Virus record (IMG/VR): IMGVR_UViG_3300021963_000067
Coordinates: 1-64,000 of that record
Origin: a virus
DNA length: 64,000 bases
Reading direction: 5' to 3' (one strand)
Of this stretch, positions 1-64,000 are shown piece after piece; the first letter of the stretch is position 1; every line of letters begins with the position of its first letter. Position numbers and translations under genes: made by a program. A model generated the notes under the pieces. That model had not been told where the DNA came from, did not search any database, and worked only from the letters and a program-made list of their open reading frames with translations.

Positions 1-243
1 ATTTACAAGGTCAGCTTCTGTTTCATAGACAAGGATTTCGTCAATGTACTTGCAGGCTTTAAGTTGCTCGTAGCGTTCGAATACACTTTGAATAGGTTTG
101 TTTTTGGTATCGGGACGATCTATAGTAGGATCTGTTTGCAACCCCACAATCAAATGGGTGCATTGTGTCTTTGCTTCTTTGAGCATCATAATATGCCCTG
201 CGTGGAACAGGTCAAAAGTTGAGCAAGTAAAACCTATTTTCAT
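1..243 (-). CDS. Cytidylyltransferase (TagD/glycerol-3-phosphate cytidylyltransferase-like), 3' end runs off window
   Basis: Not in ORF track. Read manually from ATG at 243 (ATGA overlap with upstream stop): MKIGFTCSTFDLFHAGHIMMLKEAK...VGLQTDP, with HxGH motif. Confidence 0.85.
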   Translation of the reverse strand, partial: MKIGFTCSTFDLFHAGHIMMLKEAKTQCTHLIVGLQTDPTIDRPDTKNKPIQSVFERYEQLKACKYIDEILVYETEADLVN

Positions 244-995
244 ATTATATTGCGTTTAATTAATTTTAAAATTCGTTTACGCATCTTGTAGGCTTCAAAA
301 TATTCGTAGCACCTAGCCATTGATAGTGTTATAGATGAATGTTTCTTGAGATTAGAACATATCCATTCGGGGCTACGCTCTCCTAATTTTTTAAATTCAA
401 CATCGTCAAATTCAACTAATTTAACTTTTTCTTTAGAATTAAATTTAATATAAATTAGTGCATCACCTTCTTTAATATTAAGTTCTGTAATTCCTGGTTT
501 GAACATGAATGCAGGTTTTCCAGCAACTCTAAACCATTGTCCTATATCAAAACTAGCTGAAATAGAGAATGTGTTTTCTGTAAAGCTATTCAAATCGTAG
601 TATGCAGGCAGTTGATTAGCAATTAAACTTTCTTCACTAAAGAACAAATAACCCATACCTAACTGGTGTATACCAAACTTTCCTTGAGATTCTCCCAGGA
701 ATGCTTTGGTAAAATTCATTTCTTGATTTTCAACTTTAATTGTTGATTTGTTCATGCTTATGTGTAATTTTAAATCTACAGGACTTTTAATCACATATAT
801 ATTTTTTAAGTCGTCGACAATAGCAGGACATTTAGAAACTAACGGTCCGAACAATTCCTGGTAGTTTAAATGTTTTAATAACGGTTCTGGTTCGGGAATT
901 CGCATATCGGAAATTAATGCATCGTCTCCAAACCCTATCATGGCTAGATCTGAAATTCCTGGATTTGATCTAGTCCAGTAGACATTAATAGTCAT
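240..995 (-). CDS. Hypothetical phage protein
   Basis: 251-aa ORF in tightly packed operon. Confidence 0.7.
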   Translation of the reverse strand: MTINVYWTRSNPGISDLAMIGFGDDALISDMRIPEPEPLLKHLNYQELFGPLVSKCPAIVDDLKNIYVIKSPVDLKLHISMNKSTIKVENQEMNFTKAFLGESQGKFGIHQLGMGYLFFSEESLIANQLPAYYDLNSFTENTFSISASFDIGQWFRVAGKPAFMFKPGITELNIKEGDALIYIKFNSKEKVKLVEFDDVEFKKLGERSPEWICSNLKKHSSITLSMARCYEYFEAYKMRKRILKLIKRNII

Positions 996-996
996 A

Positions 997-1365
997 TTAA
1001 CCCTTTAGATATTGTGATAATTCGGGTGCAACCCAGCCTAGAGGCTTAAGTACTTTACCGTCTTCTCGCTTGCGAACTTTGCCGGTCTCATTATCAATTT
1101 TTGCAAAGTTAGTTTTCATAACTTCCTTCCAAGCACCTTCGGCATCTGCACCCATCGAATGAATCGCGCCAATTGTAACAACTAGAATATCAATAAGTGC
1201 ATCTAATTGTTCTACACGATCAGCAGCTATTTCTGCTGAAGTTAGTTCATTAAACTCTTCTTCAATAAGATTTTTATAAAGTTCAAATTGTTTTTCATTT
1301 ATTTCGCCTACTGTTTGGTCGCAGGCCCGCATAAATTTTTCTTGATCACGAAATGGATTCGTCAT
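997..1365 (-). CDS. MazG-like/PRA-PH-like NTP pyrophosphohydrolase
   Basis: EEFNE...DALIDILVV acidic motifs and KREDGKVLKP. Confidence 0.8.
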   Translation of the reverse strand: MTNPFRDQEKFMRACDQTVGEINEKQFELYKNLIEEEFNELTSAEIAADRVEQLDALIDILVVTIGAIHSMGADAEGAWKEVMKTNFAKIDNETGKVRKREDGKVLKPLGWVAPELSQYLKG

Positions 1366-1374
1366 GAGTATCCC

Positions 1375-1617
1375 TTAAGATTTTAGTATCTTAATTATGC
1401 GCTTTTTTTCTTGTTCTGTCAACCACTCTTCTTCTAGACTGCTAAAGTTTGGAGAATCATTTAATGCTTGGTCAACTAGAAATTTAATTTGATATAGGTC
1501 TTTTTTGCAACCAAATGCAGTAAAGCCATCATTGTAGGGACTAGAACACTCCCTAGCGAGTGCATGGACTTGCGTGGCAATTTCTTCCACGCTCCATGAC
1601 TTCTTTTTCATCTGCAT
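1375..1617 (-). CDS. Hypothetical protein
   Basis: 80-aa ORF filling operon gap. Confidence 0.6.
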   Translation of the reverse strand: MQMKKKSWSVEEIATQVHALARECSSPYNDGFTAFGCKKDLYQIKFLVDQALNDSPNFSSLEEEWLTEQEKKRIIKILKS

Positions 1618-1620
1618 GTA

Positions 1621-1980
1621 TTACATCGAATCAGCTACGTACCAGTCTTCGGCTGCGGGTGCATGATCAGAAACACCAATAATACATTTTGCATCAACCC
1701 GGTGAATTTTAACTTCACGCTCGCCGTCGTTAATGTGCATAGCACGAGTCCATCGACCGTGTTCAATCAAGATCCAATCTCCAACTTTTACGTCAGTTTG
1801 ATCGGGACCGATGCAATAGACTTTACCCCATCTAGGCTTGATACCGTGAGTTTTGCCGTTATCGCTTCTGAGAATTAAACCAGCGGCTGTTGTAATGTCT
1901 CCAAACTCCATGTCTGAAACAATTACCCAATCGTGTAGTGCTCGGATCTTAATGTTTTTAACGTCAAAATTTGTAGCCAT
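1621..1980 (-). CDS. groES: Co-chaperonin GroES (Cpn10) family
   Basis: IRALHDWVIV...TTAAGLIL...GKVYCIGP...VKVGDWIL pattern. Confidence 0.85.
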   Translation of the reverse strand: MATNFDVKNIKIRALHDWVIVSDMEFGDITTAAGLILRSDNGKTHGIKPRWGKVYCIGPDQTDVKVGDWILIEHGRWTRAMHINDGEREVKIHRVDAKCIIGVSDHAPAAEDWYVADSM

Positions 1981-1983
1981 GTT

Positions 1984-2220
1984 TTATTTCTTTCCGCCAG
2001 CTCTAGAAGAAACTAGTTCATCCTCAACTGCTCTAGGATTATTTTTATAGTAGTCTTGCAAAATTTGCTCACGTGTGCGCACCACCTTGCCACCAGAACC
2101 TAACTCGTCCCCTCTAGCATTTACTTTCATGTTTCCGATTGCAGGAGACAATTCATTTTTAAGCTGAAGCTTTTCCATGTCAATTTGTTTGCCCTGCATA
2201 CTTGTATAAACTCTACCCAT
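1984..2220 (-). CDS. Hypothetical phage protein
   Basis: 78-aa ORF with GGAG RBS, in operon. Confidence 0.65.
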   Translation of the reverse strand: MGRVYTSMQGKQIDMEKLQLKNELSPAIGNMKVNARGDELGSGGKVVRTREQILQDYYKNNPRAVEDELVSSRAGGKK

Positions 2221-2692
2221 TTTGATCTCCTTTAAAGAACTCTTCTATTGGTATATTGTATTTAACGCTGTCGATCTTATGGACCCCAATGATGTGAAGC
2301 ACATAGCTAGCTACACTAGATCCACGACCTACTCCCCAAACTATGTTATTAGCTCTAAGAGTGTCTACTACATATTTCATGGTTTTTAACACAGGAATCA
2401 TATCGTGTTTGGCAAATAGCCTTAGTTCTTCAACTACTCTTGCTCGTATTTCGGGAGTCGGACAACGTTGATATAACCAGTCTAAAAGATCCATAGTTCG
2501 ATACTCTTCCGGAATAAACCAGTGTGCAGTATCGATTTGTTGTTTTGGAATTGGGTAATCTAAAAATTCGTCGTTAATATGTTGAACGTATTTTTCTAAT
2601 TCTTTAGATTGTGAAACGCAGTGTGAAAGAATATCAGGACCGTGTCTTAGAACGCCTTCTGTTAATTCTTCAATTGTGTTATTTGTTAACAT
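2213..2692 (-). CDS. Stand-alone DNA polymerase III alpha (DnaE) palm-region fragment
   Basis: GVGRGSSVASYVLHIIGVHKIDSVKYNIPIEEF matches the DnaE GxGRGSxxxSLVxYxLGITxIDPxxxxLxFERF motif; only 159 aa. Confidence 0.75.
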   Translation of the reverse strand: MLTNNTIEELTEGVLRHGPDILSHCVSQSKELEKYVQHINDEFLDYPIPKQQIDTAHWFIPEEYRTMDLLDWLYQRCPTPEIRARVVEELRLFAKHDMIPVLKTMKYVVDTLRANNIVWGVGRGSSVASYVLHIIGVHKIDSVKYNIPIEEFFKGDQNG

Positions 2693-2915
2693 TAATTAGT
2701 TGATCCAAATCGCCATCAAAATTCATTTTAGTTTTTTCTAAATATCTATTTGATAATTCCTGTTTGTATATTGTAACAAACATTCCGATTTGTGTCAAGA
2801 GCTCAGGTTTACCTAAACGCTGAGCCGTGAAATACTTTCTGGTTAATTCTTGTAGTTTTTCTTCAACTTCATTGTCTTTCAAATGCGAAAGATCGGTTCC
2901 CCGAGGATCAAACAT
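2679..2915 (-). CDS. Hypothetical protein
   Basis: 78-aa ORF overlapping both neighbours. Confidence 0.6.
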   Translation of the reverse strand: MFDPRGTDLSHLKDNEVEEKLQELTRKYFTAQRLGKPELLTQIGMFVTIYKQELSNRYLEKTKMNFDGDLDQLINVNK

Positions 2916-3499
2916 TAGCTAAACTGTCCTAGATAACGTAAAAAGATTCTGTCGCTTTTGTGTTTCCAAACTTCAACAAACACAGGATTGCCACTGCCTG
3001 CTGCGGCTTCTGCAGATGTAATAGTAAATGGAGCAGGAAATGCTGCATCTTTTTTAATTACAGTTCCGCCGACTGTGCTAAAAGTTAATGTTCTAGCAGT
3101 ACCATCACCGTACAATTCCAATGTAATTTTCCCAACTCCCTCGGGTAATGTATCATCATCTGGGAAGTTTAAAAATTCTACAGTTGTGCTGACGCCAAAT
3201 CTAAAAATTTGATAGTTGCCGTTTTCGTAGTCAACAGTTAGGGGAGCTGTAATTACTCCGCCGTCGAATTTCTTATCGTAGTTATTGAGCATTACTGCAC
3301 CACTTAACAGTTTTTTGTTAAAGTCGTTGTCAGCATCAGTTCTTGCTACATTATTTTGTAAATCAGTGATCTCAGTTTTAGCTGTGTTGAGACTGGTTTT
3401 GATAGTATCAAAGTTATCTCTAAACACCTGCGTGTCGTTGTCCTCTCCTGCTACAGGAAAGTTTTCATTTATGCCCAAATAGTTAATATTGCTCGTCAC
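2915..3499 (-). CDS. Putative virion structural (baseplate/fibre) protein
   Basis: N-terminal GEDNDTQVFRDNF motif, short coiled coil, position in structural block. Confidence 0.6.
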   Translation of the reverse strand: MTSNINYLGINENFPVAGEDNDTQVFRDNFDTIKTSLNTAKTEITDLQNNVARTDADNDFNKKLLSGAVMLNNYDKKFDGGVITAPLTVDYENGNYQIFRFGVSTTVEFLNFPDDDTLPEGVGKITLELYGDGTARTLTFSTVGGTVIKKDAAFPAPFTITSAEAAAGSGNPVFVEVWKHKSDRIFLRYLGQFS

Positions 3500-5961
3500 G
3501 GTAATTTTTCTCCACGTTGCGGAAATGCAAGGTATTTATCCTCAATTTCTCCGTCTAAAATATCTATTACATATCGATCAGCGGTAAAGTCGATGGATTT
3601 AAAGTCAAAACCGCTGGATTTTATTCTGGAAAGAACCTTTTCGGAAGATCCGGGTTGTAAGTAGCACAAGATCAATGCCTTTACATAACCAGTCTCTACA
3701 AAGCTGTCGGTCTGTATACTACGCATCCACAACGGCAAAAATTCTCTGTCTCTTTCTCCAACACCTTGTATTCTCTTTCTCATGTTCTTGATACTGTTAG
3801 GGAATATACGTTGGTGATCGCTATCGCTGGCAAATGGAATATTGCTGTCAACTTTGATAGAATCATAGCTGATAAGCACTTTACTGTTTATGTTGTTTGG
3901 TAAATTTACAGAATTACTAATGCTTTTTCCGTTCTTTTCAAACTCGTCTACTATATCTACATAAACAACTTCGTACAGAGGTTGTTGAGTTAGCAGATCC
4001 TTTGCCACTGCATATTTAACATCACCAAATCTAATCTGTTTTCTGTAGTGATTTCTACTCAAAGCCTGTATATAGTTAACTGCTCCAACACTTTCAATAC
4101 CTGCAAACAATAGAATTTTTAATTCTGTTTGAATTCCAAAGTTAGCATCGCCGTATCGGTAGATTTCGTCATTTCTAAATATATTAGAATCAGTGATAAA
4201 GTTGTACCAGTTTAATCGCTTGTCTTTAGTTTGGAATGCTTTTAGATACAGATTGGCAAATGTCTTTTCTGTGTTAGCTACTACAGTAATGAAAAATTCT
4301 TTAATATTTTCTGCAAATTGCGCAGTATCTCTAGCTTTTACTTTAAATATAAACTTCTTGTCAAAGCTAGAAGTATCAGCATCAAACGTGGTATTAAACG
4401 TAATAGTGCCAGTAGAATCTACAAGAGAAGAGTCTCTGTCAAAGAATCTAGTTAGGCCAGGGCCTGCACTGTCGGCAAACTGTTTTACTTTGCCCTGAAT
4501 GATGCCTGTGGATAATAATGTTAGTCCTGGCGGCAAGGTCCCTGAATAGAGTTCGTAGACAACCTTGTTTCCATATAAAAGACTTTCAGCTTCTACGTTG
4601 ACAGTACTAGGTTGATTGGGTTTGATAACACCTCGATCACTATCAGATATCCATCTAATGGCGCTTTCGATTTCTCCAACAATATCTACCGTGAACGTTT
4701 TCTCTGCTGTAGCAACACCCAGATTCCAATAAGGACCATCTACGGGAACTACGTTTCTATGTTCTTGTAAACATATGTAGACAAAGCCTAAATATCTTAC
4801 AGCTTCGTTTTCACGATAAATTCTAGTTGAACTCCAATCTCCAACTAGCGTATAATCTACATCAGCTAGATTTGCAGGAAAATTTACAGCCTGCATGGTA
4901 AACTGATAGGTCTTGGTTATGGCTGCTTGATAAGGCACCCGACCTGCAAGTTCGCCTGTCTGCGTATCTAGTACCAAGCCTGGAGGAATAATGCTAGGCG
5001 AATTGTCAGGATTGGTTGCTAGTAGGAAATAGGTTATTGTACCGGACAATGATACCGGATCGTAGACATCTAGATATATTGTAACATAATTGTCGGCTCT
5101 AAAGCGTCCGAGGTAGCTTTCGGTAATCCATAATGGTAGTCTATCTCCGGTAACATCCGCTTGAAACAAATTGGTATCAACTTGTACAATACTATTATCA
5201 GCTTTTAGGAATTCTTCAGTAACTACCCAAATTCTAAATACTCTGCGTACTTCATTGACGCCGTCGCTGACAGCAACAATGAATGTGTAAAATCTGCTTA
5301 ATCTTCTAGGTGTTCTAGATGGTTCGTTATAATCATAGGTTACGTTATCATAAAGATAACTGTCAAACCCGTTTGACCGTGCTTCTGATTTGTCTAATGG
5401 TAGTACATCAAAAGCTGCGGTATCATATGCACCTGTTTGTATTTCTGAATAGTCTACTGCAAATATAGGATCAGTAAAGCCGGATATAACACCCGTCTTG
5501 CTGAGAGACAGTCCCGGAGGAAGTTCTCCGCCTACTGGCACTAGGTAAAATTCTAAATTATCCCCGGCATTAATATCGGTGTCGTCTGCTTCAAGTTGAA
5601 ATTCTACATAAGAATTATCTAGGACAAAGTAGGCATTGTTAGGGCCAACATTGAGAAATCCTTCTCGAGTTAACCAATAGGGTAGATCACTACCGTCCAC
5701 CGACAGCTTGAAAGTTCTATCTTCAAGATCTACTCCATCAAAGGCACGTATAACAAATCTATATTCTGTGAACTGTCTAACCTCTACAGGGCTTCCCTTG
5801 ATAACATTGTTGACTAATCGTAATCCGCGAGGTAAACGTCCGGCTATCAAACTATAGGTAATATCGCCTAAGTTTGAAGTTGCAGATACAGCAATCTCTA
5901 GAGTATTTCTCTCTACAATTATTCCCAGACTACCTGCAGGAGTGATCCAAGTTATAGCCAT
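3496..5961 (-). CDS. Putative baseplate/virion protein with Ig-like (He_PIG-type) repeats
   Basis: Repeated GxLPPGLxL...GxIxG motifs; 821 aa. Confidence 0.65.
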   Translation of the reverse strand: MAITWITPAGSLGIIVERNTLEIAVSATSNLGDITYSLIAGRLPRGLRLVNNVIKGSPVEVRQFTEYRFVIRAFDGVDLEDRTFKLSVDGSDLPYWLTREGFLNVGPNNAYFVLDNSYVEFQLEADDTDINAGDNLEFYLVPVGGELPPGLSLSKTGVISGFTDPIFAVDYSEIQTGAYDTAAFDVLPLDKSEARSNGFDSYLYDNVTYDYNEPSRTPRRLSRFYTFIVAVSDGVNEVRRVFRIWVVTEEFLKADNSIVQVDTNLFQADVTGDRLPLWITESYLGRFRADNYVTIYLDVYDPVSLSGTITYFLLATNPDNSPSIIPPGLVLDTQTGELAGRVPYQAAITKTYQFTMQAVNFPANLADVDYTLVGDWSSTRIYRENEAVRYLGFVYICLQEHRNVVPVDGPYWNLGVATAEKTFTVDIVGEIESAIRWISDSDRGVIKPNQPSTVNVEAESLLYGNKVVYELYSGTLPPGLTLLSTGIIQGKVKQFADSAGPGLTRFFDRDSSLVDSTGTITFNTTFDADTSSFDKKFIFKVKARDTAQFAENIKEFFITVVANTEKTFANLYLKAFQTKDKRLNWYNFITDSNIFRNDEIYRYGDANFGIQTELKILLFAGIESVGAVNYIQALSRNHYRKQIRFGDVKYAVAKDLLTQQPLYEVVYVDIVDEFEKNGKSISNSVNLPNNINSKVLISYDSIKVDSNIPFASDSDHQRIFPNSIKNMRKRIQGVGERDREFLPLWMRSIQTDSFVETGYVKALILCYLQPGSSEKVLSRIKSSGFDFKSIDFTADRYVIDILDGEIEDKYLAFPQRGEKLP

Positions 5962-5973
5962 GAATCCGTATCC

Positions 5974-6516
5974 TTAAAATGCACCAAGGTCTAGACTAAT
6001 CGTCCCTGGATTCGTTATAGTACCAAAATCTACATTAGCTGCGGCTAATGCAAGCTGTGGGGAATATAAAAAGTTATTGCCCAATACTCCAAAGTCAAAT
6101 CCAGCAATAATTTGATTTAGGTCTAAATTTGTATCAACGGTTATGACAGAACCTACAGCAGATACATTAATATTATCACCACCCTCTAAGGTAATGTTAA
6201 GATGATCGCTGGCATTAACAACTCCAAGGTCTGTATCGATTCTAGCAAAGCCGTCGGGTTGTTGATTATTGATTACAATGGTATTTGTTAGTTCATTGAT
6301 GAACATTTTAGTACCAGCTACTAGTGTTTTGAACTGTAAGTCGACACCGATTTTTTCTTTAAATACGCCTGCACCACCACCTAAATTACTAGCAGTTACC
6401 GTAATGCTAGCAGCCAGATCGGTAAAATTAGCATTTACTTTCTGAAAGGCCGTGCGTAGATCATCGCCTAGGCCATCATTTACCACATTGCCGATATTAA
6501 TTGTTTGTATAGTCAT
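5974..6516 (-). CDS. Baseplate/fibre-attachment protein with T4 gp9/gp10-like N-terminus
   Basis: INIGNVVNDGLGDDLRTAFQKVNANF. Confidence 0.7.
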   Translation of the reverse strand: MTIQTINIGNVVNDGLGDDLRTAFQKVNANFTDLAASITVTASNLGGGAGVFKEKIGVDLQFKTLVAGTKMFINELTNTIVINNQQPDGFARIDTDLGVVNASDHLNITLEGGDNINVSAVGSVITVDTNLDLNQIIAGFDFGVLGNNFLYSPQLALAAANVDFGTITNPGTISLDLGAF

Positions 6517-6543
6517 AACACGCTCTCTTTAGTATATTTACCG

Positions 6544-7551
6544 TTAGCTTAATCTCACAAATACCTGGCCGCTGTACCCTGTTTTATGATAAGGATAACC
6601 AACAGCAACACCTCCCGCGGCCGCCGCAGAATCATCTGAGTATGGTCCGGGAATACCTGCCCAGGCTGTGGTCTGGACTGTGGTATCTGGAAATGTTAAA
6701 TTACCATCTTCACCGAACTGCCATCTACGCAGTGTTGAGTCTGCAAGGTTGATCTCAATGTTGATGTTGCCTTCACTGCGGATATCACCCGGTATAGTTA
6801 AACTACCATCTGCACTAAATGTCCAATTCTTTGATCCTCCAGGTGCAGCGCCAGACCCGTTGGCTATTATGTTAAGGTTGTCCTGTGAAGTAAGTGCAAG
6901 ACTGCCTGACACTGAACTAACTTCAGCACCTTGTATTATTAGTTGATCGCCGCCCGTAATGGCAGGAAATGTTACATAAGGATTAGCACCACCTACCAGT
7001 ACGACTTCATCACCGTCGTCGGCAAGTCTATCTTGAGTGAGGGGAACATTGACCCATTGATAGCCTGCCCAGGCGATAGTATCTCCAGCGTTAGGACTAT
7101 TGACATTTAAATCACTAAGATTATCCAATGTCATAAACTCGCCGTTTTCGTGTGCTACTCTATTGTTGTTAAAAGTTAGTTCGCCTTGGTTGTTTATGCT
7201 TAATGAATTACCACCGATGTAGATTGTGTTGTTGCTGACATACAAACTTTTCCACGGTCTAGCCGAACTGCCTAGATCGCCGCCGTTGGCCACACTGGGT
7301 AAAACATCCCCACCCACTGTCAAGTTGCTGGTTATGGTTGTTGCTTGGTCTATTGTTATAGAACTGCTGTCAGTGGTGCTTAGTGTGCTACCTGTAAATT
7401 CAAACGCACCTAGATTCAACGGAGCAACATCCAACCCTAATGATGTATAAAGTTCTGTAAAGTTTGCATTAACTTTTTGGAACGCTGCCCGTAGACTGTC
7501 TCCTCTACGATCATTTGGCGACGTTCCTACATTAATTGTTTGTTTTGTCAT
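6544..7551 (-). CDS. Tail fibre-like protein with gp9/gp10-like N-terminus
   Basis: INVGTSPNDRRGDSLRAAFQKVNANF; DLGSSARPWKSLY; WxFxxDGxLTxP repeats. Confidence 0.7.
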   Translation of the reverse strand: MTKQTINVGTSPNDRRGDSLRAAFQKVNANFTELYTSLGLDVAPLNLGAFEFTGSTLSTTDSSSITIDQATTITSNLTVGGDVLPSVANGGDLGSSARPWKSLYVSNNTIYIGGNSLSINNQGELTFNNNRVAHENGEFMTLDNLSDLNVNSPNAGDTIAWAGYQWVNVPLTQDRLADDGDEVVLVGGANPYVTFPAITGGDQLIIQGAEVSSVSGSLALTSQDNLNIIANGSGAAPGGSKNWTFSADGSLTIPGDIRSEGNINIEINLADSTLRRWQFGEDGNLTFPDTTVQTTAWAGIPGPYSDDSAAAAGGVAVGYPYHKTGYSGQVFVRLS

Positions 7552-7562
7552 TCTGCGCTCCG

Positions 7563-10253
7563 TTATAATGTTCTTTTAATTCTAGGTCTAGGATAAACCG
7601 ATCCTGTTGTGGGTCTTGGTTTATAGTTGATTTTTGGAAATACATTGCCACTAGTTTCCCTTTCTTTTTTGTAAAACAAATACAGATTCGGTGAACCCTG
7701 TAGATCTTGTCCGTCTGTAGGACCGCCTGAAGTTGCCACAAGTTGTCCTGATTTGGCAATGGCTGTTATATAGGCTTTTGCCCGCTCTTGATTCATATCC
7801 GGATAAATTTCTAATGCACATGCCAATACTCCACACACCTGCGGGCTGGCCATTGATGTACCACTATACTTACCAATGCGATAGGTGCTGTTTCTAGGAT
7901 CTCCGGCACCACCACTTGGCAATGCACTAATAATATATGTTCCTGGAGCATATAGATCAACTCCTGGACCACAGTCACTAAATAACACCTTCTGGTCAAT
8001 TTGAATGGTGTCGACAGCACCTACACATATTGCTGGTAGGTCATGTGTGCCATAGGTTAGATTATCGCCGGCTGTAGGGCTTGTTCCCCTGTGAGTATAA
8101 TAGGGCTGTAGGACACTAGCAGGATATCTTACAGCCATCTCAAATGTGTTATTCCAATCAACTCCCCCCGGTACATCATGCATCCACCGCCCGTTACCCG
8201 CAGCCCCAACCATGATAATGCCTTCGTCGTAGAGATCCTCAATGTCATCGTCGCAGGCAGGTACTCTCAAAGGAATACGTTGTCCACTAATAAATCCCCA
8301 GGCATTGAGTTGTGCGGTTGTAAATCCACCACCAGTAGTCTTGGCGCTGTTAACACCAACCTGAAGATCTATTTGGCTAGGAGCATTTTCATAGAATGTC
8401 CATTCGCATATCATTGTAGGACTACCCAGGGTTCCTGAGGTAGTTGATGTACCTTCCTGTCTTACTCTAAATGTTCTATTTGGTGCAACACCTTCAGTAC
8501 CGTAATATATTCTTTGTACTGAATTGTCTTGAGCGCACCACATGATTTTAGGCAGTGCAGGATTAGTAATACTAACACCACTCCATACAGTTGACCCATT
8601 GCCAAATGTTAGATAAAAGTTTGTACTGGGATATATTGTGTTGTATGTAGTTCCTAAGTAGGTGATATTAAAAGGCAGAGACAATGTCCAATAGCCGTCG
8701 TCATTGTTTCCTGTTGTGGGTGCAGTTGATGCTGTTAGGCTTGCCGCACCTAGCAGGCTGTTTGTAATACTACTGACATTAGCAGCCTCACTGCCACTTG
8801 ATGTTTGTGTAATGGTACACAACATGGCAAATGCTGTTAACGGATTGCTTACTTGACTTATATCTAAATTTGTTGTATAGGTAATAGTATAACTGCCAGT
8901 AGTAGGAAGAGTTATATTTTCATCAATAACAGCTTCAACATCTCCGCCTTCGATCGACGTAAACGGTCCTTGACTAAATGCAGTTATAACAGAGTTATCA
9001 CTTTGTCGAACTATCTGTATACCAATAGACAAACTGGTTTGTCCTGTTTGACCTCCTGAAGCAATATCATTTTTAACTCTTATTGTGGTATTATTACCTG
9101 TGGTAGTTAATGTTATTACATAAGTTGCGTCTGGAGGTGATGTACCTAACAAATATGCTGATTGGTTTGATTCTAAGGTCCACGATGCAGGTTTTGAATT
9201 AATAGTTCCACCTGTAGCACCTACTGGTCCTGAAGTGGTTATTCTGTTTCCAAAATTTTCCAAACCTAATAAATTTGCCAGTCTAGTTGAACTTGTGCAA
9301 ACACCACTGGTTCCAAGGAAGGTAATGGCACCACCTGGTGTATATCTAGTTCCTCGATAGGTCACTGCGGTAATATCAGTCATACTCCATTCGCTAGGAA
9401 ATATACTATCTCCCCAGCTGTTGTTTACAATTGTGGGATTTTTTCTTCCAGTTGCAGGATTAACTGCTTTATTCCTATGAAATGCTCGAACGTAATCAAA
9501 TACCAAACTGAAATTACCTGCATTACCAGTATCATAGTATAAACTATAAATTGTACTATCACGGGCCCAGCCTTGTGTATTTCCTGCTACAGTTCCAGCT
9601 ACATGCATGCCGTGTGGATCAAGTAGACCTAGATTGTATGTGCTCGCAGCAGCACCAGTTACTTCTGGATTATGTTGAAACCAATTGTAGTTTACAACTC
9701 GTGATCCACCTGTGCCGTCTGCGTTGACCGCAAACTCAGGATGTGCCTGTGTTGGCAGTCCGGTATCACAGATTACAACATCAACATTACGACCAGTTTG
9801 TGCCAGCTCAATTGTGCCAGTTTGTGCCGGCGTACCTGAGCCGTTGCCTTGATAGCCAGTTCCACCCCATCCTGTACGTTGTTGGCCTTCAGTGCATCTC
9901 AATAAAGCCCAATTTTTCATATTGTTTGAAGTAGCGGAAGATTTATCCCAAGAAGAACTAGTTTGAGTAGTTGTATTGGTACCGGCCTTAATACCTAGTT
10001 CGTCTGGATGTACGCTGACTGCCTTTACTCTAGGATCGGTCCTTAACTGTGTTGCTTCCCAGTCTGTCAGTCTATACACAGTGTTCCTACTCATAGGTCT
10101 ACGTTCTAGGCACTGTACATCACGATTTAATTCTGTATTAGGTGGCGCTTTACCTGCCGTTTCTAATTCTTCGTAGATAGCATCAAGGTCATCGTAGTTG
10201 TACACTGTGACAATGTACTTTCTAGTCTGTATGTAAGACAACATTTCTGACAT
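7563..10253 (-). CDS. Subtilisin-like S8 serine protease with large internal insertion, probably virion-associated
   Basis: Triad motifs VVICDTG, HGMHVAGTVAG, GTSMASP; oxyanion AAGN. Confidence 0.85.
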   Translation of the reverse strand: MSEMLSYIQTRKYIVTVYNYDDLDAIYEELETAGKAPPNTELNRDVQCLERRPMSRNTVYRLTDWEATQLRTDPRVKAVSVHPDELGIKAGTNTTTQTSSSWDKSSATSNNMKNWALLRCTEGQQRTGWGGTGYQGNGSGTPAQTGTIELAQTGRNVDVVICDTGLPTQAHPEFAVNADGTGGSRVVNYNWFQHNPEVTGAAASTYNLGLLDPHGMHVAGTVAGNTQGWARDSTIYSLYYDTGNAGNFSLVFDYVRAFHRNKAVNPATGRKNPTIVNNSWGDSIFPSEWSMTDITAVTYRGTRYTPGGAITFLGTSGVCTSSTRLANLLGLENFGNRITTSGPVGATGGTINSKPASWTLESNQSAYLLGTSPPDATYVITLTTTGNNTTIRVKNDIASGGQTGQTSLSIGIQIVRQSDNSVITAFSQGPFTSIEGGDVEAVIDENITLPTTGSYTITYTTNLDISQVSNPLTAFAMLCTITQTSSGSEAANVSSITNSLLGAASLTASTAPTTGNNDDGYWTLSLPFNITYLGTTYNTIYPSTNFYLTFGNGSTVWSGVSITNPALPKIMWCAQDNSVQRIYYGTEGVAPNRTFRVRQEGTSTTSGTLGSPTMICEWTFYENAPSQIDLQVGVNSAKTTGGGFTTAQLNAWGFISGQRIPLRVPACDDDIEDLYDEGIIMVGAAGNGRWMHDVPGGVDWNNTFEMAVRYPASVLQPYYTHRGTSPTAGDNLTYGTHDLPAICVGAVDTIQIDQKVLFSDCGPGVDLYAPGTYIISALPSGGAGDPRNSTYRIGKYSGTSMASPQVCGVLACALEIYPDMNQERAKAYITAIAKSGQLVATSGGPTDGQDLQGSPNLYLFYKKERETSGNVFPKINYKPRPTTGSVYPRPRIKRTL

Positions 10254-10254
10254 A

Positions 10255-12696
10255 TTATGCCTCTAATTGTACAGCGGTCAATGTAACAGTAATGGTAGTT
10301 GTTCCACCACTCTTGTTAGTTACTGCTAACTGTATATTTGTATCTGGACTAGATTCGTTGCTGAAACCTAATGCTCCTGGACTGATTAAAATAGTTTGTG
10401 CTCCAGTGGTAATTACTTCAGCCACCACACCTGCGCCTGGAGTAGGATCAGCACCCTCTACTCTACTTGAGTCTGCTGTACGACTAGCAATGTCTGTATA
10501 AATTCTTACCCATGCTGCTGCACTAGTTTGAATCTTGTACAGCATATATCCCTTGTATCCAGTGATAGTCAAATTGCCTGTAGCCGCATTGGCCAAACTG
10601 GCAGTTGTTCCAGCAACAGCAGATCGAGATGCCAGTGTACCTCCGCCACCTCCTGATACAGTTCCCGGTAGCCATTTACTACTAGCAGAACTCCATACAA
10701 GTGCTTGACCGTTTGAGGGCGCACTAGTAGTTGTATCAACGTCGCTAAGTGCATCAATACTGGTTGCAGAGTAAGCCGCAGGTATAGTTGGCAATCCTGT
10801 TAAGGAAGAATACGCACCTGTGGTAGCCACAGTGGCCAATGTTGGGCCAGTAATCGTAACTCGTCCTTCACCGTCTGTGGCAGTTGTAATCCCACCGGCC
10901 CCCGCAAAACGTAGTGTCTCTCCAGAGAAAATTGTTCTTTGAGTAGAGTCATCGCCGGCCACATTAAATTCATAACTGCTGATGCTAACACCACCTCCAC
11001 CCCCACTTGGTACTGGTCCCCAAGTGATTTCTTTACCTGTTGGATCGTAGTACAATACTTGTGGGCCAGTGACTTCTCTAATCGGAGCAACATAGAAGCC
11101 AGCGGCCACACCATTAAGAACAGCACCACTGGCATTTAATACAATACTATTTGCTGGTTGATTAGTTTTACCTGCTTGATTTCCAATAGCAATAGCATTA
11201 TCACCTTGGTTAGTTTGACCGGCATATACACCGAGTGCCACTGATTGAAACCCTTGACTTGTTTCGCCTGCATTAGAACCTACGGCAACTGCCGCCTGAG
11301 ATTGATTAGTTTGACCTGCATAAGAACCAATACCTACGGTGTACCCTGCAGGATTTGTTTTTTGCGCCCGGAACCCAATTCCAACAGTATAATTAGATCC
11401 GCTGACTTCGCCGGCCTCTCCGCCTAAATAAACTGACAATTCACTAGTTCTCAAACTTGATGTTGCAACAGGTCCAACCACTGTACCAGTAGCACCGTTG
11501 ATAACCATTGTAGATGCGTCTGAAAATACAGAACCTTTCAAATAGGTCACATCAAATGTGATACTATCACTGACTGCATTAGTTGTTAATTGTATACCTT
11601 CGCCTGCTACTAATACTAATGTATCCGTACTGTTATCAGCTAGTACAGAACTTTGACCACCCACCGCAATAGAAGTAAATCCAAATCTTGTGTTGGTAAC
11701 AATAACCGTTCCAGTACTTTGATTAATGGAAATTCCGTCGCCTGCTGAAATTGCCACAACGCCTGTATTCGATAATGTTATAGATCCTGTTGCTGCACTA
11801 ACGTTTAAGCCTACACCCGAGACTGCAAAGCTAGTTACTCCTGAGTTAGTAAATGTTATGCTATCTGCAGAAGCATTGGTAGTGATACTGATTCCTGTGC
11901 CGTCAACAAAGGTCAATGTATCTGATGTGCTGTCTGCTACCACGTTTGATTGACCACTTACTGCAATAGTTTGGAAAATATTTTGTGGAACACTAGGTGC
12001 TGCGTTGGTAATTCGAACCGTGCCTGGTACACTGGTATCTAATGAAATACCAGATCCTGGATCTGTAATAACGCTTACAATACCAGTATTAGCGATAGTT
12101 ACATTTCCTGTTCCGCCACTAACACTTATACCATAACCTGCAATTGCCGATAATACCCCTGCATTAGAAATAGTTACATTTCCTGTAGCGCCGCTAACTG
12201 TAATACCAGCACCACCTGCGTTAGATAACACACCACTGTTGGCAATGGTCAGCGTATCAGTACTAGCACTTGTGGTTATTGCAATACCATTACTGGCTGC
12301 AATAGTTAATGTATCGGTTCCGGTGTCAGCTACAATATTTGCCTGCCCAGAAACGGCAATAGTTTTAAAATAACTTTCGTCTAATGCTAGACTACCGATG
12401 GTTGAACCTGCTGGAAGATTAACTGCTCCGTACTGCGATGTTATTATTGCTGAACCTAGATGTATTGAATTACCGCTTAGATAGATATCTCTCCATCTTT
12501 TGGTTGCAGACCCTAGATCGTAGGTCTCATTTTCTCCAGGCACAATATTTGAATTTAACGAAGTTAAATCAACAGCGCCACCACCCCCAACGCTTAGATA
12601 CAACTCGGTAAAGTTGTCATTTATTTTATTAAATGCTTCGTCGACTGTACTCCACAGTATCGGAGCAGAACCTGAATTTATTGTTTGTCTAGACAT
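10255..12696 (-). CDS. Tail fibre protein
   Basis: G/S/T-rich; repeated IAVSGQ/GxGIxI units; YadA-head-like AVAVGxxA repeats. Confidence 0.75.
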   Translation of the reverse strand: MSRQTINSGSAPILWSTVDEAFNKINDNFTELYLSVGGGGAVDLTSLNSNIVPGENETYDLGSATKRWRDIYLSGNSIHLGSAIITSQYGAVNLPAGSTIGSLALDESYFKTIAVSGQANIVADTGTDTLTIAASNGIAITTSASTDTLTIANSGVLSNAGGAGITVSGATGNVTISNAGVLSAIAGYGISVSGGTGNVTIANTGIVSVITDPGSGISLDTSVPGTVRITNAAPSVPQNIFQTIAVSGQSNVVADSTSDTLTFVDGTGISITTNASADSITFTNSGVTSFAVSGVGLNVSAATGSITLSNTGVVAISAGDGISINQSTGTVIVTNTRFGFTSIAVGGQSSVLADNSTDTLVLVAGEGIQLTTNAVSDSITFDVTYLKGSVFSDASTMVINGATGTVVGPVATSSLRTSELSVYLGGEAGEVSGSNYTVGIGFRAQKTNPAGYTVGIGSYAGQTNQSQAAVAVGSNAGETSQGFQSVALGVYAGQTNQGDNAIAIGNQAGKTNQPANSIVLNASGAVLNGVAAGFYVAPIREVTGPQVLYYDPTGKEITWGPVPSGGGGGVSISSYEFNVAGDDSTQRTIFSGETLRFAGAGGITTATDGEGRVTITGPTLATVATTGAYSSLTGLPTIPAAYSATSIDALSDVDTTTSAPSNGQALVWSSASSKWLPGTVSGGGGGTLASRSAVAGTTASLANAATGNLTITGYKGYMLYKIQTSAAAWVRIYTDIASRTADSSRVEGADPTPGAGVVAEVITTGAQTILISPGALGFSNESSPDTNIQLAVTNKSGGTTTITVTLTAVQLEA
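11130..11395 (-). repeat. About 15-aa YadA-head-like repeats within fibre gene (approximate bounds)
   Basis: TVGIGFRA / TVGIGSYAGQTNQ / AVAVGSNAGETSQ / SVALGVYAGQTNQ / AIAIGNQAGKTNQ. Confidence 0.6.
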
Positions 12697-15600
12697 TATG
12701 TTCTTCCTACGGCAACTTCAATAGTGCCAATGTGATCTGAATTGTAATCCGATATAGCCTTGCCAATCACTGTTCCAGTTTTGGCAATACCACCTGCCGA
12801 TATTCCTACTCCGGGTATATTTGAAGTTACTATCAAATCTCCCTTCTTGATCTGTCCTACTACTCTGCAAGGAACTCGACCTTGAAGTGCTATTAGATTT
12901 TTAAGTCCAGGACATGCACCGTTCATGATGTAAGCAGCATTATCACTTACAACTCCTGCGACTCTATGATCTTCGTGTGAACTAGACATCATTACTTCTT
13001 TATCGCCACCAAACACTAATACTGTTCCCACAGGGTATTCTCGATCACCTTCGTAATATTCTGCTAGGTCAGCAGAGTAAGTTGCTTGTAATCTACTTCC
13101 AGCAGTCAATGTCCATAAACCAGTAATTGTTCCACTGGTTCCTGCAGCACCTGTTGTTATGACAGGAGTAGTTATTGATCCAACGGTAATCGGAGCATTA
13201 CTCAATCCATTTTGAGTTCTAAACACATGCGCATCATTATCGTAAAATGTTCGTCGATCAGTTGCAACGCTGCCATCACCAATCAAGATACCCACCTGAC
13301 TTAAGAAACCATATATCTGTGTATAGCCGCCTGTAGCAGATGTTGTTGTATCTAATATGGTTTTTGTATCAACTAACAGTCTTTCAACGCTTACATTCCT
13401 GGCTCCGAAGTCGCCATTGCTGTCTCGTTTAACCAACGTGCTTACAGCATTTGAGCTAGATTCATCTACTATGGCATAGTCAGTATCATTAGTAGAAGTG
13501 AAACCAATTCTTCTCAAATAACCAGTGCCTGTATTGTATTGAGATTTTTTAATTGCTCCGCCTAGGTCAGCAATAGAACTGAATGGCACAGCAGTAATAT
13601 TGCCAGTTACCAGTGATGAATTTCCTAATACTGTTTTGGTAGGAACTTGTTCAAGTTTAGCTAAAGTAAGACCATTGTCTTTTACAGTTAACCATCCATC
13701 AGTTGCTGTAAATTGTACGCTGTCAAAACTGGCTAGTCCTCGATCAGCTTGTGTAATACCGGTAGCATTTGCTCTTGTTGATGCAGCAGTCATAGCTAAC
13801 TTGCTTTGAACAATAGCTGCCGCAGCATTTACATCTGTATTGGTAATAACACCTGGGTTGATTTGTGCATCAACAGTGTTAGCGGTTGAATCAATATTAA
13901 GACTAATATCACCTACCATCGCAGAGTTTTGTGCAAAATTTCCAGCACCAGTAAATGTTAATATATCTCCGCTTCTAGGATTAGTTGCCTGAAAGTCAGC
14001 TAGATTGTTAAGAGTTAAACTTCTAAGATTAACACCATCGGTTGGATCTGTAGGATCCGCCATGTTGGCAATTTTAAACCCACCAACATCTAGATTGGCT
14101 TTCATTGGAAGTTGTCCATCTAAGGACAAGAATCCGCCGCTAAATGCAGGAATCAAGCTGGCCTGTGATATTGGACTACCTGTATGACTAGTTCCTAATC
14201 TACGTTCAATGTATCCCCTAGCAGCATTTTCTGTTGGTACAGTATCAGTGGCGTTATCCGAGAACGAACTGTCTGTTGAAAATTCTGAAACAGGTACACC
14301 GCGTTTAAATCCTAGACCATCTAAGTTTGACAATGCAATTGATGCTGCAAATGTAACACTTCCAGTACCTTGGTCAACACGGAAATAAGGACCAACAGAG
14401 AAATTACCAAATTGATCTGTGGTTACGTAGAATACTCGTCCTACACTACGTTCCTGAGTTTCGGAATCCGGATCTAGAGCATTTACAGCAGGCCCGTAAA
14501 TTTCATTAGGATAGTTAGTATCAGCATACGAACCAGTACCAATTTCTAATAAATCATGTGAAGTTACACGAGTCAACGAAATACGAATAGTTAACGTTCC
14601 CGGTTCGTCTTTACCCGTAGAAGATTTAAGAGTGGGTAAGTTTGTAAAATATACCAGTGAGTCATTTAGCGGAGGGCTAATAGTAATAAGACCGTATGCC
14701 TGTCCGGTGACCGCTTCGTTTTGATAACCTTGTACTGTATAGGTAGTTGCTTTGAATACAATTTTAGTGCCGATCAATCTTGCCGCTTCAGCACCGCTAA
14801 TTGGAACTACAGCAAACGTGCTGTCTCCAGCACGACCTACAACTTTACCTACACGGTGAACACCGCTTTGTATAAAACTGGTTTCAATTTCAGTACTGGC
14901 ACTAATTGCCTCATCTGTTACAGTGAATGTGTCAGGAGTTAAAACGTTTTTAACAAAGAATATTCTAGTAGTGGACAGCCCAATGGGCAATACTCCAGTT
15001 GTGGTAAATCGAATAGCATCTCCAGCATTAAACCCGTGTGATGCTAGACTTATTACTCCTGGATTGCCAATTGAAATTGTACATACTGCCGCACTAGTTA
15101 CAAATGGCTGAGTTGGATCTACTGTAAGATCGATATAGTTATAATTTTCTCTAAGTGTAGTTTGCGCTAGACCGAATACTTCATAGGCCTGCGTACCACT
15201 TTGACTACCGCTAGTAGCTATCGGTGTACCTCGTTTTGCTGTGCCTATTCTAAAACTATCCTCAGTCCAACCATCTGATTGAACATAATAGACAACACCC
15301 ACACTCAATCCAGTTGGCAGTGTACCTGTGGTTGTTAATGTTATTTGATATCCAGGTTGCAGTCCGTGACCCACTCTAGTAATTACAGCAGGAGTTGATA
15401 TCGAAATAGTAATTGTTCTAGCACCTTCTGGATCAGAATATGCATCAAATTGTAGCACACGATAAACTTCTGGCGATTCTGCAAGAACAAGACCAGTACT
15501 AGGACGAACAGCAACATCCACCGCATTGCCTGTTAACACCGTGGTAGAATTTTGTCTAATTGATATAACATCGCCATCGGCAATAACAGCGGCTAATCCA

Positions 15601-18600
15601 TCAATACCCGCTCCCTCTGAACTTCGGAGACTAAGTCTAGATACTCCAGGCGGTAGACCTGATGTTGTGGCTCCAGTAATTGGATACCTAAACATGGTTC
15701 CTAGCCCGTGGTCAACTTCTAGTTCACCGTTAGGTAATGGAGGATAAGTGTAATTGGTCACATATATAATAAGACCATTAACTTCAGTTTCATAGAATCC
15801 AGACGGTGCATAACAAGTTGCAGATTGTGCAAGATCGTAATACAACGAAACCGGGGTTGGAACTTCTAATGGGTCACTTCCCTCAGCTACTAGAGCATAA
15901 TTTCCGTGAGCACTTGATCCGCCGATAGATCTAATTTGCCCGCCGCCAATTGAGTAATATGAAATATGGCAGTAGTAGGTAAACATACTGACACACTCTG
16001 CCAATCCTCCGTTGTTTACAACAATACCATAACCCAGGTCGTTGATCTGTGTGTAGTCATTAGACAACATAGATCTATTACCAGGCATCAACACTTCGTA
16101 GACGTTGGCATTTTCATTAACAAAATCTATAACAGCCTGTTGAATGTCTGCTTTCTCTGCGACCAGTGTTGATCGTGCAGCAAGTAATGTTGAAGAGTAC
16201 CCAACTAGACCAGGCAGTGTTTCAGCAGTTGGAGCAGTACCAGATGATACTGTAGTGGCCACATCTGATATTAATGTTTCGATAACGGATTGAATGGCAG
16301 CATCGCTGACTGTGCCAGGAACTCTAGGAGTAGCTGTATAGGTTGTTACTGGAGAAAGATCTAATATAACCTGTTTGGCCAAATATTTGGCATAGTTAAT
16401 GCCAGCTACAGTTTGAGTCAATTGACCGATTGGAATTTGTAATTCTATCAAATCTCCAACACCGTCGTAATATTTTAATCCAGCTTTTCTAGTTTCACTA
16501 TTGCCACCATAGACAATGTCGTAGACCAGTGCTTCGACTATATACCCAATGTCTCTAGCAAATAATGTTTGATCGAATACCAATGATGGGTAAGTGGCTA
16601 TCATGTAGCCTACAGTTTCGTCTTGAATAAATTCTATGTTGGCCTGTAGTAGTGCGCTGGCATTTACTCTATTGGCTGCTAATCCTGCAGGATTTGTAAA
16701 TGATAGAGCCGGTGCAAATGTGCTTCCGTTCCTCACAATATTTGCAATAGTAATTTTGCTAGTTTCAACTATTGACTGTGCAGCAGGTGTTGTTGTTAGA
16801 TAACTAGATGCTTGGTCATGTGCTTCCTCTATGGCCTGTACAGTTAAATCTAATTGGTCTTCAACAACCACAATGGCCGCAGCAAGTCTGTATGATAGGC
16901 CAGAACGTCTAGCATGATAGTTAGTACCAAATACAATGTCATAGCCGACGCCGTCAATAATTAATCCAACATCTCTAAAACATATTTCTTCGTTGTAAGT
17001 AAACAAGTCATATGGCCAAGGTGTAGTTTCGTCAAGTACAAAAGATGCTGTCGAACCTGCTGTGTTAAATGTGTAATCTCTTACATAGTTAATTCTATAA
17101 ACAGTATCTTCAACAATAAACGATGCTGGTAATTGAGGTATACGCTTCAGTTCACCCACACGTAAAAATGTTGGACTATCTTTATTAATAATTTTAAATT
17201 TTAAGTTTCCAGCAAACCCGTCAATGTATTGTCCGCCAGCAAATGTCTGTCTACCTATGCTCTTAGAGAATGATGCACATTCCTGAGCGTAGGGAGATTT
17301 AGCAAGGATTTGTCCTTCTGGGTCAAGTACCATGGCAAACCCGCCATGCCCTTGGAACGTAACTGCCTGTAATCGAACAGCATCATTACACAACATAACG
17401 TCCATTTGGTCGTTGTCTTTAGGATAGTTAACGCTTCCGGAGTTATCGATTACATCTATAACAGCATTAATCAATGCACCAACAACTCCGCCAGTGTTAG
17501 TGGCACTACCACCTGAAGTGTACACTCCTATTCCTACACCATTAACGCTGCTAGTTAATGCAGCATTGTTATAAAGATAGAATGATGTAGCATCTATGAC
17601 ATCAACGTAATAGTCGTTGCCATTAATTTCAGTCATACCTACAACATTGCTTATTAAAATTTGATCCCCATCTACTAGACCGTGAGCAGATGATGTAGTA
17701 ATAGCTATGGGGTTAGTATTTGTAGCAGCTGAAATATTAAACGAAGTACCACCAGTTCCTACCTCTGCAATAAATGCACCGTCTATAATTTGTGGATATG
17801 TAGATCGGAACGTTTCTTGTATTTCTACGTTTCTAATTACTAGTTGTGCAAGAACTCCTAATCTACGAATTGCAGCAATTGTTTGTGATAATTGAGCACC
17901 AATTGCTATTAATCCACTGGCATTGCCGTAATATTTTAATGCGGCAGAAATAGTTCGATTACTACCTCCCCACTTTAAATCGAATACCATTGAATCAATA
18001 ATGAGACCTACATCTCGCTGACAAAGCTCTTCATCGTAGATAAAATTTGGAGCAAATGGTGATATACCCTTAGCAGATTGATCAGCAATCCATCCAACTA
18101 CTTCAGCCTGAATAAATTGTCTGTTTAAAATTAATAGCTGTGCAGCGGCTCTATAGAATCCACGATTATTAACTAGTGGATAAACTGGTTGTGAACTATC
18201 CTGCAGATAGTGATGACCAAATAGTCTATCGGCAATAGTTATTTGATCAGTGCCAATAACACCAACAGTTAAGTCTCTTCTAAAGTGTATAAACGCCCAT
18301 GGACTAGAACTTAGTCCAGGTTTTGGTCTAATGATACAACGTCTAAATTCATCGCCGATAATCGATACGTTGTTAGGAATCCTTAAAGGTAAGTTTTCCT
18401 CGTAGACTCCAGTTTCTAATAATATACTGATTTGAATTTTCTTAGTAACATCACCGTATGATATTACTTCACCGATTTCAAATGTACCAAATTTCAAATC
18501 AACATCGAATATTTCATTACCACTACTATCCAACGATCCGTTGTGAGATAAAATCTGTGCCAATGCTCCTGAGCTTTCTCCTCTCAGATACAGACCTTCT

Positions 18601-20030
18601 CTAATATCTCTACTTCTAATGGCAAATGGTGTTGATGTAGTTACATCTCCTGTAAAGTCTGTTCGATATCCTTCTGTCTTAATAAGGAATCTTGGAAGAC
18701 TTACTTCAACTAACGGTAAACTGGTAAATCCAGTACCTTGGTCAGTGATAGTAATACTTTGTACAACTCCCGAAAAAACATCAGCAGTACCAAATGCCCC
18801 TGCACCACCGCCACCTGAAATTCTAACAGATACTAGGCCATAGCTATTACCGCCACTAATTACCTGTACGTTATTGACTTTATAGGTTAAATCTAGTGTA
18901 ACACCATTACCAAAATTACTGTTGTCGCTGCAAGAAATTGCTGTGCTGCCAGGCAGAGCAGTGTAGACACCAGACGATAATTGTCTAACTGTTAGTACAC
19001 CACCTGCTTCTGTAATTGAAAGAACTTCGTATCTTGCAGGCTCAATGTTTGTGCCTCCAAGAACAGTTAATACATCTCCGGGTTGATAGTTAACACCTAC
19101 CGAATTAATCACAACACCATCAACACTCATTAATGGAATTCCGGAGAATCCCGAACCGCTTGCTGGTGCGTTTTCAATATCTTCTAGAGTACACTCGCCG
19201 GCTCCATTATTATAAGTTAGTGTTTTCTTGTAAGGTCCAATTTCGTCTCTAGCTTCTAGTACTATTTCTTCTGCTCTCTTAAGTGCTGCTTCGATAGTTC
19301 TATAGGCATAGGCTAAAGCACGACCCTGTAATCCTGCACTGACACCAACCCGATCATCTTCTCCAGATGTTGCAACATACAAGTTTACTATACTACCAAA
19401 TGCAGAATTATCAACGTATCTCTTAGTTGCTGCAATTAAACCGTCGTATACTTCGTCATCATCGGGTTCTGGATCACGTGATAGTATTAGTGGGCCACTC
19501 ATTGTTCCCCACGCTGGGGTTCTTAACCCAGTTCTTGGATCAACAGCGTTAACGCCTGCACGGGCAATTTTGCTATCTGCATAACGCTTGTTAACTGCTT
19601 CGTGTTCGTAAATAGGAGAAAGAGGAGAGGCTGTTGTACCCAGGTCTTTGATTCTCCACTGATCTCCACCCGATCTTGCACTTAGATCTCCGCCTAGCTG
19701 TGGACTAATATCACCTACTACTTCCGAAAACTGTGAACTAATTCTAATTTCATTTTCGTTGGTTGTGAAATCTAACGAAATACCAGAACCATTTACTAGC
19801 TGTTTAAAAACAACACCGGTTTCTGTATTGTTAACAGAAACAATTGCATTTTCTTGTCCAAAATAACTGCTGGGTGTATCATCTAGATTCTTAAAAGTTA
19901 GCTTTTCGCCTAGACCTAATGAGCTGTAGAGCTCACGAAAGTTGTCGTTCACTTTGCGGAACGAGTCGCGAATACTGTCGCCTGTGCCGTCGTTGCCTAC
20001 AACGCCGATATCAATAATTTTTCTTGCCAT
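12696..20030 (-). CDS. Giant (2444 aa) tail fibre/spike protein
   Basis: N-terminal GNDGTGDSIRDSFRKVNDNF; GVYEENLPLRIPNNVSIIGDEFRR beta-helix entry; repeated HG-containing small domains; C-terminal ADLAEYY...GRVPC chaperone/autocleavage-like domain. Confidence 0.75.
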   Translation of the reverse strand: MARKIIDIGVVGNDGTGDSIRDSFRKVNDNFRELYSSLGLGEKLTFKNLDDTPSSYFGQENAIVSVNNTETGVVFKQLVNGSGISLDFTTNENEIRISSQFSEVVGDISPQLGGDLSARSGGDQWRIKDLGTTASPLSPIYEHEAVNKRYADSKIARAGVNAVDPRTGLRTPAWGTMSGPLILSRDPEPDDDEVYDGLIAATKRYVDNSAFGSIVNLYVATSGEDDRVGVSAGLQGRALAYAYRTIEAALKRAEEIVLEARDEIGPYKKTLTYNNGAGECTLEDIENAPASGSGFSGIPLMSVDGVVINSVGVNYQPGDVLTVLGGTNIEPARYEVLSITEAGGVLTVRQLSSGVYTALPGSTAISCSDNSNFGNGVTLDLTYKVNNVQVISGGNSYGLVSVRISGGGGAGAFGTADVFSGVVQSITITDQGTGFTSLPLVEVSLPRFLIKTEGYRTDFTGDVTTSTPFAIRSRDIREGLYLRGESSGALAQILSHNGSLDSSGNEIFDVDLKFGTFEIGEVISYGDVTKKIQISILLETGVYEENLPLRIPNNVSIIGDEFRRCIIRPKPGLSSSPWAFIHFRRDLTVGVIGTDQITIADRLFGHHYLQDSSQPVYPLVNNRGFYRAAAQLLILNRQFIQAEVVGWIADQSAKGISPFAPNFIYDEELCQRDVGLIIDSMVFDLKWGGSNRTISAALKYYGNASGLIAIGAQLSQTIAAIRRLGVLAQLVIRNVEIQETFRSTYPQIIDGAFIAEVGTGGTSFNISAATNTNPIAITTSSAHGLVDGDQILISNVVGMTEINGNDYYVDVIDATSFYLYNNAALTSSVNGVGIGVYTSGGSATNTGGVVGALINAVIDVIDNSGSVNYPKDNDQMDVMLCNDAVRLQAVTFQGHGGFAMVLDPEGQILAKSPYAQECASFSKSIGRQTFAGGQYIDGFAGNLKFKIINKDSPTFLRVGELKRIPQLPASFIVEDTVYRINYVRDYTFNTAGSTASFVLDETTPWPYDLFTYNEEICFRDVGLIIDGVGYDIVFGTNYHARRSGLSYRLAAAIVVVEDQLDLTVQAIEEAHDQASSYLTTTPAAQSIVETSKITIANIVRNGSTFAPALSFTNPAGLAANRVNASALLQANIEFIQDETVGYMIATYPSLVFDQTLFARDIGYIVEALVYDIVYGGNSETRKAGLKYYDGVGDLIELQIPIGQLTQTVAGINYAKYLAKQVILDLSPVTTYTATPRVPGTVSDAAIQSVIETLISDVATTVSSGTAPTAETLPGLVGYSSTLLAARSTLVAEKADIQQAVIDFVNENANVYEVLMPGNRSMLSNDYTQINDLGYGIVVNNGGLAECVSMFTYYCHISYYSIGGGQIRSIGGSSAHGNYALVAEGSDPLEVPTPVSLYYDLAQSATCYAPSGFYETEVNGLIIYVTNYTYPPLPNGELEVDHGLGTMFRYPITGATTSGLPPGVSRLSLRSSEGAGIDGLAAVIADGDVISIRQNSTTVLTGNAVDVAVRPSTGLVLAESPEVYRVLQFDAYSDPEGARTITISISTPAVITRVGHGLQPGYQITLTTTGTLPTGLSVGVVYYVQSDGWTEDSFRIGTAKRGTPIATSGSQSGTQAYEVFGLAQTTLRENYNYIDLTVDPTQPFVTSAAVCTISIGNPGVISLASHGFNAGDAIRFTTTGVLPIGLSTTRIFFVKNVLTPDTFTVTDEAISASTEIETSFIQSGVHRVGKVVGRAGDSTFAVVPISGAEAARLIGTKIVFKATTYTVQGYQNEAVTGQAYGLITISPPLNDSLVYFTNLPTLKSSTGKDEPGTLTIRISLTRVTSHDLLEIGTGSYADTNYPNEIYGPAVNALDPDSETQERSVGRVFYVTTDQFGNFSVGPYFRVDQGTGSVTFAASIALSNLDGLGFKRGVPVSEFSTDSSFSDNATDTVPTENAARGYIERRLGTSHTGSPISQASLIPAFSGGFLSLDGQLPMKANLDVGGFKIANMADPTDPTDGVNLRSLTLNNLADFQATNPRSGDILTFTGAGNFAQNSAMVGDISLNIDSTANTVDAQINPGVITNTDVNAAAAIVQSKLAMTAASTRANATGITQADRGLASFDSVQFTATDGWLTVKDNGLTLAKLEQVPTKTVLGNSSLVTGNITAVPFSSIADLGGAIKKSQYNTGTGYLRRIGFTSTNDTDYAIVDESSSNAVSTLVKRDSNGDFGARNVSVERLLVDTKTILDTTTSATGGYTQIYGFLSQVGILIGDGSVATDRRTFYDNDAHVFRTQNGLSNAPITVGSITTPVITTGAAGTSGTITGLWTLTAGSRLQATYSADLAEYYEGDREYPVGTVLVFGGDKEVMMSSSHEDHRVAGVVSDNAAYIMNGACPGLKNLIALQGRVPCRVVGQIKKGDLIVTSNIPGVGISAGGIAKTGTVIGKAISDYNSDHIGTIEVAVGRT

Positions 20031-20100
20031 GGTAGATCCTAAGATTTATGGTTGCTCTACTATTTAGCCCAAAGTTTTATAAGCCGAATGTAAATACAGA

Positions 20101-20388
20101 ATGTTCTTAAAAAAAGAAACTCAACAAAGTCAATATGTTAGGATCAGTAAGCTAGGTATTGAACACGAATACACTAGAAGAAAAACAGTTGCTGTCTTTC
20201 GTTGCGATAACTGCGACTACGAGTTTAATCGTGATTTGAAAAATATGGATCATAGAAGATTAAGCAACAACTACTTCCATGTGTGCTCAAAGTGTGATGC
20301 TAAAAAGTTTGCACAGCGTAAAGGAGTTGAGCGCAAACAGATATGGAATATGCCGGCTAGTACTGAACTGCCTGTAGGAAAGTATTAG
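20101..20388 (+). CDS. Small zinc-ribbon-like protein
   Basis: CDNC and CSKC pairs; TAAATA 4 nt upstream of ATG. Confidence 0.65.
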   Translation: MFLKKETQQSQYVRISKLGIEHEYTRRKTVAVFRCDNCDYEFNRDLKNMDHRRLSNNYFHVCSKCDAKKFAQRKGVERKQIWNMPASTELPVGKY

Positions 20389-20708
20389 ACTCTAAAACTT
20401 TCACCACATCCGCAACGATCTCGCTCATTAGGATTCTGAAAATCAAATCCTTCATTTAATCCGTTTTTAACCCAATCCATAGTTAGGCCCTGTAGATAGA
20501 CACTGTCCTTGACATTTACCTTAATAACAAAATCCGGATAGGTAATATTGTTATCGTAGGGATCAAATTTATCATCTCTCAAATATTCCAACACATAAGC
20601 AAGTCCACTACATCCTGTGGTTTTTACACCTATTCGAATACCCTTACATGCCTTTTTATGCAATAATTCTTTAACCTTTGCAGCCGCTCGATCAGTTAGG
20701 GTAATCAT
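20385..20708 (-). CDS. iscA: Fe-S cluster assembly A-type carrier IscA
   Basis: GCSGLAY and NPN...CGCGESF. Confidence 0.93.
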   Translation of the reverse strand: MITLTDRAAAKVKELLHKKACKGIRIGVKTTGCSGLAYVLEYLRDDKFDPYDNNITYPDFVIKVNVKDSVYLQGLTMDWVKNGLNEGFDFQNPNERDRCGCGESFRV

Positions 20709-21081
20709 GCTTGTTCTTGTAATCGGCTACCGCTGCTTTAATCGCATCTTCTGCTAGAATACTACAGTGTATTTTTACTGGAGGTAGAGCTAATTCTTCT
20801 GCAATCTCGCTATTACGAATATTACTAGCAGCATCAATGTGCATTCCTTTAACCATCTCAGTGACAAGACTCGAGCTGGCGATTGCTGAACCGCATCCAT
20901 ATGTCTTAAAACGAGCATCGCTAATAATACCATTTTCATCTACCTTTATTTGTAGTTTCATAACATCGCCACAAGCAGGGGCACCAACCATACCAGTACC
21001 GATATCAGTATCACTCTTGTCAAAAGATCCGACATTCCTGGGATTTTCATAATGGTCGATTACTTTTGCTGAATAGGCCAT
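20692..21081 (-). CDS. iscU: Fe-S cluster scaffold IscU
   Basis: MAYSAKVIDHYENPRNVG, GAPACGDVM, GCGSAIAS, LPPVKIHCS. Confidence 0.95.
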   Translation of the reverse strand: MAYSAKVIDHYENPRNVGSFDKSDTDIGTGMVGAPACGDVMKLQIKVDENGIISDARFKTYGCGSAIASSSLVTEMVKGMHIDAASNIRNSEIAEELALPPVKIHCSILAEDAIKAAVADYKNKHDYPN

Positions 21082-21083
21082 CC

Positions 21084-21200
21084 TTAACCCTTTTTAAACA
21101 GACTTAGTATTTTAGCCTGAATTGTTTTGGCAAAGTCGGGCTGAGGGAAATTCCAACCAATAAATGCACCTAGTGCTAACCAAAATAATGTTTCTAACAT
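21084..21200 (-). CDS. 38-aa small membrane protein
   Basis: Not in ORF track. MLETLFWLALGAFIGWNFPQPDFAKTIQAKILSLFKKG; GGAG RBS; exactly fills the sod-iscU gap. Confidence 0.65.
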   Translation of the reverse strand: MLETLFWLALGAFIGWNFPQPDFAKTIQAKILSLFKKG

Positions 21201-21201
21201 A

Positions 21202-21762
21202 TCATTCTCCTATTAAGCGGTCGTTAACGACAGACCAGTCGATAATACGCCAAATATTATTTAGATACTTGACTTTGTCCTGTTGGTAATCTAATGCCCA
21301 AGCGTGTTCCCACCAATCAATAAGCAGAGCAATCTTCATGCCTTTTTTGTATTCGTGATTGGGAATGGTATGCAGTTTGCCCGCAGTATCCATATAGACC
21401 CAACCGGAACCTTGAATAGCCATCGCTTCTTTTTCTACAGCTTCTTTAAACTTGTCAAAGCTGCTGTAAACGCTGTCAATTAATTCACCTGCTGCTTCTG
21501 TAGGTTTATTAGCAGCTCTCGGAGGAGTTAGATTTCCAAAGTACAAATTATGCAACATTGCGCCGCCATAATTAAATTTAGAATCACCTTCTCCGGCATT
21601 GTATCTTTCAAAATACTTGGCAGCTAGGCCTGAATAATGATAGTCGAGAGTATCTTTACTCATTACGGGATCAAGTTCTTCCTTGCCAAAACTCAACCGA
21701 TTTTGAACAATTTCTCTAGTATTAGTATCTTCGTGTAGGTATTTGATGAAATGTAGCGCCAT
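21202..21762 (-). CDS. Fe/Mn superoxide dismutase
   Basis: Metal ligands retained: DYHY, LHNLYF, DWWEHAW; QGSGW. Confidence 0.88.
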   Translation of the reverse strand: MALHFIKYLHEDTNTREIVQNRLSFGKEELDPVMSKDTLDYHYSGLAAKYFERYNAGEGDSKFNYGGAMLHNLYFGNLTPPRAANKPTEAAGELIDSVYSSFDKFKEAVEKEAMAIQGSGWVYMDTAGKLHTIPNHEYKKGMKIALLIDWWEHAWALDYQQDKVKYLNNIWRIIDWSVVNDRLIGE

Positions 21763-21803
21763 CCTGTATTTAGTGTATAAATAACCTACAAGGAGATTTT
21801 AAT

Positions 21804-22109
21804 ATGATCGGTTTATTAAAGAAACTATTTGGTTCTAAGCCAGCAGAACAAACTGCGGAAGTTCCATATAAGGTAGAGGCAGCACCAGTAATTGAGTTGG
21901 TACCATCACCTGCTCCGGCAGTTGATGCAGTGGTAGTTGTTCCAGATGCTGTTGTGCCAGCGGCAGTAGTTGAGGCAGCACCAAAAGCAGAACCACAGAA
22001 AAAGGCTGCTCCTGCAAAGAAAGCAGCCCCAAAGAAGCAACAGTTTGCCAAAAAGCCTACAACAGCTAAAAAGCCGCCTGCTCCAAAGAAACCAAAATCA
22101 CAAGCCTAA
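21804..22109 (+). CDS. Ala/Pro/Lys-rich protein with histone H1-like basic tail
   Basis: KKAAPAKKAAPKK; AGGAG RBS and TATAAATA upstream. Confidence 0.7.
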   Translation: MIGLLKKLFGSKPAEQTAEVPYKVEAAPVIELVPSPAPAVDAVVVVPDAVVPAAVVEAAPKAEPQKKAAPAKKAAPKKQQFAKKPTTAKKPPAPKKPKSQA

Positions 22110-23123
22110 TTCTTTAGCTTGTTCGTAAAGTGCAAAGCTGGCCAAGTTTTTGGCCTTGCTTTCGCACATGATATCGAATTGGTCTCTAAAGCTCAAGGCC
22201 CATTCATTTGCTGCTGTATTCCAGTAGAAGTTTGAATGTGCTCTGAGCTTTTGTTTTTTGTGTCCGGATTCAATTAGCGCATCAAGGGCGGGAAGGGTGT
22301 CTGTGGCATGGTCAACAACAACGTCTTCCCGTGAAACACTATAATGTATAACAGGCCGCACACCGCGCCAACTATCAATAATCCTTTTAACACGGTCGTC
22401 ATTTGCTTCAATATATTCTCCTGAGTTAATCCAATGGTGATGAATATCTAGTACTAGGGCACAGTCGTTTACTAGTTCTATGCTAGAATCGATACCCCAA
22501 GTCATTTCGTCGTTTTCAATTGTAATACAATTCCTGGCTTCAGGTGAAAGTCTAGTCAATGCTCTGCGGATACCTTCAGGACCTTGCTTGCCTGAAATAT
22601 GCACATTGATCTTGAAGTCTTGAAACGTTTTGCCGTAGCCCATCCAGCGAGCCATATCAGTATGGTACTCGAACTCTTCGATTGATCGTTCTACAATACC
22701 TTCGTTAATAGATGCAAGCACAGTGAACTGACCAGGATGCATAGACAACCGAACACCCCTCTTGCGAGCCAGATCTCCCACCTCTCCAAATGCTCTTTCG
22801 CAATAGGCTCGGACATCGCCACGCCGCCAAAACCCGCACCAATCCTGCTGAGTATATACAGGTAGTATATCGCTACTGAGTCGTACCATTCTAAGATCTT
22901 CATGTTGTTCTCCAACTAATTCTACTAGTTTACGAGTAGCTTCGATGTTGCCTACCATTAGGTCCCATAGCTTTTGTTCTGCAACCTGTTTAGTCTGTCT
23001 ATTTAACCAAGCGACAGTAGTGCTACCAGTGTTATACTGTTTACAATTGTCAGCCTGTTTGATCCCGTCGATCTGACTGGGACCGTCTATCCACTTGCAG
23101 GCAAAGCCAATACGTTTTGTCAT
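22098..23123 (-). CDS. uvsE: UV damage endonuclease UvsE/UVDE
   Basis: RIGFAC, RLSSD, SMHPGQF, IENDE, LDIHHH, RAHS, ESKAK; start moved to MTKRIG (ATGA overlap). Confidence 0.9.
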   Translation of the reverse strand: MTKRIGFACKWIDGPSQIDGIKQADNCKQYNTGSTTVAWLNRQTKQVAEQKLWDLMVGNIEATRKLVELVGEQHEDLRMVRLSSDILPVYTQQDWCGFWRRGDVRAYCERAFGEVGDLARKRGVRLSMHPGQFTVLASINEGIVERSIEEFEYHTDMARWMGYGKTFQDFKINVHISGKQGPEGIRRALTRLSPEARNCITIENDEMTWGIDSSIELVNDCALVLDIHHHWINSGEYIEANDDRVKRIIDSWRGVRPVIHYSVSREDVVVDHATDTLPALDALIESGHKKQKLRAHSNFYWNTAANEWALSFRDQFDIMCESKAKNLASFALYEQAKELGL

Positions 23124-23428
23124 TCTTTTACTTTCGCTGAAATTACATTGGCGATACGGAAGGAACGCCATTCCTTTTTGTCCAAACACCAAACGCTCAT
23201 TACATCTGGGTTCACTTTCTTTTCTTTCTTTACTACGGGAAAGTCGATAGGATTATCTGTGTTAGTAAAATGTGGGAAATTTGGAGCGGGAATAGGATCG
23301 GGAATAAACTCTGCCTTAAGTGTGCAAGGCATAGATCGTATCTCTCCATTTACTTTGGTAAATTCTACAATGCACTCATTTTCAAGAAGTAGAGTGCGTA
23401 GGGCTTCGGAGGTAATAGTATTAGTCAT
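23120..23428 (-). CDS. Small SH3/WYL-like-fold phage protein
   Basis: VEFTKVNGEIRSMPCTL...DKKEWRSFR. Confidence 0.7.
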   Translation of the reverse strand: MTNTITSEALRTLLLENECIVEFTKVNGEIRSMPCTLKAEFIPDPIPAPNFPHFTNTDNPIDFPVVKKEKKVNPDVMSVWCLDKKEWRSFRIANVISAKVKE

Positions 23429-23434
23429 GCTACT

Positions 23435-23463
23435 ATTATAGCATGATTACCGCCAGTTGTCAA
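23435..23463 (-). promoter_or_regulatory. Consensus sigma70 promoter (probably leaderless transcript)
   Basis: TTGACA-N17-TATAAT; ATG begins 7 nt after the -10 box. Confidence 0.85.
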
Positions 23464-24259
23464 CGATAAATTGATCCATAACTTCGTCAGGTTTTGGATC
23501 ACCGTGGAATACACTAACAGAACATTCTGGATGCACTTTCGGACTGCGAACATCTTTAAAATATCTTTTACCGCCCTGATACACTAATTCATTGCGATCT
23601 CTAATTTCCCATTTATAGCTCATTATCCATTTTTCAGGCCAGAATGTTATTCTGCTTTTAGCCACTTGCCAAATCCAATCTTGATCGCCGTGTAGCTTTT
23701 GAGCCTGCTTGGGATTAGTTTTAAATGCTGTGAATATGTCGGTGTGTAGTCCCGCTGGCCAACTCATAACAGAACTATTAAGAATATTCCATTGGGGATT
23801 GAATTTTCTATTAAAGTCTCTGATTCCAAGAAACTCTTGATTGCGACCTATTATTAGTTTGTCTATATTATGATGTATAACAATATCAAGATCAAAATAT
23901 AAAATTCTGCCTTTTAGATTCAATCCAGGATCAAACATGTGAACCTTGTGCCACCAACCCTTGGCATATCCTTCATTGGATCTAACAATACTGTGAACAC
24001 CTTCAATTGGGTGCTGATCATCGGTCAGACAATAAAATTCATAGGGAACTGTTAGATGTCTAGCAACCATGTTGCGCAACCGCTCAACATATTCTCTACC
24101 GTATCGTGTGCCAAATCTAACACATAATACAGAAATTGTTTCAGTGTGAACTTGCACAGGAACAGGGATTGGCTCTTCTACAAGAGTTTCTGTAGGAGGA
24201 AAGCCAAATTTTTTATAGTGTCGCCACTGTTCTTTAGTGAGATTTTCTTTTGACCACAT
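23447..24259 (-). CDS. Glycosyltransferase (GT-A fold, GT8-like)
   Basis: YFDLD DxD motif, NSSVM, GDQDWI, FHGDPKP. Confidence 0.8.
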
Positions 24260-25067
24260 TGTCTATTTCTACTAAGTCTTTCAGTATATCGCTTAGGTCG
24301 TCAAGTTTAATCATATTAGGTCCGTCGCTTGGAGCACGATCTGGATCCTCGTGGCATTCCATAAAGACCGCAGCAACTGAACCAGTTGCTACAGCCGCCC
24401 TGGCCAAGTATGGCACCATAGTTCGATCTCCGCCGGATCGTGATCCCATTCCTCCAGGCTGCTGAACACTATGTGTGGCATCAAAGACCACTGGATACCC
24501 GGTGCCAGCCATAATGGGTAAACTACGCATATCAACAACAAGATTATTATATCCATGAGTGTATCCTCTTTCGCATAACATAATACGTTGATTGCCAGTT
24601 GAGGCAATCTTTTCTGCAACATTTTTCATATCGTGTGGTGCAAGAAACTGACCTTTTTTAACATTGATCACACATCCTGTTTCGCCAGCTGCTACTAACA
24701 GATCAGTTTGGCGGCAAAGGAATGCGGGAATTTGCAGTATGTCGATACCTGCATCGGCACATTCTTTTGCCTGCCAACTTTCGTGAATGTCAGTTAAAAC
24801 AGGCACTCCAAACTGATGCTTAATGCCGTTAAGAACTTTTAATCCCTCGTCAATGCCTATGCCTCGTTGTGTAGAAATACTAGAACGATTGGCTTTGTCG
24901 AAGCTGCTCTTATATATTAACGGGATGCCAAGCAGTTCTGTGATGGCAATTAGCCTAGCACAGGTATCTTCGGCATGCTGTTGACTTTCGATTTGACAAG
25001 GACCGGCAATAAGAACAAATGGTAAGTTGTTGCTAATAGGTAAAGCGTTGATATTAAATGTGCGCAT
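24234..25067 (-). CDS. kdsA: 3-deoxy-8-phosphooctulonate (KDO8P) synthase
   Basis: [46 protein letters not shown]; start moved to MRTF. Confidence 0.95.
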
Positions 25068-25075
25068 ATTATTAT

Positions 25076-25267
25076 TTACCAGTGCCTGATGGTGTTGGCA
25101 ATAATAAAGCAACAGGTTATAACGTGTATGATTACCCAGAATGTTTTAAAGAATAGAGCCCAACGAGCTTCTCTTAAAGTTAAGATAGGAACATCCGGAC
25201 GATCCTCATCCGTGTTCCCCATTAAATGTCCAGTTGCCCGGGCCCATACTTTTTCAATGCTATTCAT
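25076..25267 (-). CDS. Small membrane protein
   Basis: 63 aa, hydrophobic C-terminal helix, abuts queD. Confidence 0.6.
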
Positions 25268-25753
25268 TTAGCCTTCGTATGTAGCTGAGTTAGCACCATG
25301 TTCGAATACCTCAACAGATTTAACTCTTACTGTTGGATTAATAGGATATCTCATGTCGCCACTGGCAATTAGTTCTGCCATTTTGTCATAGCACATTTTA
25401 GCAAACATCTCACAGCCTACACCTTCTACTATACGTAGATTGCATATACCACTGTTTTTGAATCCGCCAGCAATTTCGTTTAGCTTTTGAAATGTGTTTA
25501 GATGGGGATCGTCAGCCGCAATAACCAAGGTATGATCAAACATGTCATCAGCCCATGCCTTGAATTCTTTAAGCCCACCAAAGTCCATACACCAGTTTTT
25601 ATCATCTAGTGTGTCGCATTCAAATATTAATTTAATGCCAATTGAATAACCATGTAATGTAGAACAGTGGCTGTGTGTGGCACGCCATTGTCTAAAACAG
25701 CATGACAGTCCTCTGTCGTTTCCGTAAGTTTTTGTCGAGTAAAATTTTGCCAT
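25268..25753 (-). CDS. queD: 6-pyruvoyl-tetrahydropterin / 6-carboxy-tetrahydropterin synthase (QueD/PTPS)
   Basis: HCSTLHGY, MDFG, FDHT, VEVFE. Confidence 0.8.
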   Translation of the reverse strand: MAKFYSTKTYGNDRGLSCCFRQWRATHSHCSTLHGYSIGIKLIFECDTLDDKNWCMDFGGLKEFKAWADDMFDHTLVIAADDPHLNTFQKLNEIAGGFKNSGICNLRIVEGVGCEMFAKMCYDKMAELIASGDMRYPINPTVRVKSVEVFEHGANSATYEG

Positions 25754-25790
25754 CTCTAGTCTCCTTAATAATGAGCAAGTTTGACGACAT

Positions 25791-25837
25791 GCAGAGTTTA
25801 TAAAGCGGGATGAATGACGTAAAAAGTCCGCTGTGCC
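25791..25837 (-). promoter_or_regulatory. Candidate structured leader RNA upstream of queD (preQ1-I-like features)
   Basis: Stem AGCGG/CCGCU with loop ending CAUC, followed by UUAUAAAC; inner GAC/GUC hairpin. Confidence 0.35.
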
Positions 25838-25849
25838 TGTGTGTATAGA

Positions 25850-26482
25850 TTAATTATACAGGGTATTTATAGGTAATGCAACACCAATAGATTCTTTTTT
25901 AACATTATCGTATTGCCATTCTGTGGGCATCTTCCAACCTTCGGTATTGATAATGTTAAATTGAATATGGGGAAACAATGAAAAAAGTTTTCCAATTTGA
26001 TAAATCCAGTAGCTAGGATCAACAGCACTAGAATTTGGATTAGAATAGTTATTGGTTCCCTTGTAGATGTTGTTTACAAGGTCCTGTCTTCCGTATAGAT
26101 CAAATCCAACTAATGATACTGTTGGTAAATTTAATTGTGCGGCAATAAGAACAGCGTATGGGCCCGAACCCCAATGTACTGGCTTGTCTGGACGAAGTTC
26201 TCCTTGATAAGGCAAGTCAGGTAGAAGTTTTACGTTTTTATTCTTTTCTATTTTTCTAAAATAGTGATGCCAGTTATCTCGAACATGTATTGTTGTATTG
26301 GCAGTTGTGGGATTTTCTAGAGCTTCACGAACCATTCGGTGGTCGCAGCAGACAAGATGATCAACTACAATGTCTCTATGCAAGGCATTACAGCCCACAA
26401 ATAAATGTGTATCTTTAAATCTATTTAAATCGATCTTGCTTCGACTTTCGCCGTTGCCGATAACAAGGGCATGATCGCCCAT
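25850..26482 (-). CDS. DUF115/Maf-like nucleotide-sugar-related protein
   Basis: VIGNGESR...GCNAL...SGPYA...LVGFDL. Confidence 0.55.
   Translation of the reverse strand: MGDHALVIGNGESRSKIDLNRFKDTHLFVGCNALHRDIVVDHLVCCDHRMVREALENPTTANTTIHVRDNWHHYFRKIEKNKNVKLLPDLPYQGELRPDKPVHWGSGPYAVLIAAQLNLPTVSLVGFDLYGRQDLVNNIYKGTNNYSNPNSSAVDPSYWIYQIGKLFSLFPHIQFNIINTEGWKMPTEWQYDNVKKESIGVALPINTLYN
25853..25881 (-). promoter_or_regulatory. Sigma70-like promoter with nested TATAAATA late motif
   Basis: TTGCAT-N17-TATAAT; spacer contains TATAAATA. Confidence 0.6.
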
Positions 26483-26485
26483 ATG

Positions 26486-27361
26486 TTAACCTCGTTCTTT
26501 GATCTCGCCGAATGGATACCAAGCACCTGGACTACCAGCTCTTAGACACACCCAACCTACGCCAGTGCCTACTCTAGCGCCTGTGTTCCAAACAATGTCG
26601 CCCACAGAGTAAGTGCCTTCTTGAGGGGGAGTTCCTGCATACATATGAACATGTCCGCCGAATCGAACAGCACCAGCAACATGTAGATCAACTGCCGGAT
26701 CTGGATTCTCAACCCCGATGCTTAACTTGCCGTTAATTTTAACCTGTATAGGATTACGATTGGGATTTCCTAGTTCGATATTGCCGTTGGCTTTAACTGC
26801 AATGCGTGTGGTATTATCTGTAACAATATCAAAATCTGTGCTGGCAAATGTACCGACCATTCCGTGAAATGCATCGTTAGTGCCTAGCATAACTTCGATG
26901 GCATTTTCTGCAACACTTAGTGCCGCATTGGGAGCATCAGTTCCTAGGCCTAGTCTATCAGTAGTTCCGTTATAGATTAGGTATTGATTAATGTTTAATG
27001 AGCCGTCAACAATCAAACCCTTGAGTCTACCCACTGTCTGTAGATTACTTTTAACTACAGACGATCCCAATTCTTTAGTTGATAGTACAACACTATTTCC
27101 AATCGAGAAATGCTTGTCCTTGTCTAGGTCAATGTTTTCAGAAGAGAAAAATCGGCCAGGATTTCCGTTAAAAACCAGTTGCTTAGTAACGCCGTCGCCG
27201 CTCCAAATAATGCCCTTACCAAAATTTCCTTCTCCTTTTCGGGCACGGAATTCTAAGAATTGGGTTATTTCTTGGGCTACAGGCTGGTGAGCCGCATCAA
27301 CAAGATCCTTAAGAACTTTGCTTAAGTCTGTTAGAGTTTGATCGATATTGGTATTGTTCAT
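26486..27361 (-). CDS. Fibre-like structural protein
   Basis: SNLQTVGRL, RLGLGTDAP, LSIGVENP, GDIVWN...GWVC; start moved to MNNT, 5 nt after TAAATA. Confidence 0.6.
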   Translation of the reverse strand: MNNTNIDQTLTDLSKVLKDLVDAAHQPVAQEITQFLEFRARKGEGNFGKGIIWSGDGVTKQLVFNGNPGRFFSSENIDLDKDKHFSIGNSVVLSTKELGSSVVKSNLQTVGRLKGLIVDGSLNINQYLIYNGTTDRLGLGTDAPNAALSVAENAIEVMLGTNDAFHGMVGTFASTDFDIVTDNTTRIAVKANGNIELGNPNRNPIQVKINGKLSIGVENPDPAVDLHVAGAVRFGGHVHMYAGTPPQEGTYSVGDIVWNTGARVGTGVGWVCLRAGSPGAWYPFGEIKERG

Positions 27362-27391
27362 ACCAGTATTTATCAAACTCCAAACTAAACA

Positions 27392-28558
27392 TTAGGCAAT
27401 TTTCAACAAGATTATGTCTTCGCTAATACGGCCGTTCATGCGTGTGTCTACAGCATTAATTTCGTCTAGGAATTTACGCAGTTGCACTTTACCGCTGTCT
27501 TTAAATGCTTTAATTTGCTCTGCAGGTTTACGCAGAGTTTTTTGCACACTTTTAGCTTCGCTGAAACCTGTAATAGTTGTTCCCTTAACACCTAGGTCTC
27601 GGAACTCTTCAGCAACATACTTGCCTAATTTGCGACTCTTGGTGTTGTAAGTCCATAGTTCTTTTGCACCCAGTATATCTGCAGGATTAATTGATACCAA
27701 TTTTAACGGCTCGTCTGCTTTCTTGTACTTGAGTTTAGCCACAATCTTTTCGGCAGGCACGGCTTTTTTAGCTTTAGGCTTGCGATTGACCTTGGCTTCT
27801 TGCGCCAACATCTCGCAGGCACTAACAATTTCTTGATAGAACGCTGTAATCTTTCGCAATTGCACTTTGCTTAAATGACTGTAGGCTTCTTTAAGTTGTT
27901 CATCTTTAGTTGTTGCCGTTTCTATAAGCTCATCTAGATCTCTAGCGTAGAAATCTTTAATGATGCGAGCGTGGGCTGCTTTGGCTTGATGAGCTTTAAG
28001 CAAGTTGAGAACTTTAAATGCTTTGGGATCAAAAGTTTCTGGATCAGTTTGAAACGCTTCAATAGCTGTTTCAATTTCTTCAGTCATTTTGTAAGATGCT
28101 TCACGCACTCTTTCTTGAATGCTAACAACAGGACCTGTGGGTTTAACTTCGACTTCTTCAGAATCGTCTACATCATCTTTGCCTTCTGCTACAATTTTAG
28201 CAATAGCTTGCCCTAACCAAACTACCGAACTGCGTCCATCATTAAAGTCTGCACGAACAGGAGGCATACCTTTAAGCAAACAGGCAGCAATGGCGCCTAC
28301 AGTTGTCCCACAGCGATTGTCTTTGGTCTTCTTGAATTCTGCAATTTGATCTTTGGTGTAGCCGTTAGCACTCATCCAATTGATCACTTTGGGTTTAAGT
28401 TCTTTACCACTGGACTCTAGTCGATACCAACTCATAGCAACATGAAAATGACGCAGGAACTGATTAGTATCCCAAGTTTCGTGTCCATCCCATTTCGGAC
28501 TAAAATCTTTACCTTTGGCTGCACGAGCGTCTGCTAGATGTTTTGCCTTAGTTGCCAT
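27392..28558 (-). CDS. Conserved hypothetical protein of T4-like phages
   Basis: Long basic ORF; AGGAG RBS before MATKAK; consensus promoter upstream. Confidence 0.7.
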   Translation of the reverse strand: MATKAKHLADARAAKGKDFSPKWDGHETWDTNQFLRHFHVAMSWYRLESSGKELKPKVINWMSANGYTKDQIAEFKKTKDNRCGTTVGAIAACLLKGMPPVRADFNDGRSSVVWLGQAIAKIVAEGKDDVDDSEEVEVKPTGPVVSIQERVREASYKMTEEIETAIEAFQTDPETFDPKAFKVLNLLKAHQAKAAHARIIKDFYARDLDELIETATTKDEQLKEAYSHLSKVQLRKITAFYQEIVSACEMLAQEAKVNRKPKAKKAVPAEKIVAKLKYKKADEPLKLVSINPADILGAKELWTYNTKSRKLGKYVAEEFRDLGVKGTTITGFSEAKSVQKTLRKPAEQIKAFKDSGKVQLRKFLDEINAVDTRMNGRISEDIILLKIA

Positions 28559-28589
28559 TATCGCACTCCTATTAATTAACAATACTTAT

Positions 28590-28618
28590 ATTATAGCATC
28601 GTTCTATCTAATTGTCAA
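28590..28618 (-). promoter_or_regulatory. Consensus sigma70 promoter
   Basis: TTGACA-N17-TATAAT. Confidence 0.85.
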
Positions 28619-28814
28619 GTGGATCATTTTGAAAAGTTTTAACGGGTACAGACTCACCGTCTTCGTTTTCTTGATAAACTACAGCAGATACATAGCCATC
28701 GTTCAGACTAGATTTGGCTATTTCAAATGCTTCCTTTTGGCTAGCAGTTGTATCCAATAATTCATTATGGCCGTCTTCGTCCTCGGCCCAAACTTCGTAT
28801 AACATATATGTCAT
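28608..28814 (-). CDS. Hypothetical acidic protein
   Basis: 68 aa, GAGG RBS. Confidence 0.6.
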   Translation of the reverse strand: MTYMLYEVWAEDEDGHNELLDTTASQKEAFEIAKSSLNDGYVSAVVYQENEDGESVPVKTFQNDPLDN

Positions 28815-28835
28815 TTTGGTTGTCCTCTAACCTCC

Positions 28836-29390
28836 TTAACGGTTATCATCTTCTTCATCTAACACAATCCAACCTAATTGCTTTAGATCTTGTTTTATCT
28901 CATCAGTAACAATACTCTCAGGAACATAGCCGGTCTTGGCTTTCCATTGTTCTTCGGTCATAGTTCCTTCATATTCGAGATTCTGCCCGCCGATACCCGA
29001 ACAGTACCAATCAATGTAATCGCCTTCTTGGCGCATGTCTGCAACTATGCCCCCGGCATAACGCCAAGAGCACGACCAACGTTCATCTTTAAGAACGGGC
29101 ATAACATCCAATTTTTGGAATTGTCTATTACACATGGCTGCATATAAATTTTGAGCATAACCGTCGTTGGCCCGAACCTTATCCAAGATCCAGTCGGTGG
29201 TTAATAGATCGTATTCCATATTATTTTTATGAGTTTTTGGATCGTCAAACTTGTGCTCGTGTGCATTGATTATGTTCTCAAACATGTCTAGATAGGCTTC
29301 GCTGACAGTTTCGCCTGCTTCCTCTTGACGCTTGACATAGCCTCCCTTTTGGAAGCTGTGCCGATCAGGACTTTTTGAAATTTTGGACAT
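28836..29390 (-). CDS. Hypothetical phage protein
   Basis: YAQNLYAAMCN, WSCSWR, YIDWYCSG; start probably MSKISK. Confidence 0.65.
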   Translation of the reverse strand: MSKISKSPDRHSFQKGGYVKRQEEAGETVSEAYLDMFENIINAHEHKFDDPKTHKNNMEYDLLTTDWILDKVRANDGYAQNLYAAMCNRQFQKLDVMPVLKDERWSCSWRYAGGIVADMRQEGDYIDWYCSGIGGQNLEYEGTMTEEQWKAKTGYVPESIVTDEIKQDLKQLGWIVLDEEDDNR

Positions 29391-29778
29391 CTTGAATTGC
29401 TGACTTAATAGTTTCTGCGTAGTTGAATGCTTGTTGTTCACTCATGGCAATGGTAGTTTCAGTTTTTATATAACCTTGAGTCCATATTTGCCAAGTTAAT
29501 TTTATACGACGAACGAAACCGTTAACTAGATCTTTCCAGAACCAATCCCATTCTTGCAGCCATGGATTATCGATGTCATAGCGTTTGTCTACAGTTTCAC
29601 TCCAGTAATCGCTCTTGGCAACGACATAGGTATTAATATTAATTCCAGTATCGGCTGCTTCAACTTCAAAATCGATATCGTGATCAGGCTGGCCGCACCC
29701 ACAGACAACTTTGTAAAACTTAGAGTCTCCAAAGTCATTTGTTTTCATAATACCTACCGCTGGTGTTTCTGCTTTCAT
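29365..29778 (-). CDS. Hypothetical protein
   Basis: 137 aa, CGCG...H motif, in operon. Confidence 0.6.
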   Translation of the reverse strand: MKAETPAVGIMKTNDFGDSKFYKVVCGCGQPDHDIDFEVEAADTGININTYVVAKSDYWSETVDKRYDIDNPWLQEWDWFWKDLVNGFVRRIKLTWQIWTQGYIKTETTIAMSEQQAFNYAETIKSAIQDVQNFKKS

Positions 29779-30026
29779 TTTTTATCTCGTTGATGCTTAT
29801 ATTCTCTCTTAAGCCAATATTTATAGCGTTCCCAATACTGTGTTATTGTAGCAGGTTCTTCTCCATAGAGCAACCGTTCTTCGCGATTCTCCATCCAAAG
29901 TTCGTTAACCCAATGCCTAAAGGCACTAGTTTGGCGTTTCTGGTCGATCGATACAGTATTCACAGGTTGGGTCATTGCATTTATCCTCAGTCCATTTATT
30001 GCAGGTGTTGCAAAAGTGAGCATCAA
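29775..30026 (-). CDS. Hypothetical protein (start uncertain)
   Basis: ATGA overlap with downstream gene. Confidence 0.55.
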   Translation of the reverse strand: MMLTFATPAINGLRINAMTQPVNTVSIDQKRQTSAFRHWVNELWMENREERLLYGEEPATITQYWERYKYWLKREYKHQRDKK

Positions 30027-30071
30027 ACTTTTCGCTATACTCTATTTGAGAATCGCAGTCTAAACAACAAT

Positions 30072-30920
30072 TTAGGTCCATAGGCTATCTCGAGCTTTGA
30101 TCAAACGTATCATCATAGCTTCGTCTTCTTTTTCGTATGCGGCTTCAATCTTTTGAAGTAGTTTATGTGATTTGTCGCTCATCTTTTTAAGTTCGGGGTT
30201 ATCTCGATGACCACTAAAACTCAGTTTGCCACCGTTGGCAATACGACTAGCTTCGCAGTATTCTGTCCAGCCCGATGCATCGTAAGGATCGGGACGATTA
30301 CGATAGGTTTGAGTCCACCAAATGTAAAGTTCTTTGATTTCTCGAGCACGTTCTGCTTGGCCCGTGGGCTTGCCAAAGTTAGGATTGTCTTTTTCAACTC
30401 CCATATTCTCATCCATAACTAATGTCATTGCCCAGTCGAGATGGTCTAAGCCTGCCTGCGGACAACGCCAAGTACGCCAACGGAACCAACCGCTAGCCCA
30501 AAATGGAGGATCGTATTTGGCACGATCTTCTTTACTGCCCCAAGCAATATGACTCCATGCAGATTCTATTTCAACAAAGTCAACTAACTCGTTAAAGAGA
30601 CAAGGCAAAAAACGATTACCGACATCACACCAGGCGCCAGGCTTGATGTCGCGGGGATGAGCAGTGAGGCTATGAGTGCGACTAACCCAACGATTATTAA
30701 TATAGTATTTGATATCATAGAGTTTCCTTACGGGCCATGTAACAAAGTCTTGGATGTGTCCAAGAGCTTCTTCGGCTAACCAGTAGCGGAAGTTGTGCTT
30801 CATTTGAGCCCGGGTGGTCCACTCATCCCATTCTTCTGCCGTGCCTGCGCCTAGCTTTTTAGTGCCACGAAGCCAGTCTGCAAATGGAGAGCATGACCAA
30901 TAATTTGAGTGGTGTGCCAT
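30072..30920 (-). CDS. Trp-rich hypothetical phage protein
   Basis: 282 aa, downstream of consensus promoter. Confidence 0.7.
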   Translation of the reverse strand: MAHHSNYWSCSPFADWLRGTKKLGAGTAEEWDEWTTRAQMKHNFRYWLAEEALGHIQDFVTWPVRKLYDIKYYINNRWVSRTHSLTAHPRDIKPGAWCDVGNRFLPCLFNELVDFVEIESAWSHIAWGSKEDRAKYDPPFWASGWFRWRTWRCPQAGLDHLDWAMTLVMDENMGVEKDNPNFGKPTGQAERAREIKELYIWWTQTYRNRPDPYDASGWTEYCEASRIANGGKLSFSGHRDNPELKKMSDKSHKLLQKIEAAYEKEDEAMMIRLIKARDSLWT

Positions 30921-30950
30921 AGTAGTATATTTTCTCTGTTGAACACTTTA

Positions 30951-30979
30951 ATTATACTATCTTTCTAGAAACATGTCAA
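30951..30979 (-). promoter_or_regulatory. Consensus sigma70 promoter
   Basis: TTGACA-N17-TATAAT. Confidence 0.85.
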
Positions 30980-30996
30980 GATGATTCTCTTTTGAC

Positions 30997-31380
30997 TCAA
31001 AACTTTTTTTGGTAGCCTGCCAAATTGAGCATGATCGAATACTGTTCGTAAGCCTTTTGGACAGCAACATTAGTATGTCTAAAGTTGGCTTCTTCGCGTT
31101 CTTTGTCCATTAGTGTTTGAAACATATCAATCTCTCCGGGTCTATGTTGCTGCCATTTGAAAAATCGCTGTTCCATTTCTACCAATGCACGTAGGCGGCC
31201 CTCGGGTATTTCTAGAGTGTAGACTTTTTCCGTTTCGTATTCTACAACATCGTTTCGAATAAGATCAGCACGACTGGGATCTGTGAAAAATTTAGGGGGA
31301 TGATATCTTGCTCTACGCTTAGAATCGTTTAGTACACGAACTTCGTAGTTGTTGCAAAATTGATCTAATTCTTTAGACAT
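30997..31380 (-). CDS. Hypothetical protein
   Basis: 127 aa, overlaps thyX stop. Confidence 0.65.
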   Translation of the reverse strand: MSKELDQFCNNYEVRVLNDSKRRARYHPPKFFTDPSRADLIRNDVVEYETEKVYTLEIPEGRLRALVEMEQRFFKWQQHRPGEIDMFQTLMDKEREEANFRHTNVAVQKAYEQYSIMLNLAGYQKKF

Positions 31381-32044
31381 TTTGCAATAGACTTTCTGCT
31401 AGAGGAAACACTGTTGCAATTACTTTAGCACAAGCAACTGCAACTTCTTGATGTTCTTTTTGTGTGCCATTTGCAGAACGTAGTTCAATAAAATGAATCC
31501 ACGAGCGTAATGTACCGTTCATATATAGGCGACTTTCAATTAGGCCTTCAGGCAGCACCGCACGGGCCTGTTCTTTGGCAATGCCATTTTTGATGGCCCA
31601 TTCGTATTCTCGTTGTGCGGCATAGATAACTCGTTGTTGAGCACGGAACCATTCATTTTGTAGGTGTTGATCATCGACTTCGATACTGTTCTGTCTGTTC
31701 TTTGGATCTTGCAGACGGGCTTCTCTTGTGATAAAGTTAAGGTCTTTAGTAGGGTCCGCATATCGTTGACTAAATTCCTGAAAGCTAAAGCTTCTATGTC
31801 GCAAGATTTGTCGGGCAATATCTCTTGTTGTGGTAATTTCGATACAGGCAGAGACCATTTCGAGTGGGCTCCAGTGTTGATGTTTAACCAAGTATCGAAT
31901 GAGTTTATCTGACGTCTCTGTGTTGAGTTGGTTGCTAGGGTTAGACACACGGGCGCAATACGCAATGAGTTCCTGCGCATCGTCGATGCCCAAATTTCTA
32001 AATTCGTCTGTGGGTTGACTATATGATAAAAGTTTAACATTCAT
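31373..32044 (-). CDS. thyX: Flavin-dependent thymidylate synthase
   Basis: RHRSFSFQEFSQRY signature; HWSPLE; EQARAVLP. Confidence 0.95.
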   Translation of the reverse strand: MNVKLLSYSQPTDEFRNLGIDDAQELIAYCARVSNPSNQLNTETSDKLIRYLVKHQHWSPLEMVSACIEITTTRDIARQILRHRSFSFQEFSQRYADPTKDLNFITREARLQDPKNRQNSIEVDDQHLQNEWFRAQQRVIYAAQREYEWAIKNGIAKEQARAVLPEGLIESRLYMNGTLRSWIHFIELRSANGTQKEHQEVAVACAKVIATVFPLAESLLQNV

Positions 32045-32056
32045 GTTTATTTGCTA

Positions 32057-32605
32057 CTAGGTTAATATATCGAAGTTGACAACACAGCGTGGTCCCTTTT
32101 TAGGAACACCCCCACCGTGATATATTTCTCCATCAAACACAACCACTCGGCCACGTTTGGGAGAAACTGATTTAACAATATTATTGTTGTTGTCAAAGAA
32201 CACAGTATCTCCATCTGCATCGTTAACATAATACAATACTACTGTATGCTTAAAGGGAAAGTCTTGATGTGCCGCATAATGTTTTAATTTTGTTTCGTAA
32301 GGCAGTATAAGATAAATTCTAGCTACCATTATTTCTTTTAAAACTAAACCAAGATCCTGACAGACTACTTGCGGGATTAGTGCAAAGTTATCTAGGTGAT
32401 TAGATCGATGCGCACTAGATTTTAATACATGAACAAAGGAAAGAGGATTAACACCATCTTCGTTTGCAGTACTTTCATACTTACATCGAAGGTCTATAGT
32501 AGGATGCATTACTTCATCCTCTATCATTGTTCTTCCTAAAATACTTAATTCAAAATAATCTTGAAGATGTTTAGGAATTAAGTCATCATAAATTTTGATA
32601 TTCAC
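32057..32605 (-). CDS. 2OG-Fe(II) oxygenase
   Basis: HQD...YYVNDADGDT...H...R. Confidence 0.75.
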   Translation of the reverse strand: MNIKIYDDLIPKHLQDYFELSILGRTMIEDEVMHPTIDLRCKYESTANEDGVNPLSFVHVLKSSAHRSNHLDNFALIPQVVCQDLGLVLKEIMVARIYLILPYETKLKHYAAHQDFPFKHTVVLYYVNDADGDTVFFDNNNNIVKSVSPKRGRVVVFDGEIYHGGGVPKKGPRCVVNFDILT

Positions 32606-33132
32606 TTAGATTCTTCTTCAATAGGCTCATCAAAACATAAACTTTCCATAGTCTTGTAATGGTCGTAGGCCTTTTTAAGTGCTTCAAACTTTTCAAGTTT
32701 TGCAGGATCAGGAACTAGGATCGATAATCGCTGTTCCATCTTCTTCATAAATTCTTTTAGACTTGCATTACCAATTTTAATATCGCCACCTTCGGCTATA
32801 TCGACACCGTCGGCATTGATATTAACTTTGGCGGTATTATTAAGTGTGTACGGTCCGGAATTAATAGTATATGAAGTACCACCAGTTCCTGTAGTCCAAG
32901 AGGGGTTAATAGTGTGGCAATTAGAATTTGGATTGTATCCAGCTGTTGCACCAATACCACTGTAGTTAATAGATGGCAAGGTTATTGTACTAATACCCGA
33001 ATATTGATCTGATCCAGTGCTAGTGAACGTAATAGTATCTAAAGTATCAATCATGGTGCTGGCTTGAGCAGCACCATGATCACTTAGATCAATTTCAATA
33101 TCATCAAACGTGATACTGTCCTTGTCGTTCAT
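32602..33132 (-). CDS. Hypothetical protein
   Basis: Thr/Ser-rich N half, ALKKAYDHYK C-terminus; start probably MNDKD. Confidence 0.6.
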   Translation of the reverse strand: MNDKDSITFDDIEIDLSDHGAAQASTMIDTLDTITFTSTGSDQYSGISTITLPSINYSGIGATAGYNPNSNCHTINPSWTTGTGGTSYTINSGPYTLNNTAKVNINADGVDIAEGGDIKIGNASLKEFMKKMEQRLSILVPDPAKLEKFEALKKAYDHYKTMESLCFDEPIEEESK

Positions 33133-33133
33133 A

Positions 33134-33325
33134 TTAGGCCTTGGCTTCTTTGCGGGCGTTCTTTTCTGCTGTAATTTCATTGCGACGAGCTTTTACACCT
33201 TTAGCAACTTCTTGTAGAGCTTTGCGAGCACGAGTACCTGCTGCACCATTGCCTGCGGTGAACTTTGCGTCCTCGGCTAAGAATGCTTCGAAGTCTGCTT
33301 TGAGTTGTTCTACTGTTGTTGACAT
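33134..33325 (-). CDS. Small histone H1/Hc1-like basic protein
   Basis: GNGAAGTRARKALQEVAKGVKARRNEI. Confidence 0.7.
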   Translation of the reverse strand: MSTTVEQLKADFEAFLAEDAKFTAGNGAAGTRARKALQEVAKGVKARRNEITAEKNARKEAKA

Positions 33326-33388
33326 AATGTTTTCCTTATAGTTATGTTCTAATACTTATAAGCCACCTTGCTTGCAGGGGCTTAAAAC

Positions 33389-33499
33389 TGGTATGGTCGG
33401 TAGGTTTCGAACCTACAAAGACTCTGTCTACGACTTTGCCCCGTCCCCTTTCTAGCCTATGGGGCTAGCGGGAGGTCTGCCAATTCCACTCACGACCAC
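33389..33499 (-). ncRNA. Atypical 111-nt tRNA-like RNA (Leu-type D arm, remodelled anticodon domain)
   Basis: Acceptor GTGGTCG/CGACCAT, discriminator A + CCA, T arm GTAGG-TTCGAAA-CCTAC, D loop GGAATTGGCAGAC; central region about 25 nt longer than a class II tRNA. Confidence 0.75.
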
Positions 33500-33505
33500 T
33501 TATAC

Positions 33506-33534
33506 AGTATATAGTTTATTTTTAGAAAGGTCAA
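33506..33534 (-). promoter_or_regulatory. Sigma70 promoter for the tRNA-like RNA
   Basis: TTGACC-N17-TATACT, 7 nt upstream of RNA 5' end. Confidence 0.75.
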
Positions 33535-33551
33535 TGCCAATTTATAAATAA

Positions 33552-34349
33552 GTGATCATGAAACTGCCATTAGGTAAAATCCAAAATCTACAAACTCAGT
33601 TAGAGAATCATCCTCTTCTAAACGACAACGTTATCAAAGACATAGACGGTCTTCGACTGTTTATGGAACATCACGTGTTTGCAGTTTGGGATTTTATGAG
33701 TTTAATTAAAGGACTGCAACATCATGTGTGCCCTAGCACCACATGCTGGACTCCAGGACACCATATACGTAGTGGATCGGCAAGATTGGTTAATGAAATT
33801 GTGTTAGCCGAGGAAACAGATATTGATCTCGATGGAGTAAGTTCTATAAGCCATCACGATCTCTACTGTCAGGCAATGTTAGAAATTGGTGCTGATGCTA
33901 ATTTAATAGAAGAATGGGTTGAATCAGTAGAAGTAAATGGATTTCATGGAGCTAAAGAATACTGTTCAGTGCCTACTGCAAGTCTTGAATTTATGGAAAA
34001 AACTTTTGAATTTATTGACTCCGGTGAACCACATGTTATTGCAGCCGCATTTTGTTTTGGAAGAGAAACTGTTATTCCAAAGATGTTTGCCAGTCTATTA
34101 ACAAAATTAAAATTAAGTAATTTTGATTGCCCTAAGTTTTTTTATTATCTATCTCGGCACATCGAAATCGACAGCGAAAAACATGGACCAGCAAGTATAG
34201 CCCTTGTTGAGGATTTGTGCAATCATGATCCGGTACATATTCATGAAGCAGAGCAAGCGGCTCTGATAGCTCTTAAAGCAAGAATTAAACTTTGGGACGA
34301 TCTACACAAACTAATTCAGGAACAATCGCATTTATATACTCATGACTGA
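33552..34349 (+). CDS. DUF3050 / heme-oxygenase-like helical metalloenzyme
   Basis: FMEHHVFAVWDFMSL, EIVLAEETD, SHHDLY, GRETVIP, RHIEIDSEKHG; ATG at 33558 is an alternative start. Confidence 0.8.
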   Translation: MIMKLPLGKIQNLQTQLENHPLLNDNVIKDIDGLRLFMEHHVFAVWDFMSLIKGLQHHVCPSTTCWTPGHHIRSGSARLVNEIVLAEETDIDLDGVSSISHHDLYCQAMLEIGADANLIEEWVESVEVNGFHGAKEYCSVPTASLEFMEKTFEFIDSGEPHVIAAAFCFGRETVIPKMFASLLTKLKLSNFDCPKFFYYLSRHIEIDSEKHGPASIALVEDLCNHDPVHIHEAEQAALIALKARIKLWDDLHKLIQEQSHLYTHD

Positions 34350-35812
34350 GGATCACCTATTAGTTCATAATAGTATTTGCGTAAGAAATTATTCCTCATT
34401 TGGCCCAATGCATTCCAATCGATGTCCACAACTTTATATTTTTGATATTCCTCTATATCTAAACCAAAGCTACCTACTGACATCAATGACCAAACATTAA
34501 GTTTTTGATACTCTTTAGCCTCATTGACTAATTGCAAGCGCCATTCTCTGGCGGTAATTGCATCGCAATATTCAGTTCTCCACACATACCTACCTTCTTT
34601 CATTTCCCAGGTGAAGCCGTACTTTTCTGCATCTCGGTCAAATTCGCTACGATGCTCGTCGTGAGCATCTTTATAAACTGTAAGATTTTGCCACACCCAC
34701 GACGGTATTTTATTTTCCATTAGCCATTTGTTTGTATTTTGACAATCTTCAAACGTTTCGGGCGGTATCCCACAGATAAATGCCGAAGTGATTGTAATTT
34801 TCTCTTTCCATTTATCGTGATACAATTCTACTAGATAATCTTTTGAACTTCTACCAATCCACGATTTACCAATTAATTTAGCAGCGTCTGAATTAAAACT
34901 TTCTATTCCAAGAAAAGCTCCCTTAAGACCGTTTTCTAATAACATATCAACTGACTCAGGATATGCAGCCAGTAAATCTATTCGTAAATATGTTGCGTAA
35001 TTAATTTTAAAAGGCAATGTTTTGACCATATCGGTGAACGCCCGAAGTCTATCTTGATCAGCATTGAAGGTATCATCTAGCATATAGTAGTTGGTAACAC
35101 CCCAATTTTCGTAATTGCTGATAATTTCTTGTTTAACACATTCCATGTTTCGATTGAAATCTCGTTTACTTTTTCCTATATACGGATATCGACAAAATTT
35201 ACATTTAAAAATACAACCCCTCCCTAATTCAAGGGGCAACGTCTCTGTTGGTTGTATGTAATCATTTTTACTCCACTGATGATCACATGCTTCTATATCA
35301 AAAACTTTACCATCAGGCACTGCAAAACTTTCTCTAACAGTTCGATTGCCTTCAATGATTTCGAATTGAGGATGTGAAGTATTTTTGGACAAATGATCTA
35401 ACAATGATAAGACATGCTGTTCTGTATGTCCCAAAAAAACATAATCAAACAAAGTTTTGTTTCTATGCAGTCTGCTAAAATGAGGAGCTGCCGGACTTCC
35501 TACAATTCGTTTAATTTGAGGGTATCTTTTTTTAATTGTAAAAAATACACTTTCTATTTTTTTAATTATTTCACCATTTGCTGGATCTTTAAGATCCATC
35601 ATAACGCCTAATCCAATTATTTTAGTTTTTGGAGTAATATGCGATTCTAATATTTTAATAATTTGGTGTTCAGTAAAAAAGTGAATGAAGTCGACAACCT
35701 GTATATCATACCCGTGCTTTCGTAAATACCAAGCAACTTGATAACTACCCAGAGGTCTAAAAATATTTGTTTTATTAACAGATACGCAGCAAGTTAGAAA
35801 TATAGCATCCAC
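34340..35812 (-). CDS. B12-binding-domain radical SAM enzyme
   Basis: RGCIFKCKFC; N-terminal RPLGSYQVAWYLRKHGY; DDTF, GIES, GIPPET. Confidence 0.85.
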   Translation of the reverse strand: MDAIFLTCCVSVNKTNIFRPLGSYQVAWYLRKHGYDIQVVDFIHFFTEHQIIKILESHITPKTKIIGLGVMMDLKDPANGEIIKKIESVFFTIKKRYPQIKRIVGSPAAPHFSRLHRNKTLFDYVFLGHTEQHVLSLLDHLSKNTSHPQFEIIEGNRTVRESFAVPDGKVFDIEACDHQWSKNDYIQPTETLPLELGRGCIFKCKFCRYPYIGKSKRDFNRNMECVKQEIISNYENWGVTNYYMLDDTFNADQDRLRAFTDMVKTLPFKINYATYLRIDLLAAYPESVDMLLENGLKGAFLGIESFNSDAAKLIGKSWIGRSSKDYLVELYHDKWKEKITITSAFICGIPPETFEDCQNTNKWLMENKIPSWVWQNLTVYKDAHDEHRSEFDRDAEKYGFTWEMKEGRYVWRTEYCDAITAREWRLQLVNEAKEYQKLNVWSLMSVGSFGLDIEEYQKYKVVDIDWNALGQMRNNFLRKYYYELIGDPQS

Positions 35813-35854
35813 AGTAATATTTATGAATACTTTTGTTGCTATAAATATTCTATC

Positions 35855-36328
35855 ATGTTCATTATCACTTTATTCGAATACATATTCTATTTCGGCCTCT
35901 GGACGTTTATTCTATACTGGATACATCGTGTAGGACACCAAGTAAAATTTTTATCAAGTCTTCATCGACAGCATCATAAGTTTGTTAGAGAAAATACAAT
36001 CACTTGGCATTGGTCAAATATATTTTTATTCAACGATAACTGGCCTAGTACATTCGACTTCTGGGTCACAGAAGTAATCCCTACTGCAATATTTGTAATA
36101 ATAACACAACAGTGGTGGTTGGGAATTGGATTTTATCTGTATGCAGCCTTTGTTCAAGAATGGCTAGAACACAATGATAATTTTAATTTTTACCCTATTT
36201 ACACCTCGGGAAAGTGGCACCTACTGCATCACACACAGTATCCATGTAATTACGGAATTGGTACACCGTTTTGGGATTGGGTATTTAACACTAATAAAAT
36301 ATTAGATAACGCTAGACATTCGATTTAA
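35855..36328 (+). CDS. Sterol desaturase/fatty-acid hydroxylase family membrane protein
   Basis: His boxes HRVGH, HRQHH, HLLHH; NYG...WDWVF. Confidence 0.8.
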   Translation: MFIITLFEYIFYFGLWTFILYWIHRVGHQVKFLSSLHRQHHKFVRENTITWHWSNIFLFNDNWPSTFDFWVTEVIPTAIFVIITQQWWLGIGFYLYAAFVQEWLEHNDNFNFYPIYTSGKWHLLHHTQYPCNYGIGTPFWDWVFNTNKILDNARHSI

Positions 36329-36676
36329 TCTATCTCGAACATTTAGGTAGTCATCAACTGGATATATTTCAATAGTTCTAGTCCATCCTTTTTCTGCAAA
36401 AAAATTCCTTGCTCCGATGCTTATAGGATGATTACTAAACTCATTAAGATCGTTAGCAGTCTTAAAAAGAATATAGCTTTCCAGTACACATCCATCATTC
36501 CTTAAGATTAAAAATCTATCGAGAGCTTTTCCCTGGCGGATAAAATCTCCAGCTAACGCTCTAACTCCTGTACCTTTTTTACCGGCCAACTGCTCTTCCA
36601 TATCTTTATAATAAAATTCATCTACGGTTTTTGCGTTTCTATCTTTATGTGTAAGAGTTACTTTTTGCATTATCAT
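36302..36676 (-). CDS. Hypothetical protein (paralog of 46552-46866)
   Basis: FIRQGK...F...DLNEF..HP...FFAEKG. Confidence 0.6.
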   Translation of the reverse strand: MIMQKVTLTHKDRNAKTVDEFYYKDMEEQLAGKKGTGVRALAGDFIRQGKALDRFLILRNDGCVLESYILFKTANDLNEFSNHPISIGARNFFAEKGWTRTIEIYPVDDYLNVRDRLNRMSSVI

Positions 36677-37419
36677 AATTCTAATTCCTTTAATACGTAT
36701 TCGGGCAAAGCCGAGTAATGATATTTTGAACAGTGTACTTCTTCTAGAATAAATGTTTTCAATTCGTCAAAATTTGTAATATATTTCTCGATCGAATCTT
36801 CTGTATAATTTACAGAAAAAGATATTTCTTTTTTAAAATAGTCATTAATTTTTTTAAAACTTATATCTTTACCGATCATGTCTTCAAGATAAATTTTTTC
36901 AATTAAACTAGCATGATGGTGTCCTACATTTTCGCTCCACCAATAATCTCTACAAAGATTTTGAAAAATTACAAAAATTCTTCGGCGTTCTCTATTTGAT
37001 CCATCGTAATAAAACGGCTCAAATCTTTTTGAAGACCCTTGAAAATTTTTGTTATCGATAGCTATCAACATGCTTGTTAACACTTTCCAGATATTTCTTC
37101 TCAACATTAAAAAAATAGATAACTCATTCTCGTTAATAATAGATGATATATCAGTGTGCCACGATAAAAAAGTTTTAAATCCAAAATATTCGTGCCCATT
37201 TTTTTCTTTAAAACTAATCATTTTTTGAGTTATAGCATTATGATCAAACATGTTTGATTTAAATATGTTTGATGTTTGAGAAATAATCGAAGGATTGAAC
37301 GGTTCTGAATTTGTAAATTCTGGAATCCAGATATTAGAATAACTATTCAATGTATTACAAAAAAATGTAGTCCCACTTCTCGGTGTACCTAAAATTATAA
37401 AATTTGTTGAGTGTGCCAT
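36673..37419 (-). CDS. Sulfotransferase (Stf0-like P-loop)
   Basis: GTPRSGTT 5'-PSB loop; GFK; RRN...S. Confidence 0.7.
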   Translation of the reverse strand: MAHSTNFIILGTPRSGTTFFCNTLNSYSNIWIPEFTNSEPFNPSIISQTSNIFKSNMFDHNAITQKMISFKEKNGHEYFGFKTFLSWHTDISSIINENELSIFLMLRRNIWKVLTSMLIAIDNKNFQGSSKRFEPFYYDGSNRERRRIFVIFQNLCRDYWWSENVGHHHASLIEKIYLEDMIGKDISFKKINDYFKKEISFSVNYTEDSIEKYITNFDELKTFILEEVHCSKYHYSALPEYVLKELEL

Positions 37420-37461
37420 AACTCTATTTATAGTGGGTTTTAATCTGCTAAATATTTTGTT

Positions 37462-38694
37462 ATGAAAATTTTAGTGATAGGAAATCGATCAGTGAGCCAT
37501 CACATGGCGCTACGAATGTCTAAAGAACCCGGAGTCTCAAAAGTTTATCACTACGGAGCCCCTACAAGTTTTCAAAAAGAAAAATACGTTCCTATTTTAA
37601 AAAATAGTGATACATCGGCACTACATTATGCATCCTTGTTAGATTTAGATTTGATTGTACCCTGTAATCCAATCTATCAAATGCAAGACGAATATCAATC
37701 AACATTTTGTAAATTAAAAATCCCCACTTTGTTTCCGTCAAAACAAAACGGCGAACTAGAGTTTTCAAAAATAAAATTTAAAACATTATTGCAAGAACTG
37801 GGGATTCCTACTCCTAGTTATCAAGTACTTTCATATGATATACTAATTGATTCTTTTTTTGATATTCCTAGACCATTTGTTTTTAAATTTGATCAAGATC
37901 ATCGAGGAGGCTTACAAACAGTTATTGTAAATGATGACAACGTTGTAGACGAATATAGGGTATTAAAAGACTCCGGTAAACAACGTTTTTTGGAATTCAT
38001 GTTAGGGGATTTTATAGATCAAAAATTTATAGTAGAAACTTTTATAGATATTGTTCGAGAGTATTCGTACCATGTCTTATGCAGTAAAGATAATCATGTT
38101 TATTTAGGTTCGGCTCGCGACTATAAAAAAAATAATGATGGGGACATTGGAATTAATACTGACGGTATGGGGTCTTACGGGTCAGTGGCCGCAGACAAAA
38201 TTATTGATGAGTATGTAATTAAAATTTTAAATTACCTTAAAAATAACAATAGTGCTTATGTGGGTATAATGTATCTTGGAGTTGCTCTAGATCATACAGG
38301 AATTCCGATGATATTAGAAATTAATACTCGGACAGGTGATACAGAATTTCATAATATACTTCCTCTTATTAACAACAATGTATCAGAACTATTCTATAAT
38401 GCTGCTGTAAATAAACCTTTAGAACCAATAGAGTTTTCTAAAGATAAATCTGTAGCAATTAGAATTGTTAAATCCGATGCAGAAAATAAGAATGATTATT
38501 TTTTTACAAGATTTAAAAATATTCCGTCGGATATTTGCGCATATCAGAGCGGTATTTTAAATGATAAATTTCAAGGAGTATTGACCACTACGGCTGCAAC
38601 TGTAGATCAAGCTAGTGATAGAATTTATTCTTATCTTAATAGTATCAATACATCAAATTTTATTTTTCGATCAGACATTGGATATCTTAAATAA
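37462..38694 (+). CDS. Divergent PurD-like ATP-grasp ligase
   Basis: LEFSK, DYKKNNDGDIGINTDGMGSY, EINTRTGDTE, FRSDIG. Confidence 0.8.
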   Translation: MKILVIGNRSVSHHMALRMSKEPGVSKVYHYGAPTSFQKEKYVPILKNSDTSALHYASLLDLDLIVPCNPIYQMQDEYQSTFCKLKIPTLFPSKQNGELEFSKIKFKTLLQELGIPTPSYQVLSYDILIDSFFDIPRPFVFKFDQDHRGGLQTVIVNDDNVVDEYRVLKDSGKQRFLEFMLGDFIDQKFIVETFIDIVREYSYHVLCSKDNHVYLGSARDYKKNNDGDIGINTDGMGSYGSVAADKIIDEYVIKILNYLKNNNSAYVGIMYLGVALDHTGIPMILEINTRTGDTEFHNILPLINNNVSELFYNAAVNKPLEPIEFSKDKSVAIRIVKSDAENKNDYFFTRFKNIPSDICAYQSGILNDKFQGVLTTTAATVDQASDRIYSYLNSINTSNFIFRSDIGYLK

Positions 38695-38710
38695 CTAAAA
38701 GGAAATAACC

Positions 38711-39505
38711 ATGACACAAAGAATTTTAATAATGGGTTTACCCGGATCAGGCAAAACTTATCTTGCACAACATATTGTAGATCATCTACAAGCAGAAAAA
38801 AAACGGGTAGGATGGCTCAATGCCGACGATGTACGTAAAAAATATAACGACTGGGATTTTAGCCATGAAGGGCGTATTCGTCAAAGTTTACGTATGCGTG
38901 AACTAGCAGACAGCATGCCAGATGTTGATTATGTTATATGTGATTTTGTTGCACCATTAGTTGAAATGCGTAATAATTTTAAAGCAGACTGGACTATATG
39001 GGTTGACACTATTCGTGAAGGTCGGTATGCAGACACTAATGCTATGTTCATTGAACCCGAAGTATATGATTTTCGTATCACTGAACAACAAGCAGAAAAA
39101 TGGGGCGAGTTTGTTGCCGCACATATTATAGATAATCGTAGACGTCCTGTATTTGATTGGAAAAAAGAAACTGTACAAATGCTTGGACGTTGGCAACCAT
39201 GGCATGACGGACATCGTGCATTGTTTGAAAGATTGTTGGCCAAGACTGGGCAGGTAATTATTCAGGTGCGTGATGTACAGGGCTGGCAAGGAAGTAATCC
39301 GTTTGAAGTTGCTAAAGTTAAGAGTTTTATTAAACATGATTTAGATCCGTTATATCAAGGACAATATGAAATACAAGTGGTTCCTAACATTGTTCATATT
39401 GGTTGGGGCCGTGGGGTAGGATACACAAGTGGCGAAGAAACATTTGATGAAAAAGTAACTGATATCAGTGCTACAAAAATTCGTAAAGAATTAGGCTTAA
39501 AGTGA
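38711..39505 (+). CDS. APS-kinase-like P-loop kinase fused to HxGH nucleotidyltransferase
   Basis: GLPGSGKT, NADDVR, DFS..GR; GRWQPWHDGH; ISATKIR. Confidence 0.8.
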   Translation: MTQRILIMGLPGSGKTYLAQHIVDHLQAEKKRVGWLNADDVRKKYNDWDFSHEGRIRQSLRMRELADSMPDVDYVICDFVAPLVEMRNNFKADWTIWVDTIREGRYADTNAMFIEPEVYDFRITEQQAEKWGEFVAAHIIDNRRRPVFDWKKETVQMLGRWQPWHDGHRALFERLLAKTGQVIIQVRDVQGWQGSNPFEVAKVKSFIKHDLDPLYQGQYEIQVVPNIVHIGWGRGVGYTSGEETFDEKVTDISATKIRKELGLK

Positions 39506-39579
39506 ACAAATATCACGTTAGATTCAACACCAAGCATAACGGTAGTTCGTTAGTTTGGAGAATCTTTGACAAAGATTAA
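39502..39579 (+). pseudogene. Possible truncated gene remnant (25 aa)
   Basis: GTGA-coupled ORF MNKYHVRFNTKHNGSSLVWRIFDKD ends at the convergent SDR stop. Confidence 0.35.
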
Positions 39580-40340
39580 ATGGTAACTAACTCGCCACCG
39601 TCGAGATAGATACAAGATCCGTTTATATAACTTGACCTATCAGAAGCTAAAAACAAAACACTATCTGCTACTTCTTTAGGTTCTAAAATTCGACCTATAG
39701 GAAATCTTGCTTTGGCTTTTTCTAATTCTTCCTCTATTGTTGTATTGTTCATTTTACTATGAACTTCTAATTGACGTGTTAACATATCTGTATTAGTGGC
39801 GACAGGATTTACGCAATTAATTCGAATGCCTTTACCGACATAAACGTTGGCCATTCCCATACTGGAAAGAATTAAAGCTGCATTAGCAGCGCCGCCTGTT
39901 AAGTGCGAAGCTACAGCTACCTTGCCACCGTAGCCAATAACATTTACAATAGATCCGGACTTCATTACTTCAAGGGCTGCATACATTGAATTAATATAGG
40001 TAAAAAATTTTGATTGCATTGCATCAAGATAGTTATGAGAGTCAACTTCTAGTGGAGCCACTTTTTTAGCAGCACCTGCACAATTTACTAATACATCAAT
40101 AGGACCATTATTTTCTACTGCGTTCTGTACCATTATCGATGCTTGATCTCGATCTTTGAGATCAACTTGAATAATATGAACATTTCCTAACAATTTTTTA
40201 GCATTGGAAAGATGTTCAATATTTCTCGAAGCAATAGTAACTTTTGCACCTTCTTCTAAAAAAGATTCAGCGCAGGCAAATCCAATACCTTGACTTCCGC
40301 CTGTAATTAAAACGTGTTTATTTTTGAGGTGTAAGTCCAT
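39576..40340 (-). CDS. Short-chain dehydrogenase/reductase
   Basis: TGGSQGIG, VNCAG, RINCVNP, LDGG; no canonical YxxxK. Confidence 0.88.
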   Translation of the reverse strand: MDLHLKNKHVLITGGSQGIGFACAESFLEEGAKVTIASRNIEHLSNAKKLLGNVHIIQVDLKDRDQASIMVQNAVENNGPIDVLVNCAGAAKKVAPLEVDSHNYLDAMQSKFFTYINSMYAALEVMKSGSIVNVIGYGGKVAVASHLTGGAANAALILSSMGMANVYVGKGIRINCVNPVATNTDMLTRQLEVHSKMNNTTIEEELEKAKARFPIGRILEPKEVADSVLFLASDRSSYINGSCIYLDGGELVTI

Positions 40341-40945
40341 GTTATATGTTCCGGTGGAGTATCTCTACTAATTTGAATTGCAAGCCTGGGTCCTTTTACA
40401 TTTTCAACTGAATGTAAAATATTTGCATGTAGGCATCCCCACTTGCGTAGGGGCAATCTAACTCGATCAATTTCTTCTACACGATCATAACTATCAATGG
40501 TGGCGTGTGGGTCAAAATTTGATCTTAGATCTGGACGCACAATGTCTCGTCCTTTTTCTCTGTACCAAACAGTTTCGACATTATCACCACCTAAGTCTAA
40601 AAGGTATTGCACGGTAAAGTTTCTACTGGCATCAACGTGAGGAGCCAACGCAGGTCCAACATTATCAAATATGGATATTCCGCACCCCTTGGGTTCTTGT
40701 TGAAAGTATTCCCGTACCCAGTCTTCAAATTCTGTGCTGATCGCATATCTATGTGTGCCTGCGGTAGTAAATGTAGATCCATCTTTGGCTGTAATGGTTC
40801 TATATTGATAGTCGCTGTATCCAGGCAATTGTTTAAGGGCGTTAACTCTATTTTGTTCTGCACGATCCTCCAAGGCAGTATAGGCAGCATCTATAATCGA
40901 TTGCGGGGGATCAGGAAGGTCAAGATAACCGTAGGTAAACATCAC
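40307..40945 (-). CDS. Putative 2OG-Fe(II)/cupin oxygenase (paralog of 62690-63328)
   Basis: PHVD...LHSVEN...R. Confidence 0.6.
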   Translation of the reverse strand: MMFTYGYLDLPDPPQSIIDAAYTALEDRAEQNRVNALKQLPGYSDYQYRTITAKDGSTFTTAGTHRYAISTEFEDWVREYFQQEPKGCGISIFDNVGPALAPHVDASRNFTVQYLLDLGGDNVETVWYREKGRDIVRPDLRSNFDPHATIDSYDRVEEIDRVRLPLRKWGCLHANILHSVENVKGPRLAIQISRDTPPEHITWTYTSKINTF

Positions 40946-41895
40946 TGTTGCGCCTTATAGAATTTCTCAACAACAGGATTCCAGATTTTAATTTGACGAT
41001 CAACATAACGATCACCTTGCTCTGGAGTACCATCGTAGGCCTGTACTGCTCTTGTCTTAAATTGTTCCCGAACTTCTGGATCCTTAAGAGCATCTCTATA
41101 TACTTTGTTTAGATAGCTGATAATGTGTCTTGGTGTTCCCGCCGGAGCATAAACTCCGTGAAAGTTAGAAGCGATAAAATCTGGAACTATGTCTTTGAAC
41201 AATGGAGTTGTTGGATATTGTTCTAATCTTTGCTCAGTGCTAAATGCAATCGGTTTAACCTTGCCAGCTTGAACCATAGACAATGCATCGCTAGAACTTG
41301 ATCCGATAAAGGCAAGTTGTCCAGAACTTAGATCCATCAAGACTTGTGGAGTACTTTTATATGGAACCGCAGTGGCTTCAGTTTGTGCATGGGACAATAT
41401 CTTTGATATAAAAAGATTACACATATTATAAGCACACCCGTATGAAAATTTATTTGGATTTTTCTTAACGTCGGCAAGTAAATCGGATAACGTGTTGTAT
41501 TTGCTATCTGCCGCTACGTATATTCCTTGAGGAGTAATAACAGTCAATGACACTGTAGCAAAATTTTCTCTTGGAATCCATCCAGTTGGTTTCATCAATG
41601 GGTTCATAACCACAGGAGCATTATCTGTTCCTAACAGCGTTAATCCGTCCGGTTTAGCTTCTGCTACTTCTCTTGCTCCTATAGTGGCAAATGCACCCGG
41701 CTTGTTGCTAACCACAATGTTTAATCCTGTATTGGCTCTAACTCTAGCTGCCAACATTCTACTAAATGTATCTGCTCCGCCTCCCGCACCGTAGGGAACA
41801 ACCACTGTTATAGTTTGTCCTTTAAGTTCAGCAGGCATTTCTGCAAATGTAATACTACTAAAAAATAGCAAAAATAAAACAGTTAATTTTTTCAT
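40942..41895 (-). CDS. Bug/TctC tripartite tricarboxylate transporter substrate-binding protein
   Basis: Signal peptide; VVPYGAGGGAD, NKPGA, PDGLTL, VPYK, APAGTP. Confidence 0.9.
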   Translation of the reverse strand: MKKLTVLFLLFFSSITFAEMPAELKGQTITVVVPYGAGGGADTFSRMLAARVRANTGLNIVVSNKPGAFATIGAREVAEAKPDGLTLLGTDNAPVVMNPLMKPTGWIPRENFATVSLTVITPQGIYVAADSKYNTLSDLLADVKKNPNKFSYGCAYNMCNLFISKILSHAQTEATAVPYKSTPQVLMDLSSGQLAFIGSSSSDALSMVQAGKVKPIAFSTEQRLEQYPTTPLFKDIVPDFIASNFHGVYAPAGTPRHIISYLNKVYRDALKDPEVREQFKTRAVQAYDGTPEQGDRYVDRQIKIWNPVVEKFYKAQQ

Positions 41896-41902
41896 AATGA
41901 TC

Positions 41903-42493
41903 TCATTTAAATTTAAAAGGTAAATCCATAGTTCCGATTTGAATACTGGTTCTAGGACCAGTTACATCAGTTATAGCATGAATGATGCTGGTGTTAATAA
42001 CAAACCACTGGTTCATTGGCCACTTGACTGCATCAAATTCTACAAGTTCGTCCATGTTATTGAACACACGATGTTCTAACGGCCATTCTGTTGCATGACC
42101 TGGTAGCTTGTAAAATCTAGTCCTACTATCTTCACCGCCACGTTCAATCATGTACCAAATTGCCCAGCGTCGGCTGTTGTCAATATGCGCACCATGTAGG
42201 GGACTTTTTCCTTCGCTTCTGCGAACCGTAGCATTAACAAAATCTTCAACGATGTTGTCCTTGACCCATTGGTCAAAGTCTTCTCCGATTTCGTACCCCA
42301 CTTGATAACGGCTAGAATATTCTTCGCCTTCCAAAACTACAGTTCGATCTACATGTACTTGGGCACCACCAGGATAGTATCCTGTGGTAATATTTTTGTG
42401 TTTCTCTTTGCCTTCATTGGCAATTGTAATTGCTCGATCTATAAAGTGCTGAGGGGGATGTGGTAATCCCTCGATTGGCATCCAGGTAAACAT
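41903..42493 (-). CDS. Putative 2OG-Fe(II)/cupin oxygenase
   Basis: AHID...IHAI...R; start moved to MFTWMP (AAGGA RBS; avoids overlap with divergent gene). Confidence 0.6.
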   Translation of the reverse strand: MFTWMPIEGLPHPPQHFIDRAITIANEGKEKHKNITTGYYPGGAQVHVDRTVVLEGEEYSSRYQVGYEIGEDFDQWVKDNIVEDFVNATVRRSEGKSPLHGAHIDNSRRWAIWYMIERGGEDSRTRFYKLPGHATEWPLEHRVFNNMDELVEFDAVKWPMNQWFVINTSIIHAITDVTGPRTSIQIGTMDLPFKFK

Positions 42494-42556
42494 TGCTATT
42501 CCTTTTATTGGCCTGTTATTTATTAGGCTCTGCTGCTGGCGATAAATATTTTCCTT

Positions 42557-44203
42557 ATGCATATCCCCCCACAAATTATAATTCTTTCGGACCCTTATCA
42601 ATTGGATACAGTGAGGTACATGGGTCCATACGTTGTTAAAAATCATCTCAAGCAGGCCGGATTTGACGTTGTTGTAATTGATTACTTCACTCGTTTTGAA
42701 AATGATCAAGAGTTTTTTGATTATTTGGAAAATTTTGTTAGCGATAGACTACAGGCCATAATGGTTAGTACAACATTTACCTATTCAAGTCCTACTGACT
42801 TTGCATGGGCTCGATCCGAAATGAGCAAACATATAACTACTGAAACTGCTGAAACCAAACAAGGTTGGTGGGATTATGTAAAAGCCAGTTCCCTATATCT
42901 GTGGAAGGGTAATAACGAGGATATGAATTCTTGGTTTTCGGGTGTAAGGAATATTTTATCCAAAAAGAATTCTCAAGCTAAAATTGTCTTAGGAGGAGAA
43001 AGACTAAATTGGATTTATAAATTTGATCCAAGGGCTCTCCCAGATGACTATGCTCTAAAACAAGTAGATCTCTGCATCCTAGGCAGAGTTGATTTATTCA
43101 TAGGTGATCTTATGAAACGATTTACAACAGGATCCCTAGGACAATATGCTCTTAACATTCACAAAAAGAATGATATAGATTATTACATTCCGCCTCCGCA
43201 TTTACAGTATAGTCATCACAAGGATGATATTCCGGACAGCACATTTGGTATAGAAGATGCTGTGCTTCCAGGAGAATGGTTGCCATTTGAAAATGCTAGA
43301 GGTTGTGCATTTAATTGCAAGTATTGTAATTATGATAAAGGGCATAGTCAAAAAAAATCCATGGAACAAACTCGTGCAGAATTTATGCGTAATTATGAAT
43401 TGCATGGCACAACAGGCTACAGCTTTACCTGCGAATGTTTCAACGATGACTATCAATATGTCCGAGACTTTCATGCAATGGTTAAGACTTTGCCTTTTGT
43501 TTTAGAATGGAACGGTTATGCCCGATTTGATCTTAGCCACAAGTATGATGATCTTGCAGAACTTACTGTAGACAGTGGTGGCCGCAGTTTGATTATAGGC
43601 ATAGAAACTCTAAATTGGGAAGTAGGAAAGAAAATGGGTCGCGGCCTAAAGCCAGAGAGAGTATTAGAACTTGCTGACCAGTATAAACGTGCAGGAGAAA
43701 AATACGGAGGTATACATCTCAAGGGCTGTTTCATTATAGGCCTTCCAGGCGAGACTATTGAAAGTCAAACTGCCACAAACAAATTTATCAGTGAACAAAC
43801 GTATTTTAATGCTGTTCTAGGCAATGTATTAGAAGTCATGCCCTACGAAGATGACCTATCGGGCGTTTTTGATTTTGCTGGTATAAATGTCAATCCAAAA
43901 AAATATGGATTTGAAGAACTATCATTTGATCCTTATTACTGGAAACATCATACCATGGACGTCTATCAAGCTATAGACATGAATTATCAATTTAACGAAG
44001 CCAACAAGCTCAACCCGTATACATACAAGTACAACAACGGCAAACGAAATGTCAATCTATTCTTTTATTCTGCCATGCGAAGTCTAGGATACAACCATGC
44101 AGAATCAATGAATAAGTTTAACAACGTTCCCGAAGTCTACGATCAATGCCGTGATAAGATAAAACGTTATCACGATTTACTTTTAAAAATATGGTGTGAA
44201 TAA
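42557..44203 (+). CDS. B12-binding-domain radical SAM enzyme
   Basis: RGCAFNCKYC; N-terminal RYMGPYVVKNHLKQAGF; GIET, GLPGET. Confidence 0.85.
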   Translation: MHIPPQIIILSDPYQLDTVRYMGPYVVKNHLKQAGFDVVVIDYFTRFENDQEFFDYLENFVSDRLQAIMVSTTFTYSSPTDFAWARSEMSKHITTETAETKQGWWDYVKASSLYLWKGNNEDMNSWFSGVRNILSKKNSQAKIVLGGERLNWIYKFDPRALPDDYALKQVDLCILGRVDLFIGDLMKRFTTGSLGQYALNIHKKNDIDYYIPPPHLQYSHHKDDIPDSTFGIEDAVLPGEWLPFENARGCAFNCKYCNYDKGHSQKKSMEQTRAEFMRNYELHGTTGYSFTCECFNDDYQYVRDFHAMVKTLPFVLEWNGYARFDLSHKYDDLAELTVDSGGRSLIIGIETLNWEVGKKMGRGLKPERVLELADQYKRAGEKYGGIHLKGCFIIGLPGETIESQTATNKFISEQTYFNAVLGNVLEVMPYEDDLSGVFDFAGINVNPKKYGFEELSFDPYYWKHHTMDVYQAIDMNYQFNEANKLNPYTYKYNNGKRNVNLFFYSAMRSLGYNHAESMNKFNNVPEVYDQCRDKIKRYHDLLLKIWCE

Positions 44204-44760
44204 TGAAAGTGGCTATAACAGGACATACATACGGAATCGGCAAAGCACTCGAAACAAAGTTTTTTATCGAAGGGTGGCAAGTTGTTGGGTTTAGCAGATC
44301 CAATGGTTATGACATTTCTAAGCCCGAAGATAGAGCAAGAATTATAGAACAATCACAGGATTGTGATTTTTTCATTAACAATGCCTATTCAACATATGCA
44401 CAATGCGAATTATTGTTTGAGCTATGGCAAGCATGGCAAGGAAAACAAAAAAGAATCATCAACATGTCCAGCAGTATTGTGGGACGTTGGCAAAATGATT
44501 TTAGAGATATCAAATATCGAAATGCTAAAGTAGCTCTAGAAGACGCCTGTGATTTTTTATCCAACAAATCAGAGTGGCCAAATGTCATGGTAGTGCGCCC
44601 CTGTTTAACTGATACTCCTACATCTAAACCAAATACAAAACCCAATAAAGTTGACCCTAATGACTTTGCTGATTATTTTTACAACAGTATTGATAAAGAT
44701 TTACTATTCCGAGTGCAGTCTTTTGGGCTAGCTGTAAAAGGCCATAGAGGCTTTATCTAA
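44203..44760 (+). CDS. Short SDR-family oxidoreductase
   Basis: TGHTYGIG, INNA, YRNAK. Confidence 0.8.
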   Translation: MKVAITGHTYGIGKALETKFFIEGWQVVGFSRSNGYDISKPEDRARIIEQSQDCDFFINNAYSTYAQCELLFELWQAWQGKQKRIINMSSSIVGRWQNDFRDIKYRNAKVALEDACDFLSNKSEWPNVMVVRPCLTDTPTSKPNTKPNKVDPNDFADYFYNSIDKDLLFRVQSFGLAVKGHRGFI

Positions 44761-45467
44761 TGTTAGATGGTATCAAACAATACCTATATCTAGTAGTTGA
44801 TCGAGAAACAAATCTTGTATTGACTAGATGTCAAAATGCTTCTACGGCCAATGCGGTTAGTAGGGGATTTTTAAATTCGACTATAATGGTTATTAATCGA
44901 CCTGACTTTTTTAACAATGATAAAATGCAGAAGTATCGTGATAATAATCAAATAACATTTAAACTGACCACAAATGACTTTTCTGGTATTTCATCCCTAG
45001 AAGCTAATGTTGGCGAAAAAGTAGCCAACAGTAATTATAATTTTAATTTTATAGAACAGACTGTAGTAGAGCAATCGTGGACCGATAAACGAAAATTAGC
45101 TAATGCCCGTTCTAAGATTTTTTCTATAATTGAAGCTAAAATTGAACGATACTTAGCAAGATACACTTTGTTTGTGGGCGACAGTATTTTATATCAATAC
45201 CTAGCTCAGGAATTTAGCAAATGTGATGTTAAGAATAATTGTTATTCAGAATCTATCTTAGAATATTCAAATATAATGTCGATGTTGCCATCTGAAGCAT
45301 TTAATGATTTAAAAATGAAATATGATTCTTTTTGTTTAACTAGTGTCAGATACGCAGCTATATGGGAAAAAACTGTTATAGCAATTAATGCAATGAAAAC
45401 ATATTCGGATATAAATTATTTTTATGCAGATCTTGAGGCCGAATTAGCAGGGATGAATCGACAATGA
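44760..45467 (+). CDS. Hypothetical protein
   Basis: 235 aa, coupled to both neighbours. Confidence 0.65.
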   Translation: MLDGIKQYLYLVVDRETNLVLTRCQNASTANAVSRGFLNSTIMVINRPDFFNNDKMQKYRDNNQITFKLTTNDFSGISSLEANVGEKVANSNYNFNFIEQTVVEQSWTDKRKLANARSKIFSIIEAKIERYLARYTLFVGDSILYQYLAQEFSKCDVKNNCYSESILEYSNIMSMLPSEAFNDLKMKYDSFCLTSVRYAAIWEKTVIAINAMKTYSDINYFYADLEAELAGMNRQ

Positions 45468-46555
45468 ATTCTATCAAGGTTACAATCGATTATATTAAAT
45501 CTTTAAACTATTTTAACAACGGCGCTACTAGCGATGATATTAAAATATTTTCTGATATTAAGAATGTTGTATCATCGTCTTGGATTATTGACAGAACTGA
45601 CTGTGCTAAGACCCCATTCCGCAGTCATTTGATGCATGAATATAAAATAACTAATAACTCTTTTTTTAATAATAATTTAACATTAGATGATATCTGTATT
45701 GATACAGCTCGAACATTTAAAGATTTATCAAACAAAATATATATATTGTGGAGTGGTGGGTTAGATTCAACTGTTCTCATAATCAGTATGCTCAAAGCTG
45801 GGATTGAAAAAGAAAAGATAACGATAGCCTGTAATCCAGATGGATTAAAAGAGAATTATAATTTTTATCGAAAATTTATTTTACCCAATTTTGAAGTTAT
45901 CGCTTCAGAAAAACTAATGCAACAAGCCAGTATTACAGGAATTAAAGATGGAGTAATACTTAATGGTGATCCTGCTGATGCACTGTACGGAATAGACTTA
46001 TCGTTTAGTCTAGTTGAAAAGTATGGGATTGATTTTTTAAAGCAACCCTGTTCTAGAGAAGCGTTGACTAATTATTTTGTTTCTAAAAATATGGACATTC
46101 GATCAGCTAATTGTTGGTACGATTTCTTCATGCTGTCAACTGATCAGTCTCCAAGAGAAATTAAAACCATGGATGATTTCTCTTGGTGGATAACATTTAA
46201 TCATCGTTGGCAATCGGCCAATGAAAAACTTAAACTTAGAATTTTAGATGATTCCAATTACAAAACATTTTTTGGAAATGAACAATTTCAAAATTGGGCT
46301 TGTTATCGAAATAACAGTTCTATAGAAACTTTAAAAGATTTTAAATTAGAATTGAAAAAAATTATCTACGAGTACACCGGAGATCGAGATTATTTTGATA
46401 ACAAAATAAAATTACATTCAAATAGTCATGCATTTGGACTAAATTCATATTCTGCGATCTTAAGCAGTAATCAAAAATTAATGTCCTCAGAATTTAATAT
46501 ATACGACTTTTATAATAAAAATAATTTTATGACAGATTGGTTATCCATCAATTAG
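45464..46555 (+). CDS. PP-loop (asparagine-synthase-like) adenylating enzyme
   Basis: LWSGGLDST; NGDPADALYG. Confidence 0.7.
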   Translation: MNSIKVTIDYIKSLNYFNNGATSDDIKIFSDIKNVVSSSWIIDRTDCAKTPFRSHLMHEYKITNNSFFNNNLTLDDICIDTARTFKDLSNKIYILWSGGLDSTVLIISMLKAGIEKEKITIACNPDGLKENYNFYRKFILPNFEVIASEKLMQQASITGIKDGVILNGDPADALYGIDLSFSLVEKYGIDFLKQPCSREALTNYFVSKNMDIRSANCWYDFFMLSTDQSPREIKTMDDFSWWITFNHRWQSANEKLKLRILDDSNYKTFFGNEQFQNWACYRNNSSIETLKDFKLELKKIIYEYTGDRDYFDNKIKLHSNSHAFGLNSYSAILSSNQKLMSSEFNIYDFYNKNNFMTDWLSIN

Positions 46556-46866
46556 GTTTCAGTAAACTCGCTAGATTTACCTATTCCTTTTAACGTTAAA
46601 AATTCATCACGTTGCTTGAAAAAAGCTACGATAATCGGATTGCCGCACCACTCGTTAAAATCTTCTTGAGAGTTAAAAACTGTAATAGTAGTTCCTGTAA
46701 ATATATCGGGCGAATAATGACCATCAGTGGATAAAATTTTACCTTGTTGAATAAAAGTTTCTCGCAATTGTCTGACTTCGTCTGCAATAGGAAATCGCAT
46801 GTCCTGCTCTGGCGGAAATGGTTTATTTTCTGGATAGGTATAGGTCATTTTTACAATATATGGCAT
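46552..46866 (-). CDS. Hypothetical protein (paralog of 36302-36676)
   Basis: GAGGAG RBS; FIQQGK...F...DFNEW..NP...FLTLKG. Confidence 0.65.
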   Translation of the reverse strand: MPYIVKMTYTYPENKPFPPEQDMRFPIADEVRQLRETFIQQGKILSTDGHYSPDIFTGTTITVFNSQEDFNEWCGNPIIVAFFKQRDEFLTLKGIGKSSEFTET

Positions 46867-46891
46867 TTGTTGATCTCCTCAATATTAGTAT

Positions 46892-47761
46892 TTATCTTGG
46901 GAGAGACATCAAATTAACCAACTGATTGTATTCAACTAGAGTTTTCCCAGAATATATATTTTCTAGGTCTTTTACTGCCTGAACATTTTCATGTTTAAAT
47001 AAATCAGTTTCTTCAATATATTCCCACCCTGTATATTTTTCTCTATTGGGCATTGGGAATTTTCTTCCGTAGACAAATTTTCTACTGGTCATAGAACCCT
47101 TTTTTCCAATTATCCTATTATTTCCTAAATCTTGTATAGTCGGATCAAGCATAAATGCCAATAAAGTTTCTGAACTCCAAGACAAGAAACAACTGGTTCC
47201 CTGTATATATTGTTCTTTATATAAATTAGCCCATGAGCACCAACATTCTTTTTCAACAAAATACCAAGTGTCGTTAATTGGAGAAATATAGGGTTCGTCT
47301 TGTCCCAGCAATATTTCACCGTCTAAAGATAGTGCTGCCTTCATGGTAGTCAAATATTGATATATTCCCGTTCGTGCTTTACGGGCAATTTCTAAAATTT
47401 CACCACCCTCAATAAATTTTTTAATATCAATGTTTACGACTAAGGGTTTTAGATTTTTCTTGTTGCAGTATTTGTAAGCCCATTTTAAATCATGCGGATT
47501 ATAGTCGGGAATTAAATTAACAATTACCGGAGTAATGTCCATACCTTGCGATAAAAAAACCTCCATAACTAATTCACTGTCTATTCCACCACTGTACATG
47601 CAGTAGAGTTTTCCAGATTTTGTATCGTATATTTCTTTAGCGTTTAAGATTAATTCGTCGCAATAGCTGCCTACTGATCTAGATGTCGGGTCAATCGACA
47701 ATTGAAATGACTCGCCACTGCCCGAAGTTCTGTAAAAGTTATTTTTACGTTGTTCTATCAT
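46892..47761 (-). CDS. PP-loop family protein
   Basis: MYSGGIDSE. Confidence 0.65.
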   Translation of the reverse strand: MIEQRKNNFYRTSGSGESFQLSIDPTSRSVGSYCDELILNAKEIYDTKSGKLYCMYSGGIDSELVMEVFLSQGMDITPVIVNLIPDYNPHDLKWAYKYCNKKNLKPLVVNIDIKKFIEGGEILEIARKARTGIYQYLTTMKAALSLDGEILLGQDEPYISPINDTWYFVEKECWCSWANLYKEQYIQGTSCFLSWSSETLLAFMLDPTIQDLGNNRIIGKKGSMTSRKFVYGRKFPMPNREKYTGWEYIEETDLFKHENVQAVKDLENIYSGKTLVEYNQLVNLMSLPR

Positions 47762-48597
47762 ATGGTGTTTTCTTTAATCCATCGGCCAAAATGTACACAA
47801 TGCTCCTCGAGCCGGTCTACAGAATTCATCAATGGTCTAAATGCCCCTTTTTGTTTTTCAACTATTTCTACATCTTCTTTAAAAACATCTTCTAGTGTGA
47901 TAAATTCGTTTATTTTTTCCTGTGATACAGCTGGATCAAAATAAAACTGAGTAGTCCAATCAAATCCAAATTCGTTATCTGATTGTCTCGGCGCTACTGT
48001 ATTAATTCCCAAACACCCCGGACTCCATTCTATGAATGTCCACGGATAAACAATTAACCACCATCCATCTTTGTGTGTTTGTACTACCCAATCTTCACCT
48101 TGATTCATTTGTATATCACTTAGGTCTACCATAGTAGACAATCTAGGATGAACCCCACCGTGCCTAATATGCAATAGATCTGTTTGTATTTCCATCATCC
48201 ACAGCGCACTCCCTAAACTAGACCCTGTGCAGGTATGACTGTATTTGAGATTTTTTTCATTTGCAAGATCATCTACCCATTTGTGATCGGGCTCAACAAA
48301 ATTCTTAAAGACTAGTCCCGATACTCCCACTGTCGCAGTACCACATTTTAATTTTTTATTATTGTTAATCGGCACACCGGATTCGGTCCATTTAAATCCA
48401 TGAAACTTGCAAGTGATATTATTGGTATGTGTTCCTGGATCTGCTAGGGGATACATCCGGTGTGGGCAGAATCTATTCAACAGATTCACCGAATTCTCTG
48501 CCTTGTTTAAAATATATTCAGATACTACAAAGTTATTATTATCTAGTGCAGAAATGTGTGAAAGTACTTTAGGTGAATTTTTAAACATTGATGTCAT
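47758..48597 (-). CDS. Rieske non-heme iron oxygenase
   Basis: CPH-x16-CKFH; DLLH...H and ED mononuclear-iron motifs. Confidence 0.8.
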   Translation of the reverse strand: MTSMFKNSPKVLSHISALDNNNFVVSEYILNKAENSVNLLNRFCPHRMYPLADPGTHTNNITCKFHGFKWTESGVPINNNKKLKCGTATVGVSGLVFKNFVEPDHKWVDDLANEKNLKYSHTCTGSSLGSALWMMEIQTDLLHIRHGGVHPRLSTMVDLSDIQMNQGEDWVVQTHKDGWWLIVYPWTFIEWSPGCLGINTVAPRQSDNEFGFDWTTQFYFDPAVSQEKINEFITLEDVFKEDVEIVEKQKGAFRPLMNSVDRLEEHCVHFGRWIKENTI

Positions 48598-49397
48598 TGG
48601 TTATCGTTTTTAATTAATTTTATTAACCAGTAGGTAGGATCTATTTCCCACCACCTGCGCCCATAATTAGGATTACGGCCATCACCGTGATGATTGTTAT
48701 GCCATGCTTCGCCTAGGATAACGGGAAACAACCAGGGACAATTTACACTATCATCTTTAGTGTTATAATTTCTATAGCCTGCCCAAGGCATATGAGTGAT
48801 GCTGGTCTGTATTAGAAAACTATGTAGAGTAATAAATGCTGGTAATGCCAATAGATAGATCCATAGGTCTATGCTGATTAGTGCGACCAGTAAATTAGTA
48901 ATCCATAATATTTTTATGTAATGCTTGTGTGCAAATACCATGTCCGGGTCTTGTAATAGGTCTACTACAGATCGAATACTCATAGTGTCTTTCTTAAACA
49001 TCCACAGGATGTAGCTGTGCCAAAACCCATCTCGAGGACTGTGTGCATCTCCTTCCCGATCAGCATACCTATGATGATAACCTCTATGAATACCTATCCA
49101 GAATAAAGGACTACCTTGTCCTGCTAGTATTCCGAACCAAAGTAAAATCCTCTTGGTCAATGAGTTAACACTAAACCCCTTATGTGAGAACAATCTATGA
49201 TAGCCTGCAGACACACCCAGCATCTTAATGCACACATAACCTATAAGAGTTGCAATCCACCACCATGCAGGTGAAGAGCCGGCAATGATGCTGTATATTG
49301 CATACACTCCTATAAACTGCATAGGGATTATTGACCCCCATAGATTGGTAAAATGGAATGTATTTTTTACAAGTTGTTTTATTGGTGTTTTTTCCAT
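48594..49397 (-). CDS. Delta-9-type fatty acid desaturase
   Basis: HRLFSH, HRGYHH, GEAWHNNHH, WWEIDP. Confidence 0.9.
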   Translation of the reverse strand: MEKTPIKQLVKNTFHFTNLWGSIIPMQFIGVYAIYSIIAGSSPAWWWIATLIGYVCIKMLGVSAGYHRLFSHKGFSVNSLTKRILLWFGILAGQGSPLFWIGIHRGYHHRYADREGDAHSPRDGFWHSYILWMFKKDTMSIRSVVDLLQDPDMVFAHKHYIKILWITNLLVALISIDLWIYLLALPAFITLHSFLIQTSITHMPWAGYRNYNTKDDSVNCPWLFPVILGEAWHNNHHGDGRNPNYGRRWWEIDPTYWLIKLIKNDNQ

Positions 49398-49927
49398 TGG
49401 GATAAAATCGATTCTTTTCCGTTATATATTATTTTTTGCCAACAAGTATCATCGCACTCATTAGGACATGTTAGATACTTATAATTATCTGTTTTAAATT
49501 CTAGATTAAACCTATCAAGAAAATTGTTAATGCACCATTGTTCCCAATTATCTGTTTGTCTGCTGATAAAATACAATTGATAATCCGCATTATTTTTTAA
49601 CCAATCTATTTGACTCTGGGCACTGCTTCCAAAGCTATTGCTCATGACTCTAGGATAGGCAATTTTATTGCTGTGTTTCCATAGCCTGTTTAGTATTCTA
49701 TAAGCACCACTAGGCCAACACTCCCTACTAGAAATACTAGAACACATTTCTGGTTCGCCTAGATCATTAAAACAGATAGTTAAGGCAACAGCACTATTAA
49801 AGTTTTCTTTGCTGTAATTTTTCCAAAGACGATGACTACGATCTTGATATTGTTGCTCTCTAAGATTGTCAAACAATTGATCTAATGCAACATCAGTTCC
49901 GGGCACCCAGGTAGTGGTCTTCATCAT
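49379..49927 (-). CDS. Hypothetical protein
   Basis: 182 aa, first gene of desaturase-Rieske operon. Confidence 0.65.
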   Translation of the reverse strand: MMKTTTWVPGTDVALDQLFDNLREQQYQDRSHRLWKNYSKENFNSAVALTICFNDLGEPEMCSSISSRECWPSGAYRILNRLWKHSNKIAYPRVMSNSFGSSAQSQIDWLKNNADYQLYFISRQTDNWEQWCINNFLDRFNLEFKTDNYKYLTCPNECDDTCWQKIIYNGKESILSQWKKHQ

Positions 49928-49962
49928 ATATTTAACGGTAAAAATGTTTGAATAAATATTTC

Positions 49963-50670
49963 ATGAGAAGCCCGACCCAGATAGAATCAATCAAATTAAA
50001 GGTATCTGATCCCTATGCAATTGAGGATTTTTTATCTGTTGACGATGTTAACTATCTTGTTAAATTATTTGATTCTCAAGAAATTGAATCAAACAAAGTA
50101 TATAAAAATACAGGTCCTATAACCTTAGATATCAAACCCTATTTAAAAGATCCGGTAGTAGCTAACGTTATAGATAAACTGGTTAAAGAACTAGGACCGT
50201 TTGAAATAACGGCTGGATTTTTCTTTACAACAAATTATCCTCACATAATACACAATGACGACACATTTGAATTGCCAGACGGAGTGTATAAAGGCATAAC
50301 CATTCCCCTAAAAGCCTATGGGGCAGATCGAGTACCTAAGCTATGCTTCTTTGATCAATTTTACTTTCATGGTCCCGCCAAATTTTTTTACGGTGAGGAA
50401 GACATTCCCACGTACTATAATAAGCAGGTCTATGATTATCGAGATGTAGATGGCATAACTGATGCCATGCTCATAGATGAATCTACCAGAGTTTCGTATC
50501 TAACACATTTAAAGTCAGCCTGGCTCACAGGTCTAACATTATGGGGAACACTAGATTGGCGGCCTACTAGTGCTTTAATTTTTGACAGCACAAGATTACA
50601 TTGTGCCAGCGATTTTAGACAGCAAGGTATTACTCATAAATTGGGTATAAGTATTTTTACAAAAGTATAA
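49963..50670 (+). CDS. Putative 2OG-Fe(II) oxygenase-like protein
   Basis: IHND...FDSTRLHC; start moved to ATG 4 nt after TAAATA. Confidence 0.6.
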   Translation: MRSPTQIESIKLKVSDPYAIEDFLSVDDVNYLVKLFDSQEIESNKVYKNTGPITLDIKPYLKDPVVANVIDKLVKELGPFEITAGFFFTTNYPHIIHNDDTFELPDGVYKGITIPLKAYGADRVPKLCFFDQFYFHGPAKFFYGEEDIPTYYNKQVYDYRDVDGITDAMLIDESTRVSYLTHLKSAWLTGLTLWGTLDWRPTSALIFDSTRLHCASDFRQQGITHKLGISIFTKV

Positions 50671-50671
50671 T

Positions 50672-51172
50672 ATGTTTCTTTGGAAATACATCGACATACC
50701 AAATGAAGAAATTGAATATATAAAAAAATTATATCTAAATAATCTTCCAAATAATAATCATTTTTTTCAACCGATAGATATTGATATTTCTAATTTTCTA
50801 GGTTTAGAAATTCAACGATTTGTGCTTATACAAGTTGAAGCCAATGCAGTCGGAAGAATACATACTGACTGGCGTCCAAACAATTACGGAAATCAATTAG
50901 CACTCAATATACCATTAATAAATTGCGAAAACAGTACTACTTCTTTATGGTCTAGCAATTACGATCCCCCCACTCAATATACAGCCAACGGCCAGCCCTA
51001 TAATTTTTTCAATCCCGACAGATGTATTAAACTTTCAGAATTTAAATTGACAGCTCCTGTAATATTTAGAACTGACGTTCCCCATAGCGTAGATAACCCC
51101 ACATCGGAGATTCGAAAAGCAATCAGTATTAGATTTAAAACAGATCCTTGGCATTTAGTAAATACACCATGA
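50672..51172 (+). CDS. Putative 2OG-Fe(II)/cupin oxygenase
   Basis: IHTD...ALNIP...PHSVDN...R. Confidence 0.6.
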   Translation: MFLWKYIDIPNEEIEYIKKLYLNNLPNNNHFFQPIDIDISNFLGLEIQRFVLIQVEANAVGRIHTDWRPNNYGNQLALNIPLINCENSTTSLWSSNYDPPTQYTANGQPYNFFNPDRCIKLSEFKLTAPVIFRTDVPHSVDNPTSEIRKAISIRFKTDPWHLVNTP

Positions 51173-51786
51173 ACAACTATAGATATATAACAACTCCTAA
51201 AAATTCTATAAACGAACAAGAGTTCTTTACTGATACAGCTATTATAAAAGAACGATGCGCATGTGGGTCGGGGTTCTGGCCGGGAAAATGGCAACACCAC
51301 TCAACTATTTTTACAGAAGAGTTTAAATTATGGCTATTACAATTTAATTGTAAAATTCTTAAAGCTGAGGCCTTTAGAGTATTTCCACATACTGCATTAG
51401 CATGGCATAATGATACCAACGACGATCCTAATGCAGATGATCTAACTCTTAATTTTACCGCTAAAATAAATTTTATGTGGGGAGATTTACAGAACTGCTT
51501 TATGGAATACGGCGAATTATCTAATTCCAAAACTACTGATCGAAAAATTTTTACAAATCAAAGAGGTCGAAGAGCCTATGTCTACAATCCAGCCGCAATG
51601 AAAATTGTTGAAAGATTTTCTCTTGAGAATACGGTACTAATCAATCGCGGCCCAACTCATCGTGTTAGCAATGAATCTGATCAGGATTGGTTATGTTTAA
51701 GTTGTATTATTGTCGACAATGACACTGATAAACCGTTATTATATAGCAAGGCTATAGATTTATTCAAGTCATCTACTATTCTTTAA
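51169..51786 (+). CDS. Putative 2OG-Fe(II)/cupin oxygenase
   Basis: WHND...THRVSN; ATGA-coupled start. Confidence 0.55.
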   Translation: MNNYRYITTPKNSINEQEFFTDTAIIKERCACGSGFWPGKWQHHSTIFTEEFKLWLLQFNCKILKAEAFRVFPHTALAWHNDTNDDPNADDLTLNFTAKINFMWGDLQNCFMEYGELSNSKTTDRKIFTNQRGRRAYVYNPAAMKIVERFSLENTVLINRGPTHRVSNESDQDWLCLSCIIVDNDTDKPLLYSKAIDLFKSSTIL

Positions 51787-51787
51787 C

Positions 51788-52303
51788 ATGATTAACAAAA
51801 AATATATTTTTAAACCTAATATGGAATTAGATATTCCCAGATTAAAAGAAATTGTTTTTAGAAATTTAAATATTGTTGAACCAGATCTAGCTACACATCA
51901 ACGATATGTAGAGAAAGAACCTTATCTAATCGAACTAAAAGAACGTTATCCTTTCTTATCTAGATTATACAATATCTATCCTTCGATGCCCGGAATGACT
52001 ATTCCTATACATATTTGTCCAAATAGGGGTTGCGCATTAAATATACCTATTCAATACACAGAAGATTCTTATACAGTATTCTATGAGCCCAAAGATAAGT
52101 TAGAAATGACCTATAATGTTCCTAGAATTTATCATATCATAGATTCCGAAATGTTAGAAGTATATAGATACACCTTAACAGAACCAGTTATAATGAATAC
52201 CAAGCTACCTCACGGAGTGTTTGGTGGACCAAAAATGACTAGAATAATTATGAGTTGGAGCATCCACGACGACTATGAAATTATGTTAAGTTGTATAACC
52301 TAA
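51788..52303 (+). CDS. Putative cupin/oxygenase-like protein
   Basis: IHIC...ALNIP...PHGV...R (Asp ligand replaced by Cys). Confidence 0.55.
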   Translation: MINKKYIFKPNMELDIPRLKEIVFRNLNIVEPDLATHQRYVEKEPYLIELKERYPFLSRLYNIYPSMPGMTIPIHICPNRGCALNIPIQYTEDSYTVFYEPKDKLEMTYNVPRIYHIIDSEMLEVYRYTLTEPVIMNTKLPHGVFGGPKMTRIIMSWSIHDDYEIMLSCIT

Positions 52304-52852
52304 TTGACTAAAGGCCCATGCTCGCTCTGTACATTGCCAACACACATCACACCTCCCAATTTTTTGTTCTGTACAACTATGAGTAATATGTATTAAGTCA
52401 TCCTGTTTTTCTTTAAACATAATTTTTAAAATATCAGTTTTTAAAAGATTGACAAAGGGAAAAATTATTCTAGCATCTTTTGATTCTTTATCTCGCTTTG
52501 GAGCACCGGGTAAATCATTCAACTCTAGCGGATTTTGATTAATCCCATTAAACAGATAATCAACAGAATAATTGTTAAAAATATCAATCACTGCTGTGGT
52601 ACTTTGAAGTCTATGATGTGCTGTGGGATCTCCTACATAAATTGTATACGGTATAGACGTATTGAATTTTTTATTAAAATGATCAATTATTTTATTCACA
52701 TACAAAGACGACCCGTCAGTTTTATCTATAGTGAATGGTTGTAGTTTTACACTCGGTTGTTGATTTATAATTAGATATAATAATACTGCGCTATCGAGAC
52801 CCCCGGAGAGCATGATTCCGTACGACTTATCTGGATTTAAGTTAAGTTCCAT
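52286..52852 (-). CDS. QueC-like PP-loop ATPase with Zn site
   Basis: MLSGGLDSA; PFVNLLKTDI; THSC...CDVCWQCTER. Confidence 0.75.
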   Translation of the reverse strand: MELNLNPDKSYGIMLSGGLDSAVLLYLIINQQPSVKLQPFTIDKTDGSSLYVNKIIDHFNKKFNTSIPYTIYVGDPTAHHRLQSTTAVIDIFNNYSVDYLFNGINQNPLELNDLPGAPKRDKESKDARIIFPFVNLLKTDILKIMFKEKQDDLIHITHSCTEQKIGRCDVCWQCTERAWAFSQLGYTT

Positions 52853-52906
52853 AATTTATTATTTGTAAAAATATTTATCTGCCAAAATTATTGTGTAAAT
52901 ATAATC

Positions 52907-53410
52907 ATGTTAGTTTATCCTTTAGAAAATATCAATAACTTCGATGTTCTTGCAAATGAAGTACAAACTTTGATTGAGGAAGTAGGGTTGAACAACAACC
53001 AAATAATTTGTCAACAACTTACACCTAATAGTGTAGACTGGACTACCGGGATAGGACGTATAGCTGAATTAGATCATAAAGATGAACATCTTTATAAATT
53101 TGTTAATGAAAATCTTAAAGGGTCAAAATTAGAAGAGTTAATTTTAAAATATGATGCTTTTCGAACTAGGGTAATGATCATGCCTCCCAAGCAGTGTTAT
53201 AGTGTGCATTCAGATCCAACTCCAAGAATACACATACCGATAATTACTAATAGCCAATCATGGATGGTATGGCCCTATTTAAAGGTATGCGAACAAATGC
53301 GACCTGGAAAAGTATATTGGGCAGATACTACTAAACATCACAGTTTTTTCAATGGCGGCGATACTGCTCGTATACATATTGTCATGGGTATAGAGAATAG
53401 CGATGTCTAA
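52907..53410 (+). CDS. Aspartyl/asparaginyl beta-hydroxylase-like 2OG-Fe(II) oxygenase
   Basis: VHSD..PRIHIPI...HSFFNGG..RIHIV. Confidence 0.7.
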   Translation: MLVYPLENINNFDVLANEVQTLIEEVGLNNNQIICQQLTPNSVDWTTGIGRIAELDHKDEHLYKFVNENLKGSKLEELILKYDAFRTRVMIMPPKQCYSVHSDPTPRIHIPIITNSQSWMVWPYLKVCEQMRPGKVYWADTTKHHSFFNGGDTARIHIVMGIENSDV

Positions 53411-54107
53411 TGTTATAGTCCCCCCAGGTATAAGTGGACAGTCGGCTATGTATGATTCGGCTAATACTGATCTCGTAAATTTGTCTAATGAATTAGTTTT
53501 GTCAAATTTAGGAAATGTTGTTCCTCTCAATATTAAAATTAATTGTGAACAATTTATGAATGAGATTAAGCCCTTTGATCAGGACTGGGTTGACTATTTG
53601 CCAAGAACCGATAGACCGAATAATAGGCAGGCACTAGCTCTGACAAACTTGCCAGGAACTGATCATAAAACAAATATCAGTCTTGCACAGGCATCTTATG
53701 CAGCCAAAAGAAAATTAAGTGAATTAGATTTTAGTCAACCTACCGACGTCTACAAGAACTGCACTAGTCTTAGTGGTTTTTTAGATCAGTGGAATCCTCT
53801 TGGTAGAACATTTTTAGTTAAATCGAATATAGGCGGATACTTTGTACCTCACAGAGATCACCCAAGCATGCCTAGAGATGTTTTTAGATTAATCGTATTT
53901 TTAAACAATTGTAATCCTTTAGATTATGATTGGTTAATGGACGATAAAAAACTACAAATAGAAATAGGTAGAGTATATTACATTAATACTCGACTAGCTC
54001 ATAGAACTATTTCTTGGGTAGACAACAGCATTCATCTTATTCTCAATGTGCCGTTTAACACAGAAAACATAAGCAAGGTAGTAGGTAAACTTTACCACAC
54101 TCACTGA
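53403..54107 (+). CDS. Aspartyl/asparaginyl beta-hydroxylase-like 2OG-Fe(II) oxygenase
   Basis: PHRD...GRVYYINTRLAH. Confidence 0.65.
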   Translation: MSNVIVPPGISGQSAMYDSANTDLVNLSNELVLSNLGNVVPLNIKINCEQFMNEIKPFDQDWVDYLPRTDRPNNRQALALTNLPGTDHKTNISLAQASYAAKRKLSELDFSQPTDVYKNCTSLSGFLDQWNPLGRTFLVKSNIGGYFVPHRDHPSMPRDVFRLIVFLNNCNPLDYDWLMDDKKLQIEIGRVYYINTRLAHRTISWVDNSIHLILNVPFNTENISKVVGKLYHTH

Positions 54108-54129
54108 TCAAAATAACAGTTTAATCTAG

Positions 54130-55710
54130 TTAGTTAAGATCAACCCAAGCAGCCCCAGTATATCCTTGAAACTTGGTACCAGTAGTATTAAACACCATCA
54201 TGCCCGCAGTGGGTGCTGTAATAGCTGCATCTCTTGCAGTATCATTTGCATAGACTGCTAATTTAACAGCACCATTAAATGTTGTCTGCCTATTCGAACC
54301 AATCGAAACAGCAACACCAGTAGCTGTAGTTCCTGTTAAGAAATCTATCTTTGTAGGAACAACGCCTGCAGATACTGCACCATCGACTACAGCAGCAATA
54401 GCTGCTCTAACTTGAAAGTTGGCACCGTCGTAGGCTGAAAAAGCAATGTCCACAATGTCATCACCGTTATTTACAACTAGTGGGATTGCGGTAGTTCCTC
54501 TAGATCTAGAGAATTGAAAATTCCTTGCATCGGCAGTGCTGTGCGCTTGTCTACCATTAAAAAATGGTGTTGAGGCATATGTGTTATTAACTAAGTTTAG
54601 TCTTCCATCTTGAACATCATTGCCAATGGTAATTAAGTTTGCAGTAGCAGATCCGTCATCTAATCCAGAAACAAGAGTCAATACATCAACAGGATTAGAA
54701 ATTATCGAAGTGTCAATTGATGTGACTTCTAACGTATTCGTATTTGCAAAATATCGCAATGCAGTATCAACACCAATGTAGCTAGGTGCAGATGTATTGC
54801 CAACAAACGTAATATATGCAGGAGTAGCGTCATCTCGTATGCTAGGACGTAATTCGGTGATATCGGCTGATACATAGACCACTCCTCCCGGAGCAGATCT
54901 AACCTGACATCCTTGATCGCCACGGATTTCTAAGGTGCCACCGTTGGCTATTGTAGTACTAGTAGAATCTTCGGTTGCTACAATGAAGCCAAAGGCTGTG
55001 CCGTTTAGAGTAGATCCTGCTGGTAAACTGACTGGGTTAACAACTGACAAACTAGCAGCACTAATTGATTTTGTACGTGCATTAATAATAAGAGTACTAT
55101 CATCGCCCACAATATTAATATTGTAGTTCATTCCGGCTTCAACACCAGCACCCGATCCTGTTCCAATAGCAACACCGTTAATTGTAGATCCTGCTGGCAA
55201 ATTAACAGCTGATCCTGTAGCTGTAATAGTAGCAGAGCCAAGCTCAATGCTAGAACCACTTAGGTATAGATCTCTAAATCTATTTGATACACTGCCTAAA
55301 TCATATGCTTCATTGGCATTTGGAACAACATTGCCTTTAACTGTTCCGTCCAAATTAACTGCACCTGTTAGTGCATTCAATAATAGTGTAGAATCAGACG
55401 CATAAACTGATCCTTTGAATCCTGGAGCTTCTATAGTACCATCGTAAACGGATAAGTCTATTTGTGAATTTATTCTACCTGTTGTATCGTTGTAGGTAAA
55501 TGCAATGTTATTGTGCGTACCGCTGACTAGCATTGTAGAAGCAATGTCTTGGACGTCTTCTGTGACTAGTGTTCCTGCGGGTAAACCGCCGGCTGTGGTT
55601 CCGTTTCCGATATATAACGAATTTGTTGATGTATCCCAAATAAGCTCACCCACAACTGGGGTATAACTCATTCGATCTGCGGTTGGACCACGTCTGATTT
55701 GTAAGGCCAT
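54130..55710 (-). CDS. Tail fibre protein with Mtd-like N-terminus
   Basis: MALQIRRG...GELIWDT...LYIGNG; YDLGS..RFRDLYLSG; GMMVFNTT..KFQGY. Confidence 0.75.
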   Translation of the reverse strand: MALQIRRGPTADRMSYTPVVGELIWDTSTNSLYIGNGTTAGGLPAGTLVTEDVQDIASTMLVSGTHNNIAFTYNDTTGRINSQIDLSVYDGTIEAPGFKGSVYASDSTLLLNALTGAVNLDGTVKGNVVPNANEAYDLGSVSNRFRDLYLSGSSIELGSATITATGSAVNLPAGSTINGVAIGTGSGAGVEAGMNYNINIVGDDSTLIINARTKSISAASLSVVNPVSLPAGSTLNGTAFGFIVATEDSTSTTIANGGTLEIRGDQGCQVRSAPGGVVYVSADITELRPSIRDDATPAYITFVGNTSAPSYIGVDTALRYFANTNTLEVTSIDTSIISNPVDVLTLVSGLDDGSATANLITIGNDVQDGRLNLVNNTYASTPFFNGRQAHSTADARNFQFSRSRGTTAIPLVVNNGDDIVDIAFSAYDGANFQVRAAIAAVVDGAVSAGVVPTKIDFLTGTTATGVAVSIGSNRQTTFNGAVKLAVYANDTARDAAITAPTAGMMVFNTTGTKFQGYTGAAWVDLN

Positions 55711-55772
55711 ATTAATAACTCCGAGGCAATGTTAGTCTAGTATTTATGCTTTTGTCTATAGATCCTAGAGCC

Positions 55773-55803
55773 AAAAAAATAGGGCTCCGAAGAGCCCTAT
55801 TTT
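55773..55803 (-). terminator. Rho-independent terminator with cUUCGg tetraloop
   Basis: Minus strand ATAGGGCTC-TTCG-GAGCCCTAT followed by T run. Confidence 0.9.
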
Positions 55804-55814
55804 ATGCTACGTTA

Positions 55815-56417
55815 TTACATGGTAGGCCCGTTTCCGTTCCTAAACCCCACTGCACCGCCTTCTGCTTCAATACGCTTTAACACATCTTCAAACAATATGG
55901 GCGCAAAGTCTGGTGTTTGTTCTACGCATACACAATGATATCTAGGATCGATTTCATCGCCGTATAAAACATCACCGGTTTTAGCATCAACTCCACGGGC
56001 CTTACGCACTCGATTTGAGTGTAAATGTCCATGAATGTTAACTCCAAAGCGTCCTAAACTATCGCTATGTACAGGAATGTGACTTAAGATCATTCCGTTC
56101 ATAACATGATAAGCACGTAATTCACGAAAGTGAGCACGATAGTCCTCGTCCTTAAAGATATCGTGGTTACCACGGATCAACACCTTGTCCCCGTTTAATC
56201 TGCGCATAATCGCCAACGCTTTACGGTTAATAACAACATCACCTAAATGGTAGACTTTGTCAGTGGGTTTAACTCGTTCGTTCCACGCTTTAACCATTGC
56301 TTCGTCCATTTCGTCTGGATCTGTCCACGGCCTTAATTTTTCACCGTCATTACGAGTAAACTTACATACGCCCGTGTGACCAAAGTGAGTATCGCTTACT
56401 AAAAATACACTAGGCAT
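55815..56417 (-). CDS. Calcineurin-like metallophosphoesterase
   Basis: SDTH, LGD, GNHD, SH, HGHLH. Confidence 0.9.
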   Translation of the reverse strand: MPSVFLVSDTHFGHTGVCKFTRNDGEKLRPWTDPDEMDEAMVKAWNERVKPTDKVYHLGDVVINRKALAIMRRLNGDKVLIRGNHDIFKDEDYRAHFRELRAYHVMNGMILSHIPVHSDSLGRFGVNIHGHLHSNRVRKARGVDAKTGDVLYGDEIDPRYHCVCVEQTPDFAPILFEDVLKRIEAEGGAVGFRNGNGPTM

Positions 56418-56428
56418 ACTATTCTCCT

Positions 56429-56896
56429 TTATTCAATAGATTTAAATGTTCGCCAATCATCAATGTTTGGCTTTTCGTTTTCATCGTATGTCCAACCCAA
56501 TGCTTTCATCATGCGATGCTTGACTAGTAGGTTAGGACTACGGAATCTTTCTGTATCCTGAAATCCCATCATCACACCTACTTCACATACTGCACCCGAT
56601 CTGCAAATTCCAGCAAAACAGTGAACAACCACATTCATACGATTGTCCAAGGCATGTTGCAGTAAACGAACTAACTCTGCGGCCTGCTCATGACTGCACT
56701 TCATAGCTTCTTCAAGAACATGGTCCTTTTCTTCTACATCCAAAAACTCAAAGTCATGACGCTCTTTGAATTGGTGCTTGGCGTCCGGCCGCCAACTTGC
56801 TGGATCAACAATGCTGATCAGCATACTGTTAGGGCCGGCATCGTGATGAAATCCTGTTGGAATATCACTTGCAGCTACGTTTTCAATCCACGGCAT
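56429..56896 (-). CDS. Cys-based (CX5R) protein-tyrosine/dual-specificity phosphatase-like protein
   Basis: VHCFAGICRS. Confidence 0.8.
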   Translation of the reverse strand: MPWIENVAASDIPTGFHHDAGPNSMLISIVDPASWRPDAKHQFKERHDFEFLDVEEKDHVLEEAMKCSHEQAAELVRLLQHALDNRMNVVVHCFAGICRSGAVCEVGVMMGFQDTERFRSPNLLVKHRMMKALGWTYDENEKPNIDDWRTFKSIE

Positions 56897-57123
56897 TATA
56901 CACGCTCCTTTTTCATTCGGCCAATTCTACTGGCTTTGTTCCAATCGTAGATAACGCCATCTGGACATTTGCCATCGATCACCGAGTCAACTCCAAACTT
57001 ACCTACAATTTCAAATTCGCCGCCTTGTATGGAAACGAACACATTCAATTCTTTGGCGAATGCCATAGCCAAATCTAAGTTGGCAAATTCTGTTTCTTTA
57101 TTTTTGTCTATTACTTTATACAT
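56896..57123 (-). CDS. Hypothetical early protein
   Basis: Start moved to MYKVID, 7 nt after -10 box. Confidence 0.65.
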   Translation of the reverse strand: MYKVIDKNKETEFANLDLAMAFAKELNVFVSIQGGEFEIVGKFGVDSVIDGKCPDGVIYDWNKASRIGRMKKERV

Positions 57124-57129
57124 GCTGTT

Positions 57130-57158
57130 ATTATACAACCTTTAGCCCAATTTGTCAA
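57130..57158 (-). promoter_or_regulatory. Consensus sigma70 promoter (probably leaderless)
   Basis: TTGACA-N17-TATAAT. Confidence 0.85.
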
Positions 57159-57165
57159 GCATGAT

Positions 57166-57185
57166 CTGTTGTAATTTTACAACAG
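57166..57185. promoter_or_regulatory. Palindrome immediately upstream of -35 box
   Basis: CTGTTGTAA-TT-TTACAACAG. Confidence 0.5.
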
Positions 57186-57200
57186 TTAAAATTTAATTTA

Positions 57201-58430
57201 TCAATAGTATTCGACAACTATTCCGGAAACAAAGTTTCGATATTTTTCTTCTACATCGTCCGGTGTACTGCCTGTGAAAATAGCCCAACCGTTATTAAAA
57301 ACTGAGAGATCATTTCTTACCATTTGTATCTTTCCTTTTGGAAGACTTACTACATCTGCAAGGTTGTTTTCTTTAATTTCTATATGTTGAATTTCTTTCT
57401 TTTCAAAGGGCAATTGTCTGAATAAAACAGATTTATTAATTGATAGAGTATAGTCAATTCCATGCAACAACTTGTTAATTAATTTATATCCGTAATCTTT
57501 TTCCCCGGCATGCCACATTAGTGTATGAGATACAGATAACCTTGGAGAAAAATCAATAAAGTGTATCTTATTATTTTTGTCCACTATTATGTCAAGCATA
57601 AATGGACTGTTATCAAATTTTATTTTGTCAAAGAATTTTTTTAGATACTGTGTTGTTTTATCTTGTAATAATCTACTGGAATATTTTGAAGGATATTTCA
57701 ATCCAGTTTCCGCCGCATAAGGATAAGATGTTGATTCGATATCGAAAATAAAATCAAAATATATTTGCTCTTTATAAACATGCCCAATAAAAGAAACAAC
57801 ATCGCCCTCGACATATGTCTGAATCATATACTCATGCATACCTGAGCAGTATTGTAATTTTTTATAATTGACTCCATGCGTTTCCTGATACTTATGGAGT
57901 TGTTCTTCGGTATCAGCAAAAAAATCTATTAGCGATTGCTGATCCTCAATAATTTGTATTCCTACACTAGCGGTGCCAACGCTAGGCTTTACTATGCAAG
58001 GATATTTTATGTTTTTAGGAGGAGTAGATAATGTCTCGCAAGATTCTAAAGTATCATATAACACAGGAAACGGTATTTGTAGTTCATGCCATAAGTTATA
58101 ATAACCTATTTTACTATTAATTAATTTTGCAGTATCTGGAGAAATTCCGTGTAAGTTAAATTTTTTATTAAGTTCAGCAACAACTAATATTGACCGGTCG
58201 CCAAATGCTGGAAAAATACAAGCATAATTATTTTTTTCAAATAAGTGTTCTACAGTTTTTGCAATGCTATTAGTAATGTGTCGATTGGGATATAAACTTG
58301 TAAGTTTATTTAATATTTCAAATTGCATAGCACTTTCCGGAAGTATTACATCAACTTCAACTCCGTGTTGCAACAAATTATCTAAAATAATTAAATTATT
58401 GTAATTAACCAATAAAAATAAAAGTTTCAA
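57201..58430 (-). CDS. ATP-grasp ligase
   Basis: NSK, YPCIVKPSVGTASVG, QTYVEG, IDFSPR; TTG start uncertain. Confidence 0.8.
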   Translation of the reverse strand: MKLLFLLVNYNNLIILDNLLQHGVEVDVILPESAMQFEILNKLTSLYPNRHITNSIAKTVEHLFEKNNYACIFPAFGDRSILVVAELNKKFNLHGISPDTAKLINSKIGYYNLWHELQIPFPVLYDTLESCETLSTPPKNIKYPCIVKPSVGTASVGIQIIEDQQSLIDFFADTEEQLHKYQETHGVNYKKLQYCSGMHEYMIQTYVEGDVVSFIGHVYKEQIYFDFIFDIESTSYPYAAETGLKYPSKYSSRLLQDKTTQYLKKFFDKIKFDNSPFMLDIIVDKNNKIHFIDFSPRLSVSHTLMWHAGEKDYGYKLINKLLHGIDYTLSINKSVLFRQLPFEKKEIQHIEIKENNLADVVSLPKGKIQMVRNDLSVFNNGWAIFTGSTPDDVEEKYRNFVSGIVVEYY

Positions 58431-58466
58431 GAAAGCACCATTAGTAAAACATAATTTAATATTTCA

Positions 58467-59357
58467 TCAATTTGATAGAGCGATGACTGCATTTTTAATT
58501 AATTGTTCTACAGGTTTACGACCAAATTCATTTAACTCGTTAAATTCTCGTATAAAGTCCGCTTGTACAGATCGATCACTCATATATTCTTTTAAAAATT
58601 GTGACCAAAATTTTTCTGCTGCCGGATCGGTATTTTTTGGAAGAATGAATGTAAATGCGTCAACGTCTTGCCAGCCTGGAAGAATACTATTTACAGTAGG
58701 TACATCGGGATATTCTTGTAGACGCTGATTACTGCCAACAGCAATTAATTTAATTTTTCCCGAGTCAATCATTGCCTTAGAAATTAATAATGGTGGGGCT
58801 CCAAATTGAACGTGTCCTCCAGCTATATCTTGTACTAACGGTGCACCGCCTTTATACGGTACCCAGACAAAATCAGGTTTTTTCTTAGACAGTTCTATAA
58901 ACTTTTCTAACAACATTCTTTGTCCGGGTGCACCGAAACCCACTGTTACAGTACCTTTGTACAAGTCTTGAATAGAATTGATCCCGCTATTTTTATGAGT
59001 AATATAGGCCGAAACACTATTTCTAACAGCAGTTACAGTATCTAATTCTGCAGTTGGATTTTTTATTCGTTGTGTTGCAATTGTCCCAACAGTGCCAAAT
59101 GATATATGATACCCGTCTTTAGGCATACCGGCAATTTCATTCATACCAATAAGCCCTTCAGCACCTGGCCTATATAATGGTGTAAAATTTAAACCTTTCT
59201 TGGTTGCATATTTTTCAAAGTGTCTAAATGTTTGATCTACACCTCCACCTGGAGCAAACGGTATAACAACTGTTATAGGTTTAGATGTAGGGTCGAATGC
59301 ATATGCATTTGTAATTGTTAAAATTAACAGTGATACAAAATATTTTAAAATTCTCAT
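58467..59357 (-). CDS. Bug/TctC substrate-binding protein
   Basis: Signal peptide; VIPFAPGGGVD, RPGAEG, VPYKGGAP, PDVPT. Confidence 0.9.
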   Translation of the reverse strand: MRILKYFVSLLILTITNAYAFDPTSKPITVVIPFAPGGGVDQTFRHFEKYATKKGLNFTPLYRPGAEGLIGMNEIAGMPKDGYHISFGTVGTIATQRIKNPTAELDTVTAVRNSVSAYITHKNSGINSIQDLYKGTVTVGFGAPGQRMLLEKFIELSKKKPDFVWVPYKGGAPLVQDIAGGHVQFGAPPLLISKAMIDSGKIKLIAVGSNQRLQEYPDVPTVNSILPGWQDVDAFTFILPKNTDPAAEKFWSQFLKEYMSDRSVQADFIREFNELNEFGRKPVEQLIKNAVIALSN

Positions 59358-59425
59358 TTCGAGATTGCCTCTTTGTTTAATAGGGTATTTATTTTTGCTA
59401 ATTGATATCTTTAATGAAGCTGGTA

Positions 59426-60583
59426 TTAGAGATCACCTAGATAGTAAGGAGGAGACATGATCCATTTATAGGCATTCGGTTGACCGTTTGGATCTAAGAA
59501 CAAAAAATCTTTATCAATATTGTCTAATTGATTTTGATAATAGTACTGCCAGCGATCTACTAGAGAGCTAAATTCGGAATTGTCATAAAACCAAAAATCT
59601 TTGTCCTTTCTAAATCCGCCAGGCTTTGCAGCTTGGAATCGATTAAAGTTCCAATACGGATAGCAAACATCTTTGATAATTTCACTGCAAATTCCATAGT
59701 GCTGACTGGTGTTGATAAACTGTATTTTGTCAGGATTAGACTTAAACCATAAAAATAGTTGGTGGGCCATTTCGTAGGCAAGCAACGGCATGTCCGGAGT
59801 CCAATAAAAATACTCTACATTATTTGAATCGCTGTTTACCGGAACAGCATTTTGTATAAGATCATCTCGAAAATAAAAAAATACCTGATTACCTTCAGAA
59901 TTTTTTCTAAGATAGGGTTTATCAGTACCCCAAATTGCGGCCACACGTTTTCCTTGATCTAACAAATTAATTTCTGTATCTGAGTAAGACTGCATTCTTA
60001 AAAAATTTACAGCACTATGCATGTGATTCTGTGTAGTAAACAAATCATCGTTATACAAATTTGAGTTTGCACGTTCTAACCAATCAGCAGTTATGATTTT
60101 TATTTCAGGATGATGAGTTCTTAAATATTCTAAATCTGGCTTAATAACATAATCCCATTCACTGACAAAATTGTTTGCTCCTGTATCTGTAGAATTAGGT
60201 TTATAAATTCCGTTATCTAAAATTTTATAAGGCCACCTAACAAATACATAATCTAATTTAATATTGTTTTGCAAAAAAGTATGTAAAATGTTGTGGCTAT
60301 CAGATCCACCACTGTAATATAAAATTAATTCATCGTAATTGTCTCTAAGTTGTTGCGCTCGTTCTTTATATAATGTTTTTAATGGAATTTTCCCTAATAA
60401 ATCTTTATTAAAGTTTTTAAAGGTGTCATGATACCACAGGTACCAAACTACACACAGCAATCCTTGTTTACGTAGTCGAGTGGCTTCTAATAGAGCTTGA
60501 ACTTTATTTTTATGGGATGAAATTATTTTGTTTGTATCGGAATGGCAAACACAATACATTCCTTGATGATCTGATCTAGTCAT
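59426..60583 (-). CDS. PP-loop family protein (paralog of 61513-62700)
   Basis: RAQQLRD...YSGGSDS. Confidence 0.7.
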   Translation of the reverse strand: MTRSDHQGMYCVCHSDTNKIISSHKNKVQALLEATRLRKQGLLCVVWYLWYHDTFKNFNKDLLGKIPLKTLYKERAQQLRDNYDELILYYSGGSDSHNILHTFLQNNIKLDYVFVRWPYKILDNGIYKPNSTDTGANNFVSEWDYVIKPDLEYLRTHHPEIKIITADWLERANSNLYNDDLFTTQNHMHSAVNFLRMQSYSDTEINLLDQGKRVAAIWGTDKPYLRKNSEGNQVFFYFRDDLIQNAVPVNSDSNNVEYFYWTPDMPLLAYEMAHQLFLWFKSNPDKIQFINTSQHYGICSEIIKDVCYPYWNFNRFQAAKPGGFRKDKDFWFYDNSEFSSLVDRWQYYYQNQLDNIDKDFLFLDPNGQPNAYKWIMSPPYYLGDL

Positions 60584-60611
60584 AAAACTATTTATAGTTC
60601 ATAAATACCCT

Positions 60612-61541
60612 ATGACATATAATACTGAAAATATTTGGAACAAGCTGTTAAATTTAAAAAATCTTCCGTTTGGAAGTGCATTAAGTATCTATGATCCAAC
60701 TCTTGAGACGGAGGTATCTGATATTATTTCTAAAGTATCTGCTCAGAGATGTCTAACTGATATTAACGTACAAGAAAAATTTCTTAACAGATATTATAAC
60801 TGGATACAGGAAACTCAACTCAATACTTTCAACGGATTGGAGAATTTTAAAGTTCGAGCATTTTCCAATGGAACTACTGAATCGTTTGATAAATTCTATC
60901 TTAAAAATAAACAACGTCGAATAAGATATTTTCGAGGTGAATATCTATATCACTTGGCATCGGCTAGTAGTTATTTCGATCAATCGGCATATCTTGATGA
61001 CGAACCGCTATCTAAGAATGATGTTGTCATATTCAGTTTGCCATTTGCAGATACTGGAAATGAACATCCGGAAATGAAAAAAGTATTAACTATTTGCGAA
61101 AAGTTAGATATTCCGGTCATGATCGATTGTTGTTATTTTGGAGTATGCAAAAATATTCATTTTGATTTTTCTTACAAATGCATATATGGAATAACTTTTA
61201 GTTTGAGTAAAATTTTCTCAGTACAACACTTAAGAATTGGTATGAGACTTACTAGAGAAGACGACGATGATCCGTTATTGGTCTACAATAGAAATAGATA
61301 TACTAATCGATTAGGAGCGGCTGTTGGATTTGAGTTGCTCGAACGATATGGTCCGGATTATAATCAACACACATACAGTTCTACTCAGCAGGAATTTTGT
61401 GAACAATTATCAGTGCATGCCAGCAATTGTGTGTTTTTTGCTAATAGTTCGGATAAATTTTTAGAATATAGCAGAGGAACAGCAAACAATAGATTATGTT
61501 TTTCTAGGTACCTTAAATTTGGGGAACTGCCACAGGTTTAA
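60612..61541 (+). CDS. PLP-dependent (fold type I-like) enzyme
   Basis: NGTTE, IDCCY, FSLSK, LRIG. Confidence 0.6.
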   Translation: MTYNTENIWNKLLNLKNLPFGSALSIYDPTLETEVSDIISKVSAQRCLTDINVQEKFLNRYYNWIQETQLNTFNGLENFKVRAFSNGTTESFDKFYLKNKQRRIRYFRGEYLYHLASASSYFDQSAYLDDEPLSKNDVVIFSLPFADTGNEHPEMKKVLTICEKLDIPVMIDCCYFGVCKNIHFDFSYKCIYGITFSLSKIFSVQHLRIGMRLTREDDDDPLLVYNRNRYTNRLGAAVGFELLERYGPDYNQHTYSSTQQEFCEQLSVHASNCVFFANSSDKFLEYSRGTANNRLCFSRYLKFGELPQV

Positions 61542-62700
61542 CGTAATGCCATTTAGTTTTACAAGTATTAAACAATCCTCTAACTTTTCCAGGAAGTTGA
61601 TATCCGTTAGATTCTGTTATAATAAATTTTTCATTTATCTGAGAAAGAAATTCTGAATTAACATTTATAAAAGTATTTCTTTCTAATTCAAATTCTGGAT
61701 GATTAAAAATCCAAGATTGTTTATCTGCTCGATCTGCTTGCATCGGTTTATCTGATTGAAAATTTCCGTTCCATGTAGTATATATTACTGATTTAGTAAT
61801 ATTACTTTGAATAGATATCAGAACGTTTTTTTCTTGTGGCGTTAAGTTGACGGAATCATTGTTAAAAAAGAACTGTTTTATTTCAGGATGTTGGTCTACA
61901 TAACTGCACAACACGTGAGCCTGCTCTAACGGAATATTCGGCATTTTTGGAGTCCAATAAAAATATTCGATAGAATTTCTATTATAATCCATTGCATTTC
62001 CTACTCCAACTGCTGTGTCTAAAAAACAACATAACCAGTTTCCGTTTATAGAAGCAACAATAGGTTTATCTATTCCGTAAATACATGCAACACGTTTGCC
62101 TTTATCCAACAATAACATTTCATTTTTTGATGAGGAAAGAGTGAATCCTATCTCTACATCATTCCATACATTAGCTTTTCTAAAATTATCCTCAACATAA
62201 ATTTTAGAAGTGAAATTTTCAGACCAGTCTACGATTTCTATTTTAATTTCTGGACGAGTTTGATTTAACCAATCGAGAACTGGTTTTATAGCATAGTCCC
62301 ATTCGCTGAGATAGTTAAAGGCACTAGTGTCTATGGTGTTGGGAGTATATAGTTTTTTATCAACAGTCAACATGGGCCACTTAACACATACTTCATCTAG
62401 TTTGATATTGTTATCTATAAATGTTCTTAATATATTATAACTGTCAGAACCTCCTGAAAAATACAATATTAAATAATCATATTCATCTCTTAACTGTTGA
62501 GCTCGTTGTTTATATAAATCATTTAAATTTTGCTTGCCCAACAACGCTTTGTTATATTGTTCAAATACATTGTCATAGAAATGAAATGATATATCAGCAT
62601 TAAGCTGTGTTGCACTTGTTAAAGCATCAAACTTATTATAAAATTTGGTTCCTAATACTTTCCAAAATACATGATCATTAAATTCAAAATTATTCAACAT
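61513..62700 (-). CDS. PP-loop family protein (paralog of 59426-60583)
   Basis: RAQQLRD...FSGGSDS. Confidence 0.7.
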   Translation of the reverse strand: MLNNFEFNDHVFWKVLGTKFYNKFDALTSATQLNADISFHFYDNVFEQYNKALLGKQNLNDLYKQRAQQLRDEYDYLILYFSGGSDSYNILRTFIDNNIKLDEVCVKWPMLTVDKKLYTPNTIDTSAFNYLSEWDYAIKPVLDWLNQTRPEIKIEIVDWSENFTSKIYVEDNFRKANVWNDVEIGFTLSSSKNEMLLLDKGKRVACIYGIDKPIVASINGNWLCCFLDTAVGVGNAMDYNRNSIEYFYWTPKMPNIPLEQAHVLCSYVDQHPEIKQFFFNNDSVNLTPQEKNVLISIQSNITKSVIYTTWNGNFQSDKPMQADRADKQSWIFNHPEFELERNTFINVNSEFLSQINEKFIITESNGYQLPGKVRGLFNTCKTKWHYVKPVAVPQI

Positions 62701-63328
62701 ACTTGGATTCTAATACGTTAATATGATCGGGAAAGGTATTTCTGCTTATTTGAATAGAAATCCTTGGGGAGATTATATTCTCAACGCTATGTAATATATT
62801 GGTATTTAGACAGATCCAGCGATGCTCAGGAACACGCACTCTGGCAACTTCTTGCAGTGTTGAATAATCAGTTATTGCATCAGTTAGGTTAAAATTATTT
62901 TTAAGTTCTAGTCTTTCTAACGGTTTGTTTTTTTCTTGCCACCAAACGGTATCTGCATCAGTGCCGCCAGCCTCTAAAAGATAATGAATAGAAAAGTTTC
63001 GATTTGCATCAACGTGTGGTGCAACAACATAGTCGACAGATGCTTCAAATATATTAATTCCGCATCCGATAGGATCTTGTTTAAAGTGAAGCTTTACCCA
63101 TTCTTCAAACTCTTCACTAATCCAATATCGATAACTACCTGCATTTTTTAGTTGCTTTCCTTCGTCTGTAATAACCGTTCGATTACTATATTCATTGTAT
63201 CCAGGTTGTTCTAATAATTTTGGATTCACTCTGCTTTCTCGTTGACGAGAGACTAATGCGGTGTTAGCTGCATTGATAACAGAGGCCGGTAGCTGTGGAA
63301 GATCTAAGAAGGAATAGATAAAAGTCAT
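62690..63328 (-). CDS. Putative 2OG-Fe(II)/cupin oxygenase (paralog of 40307-40945)
   Basis: PHVDANRNF...LHSVEN...R. Confidence 0.6.
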   Translation of the reverse strand: MTFIYSFLDLPQLPASVINAANTALVSRQRESRVNPKLLEQPGYNEYSNRTVITDEGKQLKNAGSYRYWISEEFEEWVKLHFKQDPIGCGINIFEASVDYVVAPHVDANRNFSIHYLLEAGGTDADTVWWQEKNKPLERLELKNNFNLTDAITDYSTLQEVARVRVPEHRWICLNTNILHSVENIISPRISIQISRNTFPDHINVLESKYVE

Positions 63329-63375
63329 GTGTAAATCCTATGATTCATATTTATTCGATATTTTTACATCAACAA

Positions 63376-64000
63376 CTATTTTTTTAGATTTTGTTTTAAA
63401 AACATAGATACTGCATCACGAGCGTTTATGTCATCGTACGTATTGGCATGACCCGTACCACTAAGTTCAACGGTTGTTAGCGATCCATCAACTCTCCCGT
63501 TCGAACATCTCGATTTTGATTGTCCAAACCACGGATCGATACTGTATGAGATTGTAAGGCTCTTTACGCCTTGTTCAAATCCGATGCCTGTAAAACAAAA
63601 ACCGCTTGACAAAACTATCCCACGGATGCCTTTTATTCGAGTTCGAGCAAGAGCCTCTGCTCCTTCACTGTGCCCCATAAAAAATATGTTATCAACGTCC
63701 ACCCATGACAATTTTTTAAGCTCAAGCATTGCATACGCAATCTCTTGTTCTCGATATGGAATTGCCATTGGGAACCTATGAGACACTGTATTGGTTGTAG
63801 AGTTGCAATTAGAAACTCTTTTCGGCCTTGCAAAGCTATCAGGTAGTATCACAACAAATCCAAGATTGGCTAAATGTCGTCCCCACTGTTGATCATGATA
63901 AGACTGTATGCCTGCGCAACCATGTAGATATATAACTACAGGATATTTTTGGTCTAATTTTATATTTTTAATTCTTTTTGAAAAATTACTTTCCGGAATA
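63376..64000 (-). CDS. Dienelactone-hydrolase-like alpha/beta hydrolase, 5' end beyond window
   Basis: Frame stays open upstream of 63852 (PVVIYLHGCAG); nucleophile elbow GHSEG; DPW; GH. Confidence 0.8.
   Translation of the reverse strand, partial: IPESNFSKRIKNIKLDQKYPVVIYLHGCAGIQSYHDQQWGRHLANLGFVVILPDSFARPKRVSNCNSTTNTVSHRFPMAIPYREQEIAYAMLELKKLSWVDVDNIFFMGHSEGAEALARTRIKGIRGIVLSSGFCFTGIGFEQGVKSLTISYSIDPWFGQSKSRCSNGRVDGSLTTVELSGTGHANTYDDINARDAVSMFLKQNLKK

Follow-up and report, generated by a model that had tools for sequence, protein, structure and literature searches.

Enzyme cassettes in a hypervariable island of an uncultured T4-like phage

Between 33.5 and 64 kb of the window, i.e. the 64,000-nt stretch of viral DNA that was analysed, about 35 genes form a block of low GC content and frequent strand changes; almost all of them encode tailoring enzymes. 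This block is a swappable patchwork of gene cassettes, a kind of island already described in related phages; relatives keep its position, its size and its enzyme classes, not its genes. The explanation that we favour and regard as rather probable is that the block is the portion rich in enzyme genes of a hypervariable island of the replacement type, whose cassettes would act side by side late in infection and whose products are under diversifying selection tied to a surface.

The phage and the replacement of its island

The DNA comes from a T4-like phage that is uncultured and occurs in lakes and estuaries; its genome is probably ~350 kb long, and the record covers 94.8 kb of it. The baseplate protein of the phage has its closest matches in Kyanoviridae cyanophages (~42% identity), and the backbone also carries a T4 gp9/10 N-terminal domain, ThyX and a curli CsgG cluster. 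Backbone genes lie almost all on the minus strand, at a GC content of 0.38-0.44, whereas the island has a GC content of 0.31-0.39 and its first block contains ten strand changes, in agreement with the AT-richer, frequently switching DNA that an earlier note had described from the sequence.

The island DNA is phage DNA and no chimera, a concern raised in that note. Contig L004, a second assembly that stems from a different metagenome, is collinear with 24.4-45.7 kb of the window, across the 33-kb junction, at 88-94% nucleotide identity, contigs from four metagenome runs of other studies span 30-49.9 kb, and independent assemblies have both island junctions in common. G006, a relative at genus level, is collinear with the 95-kb record over its entire length, the flanks on either side sharing 55-94% amino-acid identity. 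The stretch from 33,341 to 65,203 is taken up in G006 by a different 32-kb island, made up of the same enzyme families and with matches of 24-40% only; most island genes of the window are missing from it. By this comparison the variable stretch comprises 33,552-65,034, and accessory 2OG-FeII_Oxy_5 and methyltransferase genes extend among the tRNAs to ~74 kb of the record. Different islands begin at the same left junction in L047, L054, L065 and L067, and the block at 57.2-64.2 kb is missing between the same neighbours in L008 and L062. Two conserved features frame or interrupt the island:

33141-33341 (+): 66-aa ORF, conserved left junction; 76-91% identical at the equivalent position in L047/G006, L054, L065 and L067, with the island starting directly 3' in each
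55815-57138 (-): metallophosphoesterase, dual-specificity phosphatase and 80-aa ORF (Pfam); counted as backbone because they are 65-88% identical in L008, L062 and G006

Proteins encoded in the island

Gene content was examined with Pfam, NCBIfam, motifs, profile comparisons and two folds, giving the following features:

33552-34349 (+): DUF3050/haem-oxygenase-like di-iron protein (PF11251, 260 bits)
34340-35812 (-): B12-type (class B-like) radical SAM enzyme (Radical_SAM 42.8 bits, weak B12-binding match, CIFKCKFC)
35855-36328 (+): membrane FA_hydroxylase-family di-iron enzyme (PF04116, 55 bits)
36302-36676 (-): 124-aa small protein without Pfam match, loosely s104-like by alignment with that family
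36673-37419 (-): possible, weak sulfotransferase (Sulfotransfer_3 21.3 bits, below cut-off)
37462-38694 (+): PurD-like ATP-grasp ligase (GARS_A 68 bits)
38711-39505 (+): APS-kinase-like P-loop domain (APS_kinase 43 bits, residues 5-92) with nucleotidyltransferase-like C-terminal half
39576-40340 (-): short-chain dehydrogenase/reductase (adh_short_C2 152 bits)
40307-40945 (-): 2OG-Fe(II) oxygenase, virus-only family, 212 aa (invariant triad, model)
40942-41895 (-): exported TctC/Bug solute-binding protein (PF03401 132 bits, signal-peptide-like N-terminus)
41903-42493 (-): third paralogue of the 2OG family, read from an internal ATG
42557-44203 (+): second radical SAM enzyme, paralogue of 34340 (Radical_SAM 50 bits, CAFNCKYC)
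44203-44760 (+): weak Rossmann fragment, 185 aa (sub-threshold Pfam only)
44760-45467 (+): ORF with no assigned family (sub-threshold Pfam only)
45464-46555 (+): PP-loop enzyme, 363-aa family (SGGLDS)
46552-46866 (-): s104 small protein, frequent PP-loop companion (family in 28 of 79 loci)
46892-47761 (-): PP-loop enzyme, ~300-aa family, PP300 (SGGIDS)
47758-48597 (-): Rieske non-haem-iron oxygenase alpha subunit (Rieske 33 bits, Ring_hydroxyl_A 24.7 bits)
48594-49397 (-): membrane fatty-acid desaturase (FA_desaturase 46 bits)
49379-49927 (-): 182-aa conserved desaturase companion
49948-50670 (+): 240-aa protein with no assigned family
50672-52303 (+): three tandem 2OG-Fe(II) superfamily members (50672, 51148, 51788; hhalign, triad shared in A4)
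52286-52852 (-): QueC-like PP-loop enzyme, 188 aa (QueC 37 bits, SGGLDS)
52907-54107 (+): two Asp/Asn-beta-hydroxylase-like cupin oxygenases (52907, 53403; PF05118 24 bits for 52907)
54130-55710 (-): tail-fibre-like protein (Mtd_N 31 bits)
57201-58430 (-): ATP-grasp ligase (ATP-grasp_4 45 bits)
58467-59357 (-): exported TctC/Bug solute-binding protein (PF03401 70 bits, signal-peptide-like N-terminus)
59426-60583 (-): virus-only, AsnB-shaped PP-loop enzyme, PP390 (SGGSDS, model)
60612-61541 (+): short fold-type-I PLP enzyme, aminotransferase-like (family profile against PDB aminotransferases)
61513-62700 (-): second PP390 paralogue (41% identical to 59426, SGGSDS)
62690-63328 (-): 2OG-Fe(II) oxygenase, paralogue of 40307 (in A4)
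63376-64000 (-), continuing to 64197 of the record, from which its limits were taken: dienelactone-hydrolase-like alpha/beta hydrolase (DLH 28.9 bits)

Thus, the run of about 35 consecutive genes, nearly all for tailoring enzymes, is as the earlier note had read it, and its assignments stand for the haem-oxygenase-like protein, the two B12-type radical SAM enzymes, the Rieske oxygenase, the desaturase and the hydroxylase, the two Bug receptors, the two ATP-grasp ligases, the five PP-loop enzymes (SGGxDS in each), the PLP enzyme and the hydrolase. Catalytic motifs, the possible loss of which had also been raised, are kept. As that note had stated for an NRPS/PKS core and a clear precursor peptide, Pfam and profile checks revealed no scaffold synthase among the island genes, and no precursor peptide is evident in the island. 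The products are predicted to reside in three compartments, i.e. as exported binding proteins, integral-membrane di-iron enzymes and soluble enzymes.

The two radical SAM enzymes share 31% identity and a CxxxCxxC motif, and both have a PhpK-family model as best match, in both cases under its cut-off (88.9 bits for 34340). The hydroxylase 35855, with 54-61% identical homologues in L065, L029 and L071, and the desaturase 48594 both have hydrophobic N-termini and His boxes, which read HRLFSH, HRGYHH and HNNHH in the desaturase; the desaturase and its companion are kept side by side in L062 (56-59% identity). The DUF3050 gene has TATAAATA 1 nt upstream of its start codon and no counterpart in G006.

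Six genes, 40307, 41903-42493, 62690, 50672, 51148 and 51788, belong to one 2OG-Fe(II) oxygenase family, in whose alignment (43 sequences) H103, D105 and H178 are invariant and R187 is nearly so. The model of the 212-aa protein 40307 (pLDDT 93.8) is a double-stranded beta-helix and matches prolyl hydroxylase, PHD2 and GriE. Its paralogue 62690 is 49% identical and overlaps the start of 61513 by 11 nt, while 41903-42493, an ORF retained in L004, aligns with the A4 family alignment (hhalign probability 98.9%, E 1e-17) including HxD and the distal His. The three tandem members are joined to each other and to 40307 with hhalign probabilities of 98.7%, 97.9% and 93%, and 52907 is linked to 53403 at 89.8%. 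Eight of the roughly nine HxD..H oxygenases proposed earlier are thereby accounted for, i.e. these six and the two Asp/Asn-hydroxylase-like proteins; 49948 is not confirmed as one, having neither a Pfam or PHROG match nor any relation to the oxygenase profile.

PP390 (59426) was modelled with pLDDT 88.9, and its closest folds are AsnB (1ct9) and human ASNS (Z 10.3), followed by TsnB9 (Z 8.8) and beta-lactam synthetase (Z 8.4). The family is essentially virus-only: relatives are found on 411 viral contigs and in 0 GenBank phages, 185,579 species genomes yielded 3 short MAG contigs, and its closest Atlas clusters are 100% viral. The PP300 profile matches the PP-loop domains of NAD synthetase and MnmA (E 5e-6). 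The 363-aa family, with ~10 viral homologues and an invariant SGGxDS, has a weak TilS/MesJ match (E 8e-4). Although 60612 is weak in Pfam, its family profile matches fold-type-I aminotransferases (E 2.6e-5) and K200 is invariant within an S-x-S-K motif; homologues (51-62%) adjoin PP390 in L033, L043 and L072. The ligase 37462 scores 134 bits against TIGR00877, under the 288-bit cut-off.

Other proposals held in part. An APS-kinase-like domain is present in 38711, with weak NMN-adenylyltransferase-like matches at residues 154-225, but the proposed fusion to a sulfotransferase is not, as 36673 is a separate gene whose below-cut-off match spans the N-terminal 60 residues only and finds no PDB support. 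Likewise, one of two supposed SDR proteins (39576) is clear, whereas 44203 is the weak Rossmann fragment. The small protein 36302 travels with 35855 and 36673 in L065, and for the s104 protein 46552 an ABM/Dabb-like relationship is a lead only (E 0.06). The tail-fibre-like 54130, which has no counterpart in G006, shares a 67-aa segment (60%) with the baseplate protein 10255 and has a CATAAATA box at -36 together with GGAG.

Recurrent cassettes and late-promoter boxes

Short cassettes of the same enzyme families are found again in 79 further viral loci, typically with 6-10 island families per 20 kb. One recurrent cassette combines PP390 with an adjoining exported TctC/DctP binding protein, which directly neighbours 40 of the 88 non-redundant PP390 genes in these loci (~8 expected by chance), with 38 of the 40 pairs on the same strand. 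Another places PP300 beside the membrane desaturase, at most two genes away for 24 of 40 non-redundant PP300 genes; 2OG oxygenases and B12 radical SAM enzymes also recur.

A T4-type late-promoter box, TAAATA, lies 7-14 nt upstream of 10 of the 56 island genes, compared with 0.28 expected, and also precedes the giant baseplate gene and the tail-fibre gene. Some boxes are found in back-to-back regions, e.g.

35806-35861 (no strand): late-promoter-like intergenic region with (T)ATAAATA boxes facing both ways

and likewise at 37413-37468, 52846-52913 and 60577-60618, the boxes being 7-14 nt from the start codons. At the level of this motif, late expression of the island, as proposed in the earlier note, is thus supported.

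Instead of independent cassettes, the occurrence of the same families in every island version could also reflect a single conserved pathway whose parts evolve fast, and the near-identity of the island as a whole in L004 and in several samples from lakes and estuaries fits a co-adapted gene set equally well.

Proposed role, alternatives and known islands

In the favoured reading, the island draws on a toolkit common to many uncultured large phages and consists of short units, many with their own T4-type late-promoter box, that would work in parallel late in infection. These are (a) an acid-binding protein that is exported (TctC, elsewhere DctP), together with two virus-only enzymes, a 2OG-Fe(II) oxygenase and a PP-loop enzyme that resembles the synthetase half of asparagine synthetase B in shape, (b) the second PP-loop family with the Rieske oxygenase and the membrane fatty-acid desaturase, (c) radical SAM enzymes of the B12 type along with di-iron oxidases, and (d) runs of cupin/2OG hydroxylases. 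The binding proteins may capture small carboxylic acids in the periplasm; as no TctA membrane partner was found in the fragment or in five large relatives, uptake would need a host transporter. PP-loop and ATP-grasp enzymes might then adenylate carboxylates and form amides, and oxygenases, desaturase and hydroxylase might tailor the captured or amidated compounds and membrane lipids. The most likely role would thus be late-infection acid capture, amide formation and tailoring of envelope lipids or the surface, each step past family assignment being conjectural. Since position, size and enzyme classes of the island are kept without its genes and the tail-fibre gene co-varies, diversifying selection, linked to the surface of cell or virion, probably acts on its products.

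The earlier note had regarded the island as making or decorating one product. That most of the ~35 genes act in one coherent pathway on a single late metabolite, lipid or glycan, with a scaffold from host metabolism, seems unlikely to us. Tight gene packing, the late-promoter boxes in common, the typical tailoring families, their joint occurrence in the 79 loci and the conservation of the whole block in L004, several lakes and an estuary would suit such a pathway, but neither scaffold enzyme nor precursor was found, the genes between the shared flanks differ in the collinear G006, a 7-kb block is missing in L008 and L062, sub-cassettes move separately, and the products are divided among periplasm, membrane and cytoplasm. 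Similarly doubtful is a decoration of virion proteins, in which oxygenases, radical SAM enzymes and amide ligases modify tail fibres or baseplate and thereby diversify host recognition. Cytoplasmic virion proteins are out of reach for exported binding proteins and for lipid enzymes integral to the membrane, and the proteins of the 95-kb fragment contain no collagen-like or EGF-like hydroxylation motifs, even though the island sits among tail-fibre and baseplate genes, includes a tail-fibre gene that varies with it, bears late-promoter boxes and has an analogue beside the tail fibres of phage Mosig. The similarity of the modelled 212-aa oxygenase to protein prolyl hydroxylases, together with the Asp/Asn-hydroxylase-like genes, may point to protein substrates, but its fold matches equally include free-amino-acid hydroxylases, e.g. 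GriE and proline hydroxylases.

It is very improbable, and largely refuted, that the island consists of mis-assembled host DNA or of decaying 'stuffer' genes without a role, a possibility put forward by Sullivan et al. for the LPS clusters in large cyanophages. Such an origin might account for the lower GC content and for the lack of most island genes in cultured phages, but the junctions recur in independent assemblies, ORFs are intact with catalytic residues invariant across families, PP390 is essentially confined to viruses, and phage-type promoter boxes stand at gene starts.

The favoured patchwork of replaceable cassettes has published counterparts, and the statement that the island fits no standard cluster class does not hold: it matches the host recognition cluster or hyperplastic region of T4-like pelagi- and cyanomyophages (PMC7029224, PMC3037559). 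In pelagimyophages this hypervariable cluster averages 44.6 kb and contains tail fibres, radical SAM cassettes and LPS genes (PMC7029224), cyanomyophages have multiple 2OG oxygenases and LPS clusters near tRNAs (PMC3037559), and Pelagibacter phage Mosig has an ~18-kb enzyme island next to its tail fibres. The place of the island relative to the published cluster boundaries is tentative, as the contig ends before the neck gene gp14 and the 2444-aa protein is at most a candidate for VrlC. Glycosyltransferases are the most conspicuous genes of the published cluster, whereas none was found in our gene-content searches. With its products probably under surface-tied diversifying selection, the island may be likened to bacterial O-antigen loci.

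Replacement of the island between conserved flanks

The record behind the window is 94,777 bp long, the window being its first 64 kb, and is rated about 27% complete (CheckV). The first 33 kb of the window contain T4-like virion and backbone genes, nearly all on the minus strand, with matches to baseplate-wedge and tail-fibre PHROGs and a ThyX gene. A 2444-aa giant protein of the baseplate region, which contains a T4_gp9_10_N domain, is encoded 13.5 kb from the island. The baseplate/peptidase protein has 40 tblastn matches, 34 Synechococcus and 4 Prochlorococcus phages among them (best about 42%), and megablast against GenBank phages matched neither island nor backbone. The stretch from the giant baseplate gene to the island (20101-33180) also holds an endonuclease (phrog_8420), the ThyX gene and a weak DAHP-synthase-like ORF and is thus not purely structural.

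From position 33,552 the GC content drops from 0.38-0.44 to 0.31-0.39, the strand switches ten times within 20 kb and almost every ORF encodes a small enzyme. Together with Pfam, NCBIfam and motif scans this confirms an AT-richer, strand-switching block of tailoring enzymes, as the earlier note had described it. The island belongs to the phage, and the suspicion that the contig might be chimeric with host DNA can be set aside: L004, which IMG/VR lists from another metagenome, runs collinearly with 24.4-45.7 kb of the window (88-94% nucleotide identity), i.e. it spans the junction of backbone and island, and contigs from four public runs cover all of 30-49.9 kb. These belong to a set of estuary and lake-water runs from several studies in which 87-92% of the sampled words of 40-49.9 kb are present. 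Among the listed short DNA contigs from public runs none bridges the junction. Public-contig coverage is interrupted repeatedly at about 33.2-33.5 kb.

Most telling is the comparison with G006, a record of 145.7 kb to which locus L047 belongs. Its orthologue of the 2444-aa protein is 72% identical, and G006 is collinear with the whole 95-kb record, the flanks having 55-94% amino-acid identity (window 1-33,341 corresponds to G006 138,985-103,690, record 65,203-94,759 to G006 71,570-39,796). By this comparison the variable stretch is 33,552-65,034. Between the shared flanks lie 31.5 kb here and 32 kb in G006, and the two stretches have no orthologues in common except for a phosphatase islet (56429, 56896; genes are named by their start coordinates), where identity is 65-67%:

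55815-57138: metallophosphoesterase, dual-specificity phosphatase and 80-aa ORF, conserved within the variable island

G006 keeps a phosphatase and the 80-aa ORF of this islet at 65-67%, and both phosphatases are conserved at 74-88% in loci L008 and L062. In these two loci the homologues of 56429 and 65203 are adjacent, so that the block at 57.2-64.2 kb is an insertion relative to them. Seven family types match G006 at 24-40%, i.e. radical SAM, both PP-loop families, Rieske, desaturase, 2OG oxygenase and TctC. For most island genes, among them those for DUF3050, both ATP-grasps, SDR, PLP enzyme, hydrolase and 212-aa oxygenases as well as the tail-fibre gene 54130, G006 has no counterpart; nonetheless, the G006 island is made of the same enzyme families. 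Four loci (L047, L054, L065 and L067) share the backbone genes 26486-33341 in the same order, and in each of them a different island follows directly after a conserved 66-aa junction ORF. The island is replaced at a fixed site and is not an inherited cluster. Thus, the expected co-occurrence of these families in relatives holds for the families, which recur, but not for the genes, which are replaced between collinear flanks in G006; likewise, the interpretation as a biosynthetic island is partly supported, but not as a single inherited cluster.

The closest relatives, G006, G007 (behind L065) and G008 (behind L062), are rated 21-41% complete at 72-146 kb, which implies genomes of about 350 kb, and G001 (behind L071), a more distant relative, is a complete genome of 348.7 kb. 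The genome of this phage is thus probably about 350 kb long, and its lineage jumbo. psbA was not found in five relatives (two complete, the others fragments; G001, G006, G007 and G008 included), which argues against a cyanobacterial host, though an absence from fragments carries little weight. Taken together, the phage seems to belong to a jumbo T4-like lineage from fresh and brackish water whose host is not a cyanobacterium. Two gene groups lie downstream of the window:

record 65,048-75,291 (L002:1048-11291), minus strand: 27 tRNA genes for nearly all amino acids
record 85.7-92.5 kb (L003:5667-12507), co-oriented: cluster of CsgG (with SH3 tail), curlin-repeat, FecR-domain and CHASE2-adenylate/guanylate cyclase genes

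To about 74 kb, genes for an HNH endonuclease, a methyltransferase and three 2OG-FeII_Oxy_5 oxygenases lie between the tRNA genes. Within the window itself ARAGORN predicts neither tRNA nor tmRNA, and this includes 33389-33534 at the left edge of the island.

Enzyme content of the island

Most of the gene list that the earlier note had drawn up is corroborated by Pfam, NCBIfam and motif scans. They recover a DUF3050/haem-oxygenase-like protein, FA_hydroxylase, FA_desaturase, a Rieske oxygenase, a PurD-like and a second ATP-grasp protein, two TctC proteins, an Asp/Asn hydroxylase-like protein, a QueC-like protein and a DLH hydrolase. The number of five PP-loop enzymes is reproduced by exactly five SGGxDS ORFs, and the two proposed B12-type radical SAM enzymes correspond to two paralogues with a CxxxCxxC motif (34340 and 42557) whose best matches are class-B-like. 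A B12-binding Pfam match is present in 34340 only (16.7 bits, below cut-off). The PhpK-family model (504 positions) is covered at 78-496 by 34340 and at 239-462 by 42557, in both cases with scores far below cut-off. Phosphonate chemistry, suggested by these PhpK-like matches, was rejected given such scores and the lack of any PEP-mutase family in the Pfam scans, and sterol/hopanoid chemistry, suggested by weak SdmA, HpnJ and HpnR matches, was dismissed as generic cross-hits.

Other entries of that list had to be revised. One of the two SDR proteins is confirmed, the second (44203) being weak. The proposed fusion of a sulfotransferase with an APS kinase does not exist, as 36673 is a gene separate from the APS-kinase-like 38711 and its match is sub-threshold; with PDB support absent, 36673 was discarded as a sulfotransferase. 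49948 was discarded as an oxygenase, being unrelated to the oxygenase profile. Within 38711-39505 an APS-kinase-like P-loop domain is followed by a region weakly similar to NMN/nicotinamide-nucleotide adenylyltransferases. A homologue of 38711 with 92% identity is found in the otherwise distant locus L035, and this sequence similarity suggests that the gene was recently transferred.

ORFs without a Pfam match were assigned by profile comparisons and fold models. A profile search identifies 60612 as a short fold-type-I PLP enzyme; PHROGs and permissive Pfam searches returned nothing for the ORFs of unknown function. In agreement with the statement that no NRPS/PKS core and no clear precursor peptide is visible, Pfam scans of the island and following ORFs find no core family, i.e. 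no condensation, ketosynthase, terpene cyclase, YcaO or lanthipeptide family. The family of about 104 aa represented by 46552 (s104) is a small conserved folded family without a variable core; its similarity to ABM/Dabb proteins is a lead only (E 0.06) and was not adopted. Pfam detects no glycosyltransferase family in ORFs of at least 80 aa at 33.5-64 kb nor in the ten largest ORFs at 64-75 kb.

PP-loop ligases, oxygenases and their recurring cassettes

The commonest gene type of the island is a PP-loop family (PP390), to which 59426 and 61513, both with an SGGSDS motif, belong. 59426 encodes 385 aa and has 1041 metagenomic homologues, all of them unnamed and without Pfam domains. Relatives are found on 411 IMG/VR contigs, in none of 50,697 GenBank phage records and, among 185,579 species genomes, on three short MAG contigs only; the nearest Atlas clusters are 100% viral. 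The model (pLDDT 88.9) matches best AsnB and human ASNS (Z 10.3), then TsnB9 and beta-lactam synthetase, with an rmsd of 5.9-6.7 over 277-298 residues for 1ct9 and 9b6c at this Z score. The match begins at about AsnB residue 72, indicating that PP390 has no glutaminase domain, and Pfam GATase and Asn_synthase give no match at E <= 0.01 for 59426 and 61513.

PP390 thus shares with AsnB and its relatives (E. coli AsnB 1ct9, human ASNS, TsnB9, beta-lactam synthetase and carbapenam synthetase) the SGGxDS PP-loop, the overall fold (Z 8.4-10.3 over about 250-300 residues) and, judged by the model, presumably the chemistry, i.e. carboxylate adenylation followed by attack of a nitrogen nucleophile. 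Nevertheless, sequence identity to these relatives is only 7-10%, with no Pfam Asn_synthase match, and, unlike AsnB, PP390 lacks the N-terminal catalytic Cys and the glutaminase domain, is almost exclusively viral and is genetically linked to exported binding proteins.

This linkage emerged when all ORFs of 79 viral loci, each extending 10 kb to both sides of a PP390 gene, were clustered and mapped. PP390 recurs beside TctC, and in some loci a DctP-family binding protein is present additionally or instead. A second PP-loop family (PP300, about 300 aa; 46892) is separated by one intervening gene from one or two desaturases. Further recurring units are PP390 with the 104-aa protein, P450 and further partners, and tandem radical SAM genes. 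A binding-protein gene directly adjoins 40 of the 88 non-redundant PP390 genes (38 on the same strand; about 8 expected), and a desaturase lies within two genes of PP300 in 24/40. Both linkages are well above chance. The window contains the following units:

41903, 40942, 40307: oxygenase-TctC-oxygenase
59426, 58467: PP390-TctC
62690, 61513: oxygenase-PP390
48594 to 46552: desaturase-Rieske-PP300-s104

Sub-blocks such as 35855-36302-36673 or 48594-49379 are kept together in single other loci at 37-61% identity.

The 2OG-Fe(II) oxygenases 40307 and 62690 (212-aa paralogues), a third copy (41903-42493), 50672, 51148 and 51788 form one family, and hhalign connects the paralogues, 41903 included; 53403 is related to the AspH-like 52907. 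H103, D105 and H178 are invariant across 43 sequences and R187 is present in at least 90%. The model of the 212-aa family (pLDDT 93.8) is a double-stranded beta-helix, and Foldseek assigns probabilities of 0.99-1.0 to proline hydroxylases, GriE and PHD2, yet with low TM-scores of 0.3-0.44. With the iron triad invariant and the beta-helix modelled, the HxD..H oxygenases of this six-member family retain their catalytic residues, as the reading of the island as enzymatic had assumed.

The TctC proteins 40942 and 58467 match PF03401 at 132 and 70 bits (cut-off 27), and both N-termini, read by eye, are signal-peptide-like. The N-termini of desaturase and hydroxylase are hydrophobic, and both enzymes contain His boxes; the remaining products look soluble. 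In TctABC transporters TctC operates with the membrane subunits TctA and TctB, whereas here exported TctC is present and TctA/TctB were not found alongside. Pfam scans of the island ORFs, from a genome that is about 27% complete, contain no TctA, and PF01970 (TctA) has no match in five large relatives (two complete, the others fragments), suggesting that the binding proteins are orphans that need a host transporter.

The T4-type late unit, a TATAAATA-like -10 box shortly before late genes, is matched by ten island genes. TATAAATA is not enriched overall, but TAAATA occurs 7-14 nt upstream of 10/56 island genes (0.28 expected), the boxes typically lying back-to-back in divergent intergenic regions of 40-60 bp. 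The box is also present ahead of two virion genes, i.e. the giant baseplate gene and the tail-fibre gene, where it lies at about -36 and is accompanied by a Shine-Dalgarno sequence. Judged by position and motif, the island boxes would fit T4-type late promoters that drive nearly leaderless messages.

Possible function and relation to known systems

We propose that the cassettes may function independently of one another. In this scheme small carboxylic acids would be the ligands of the exported proteins, the AsnB-like and ATP-grasp enzymes would make amides by activating carboxylates, and oxygenases, desaturase and hydroxylase might tailor the resulting compounds as well as membrane lipids. The genes of the island, a tail-fibre gene among them, are exchanged, but its position, size and enzyme classes persist, which resembles diversifying selection at O-antigen loci, and by this analogy the replacement pattern points to a surface-linked product. 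Alternatively, the island enzymes may decorate virion proteins. Such decoration would leave the exported and membrane proteins unexplained, and no collagen-like or EGF-like hydroxylation motifs are present in the proteins of this fragment.

Going beyond a surface-linked product as such, we tentatively speculate, and consider it rather unlikely, that large uncultured T4-like water phages possess an undescribed virus-only system. In it, 2OG oxygenases and membrane di-iron enzymes would act jointly with AsnB-shaped amide ligases and exported orphan acid-binding proteins, and the envelope of the infected cell, or the virion, would be decorated with an amide-linked lipid or small molecule specific to the strain. 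Cassette replacement would diversify the system in the manner of O-antigens, so that host recognition or superinfection exclusion would gain a new layer. More generally, the data point to a widespread phage-specific chemistry that captures or converts organic acids and has no studied example. The clean island swap between collinear relatives constitutes a natural experiment on which cassettes accompany which tail fibre or host, and if the products are surface decorations, a chemical layer would be added to phage host-range evolution in lakes and estuaries.

T4-like cyanophages are said to contain hyperplastic or hypervariable regions, described by Millard in 2009. Pelagimyophages and cyanomyophages have a large non-syntenic host recognition cluster (HRC) in their structural region, on average 44.6 kb and 34.2 kb long, respectively, in which tail fibres are accompanied by many unrelated genes and close relatives differ by radical SAM cassettes, while a curli CsgF/G operon is located elsewhere on the genome (Zaragoza-Solas et al. 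2020, PMC7029224). Cyanomyophages carry several 2OG oxygenases each and LPS clusters near tRNAs (Sullivan et al. 2010, PMC3037559). The island described here resembles the HRC in being a large non-syntenic block, tens of kb long, that lies among the virion genes of a Cyano-T4-type myophage. In both, tail-fibre genes are mixed with apparently unrelated enzymes, radical SAM cassettes among them, relatives differ by the cassettes they have gained or lost, and tRNAs and a curli CsgG cluster are located elsewhere on the genome; in the present island, a tail-fibre-like gene (54130, Mtd_N) lies between the two enzyme blocks and another (26486) nearby. Thus, islands of this kind are already published, enzyme-rich hypervariable blocks were known from T4-like aquatic phages, and the statement of the earlier note that it fits no standard class does not hold.

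The differences are nevertheless considerable. Glycosyltransferase/LPS genes, conspicuous in the HRC, were not found in this island, and its dominant genes, i.e. PP-loop ligases, orphan TctC, membrane di-iron enzymes and 2OG oxygenases, are not described in PMC7029224. The genome is probably about 350 kb compared to 140-190 kb for HRC phages. The published HRC bounds are VrlC and gp14; here the 2444-aa protein, at most a candidate VrlC, is 13.5 kb away, and the neck gene gp14 is not on the 94.8-kb fragment. The cultured Pelagibacter phage Mosig EXVC030M (MT647606.1, Kyanoviridae) has about 18 kb of tailoring enzymes directly beside its tail fibres, including three MoaA-like radical SAM proteins, two Asp_Arg_Hydrox, FA_desaturase, aminotransferases, methyltransferases and TauD. 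The Mosig desaturase and 48594 share 31% identity, but Mosig has no match to the PP390 family or TctC 58467, and its carbamoyltransferase and nitroreductase genes have no equivalent here. O-antigen and capsule loci correspond in logic, not in homology, combining a fixed position, similar size and the same enzyme classes with different genes; unlike O-antigen loci, the island has no sugar-nucleotide, glycosyltransferase, flippase or polymerase genes and its predicted chemistry is amide formation and oxidation. The literature yielded nothing relevant joining phage with TctC, PP-loop and radical SAM proteins, nor on phage biosynthetic clusters containing asparagine synthetase. What is new compared to all these systems is the gene content, i.e. 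virus-only AsnB-shaped PP-loop enzymes linked to TctC/DctP.
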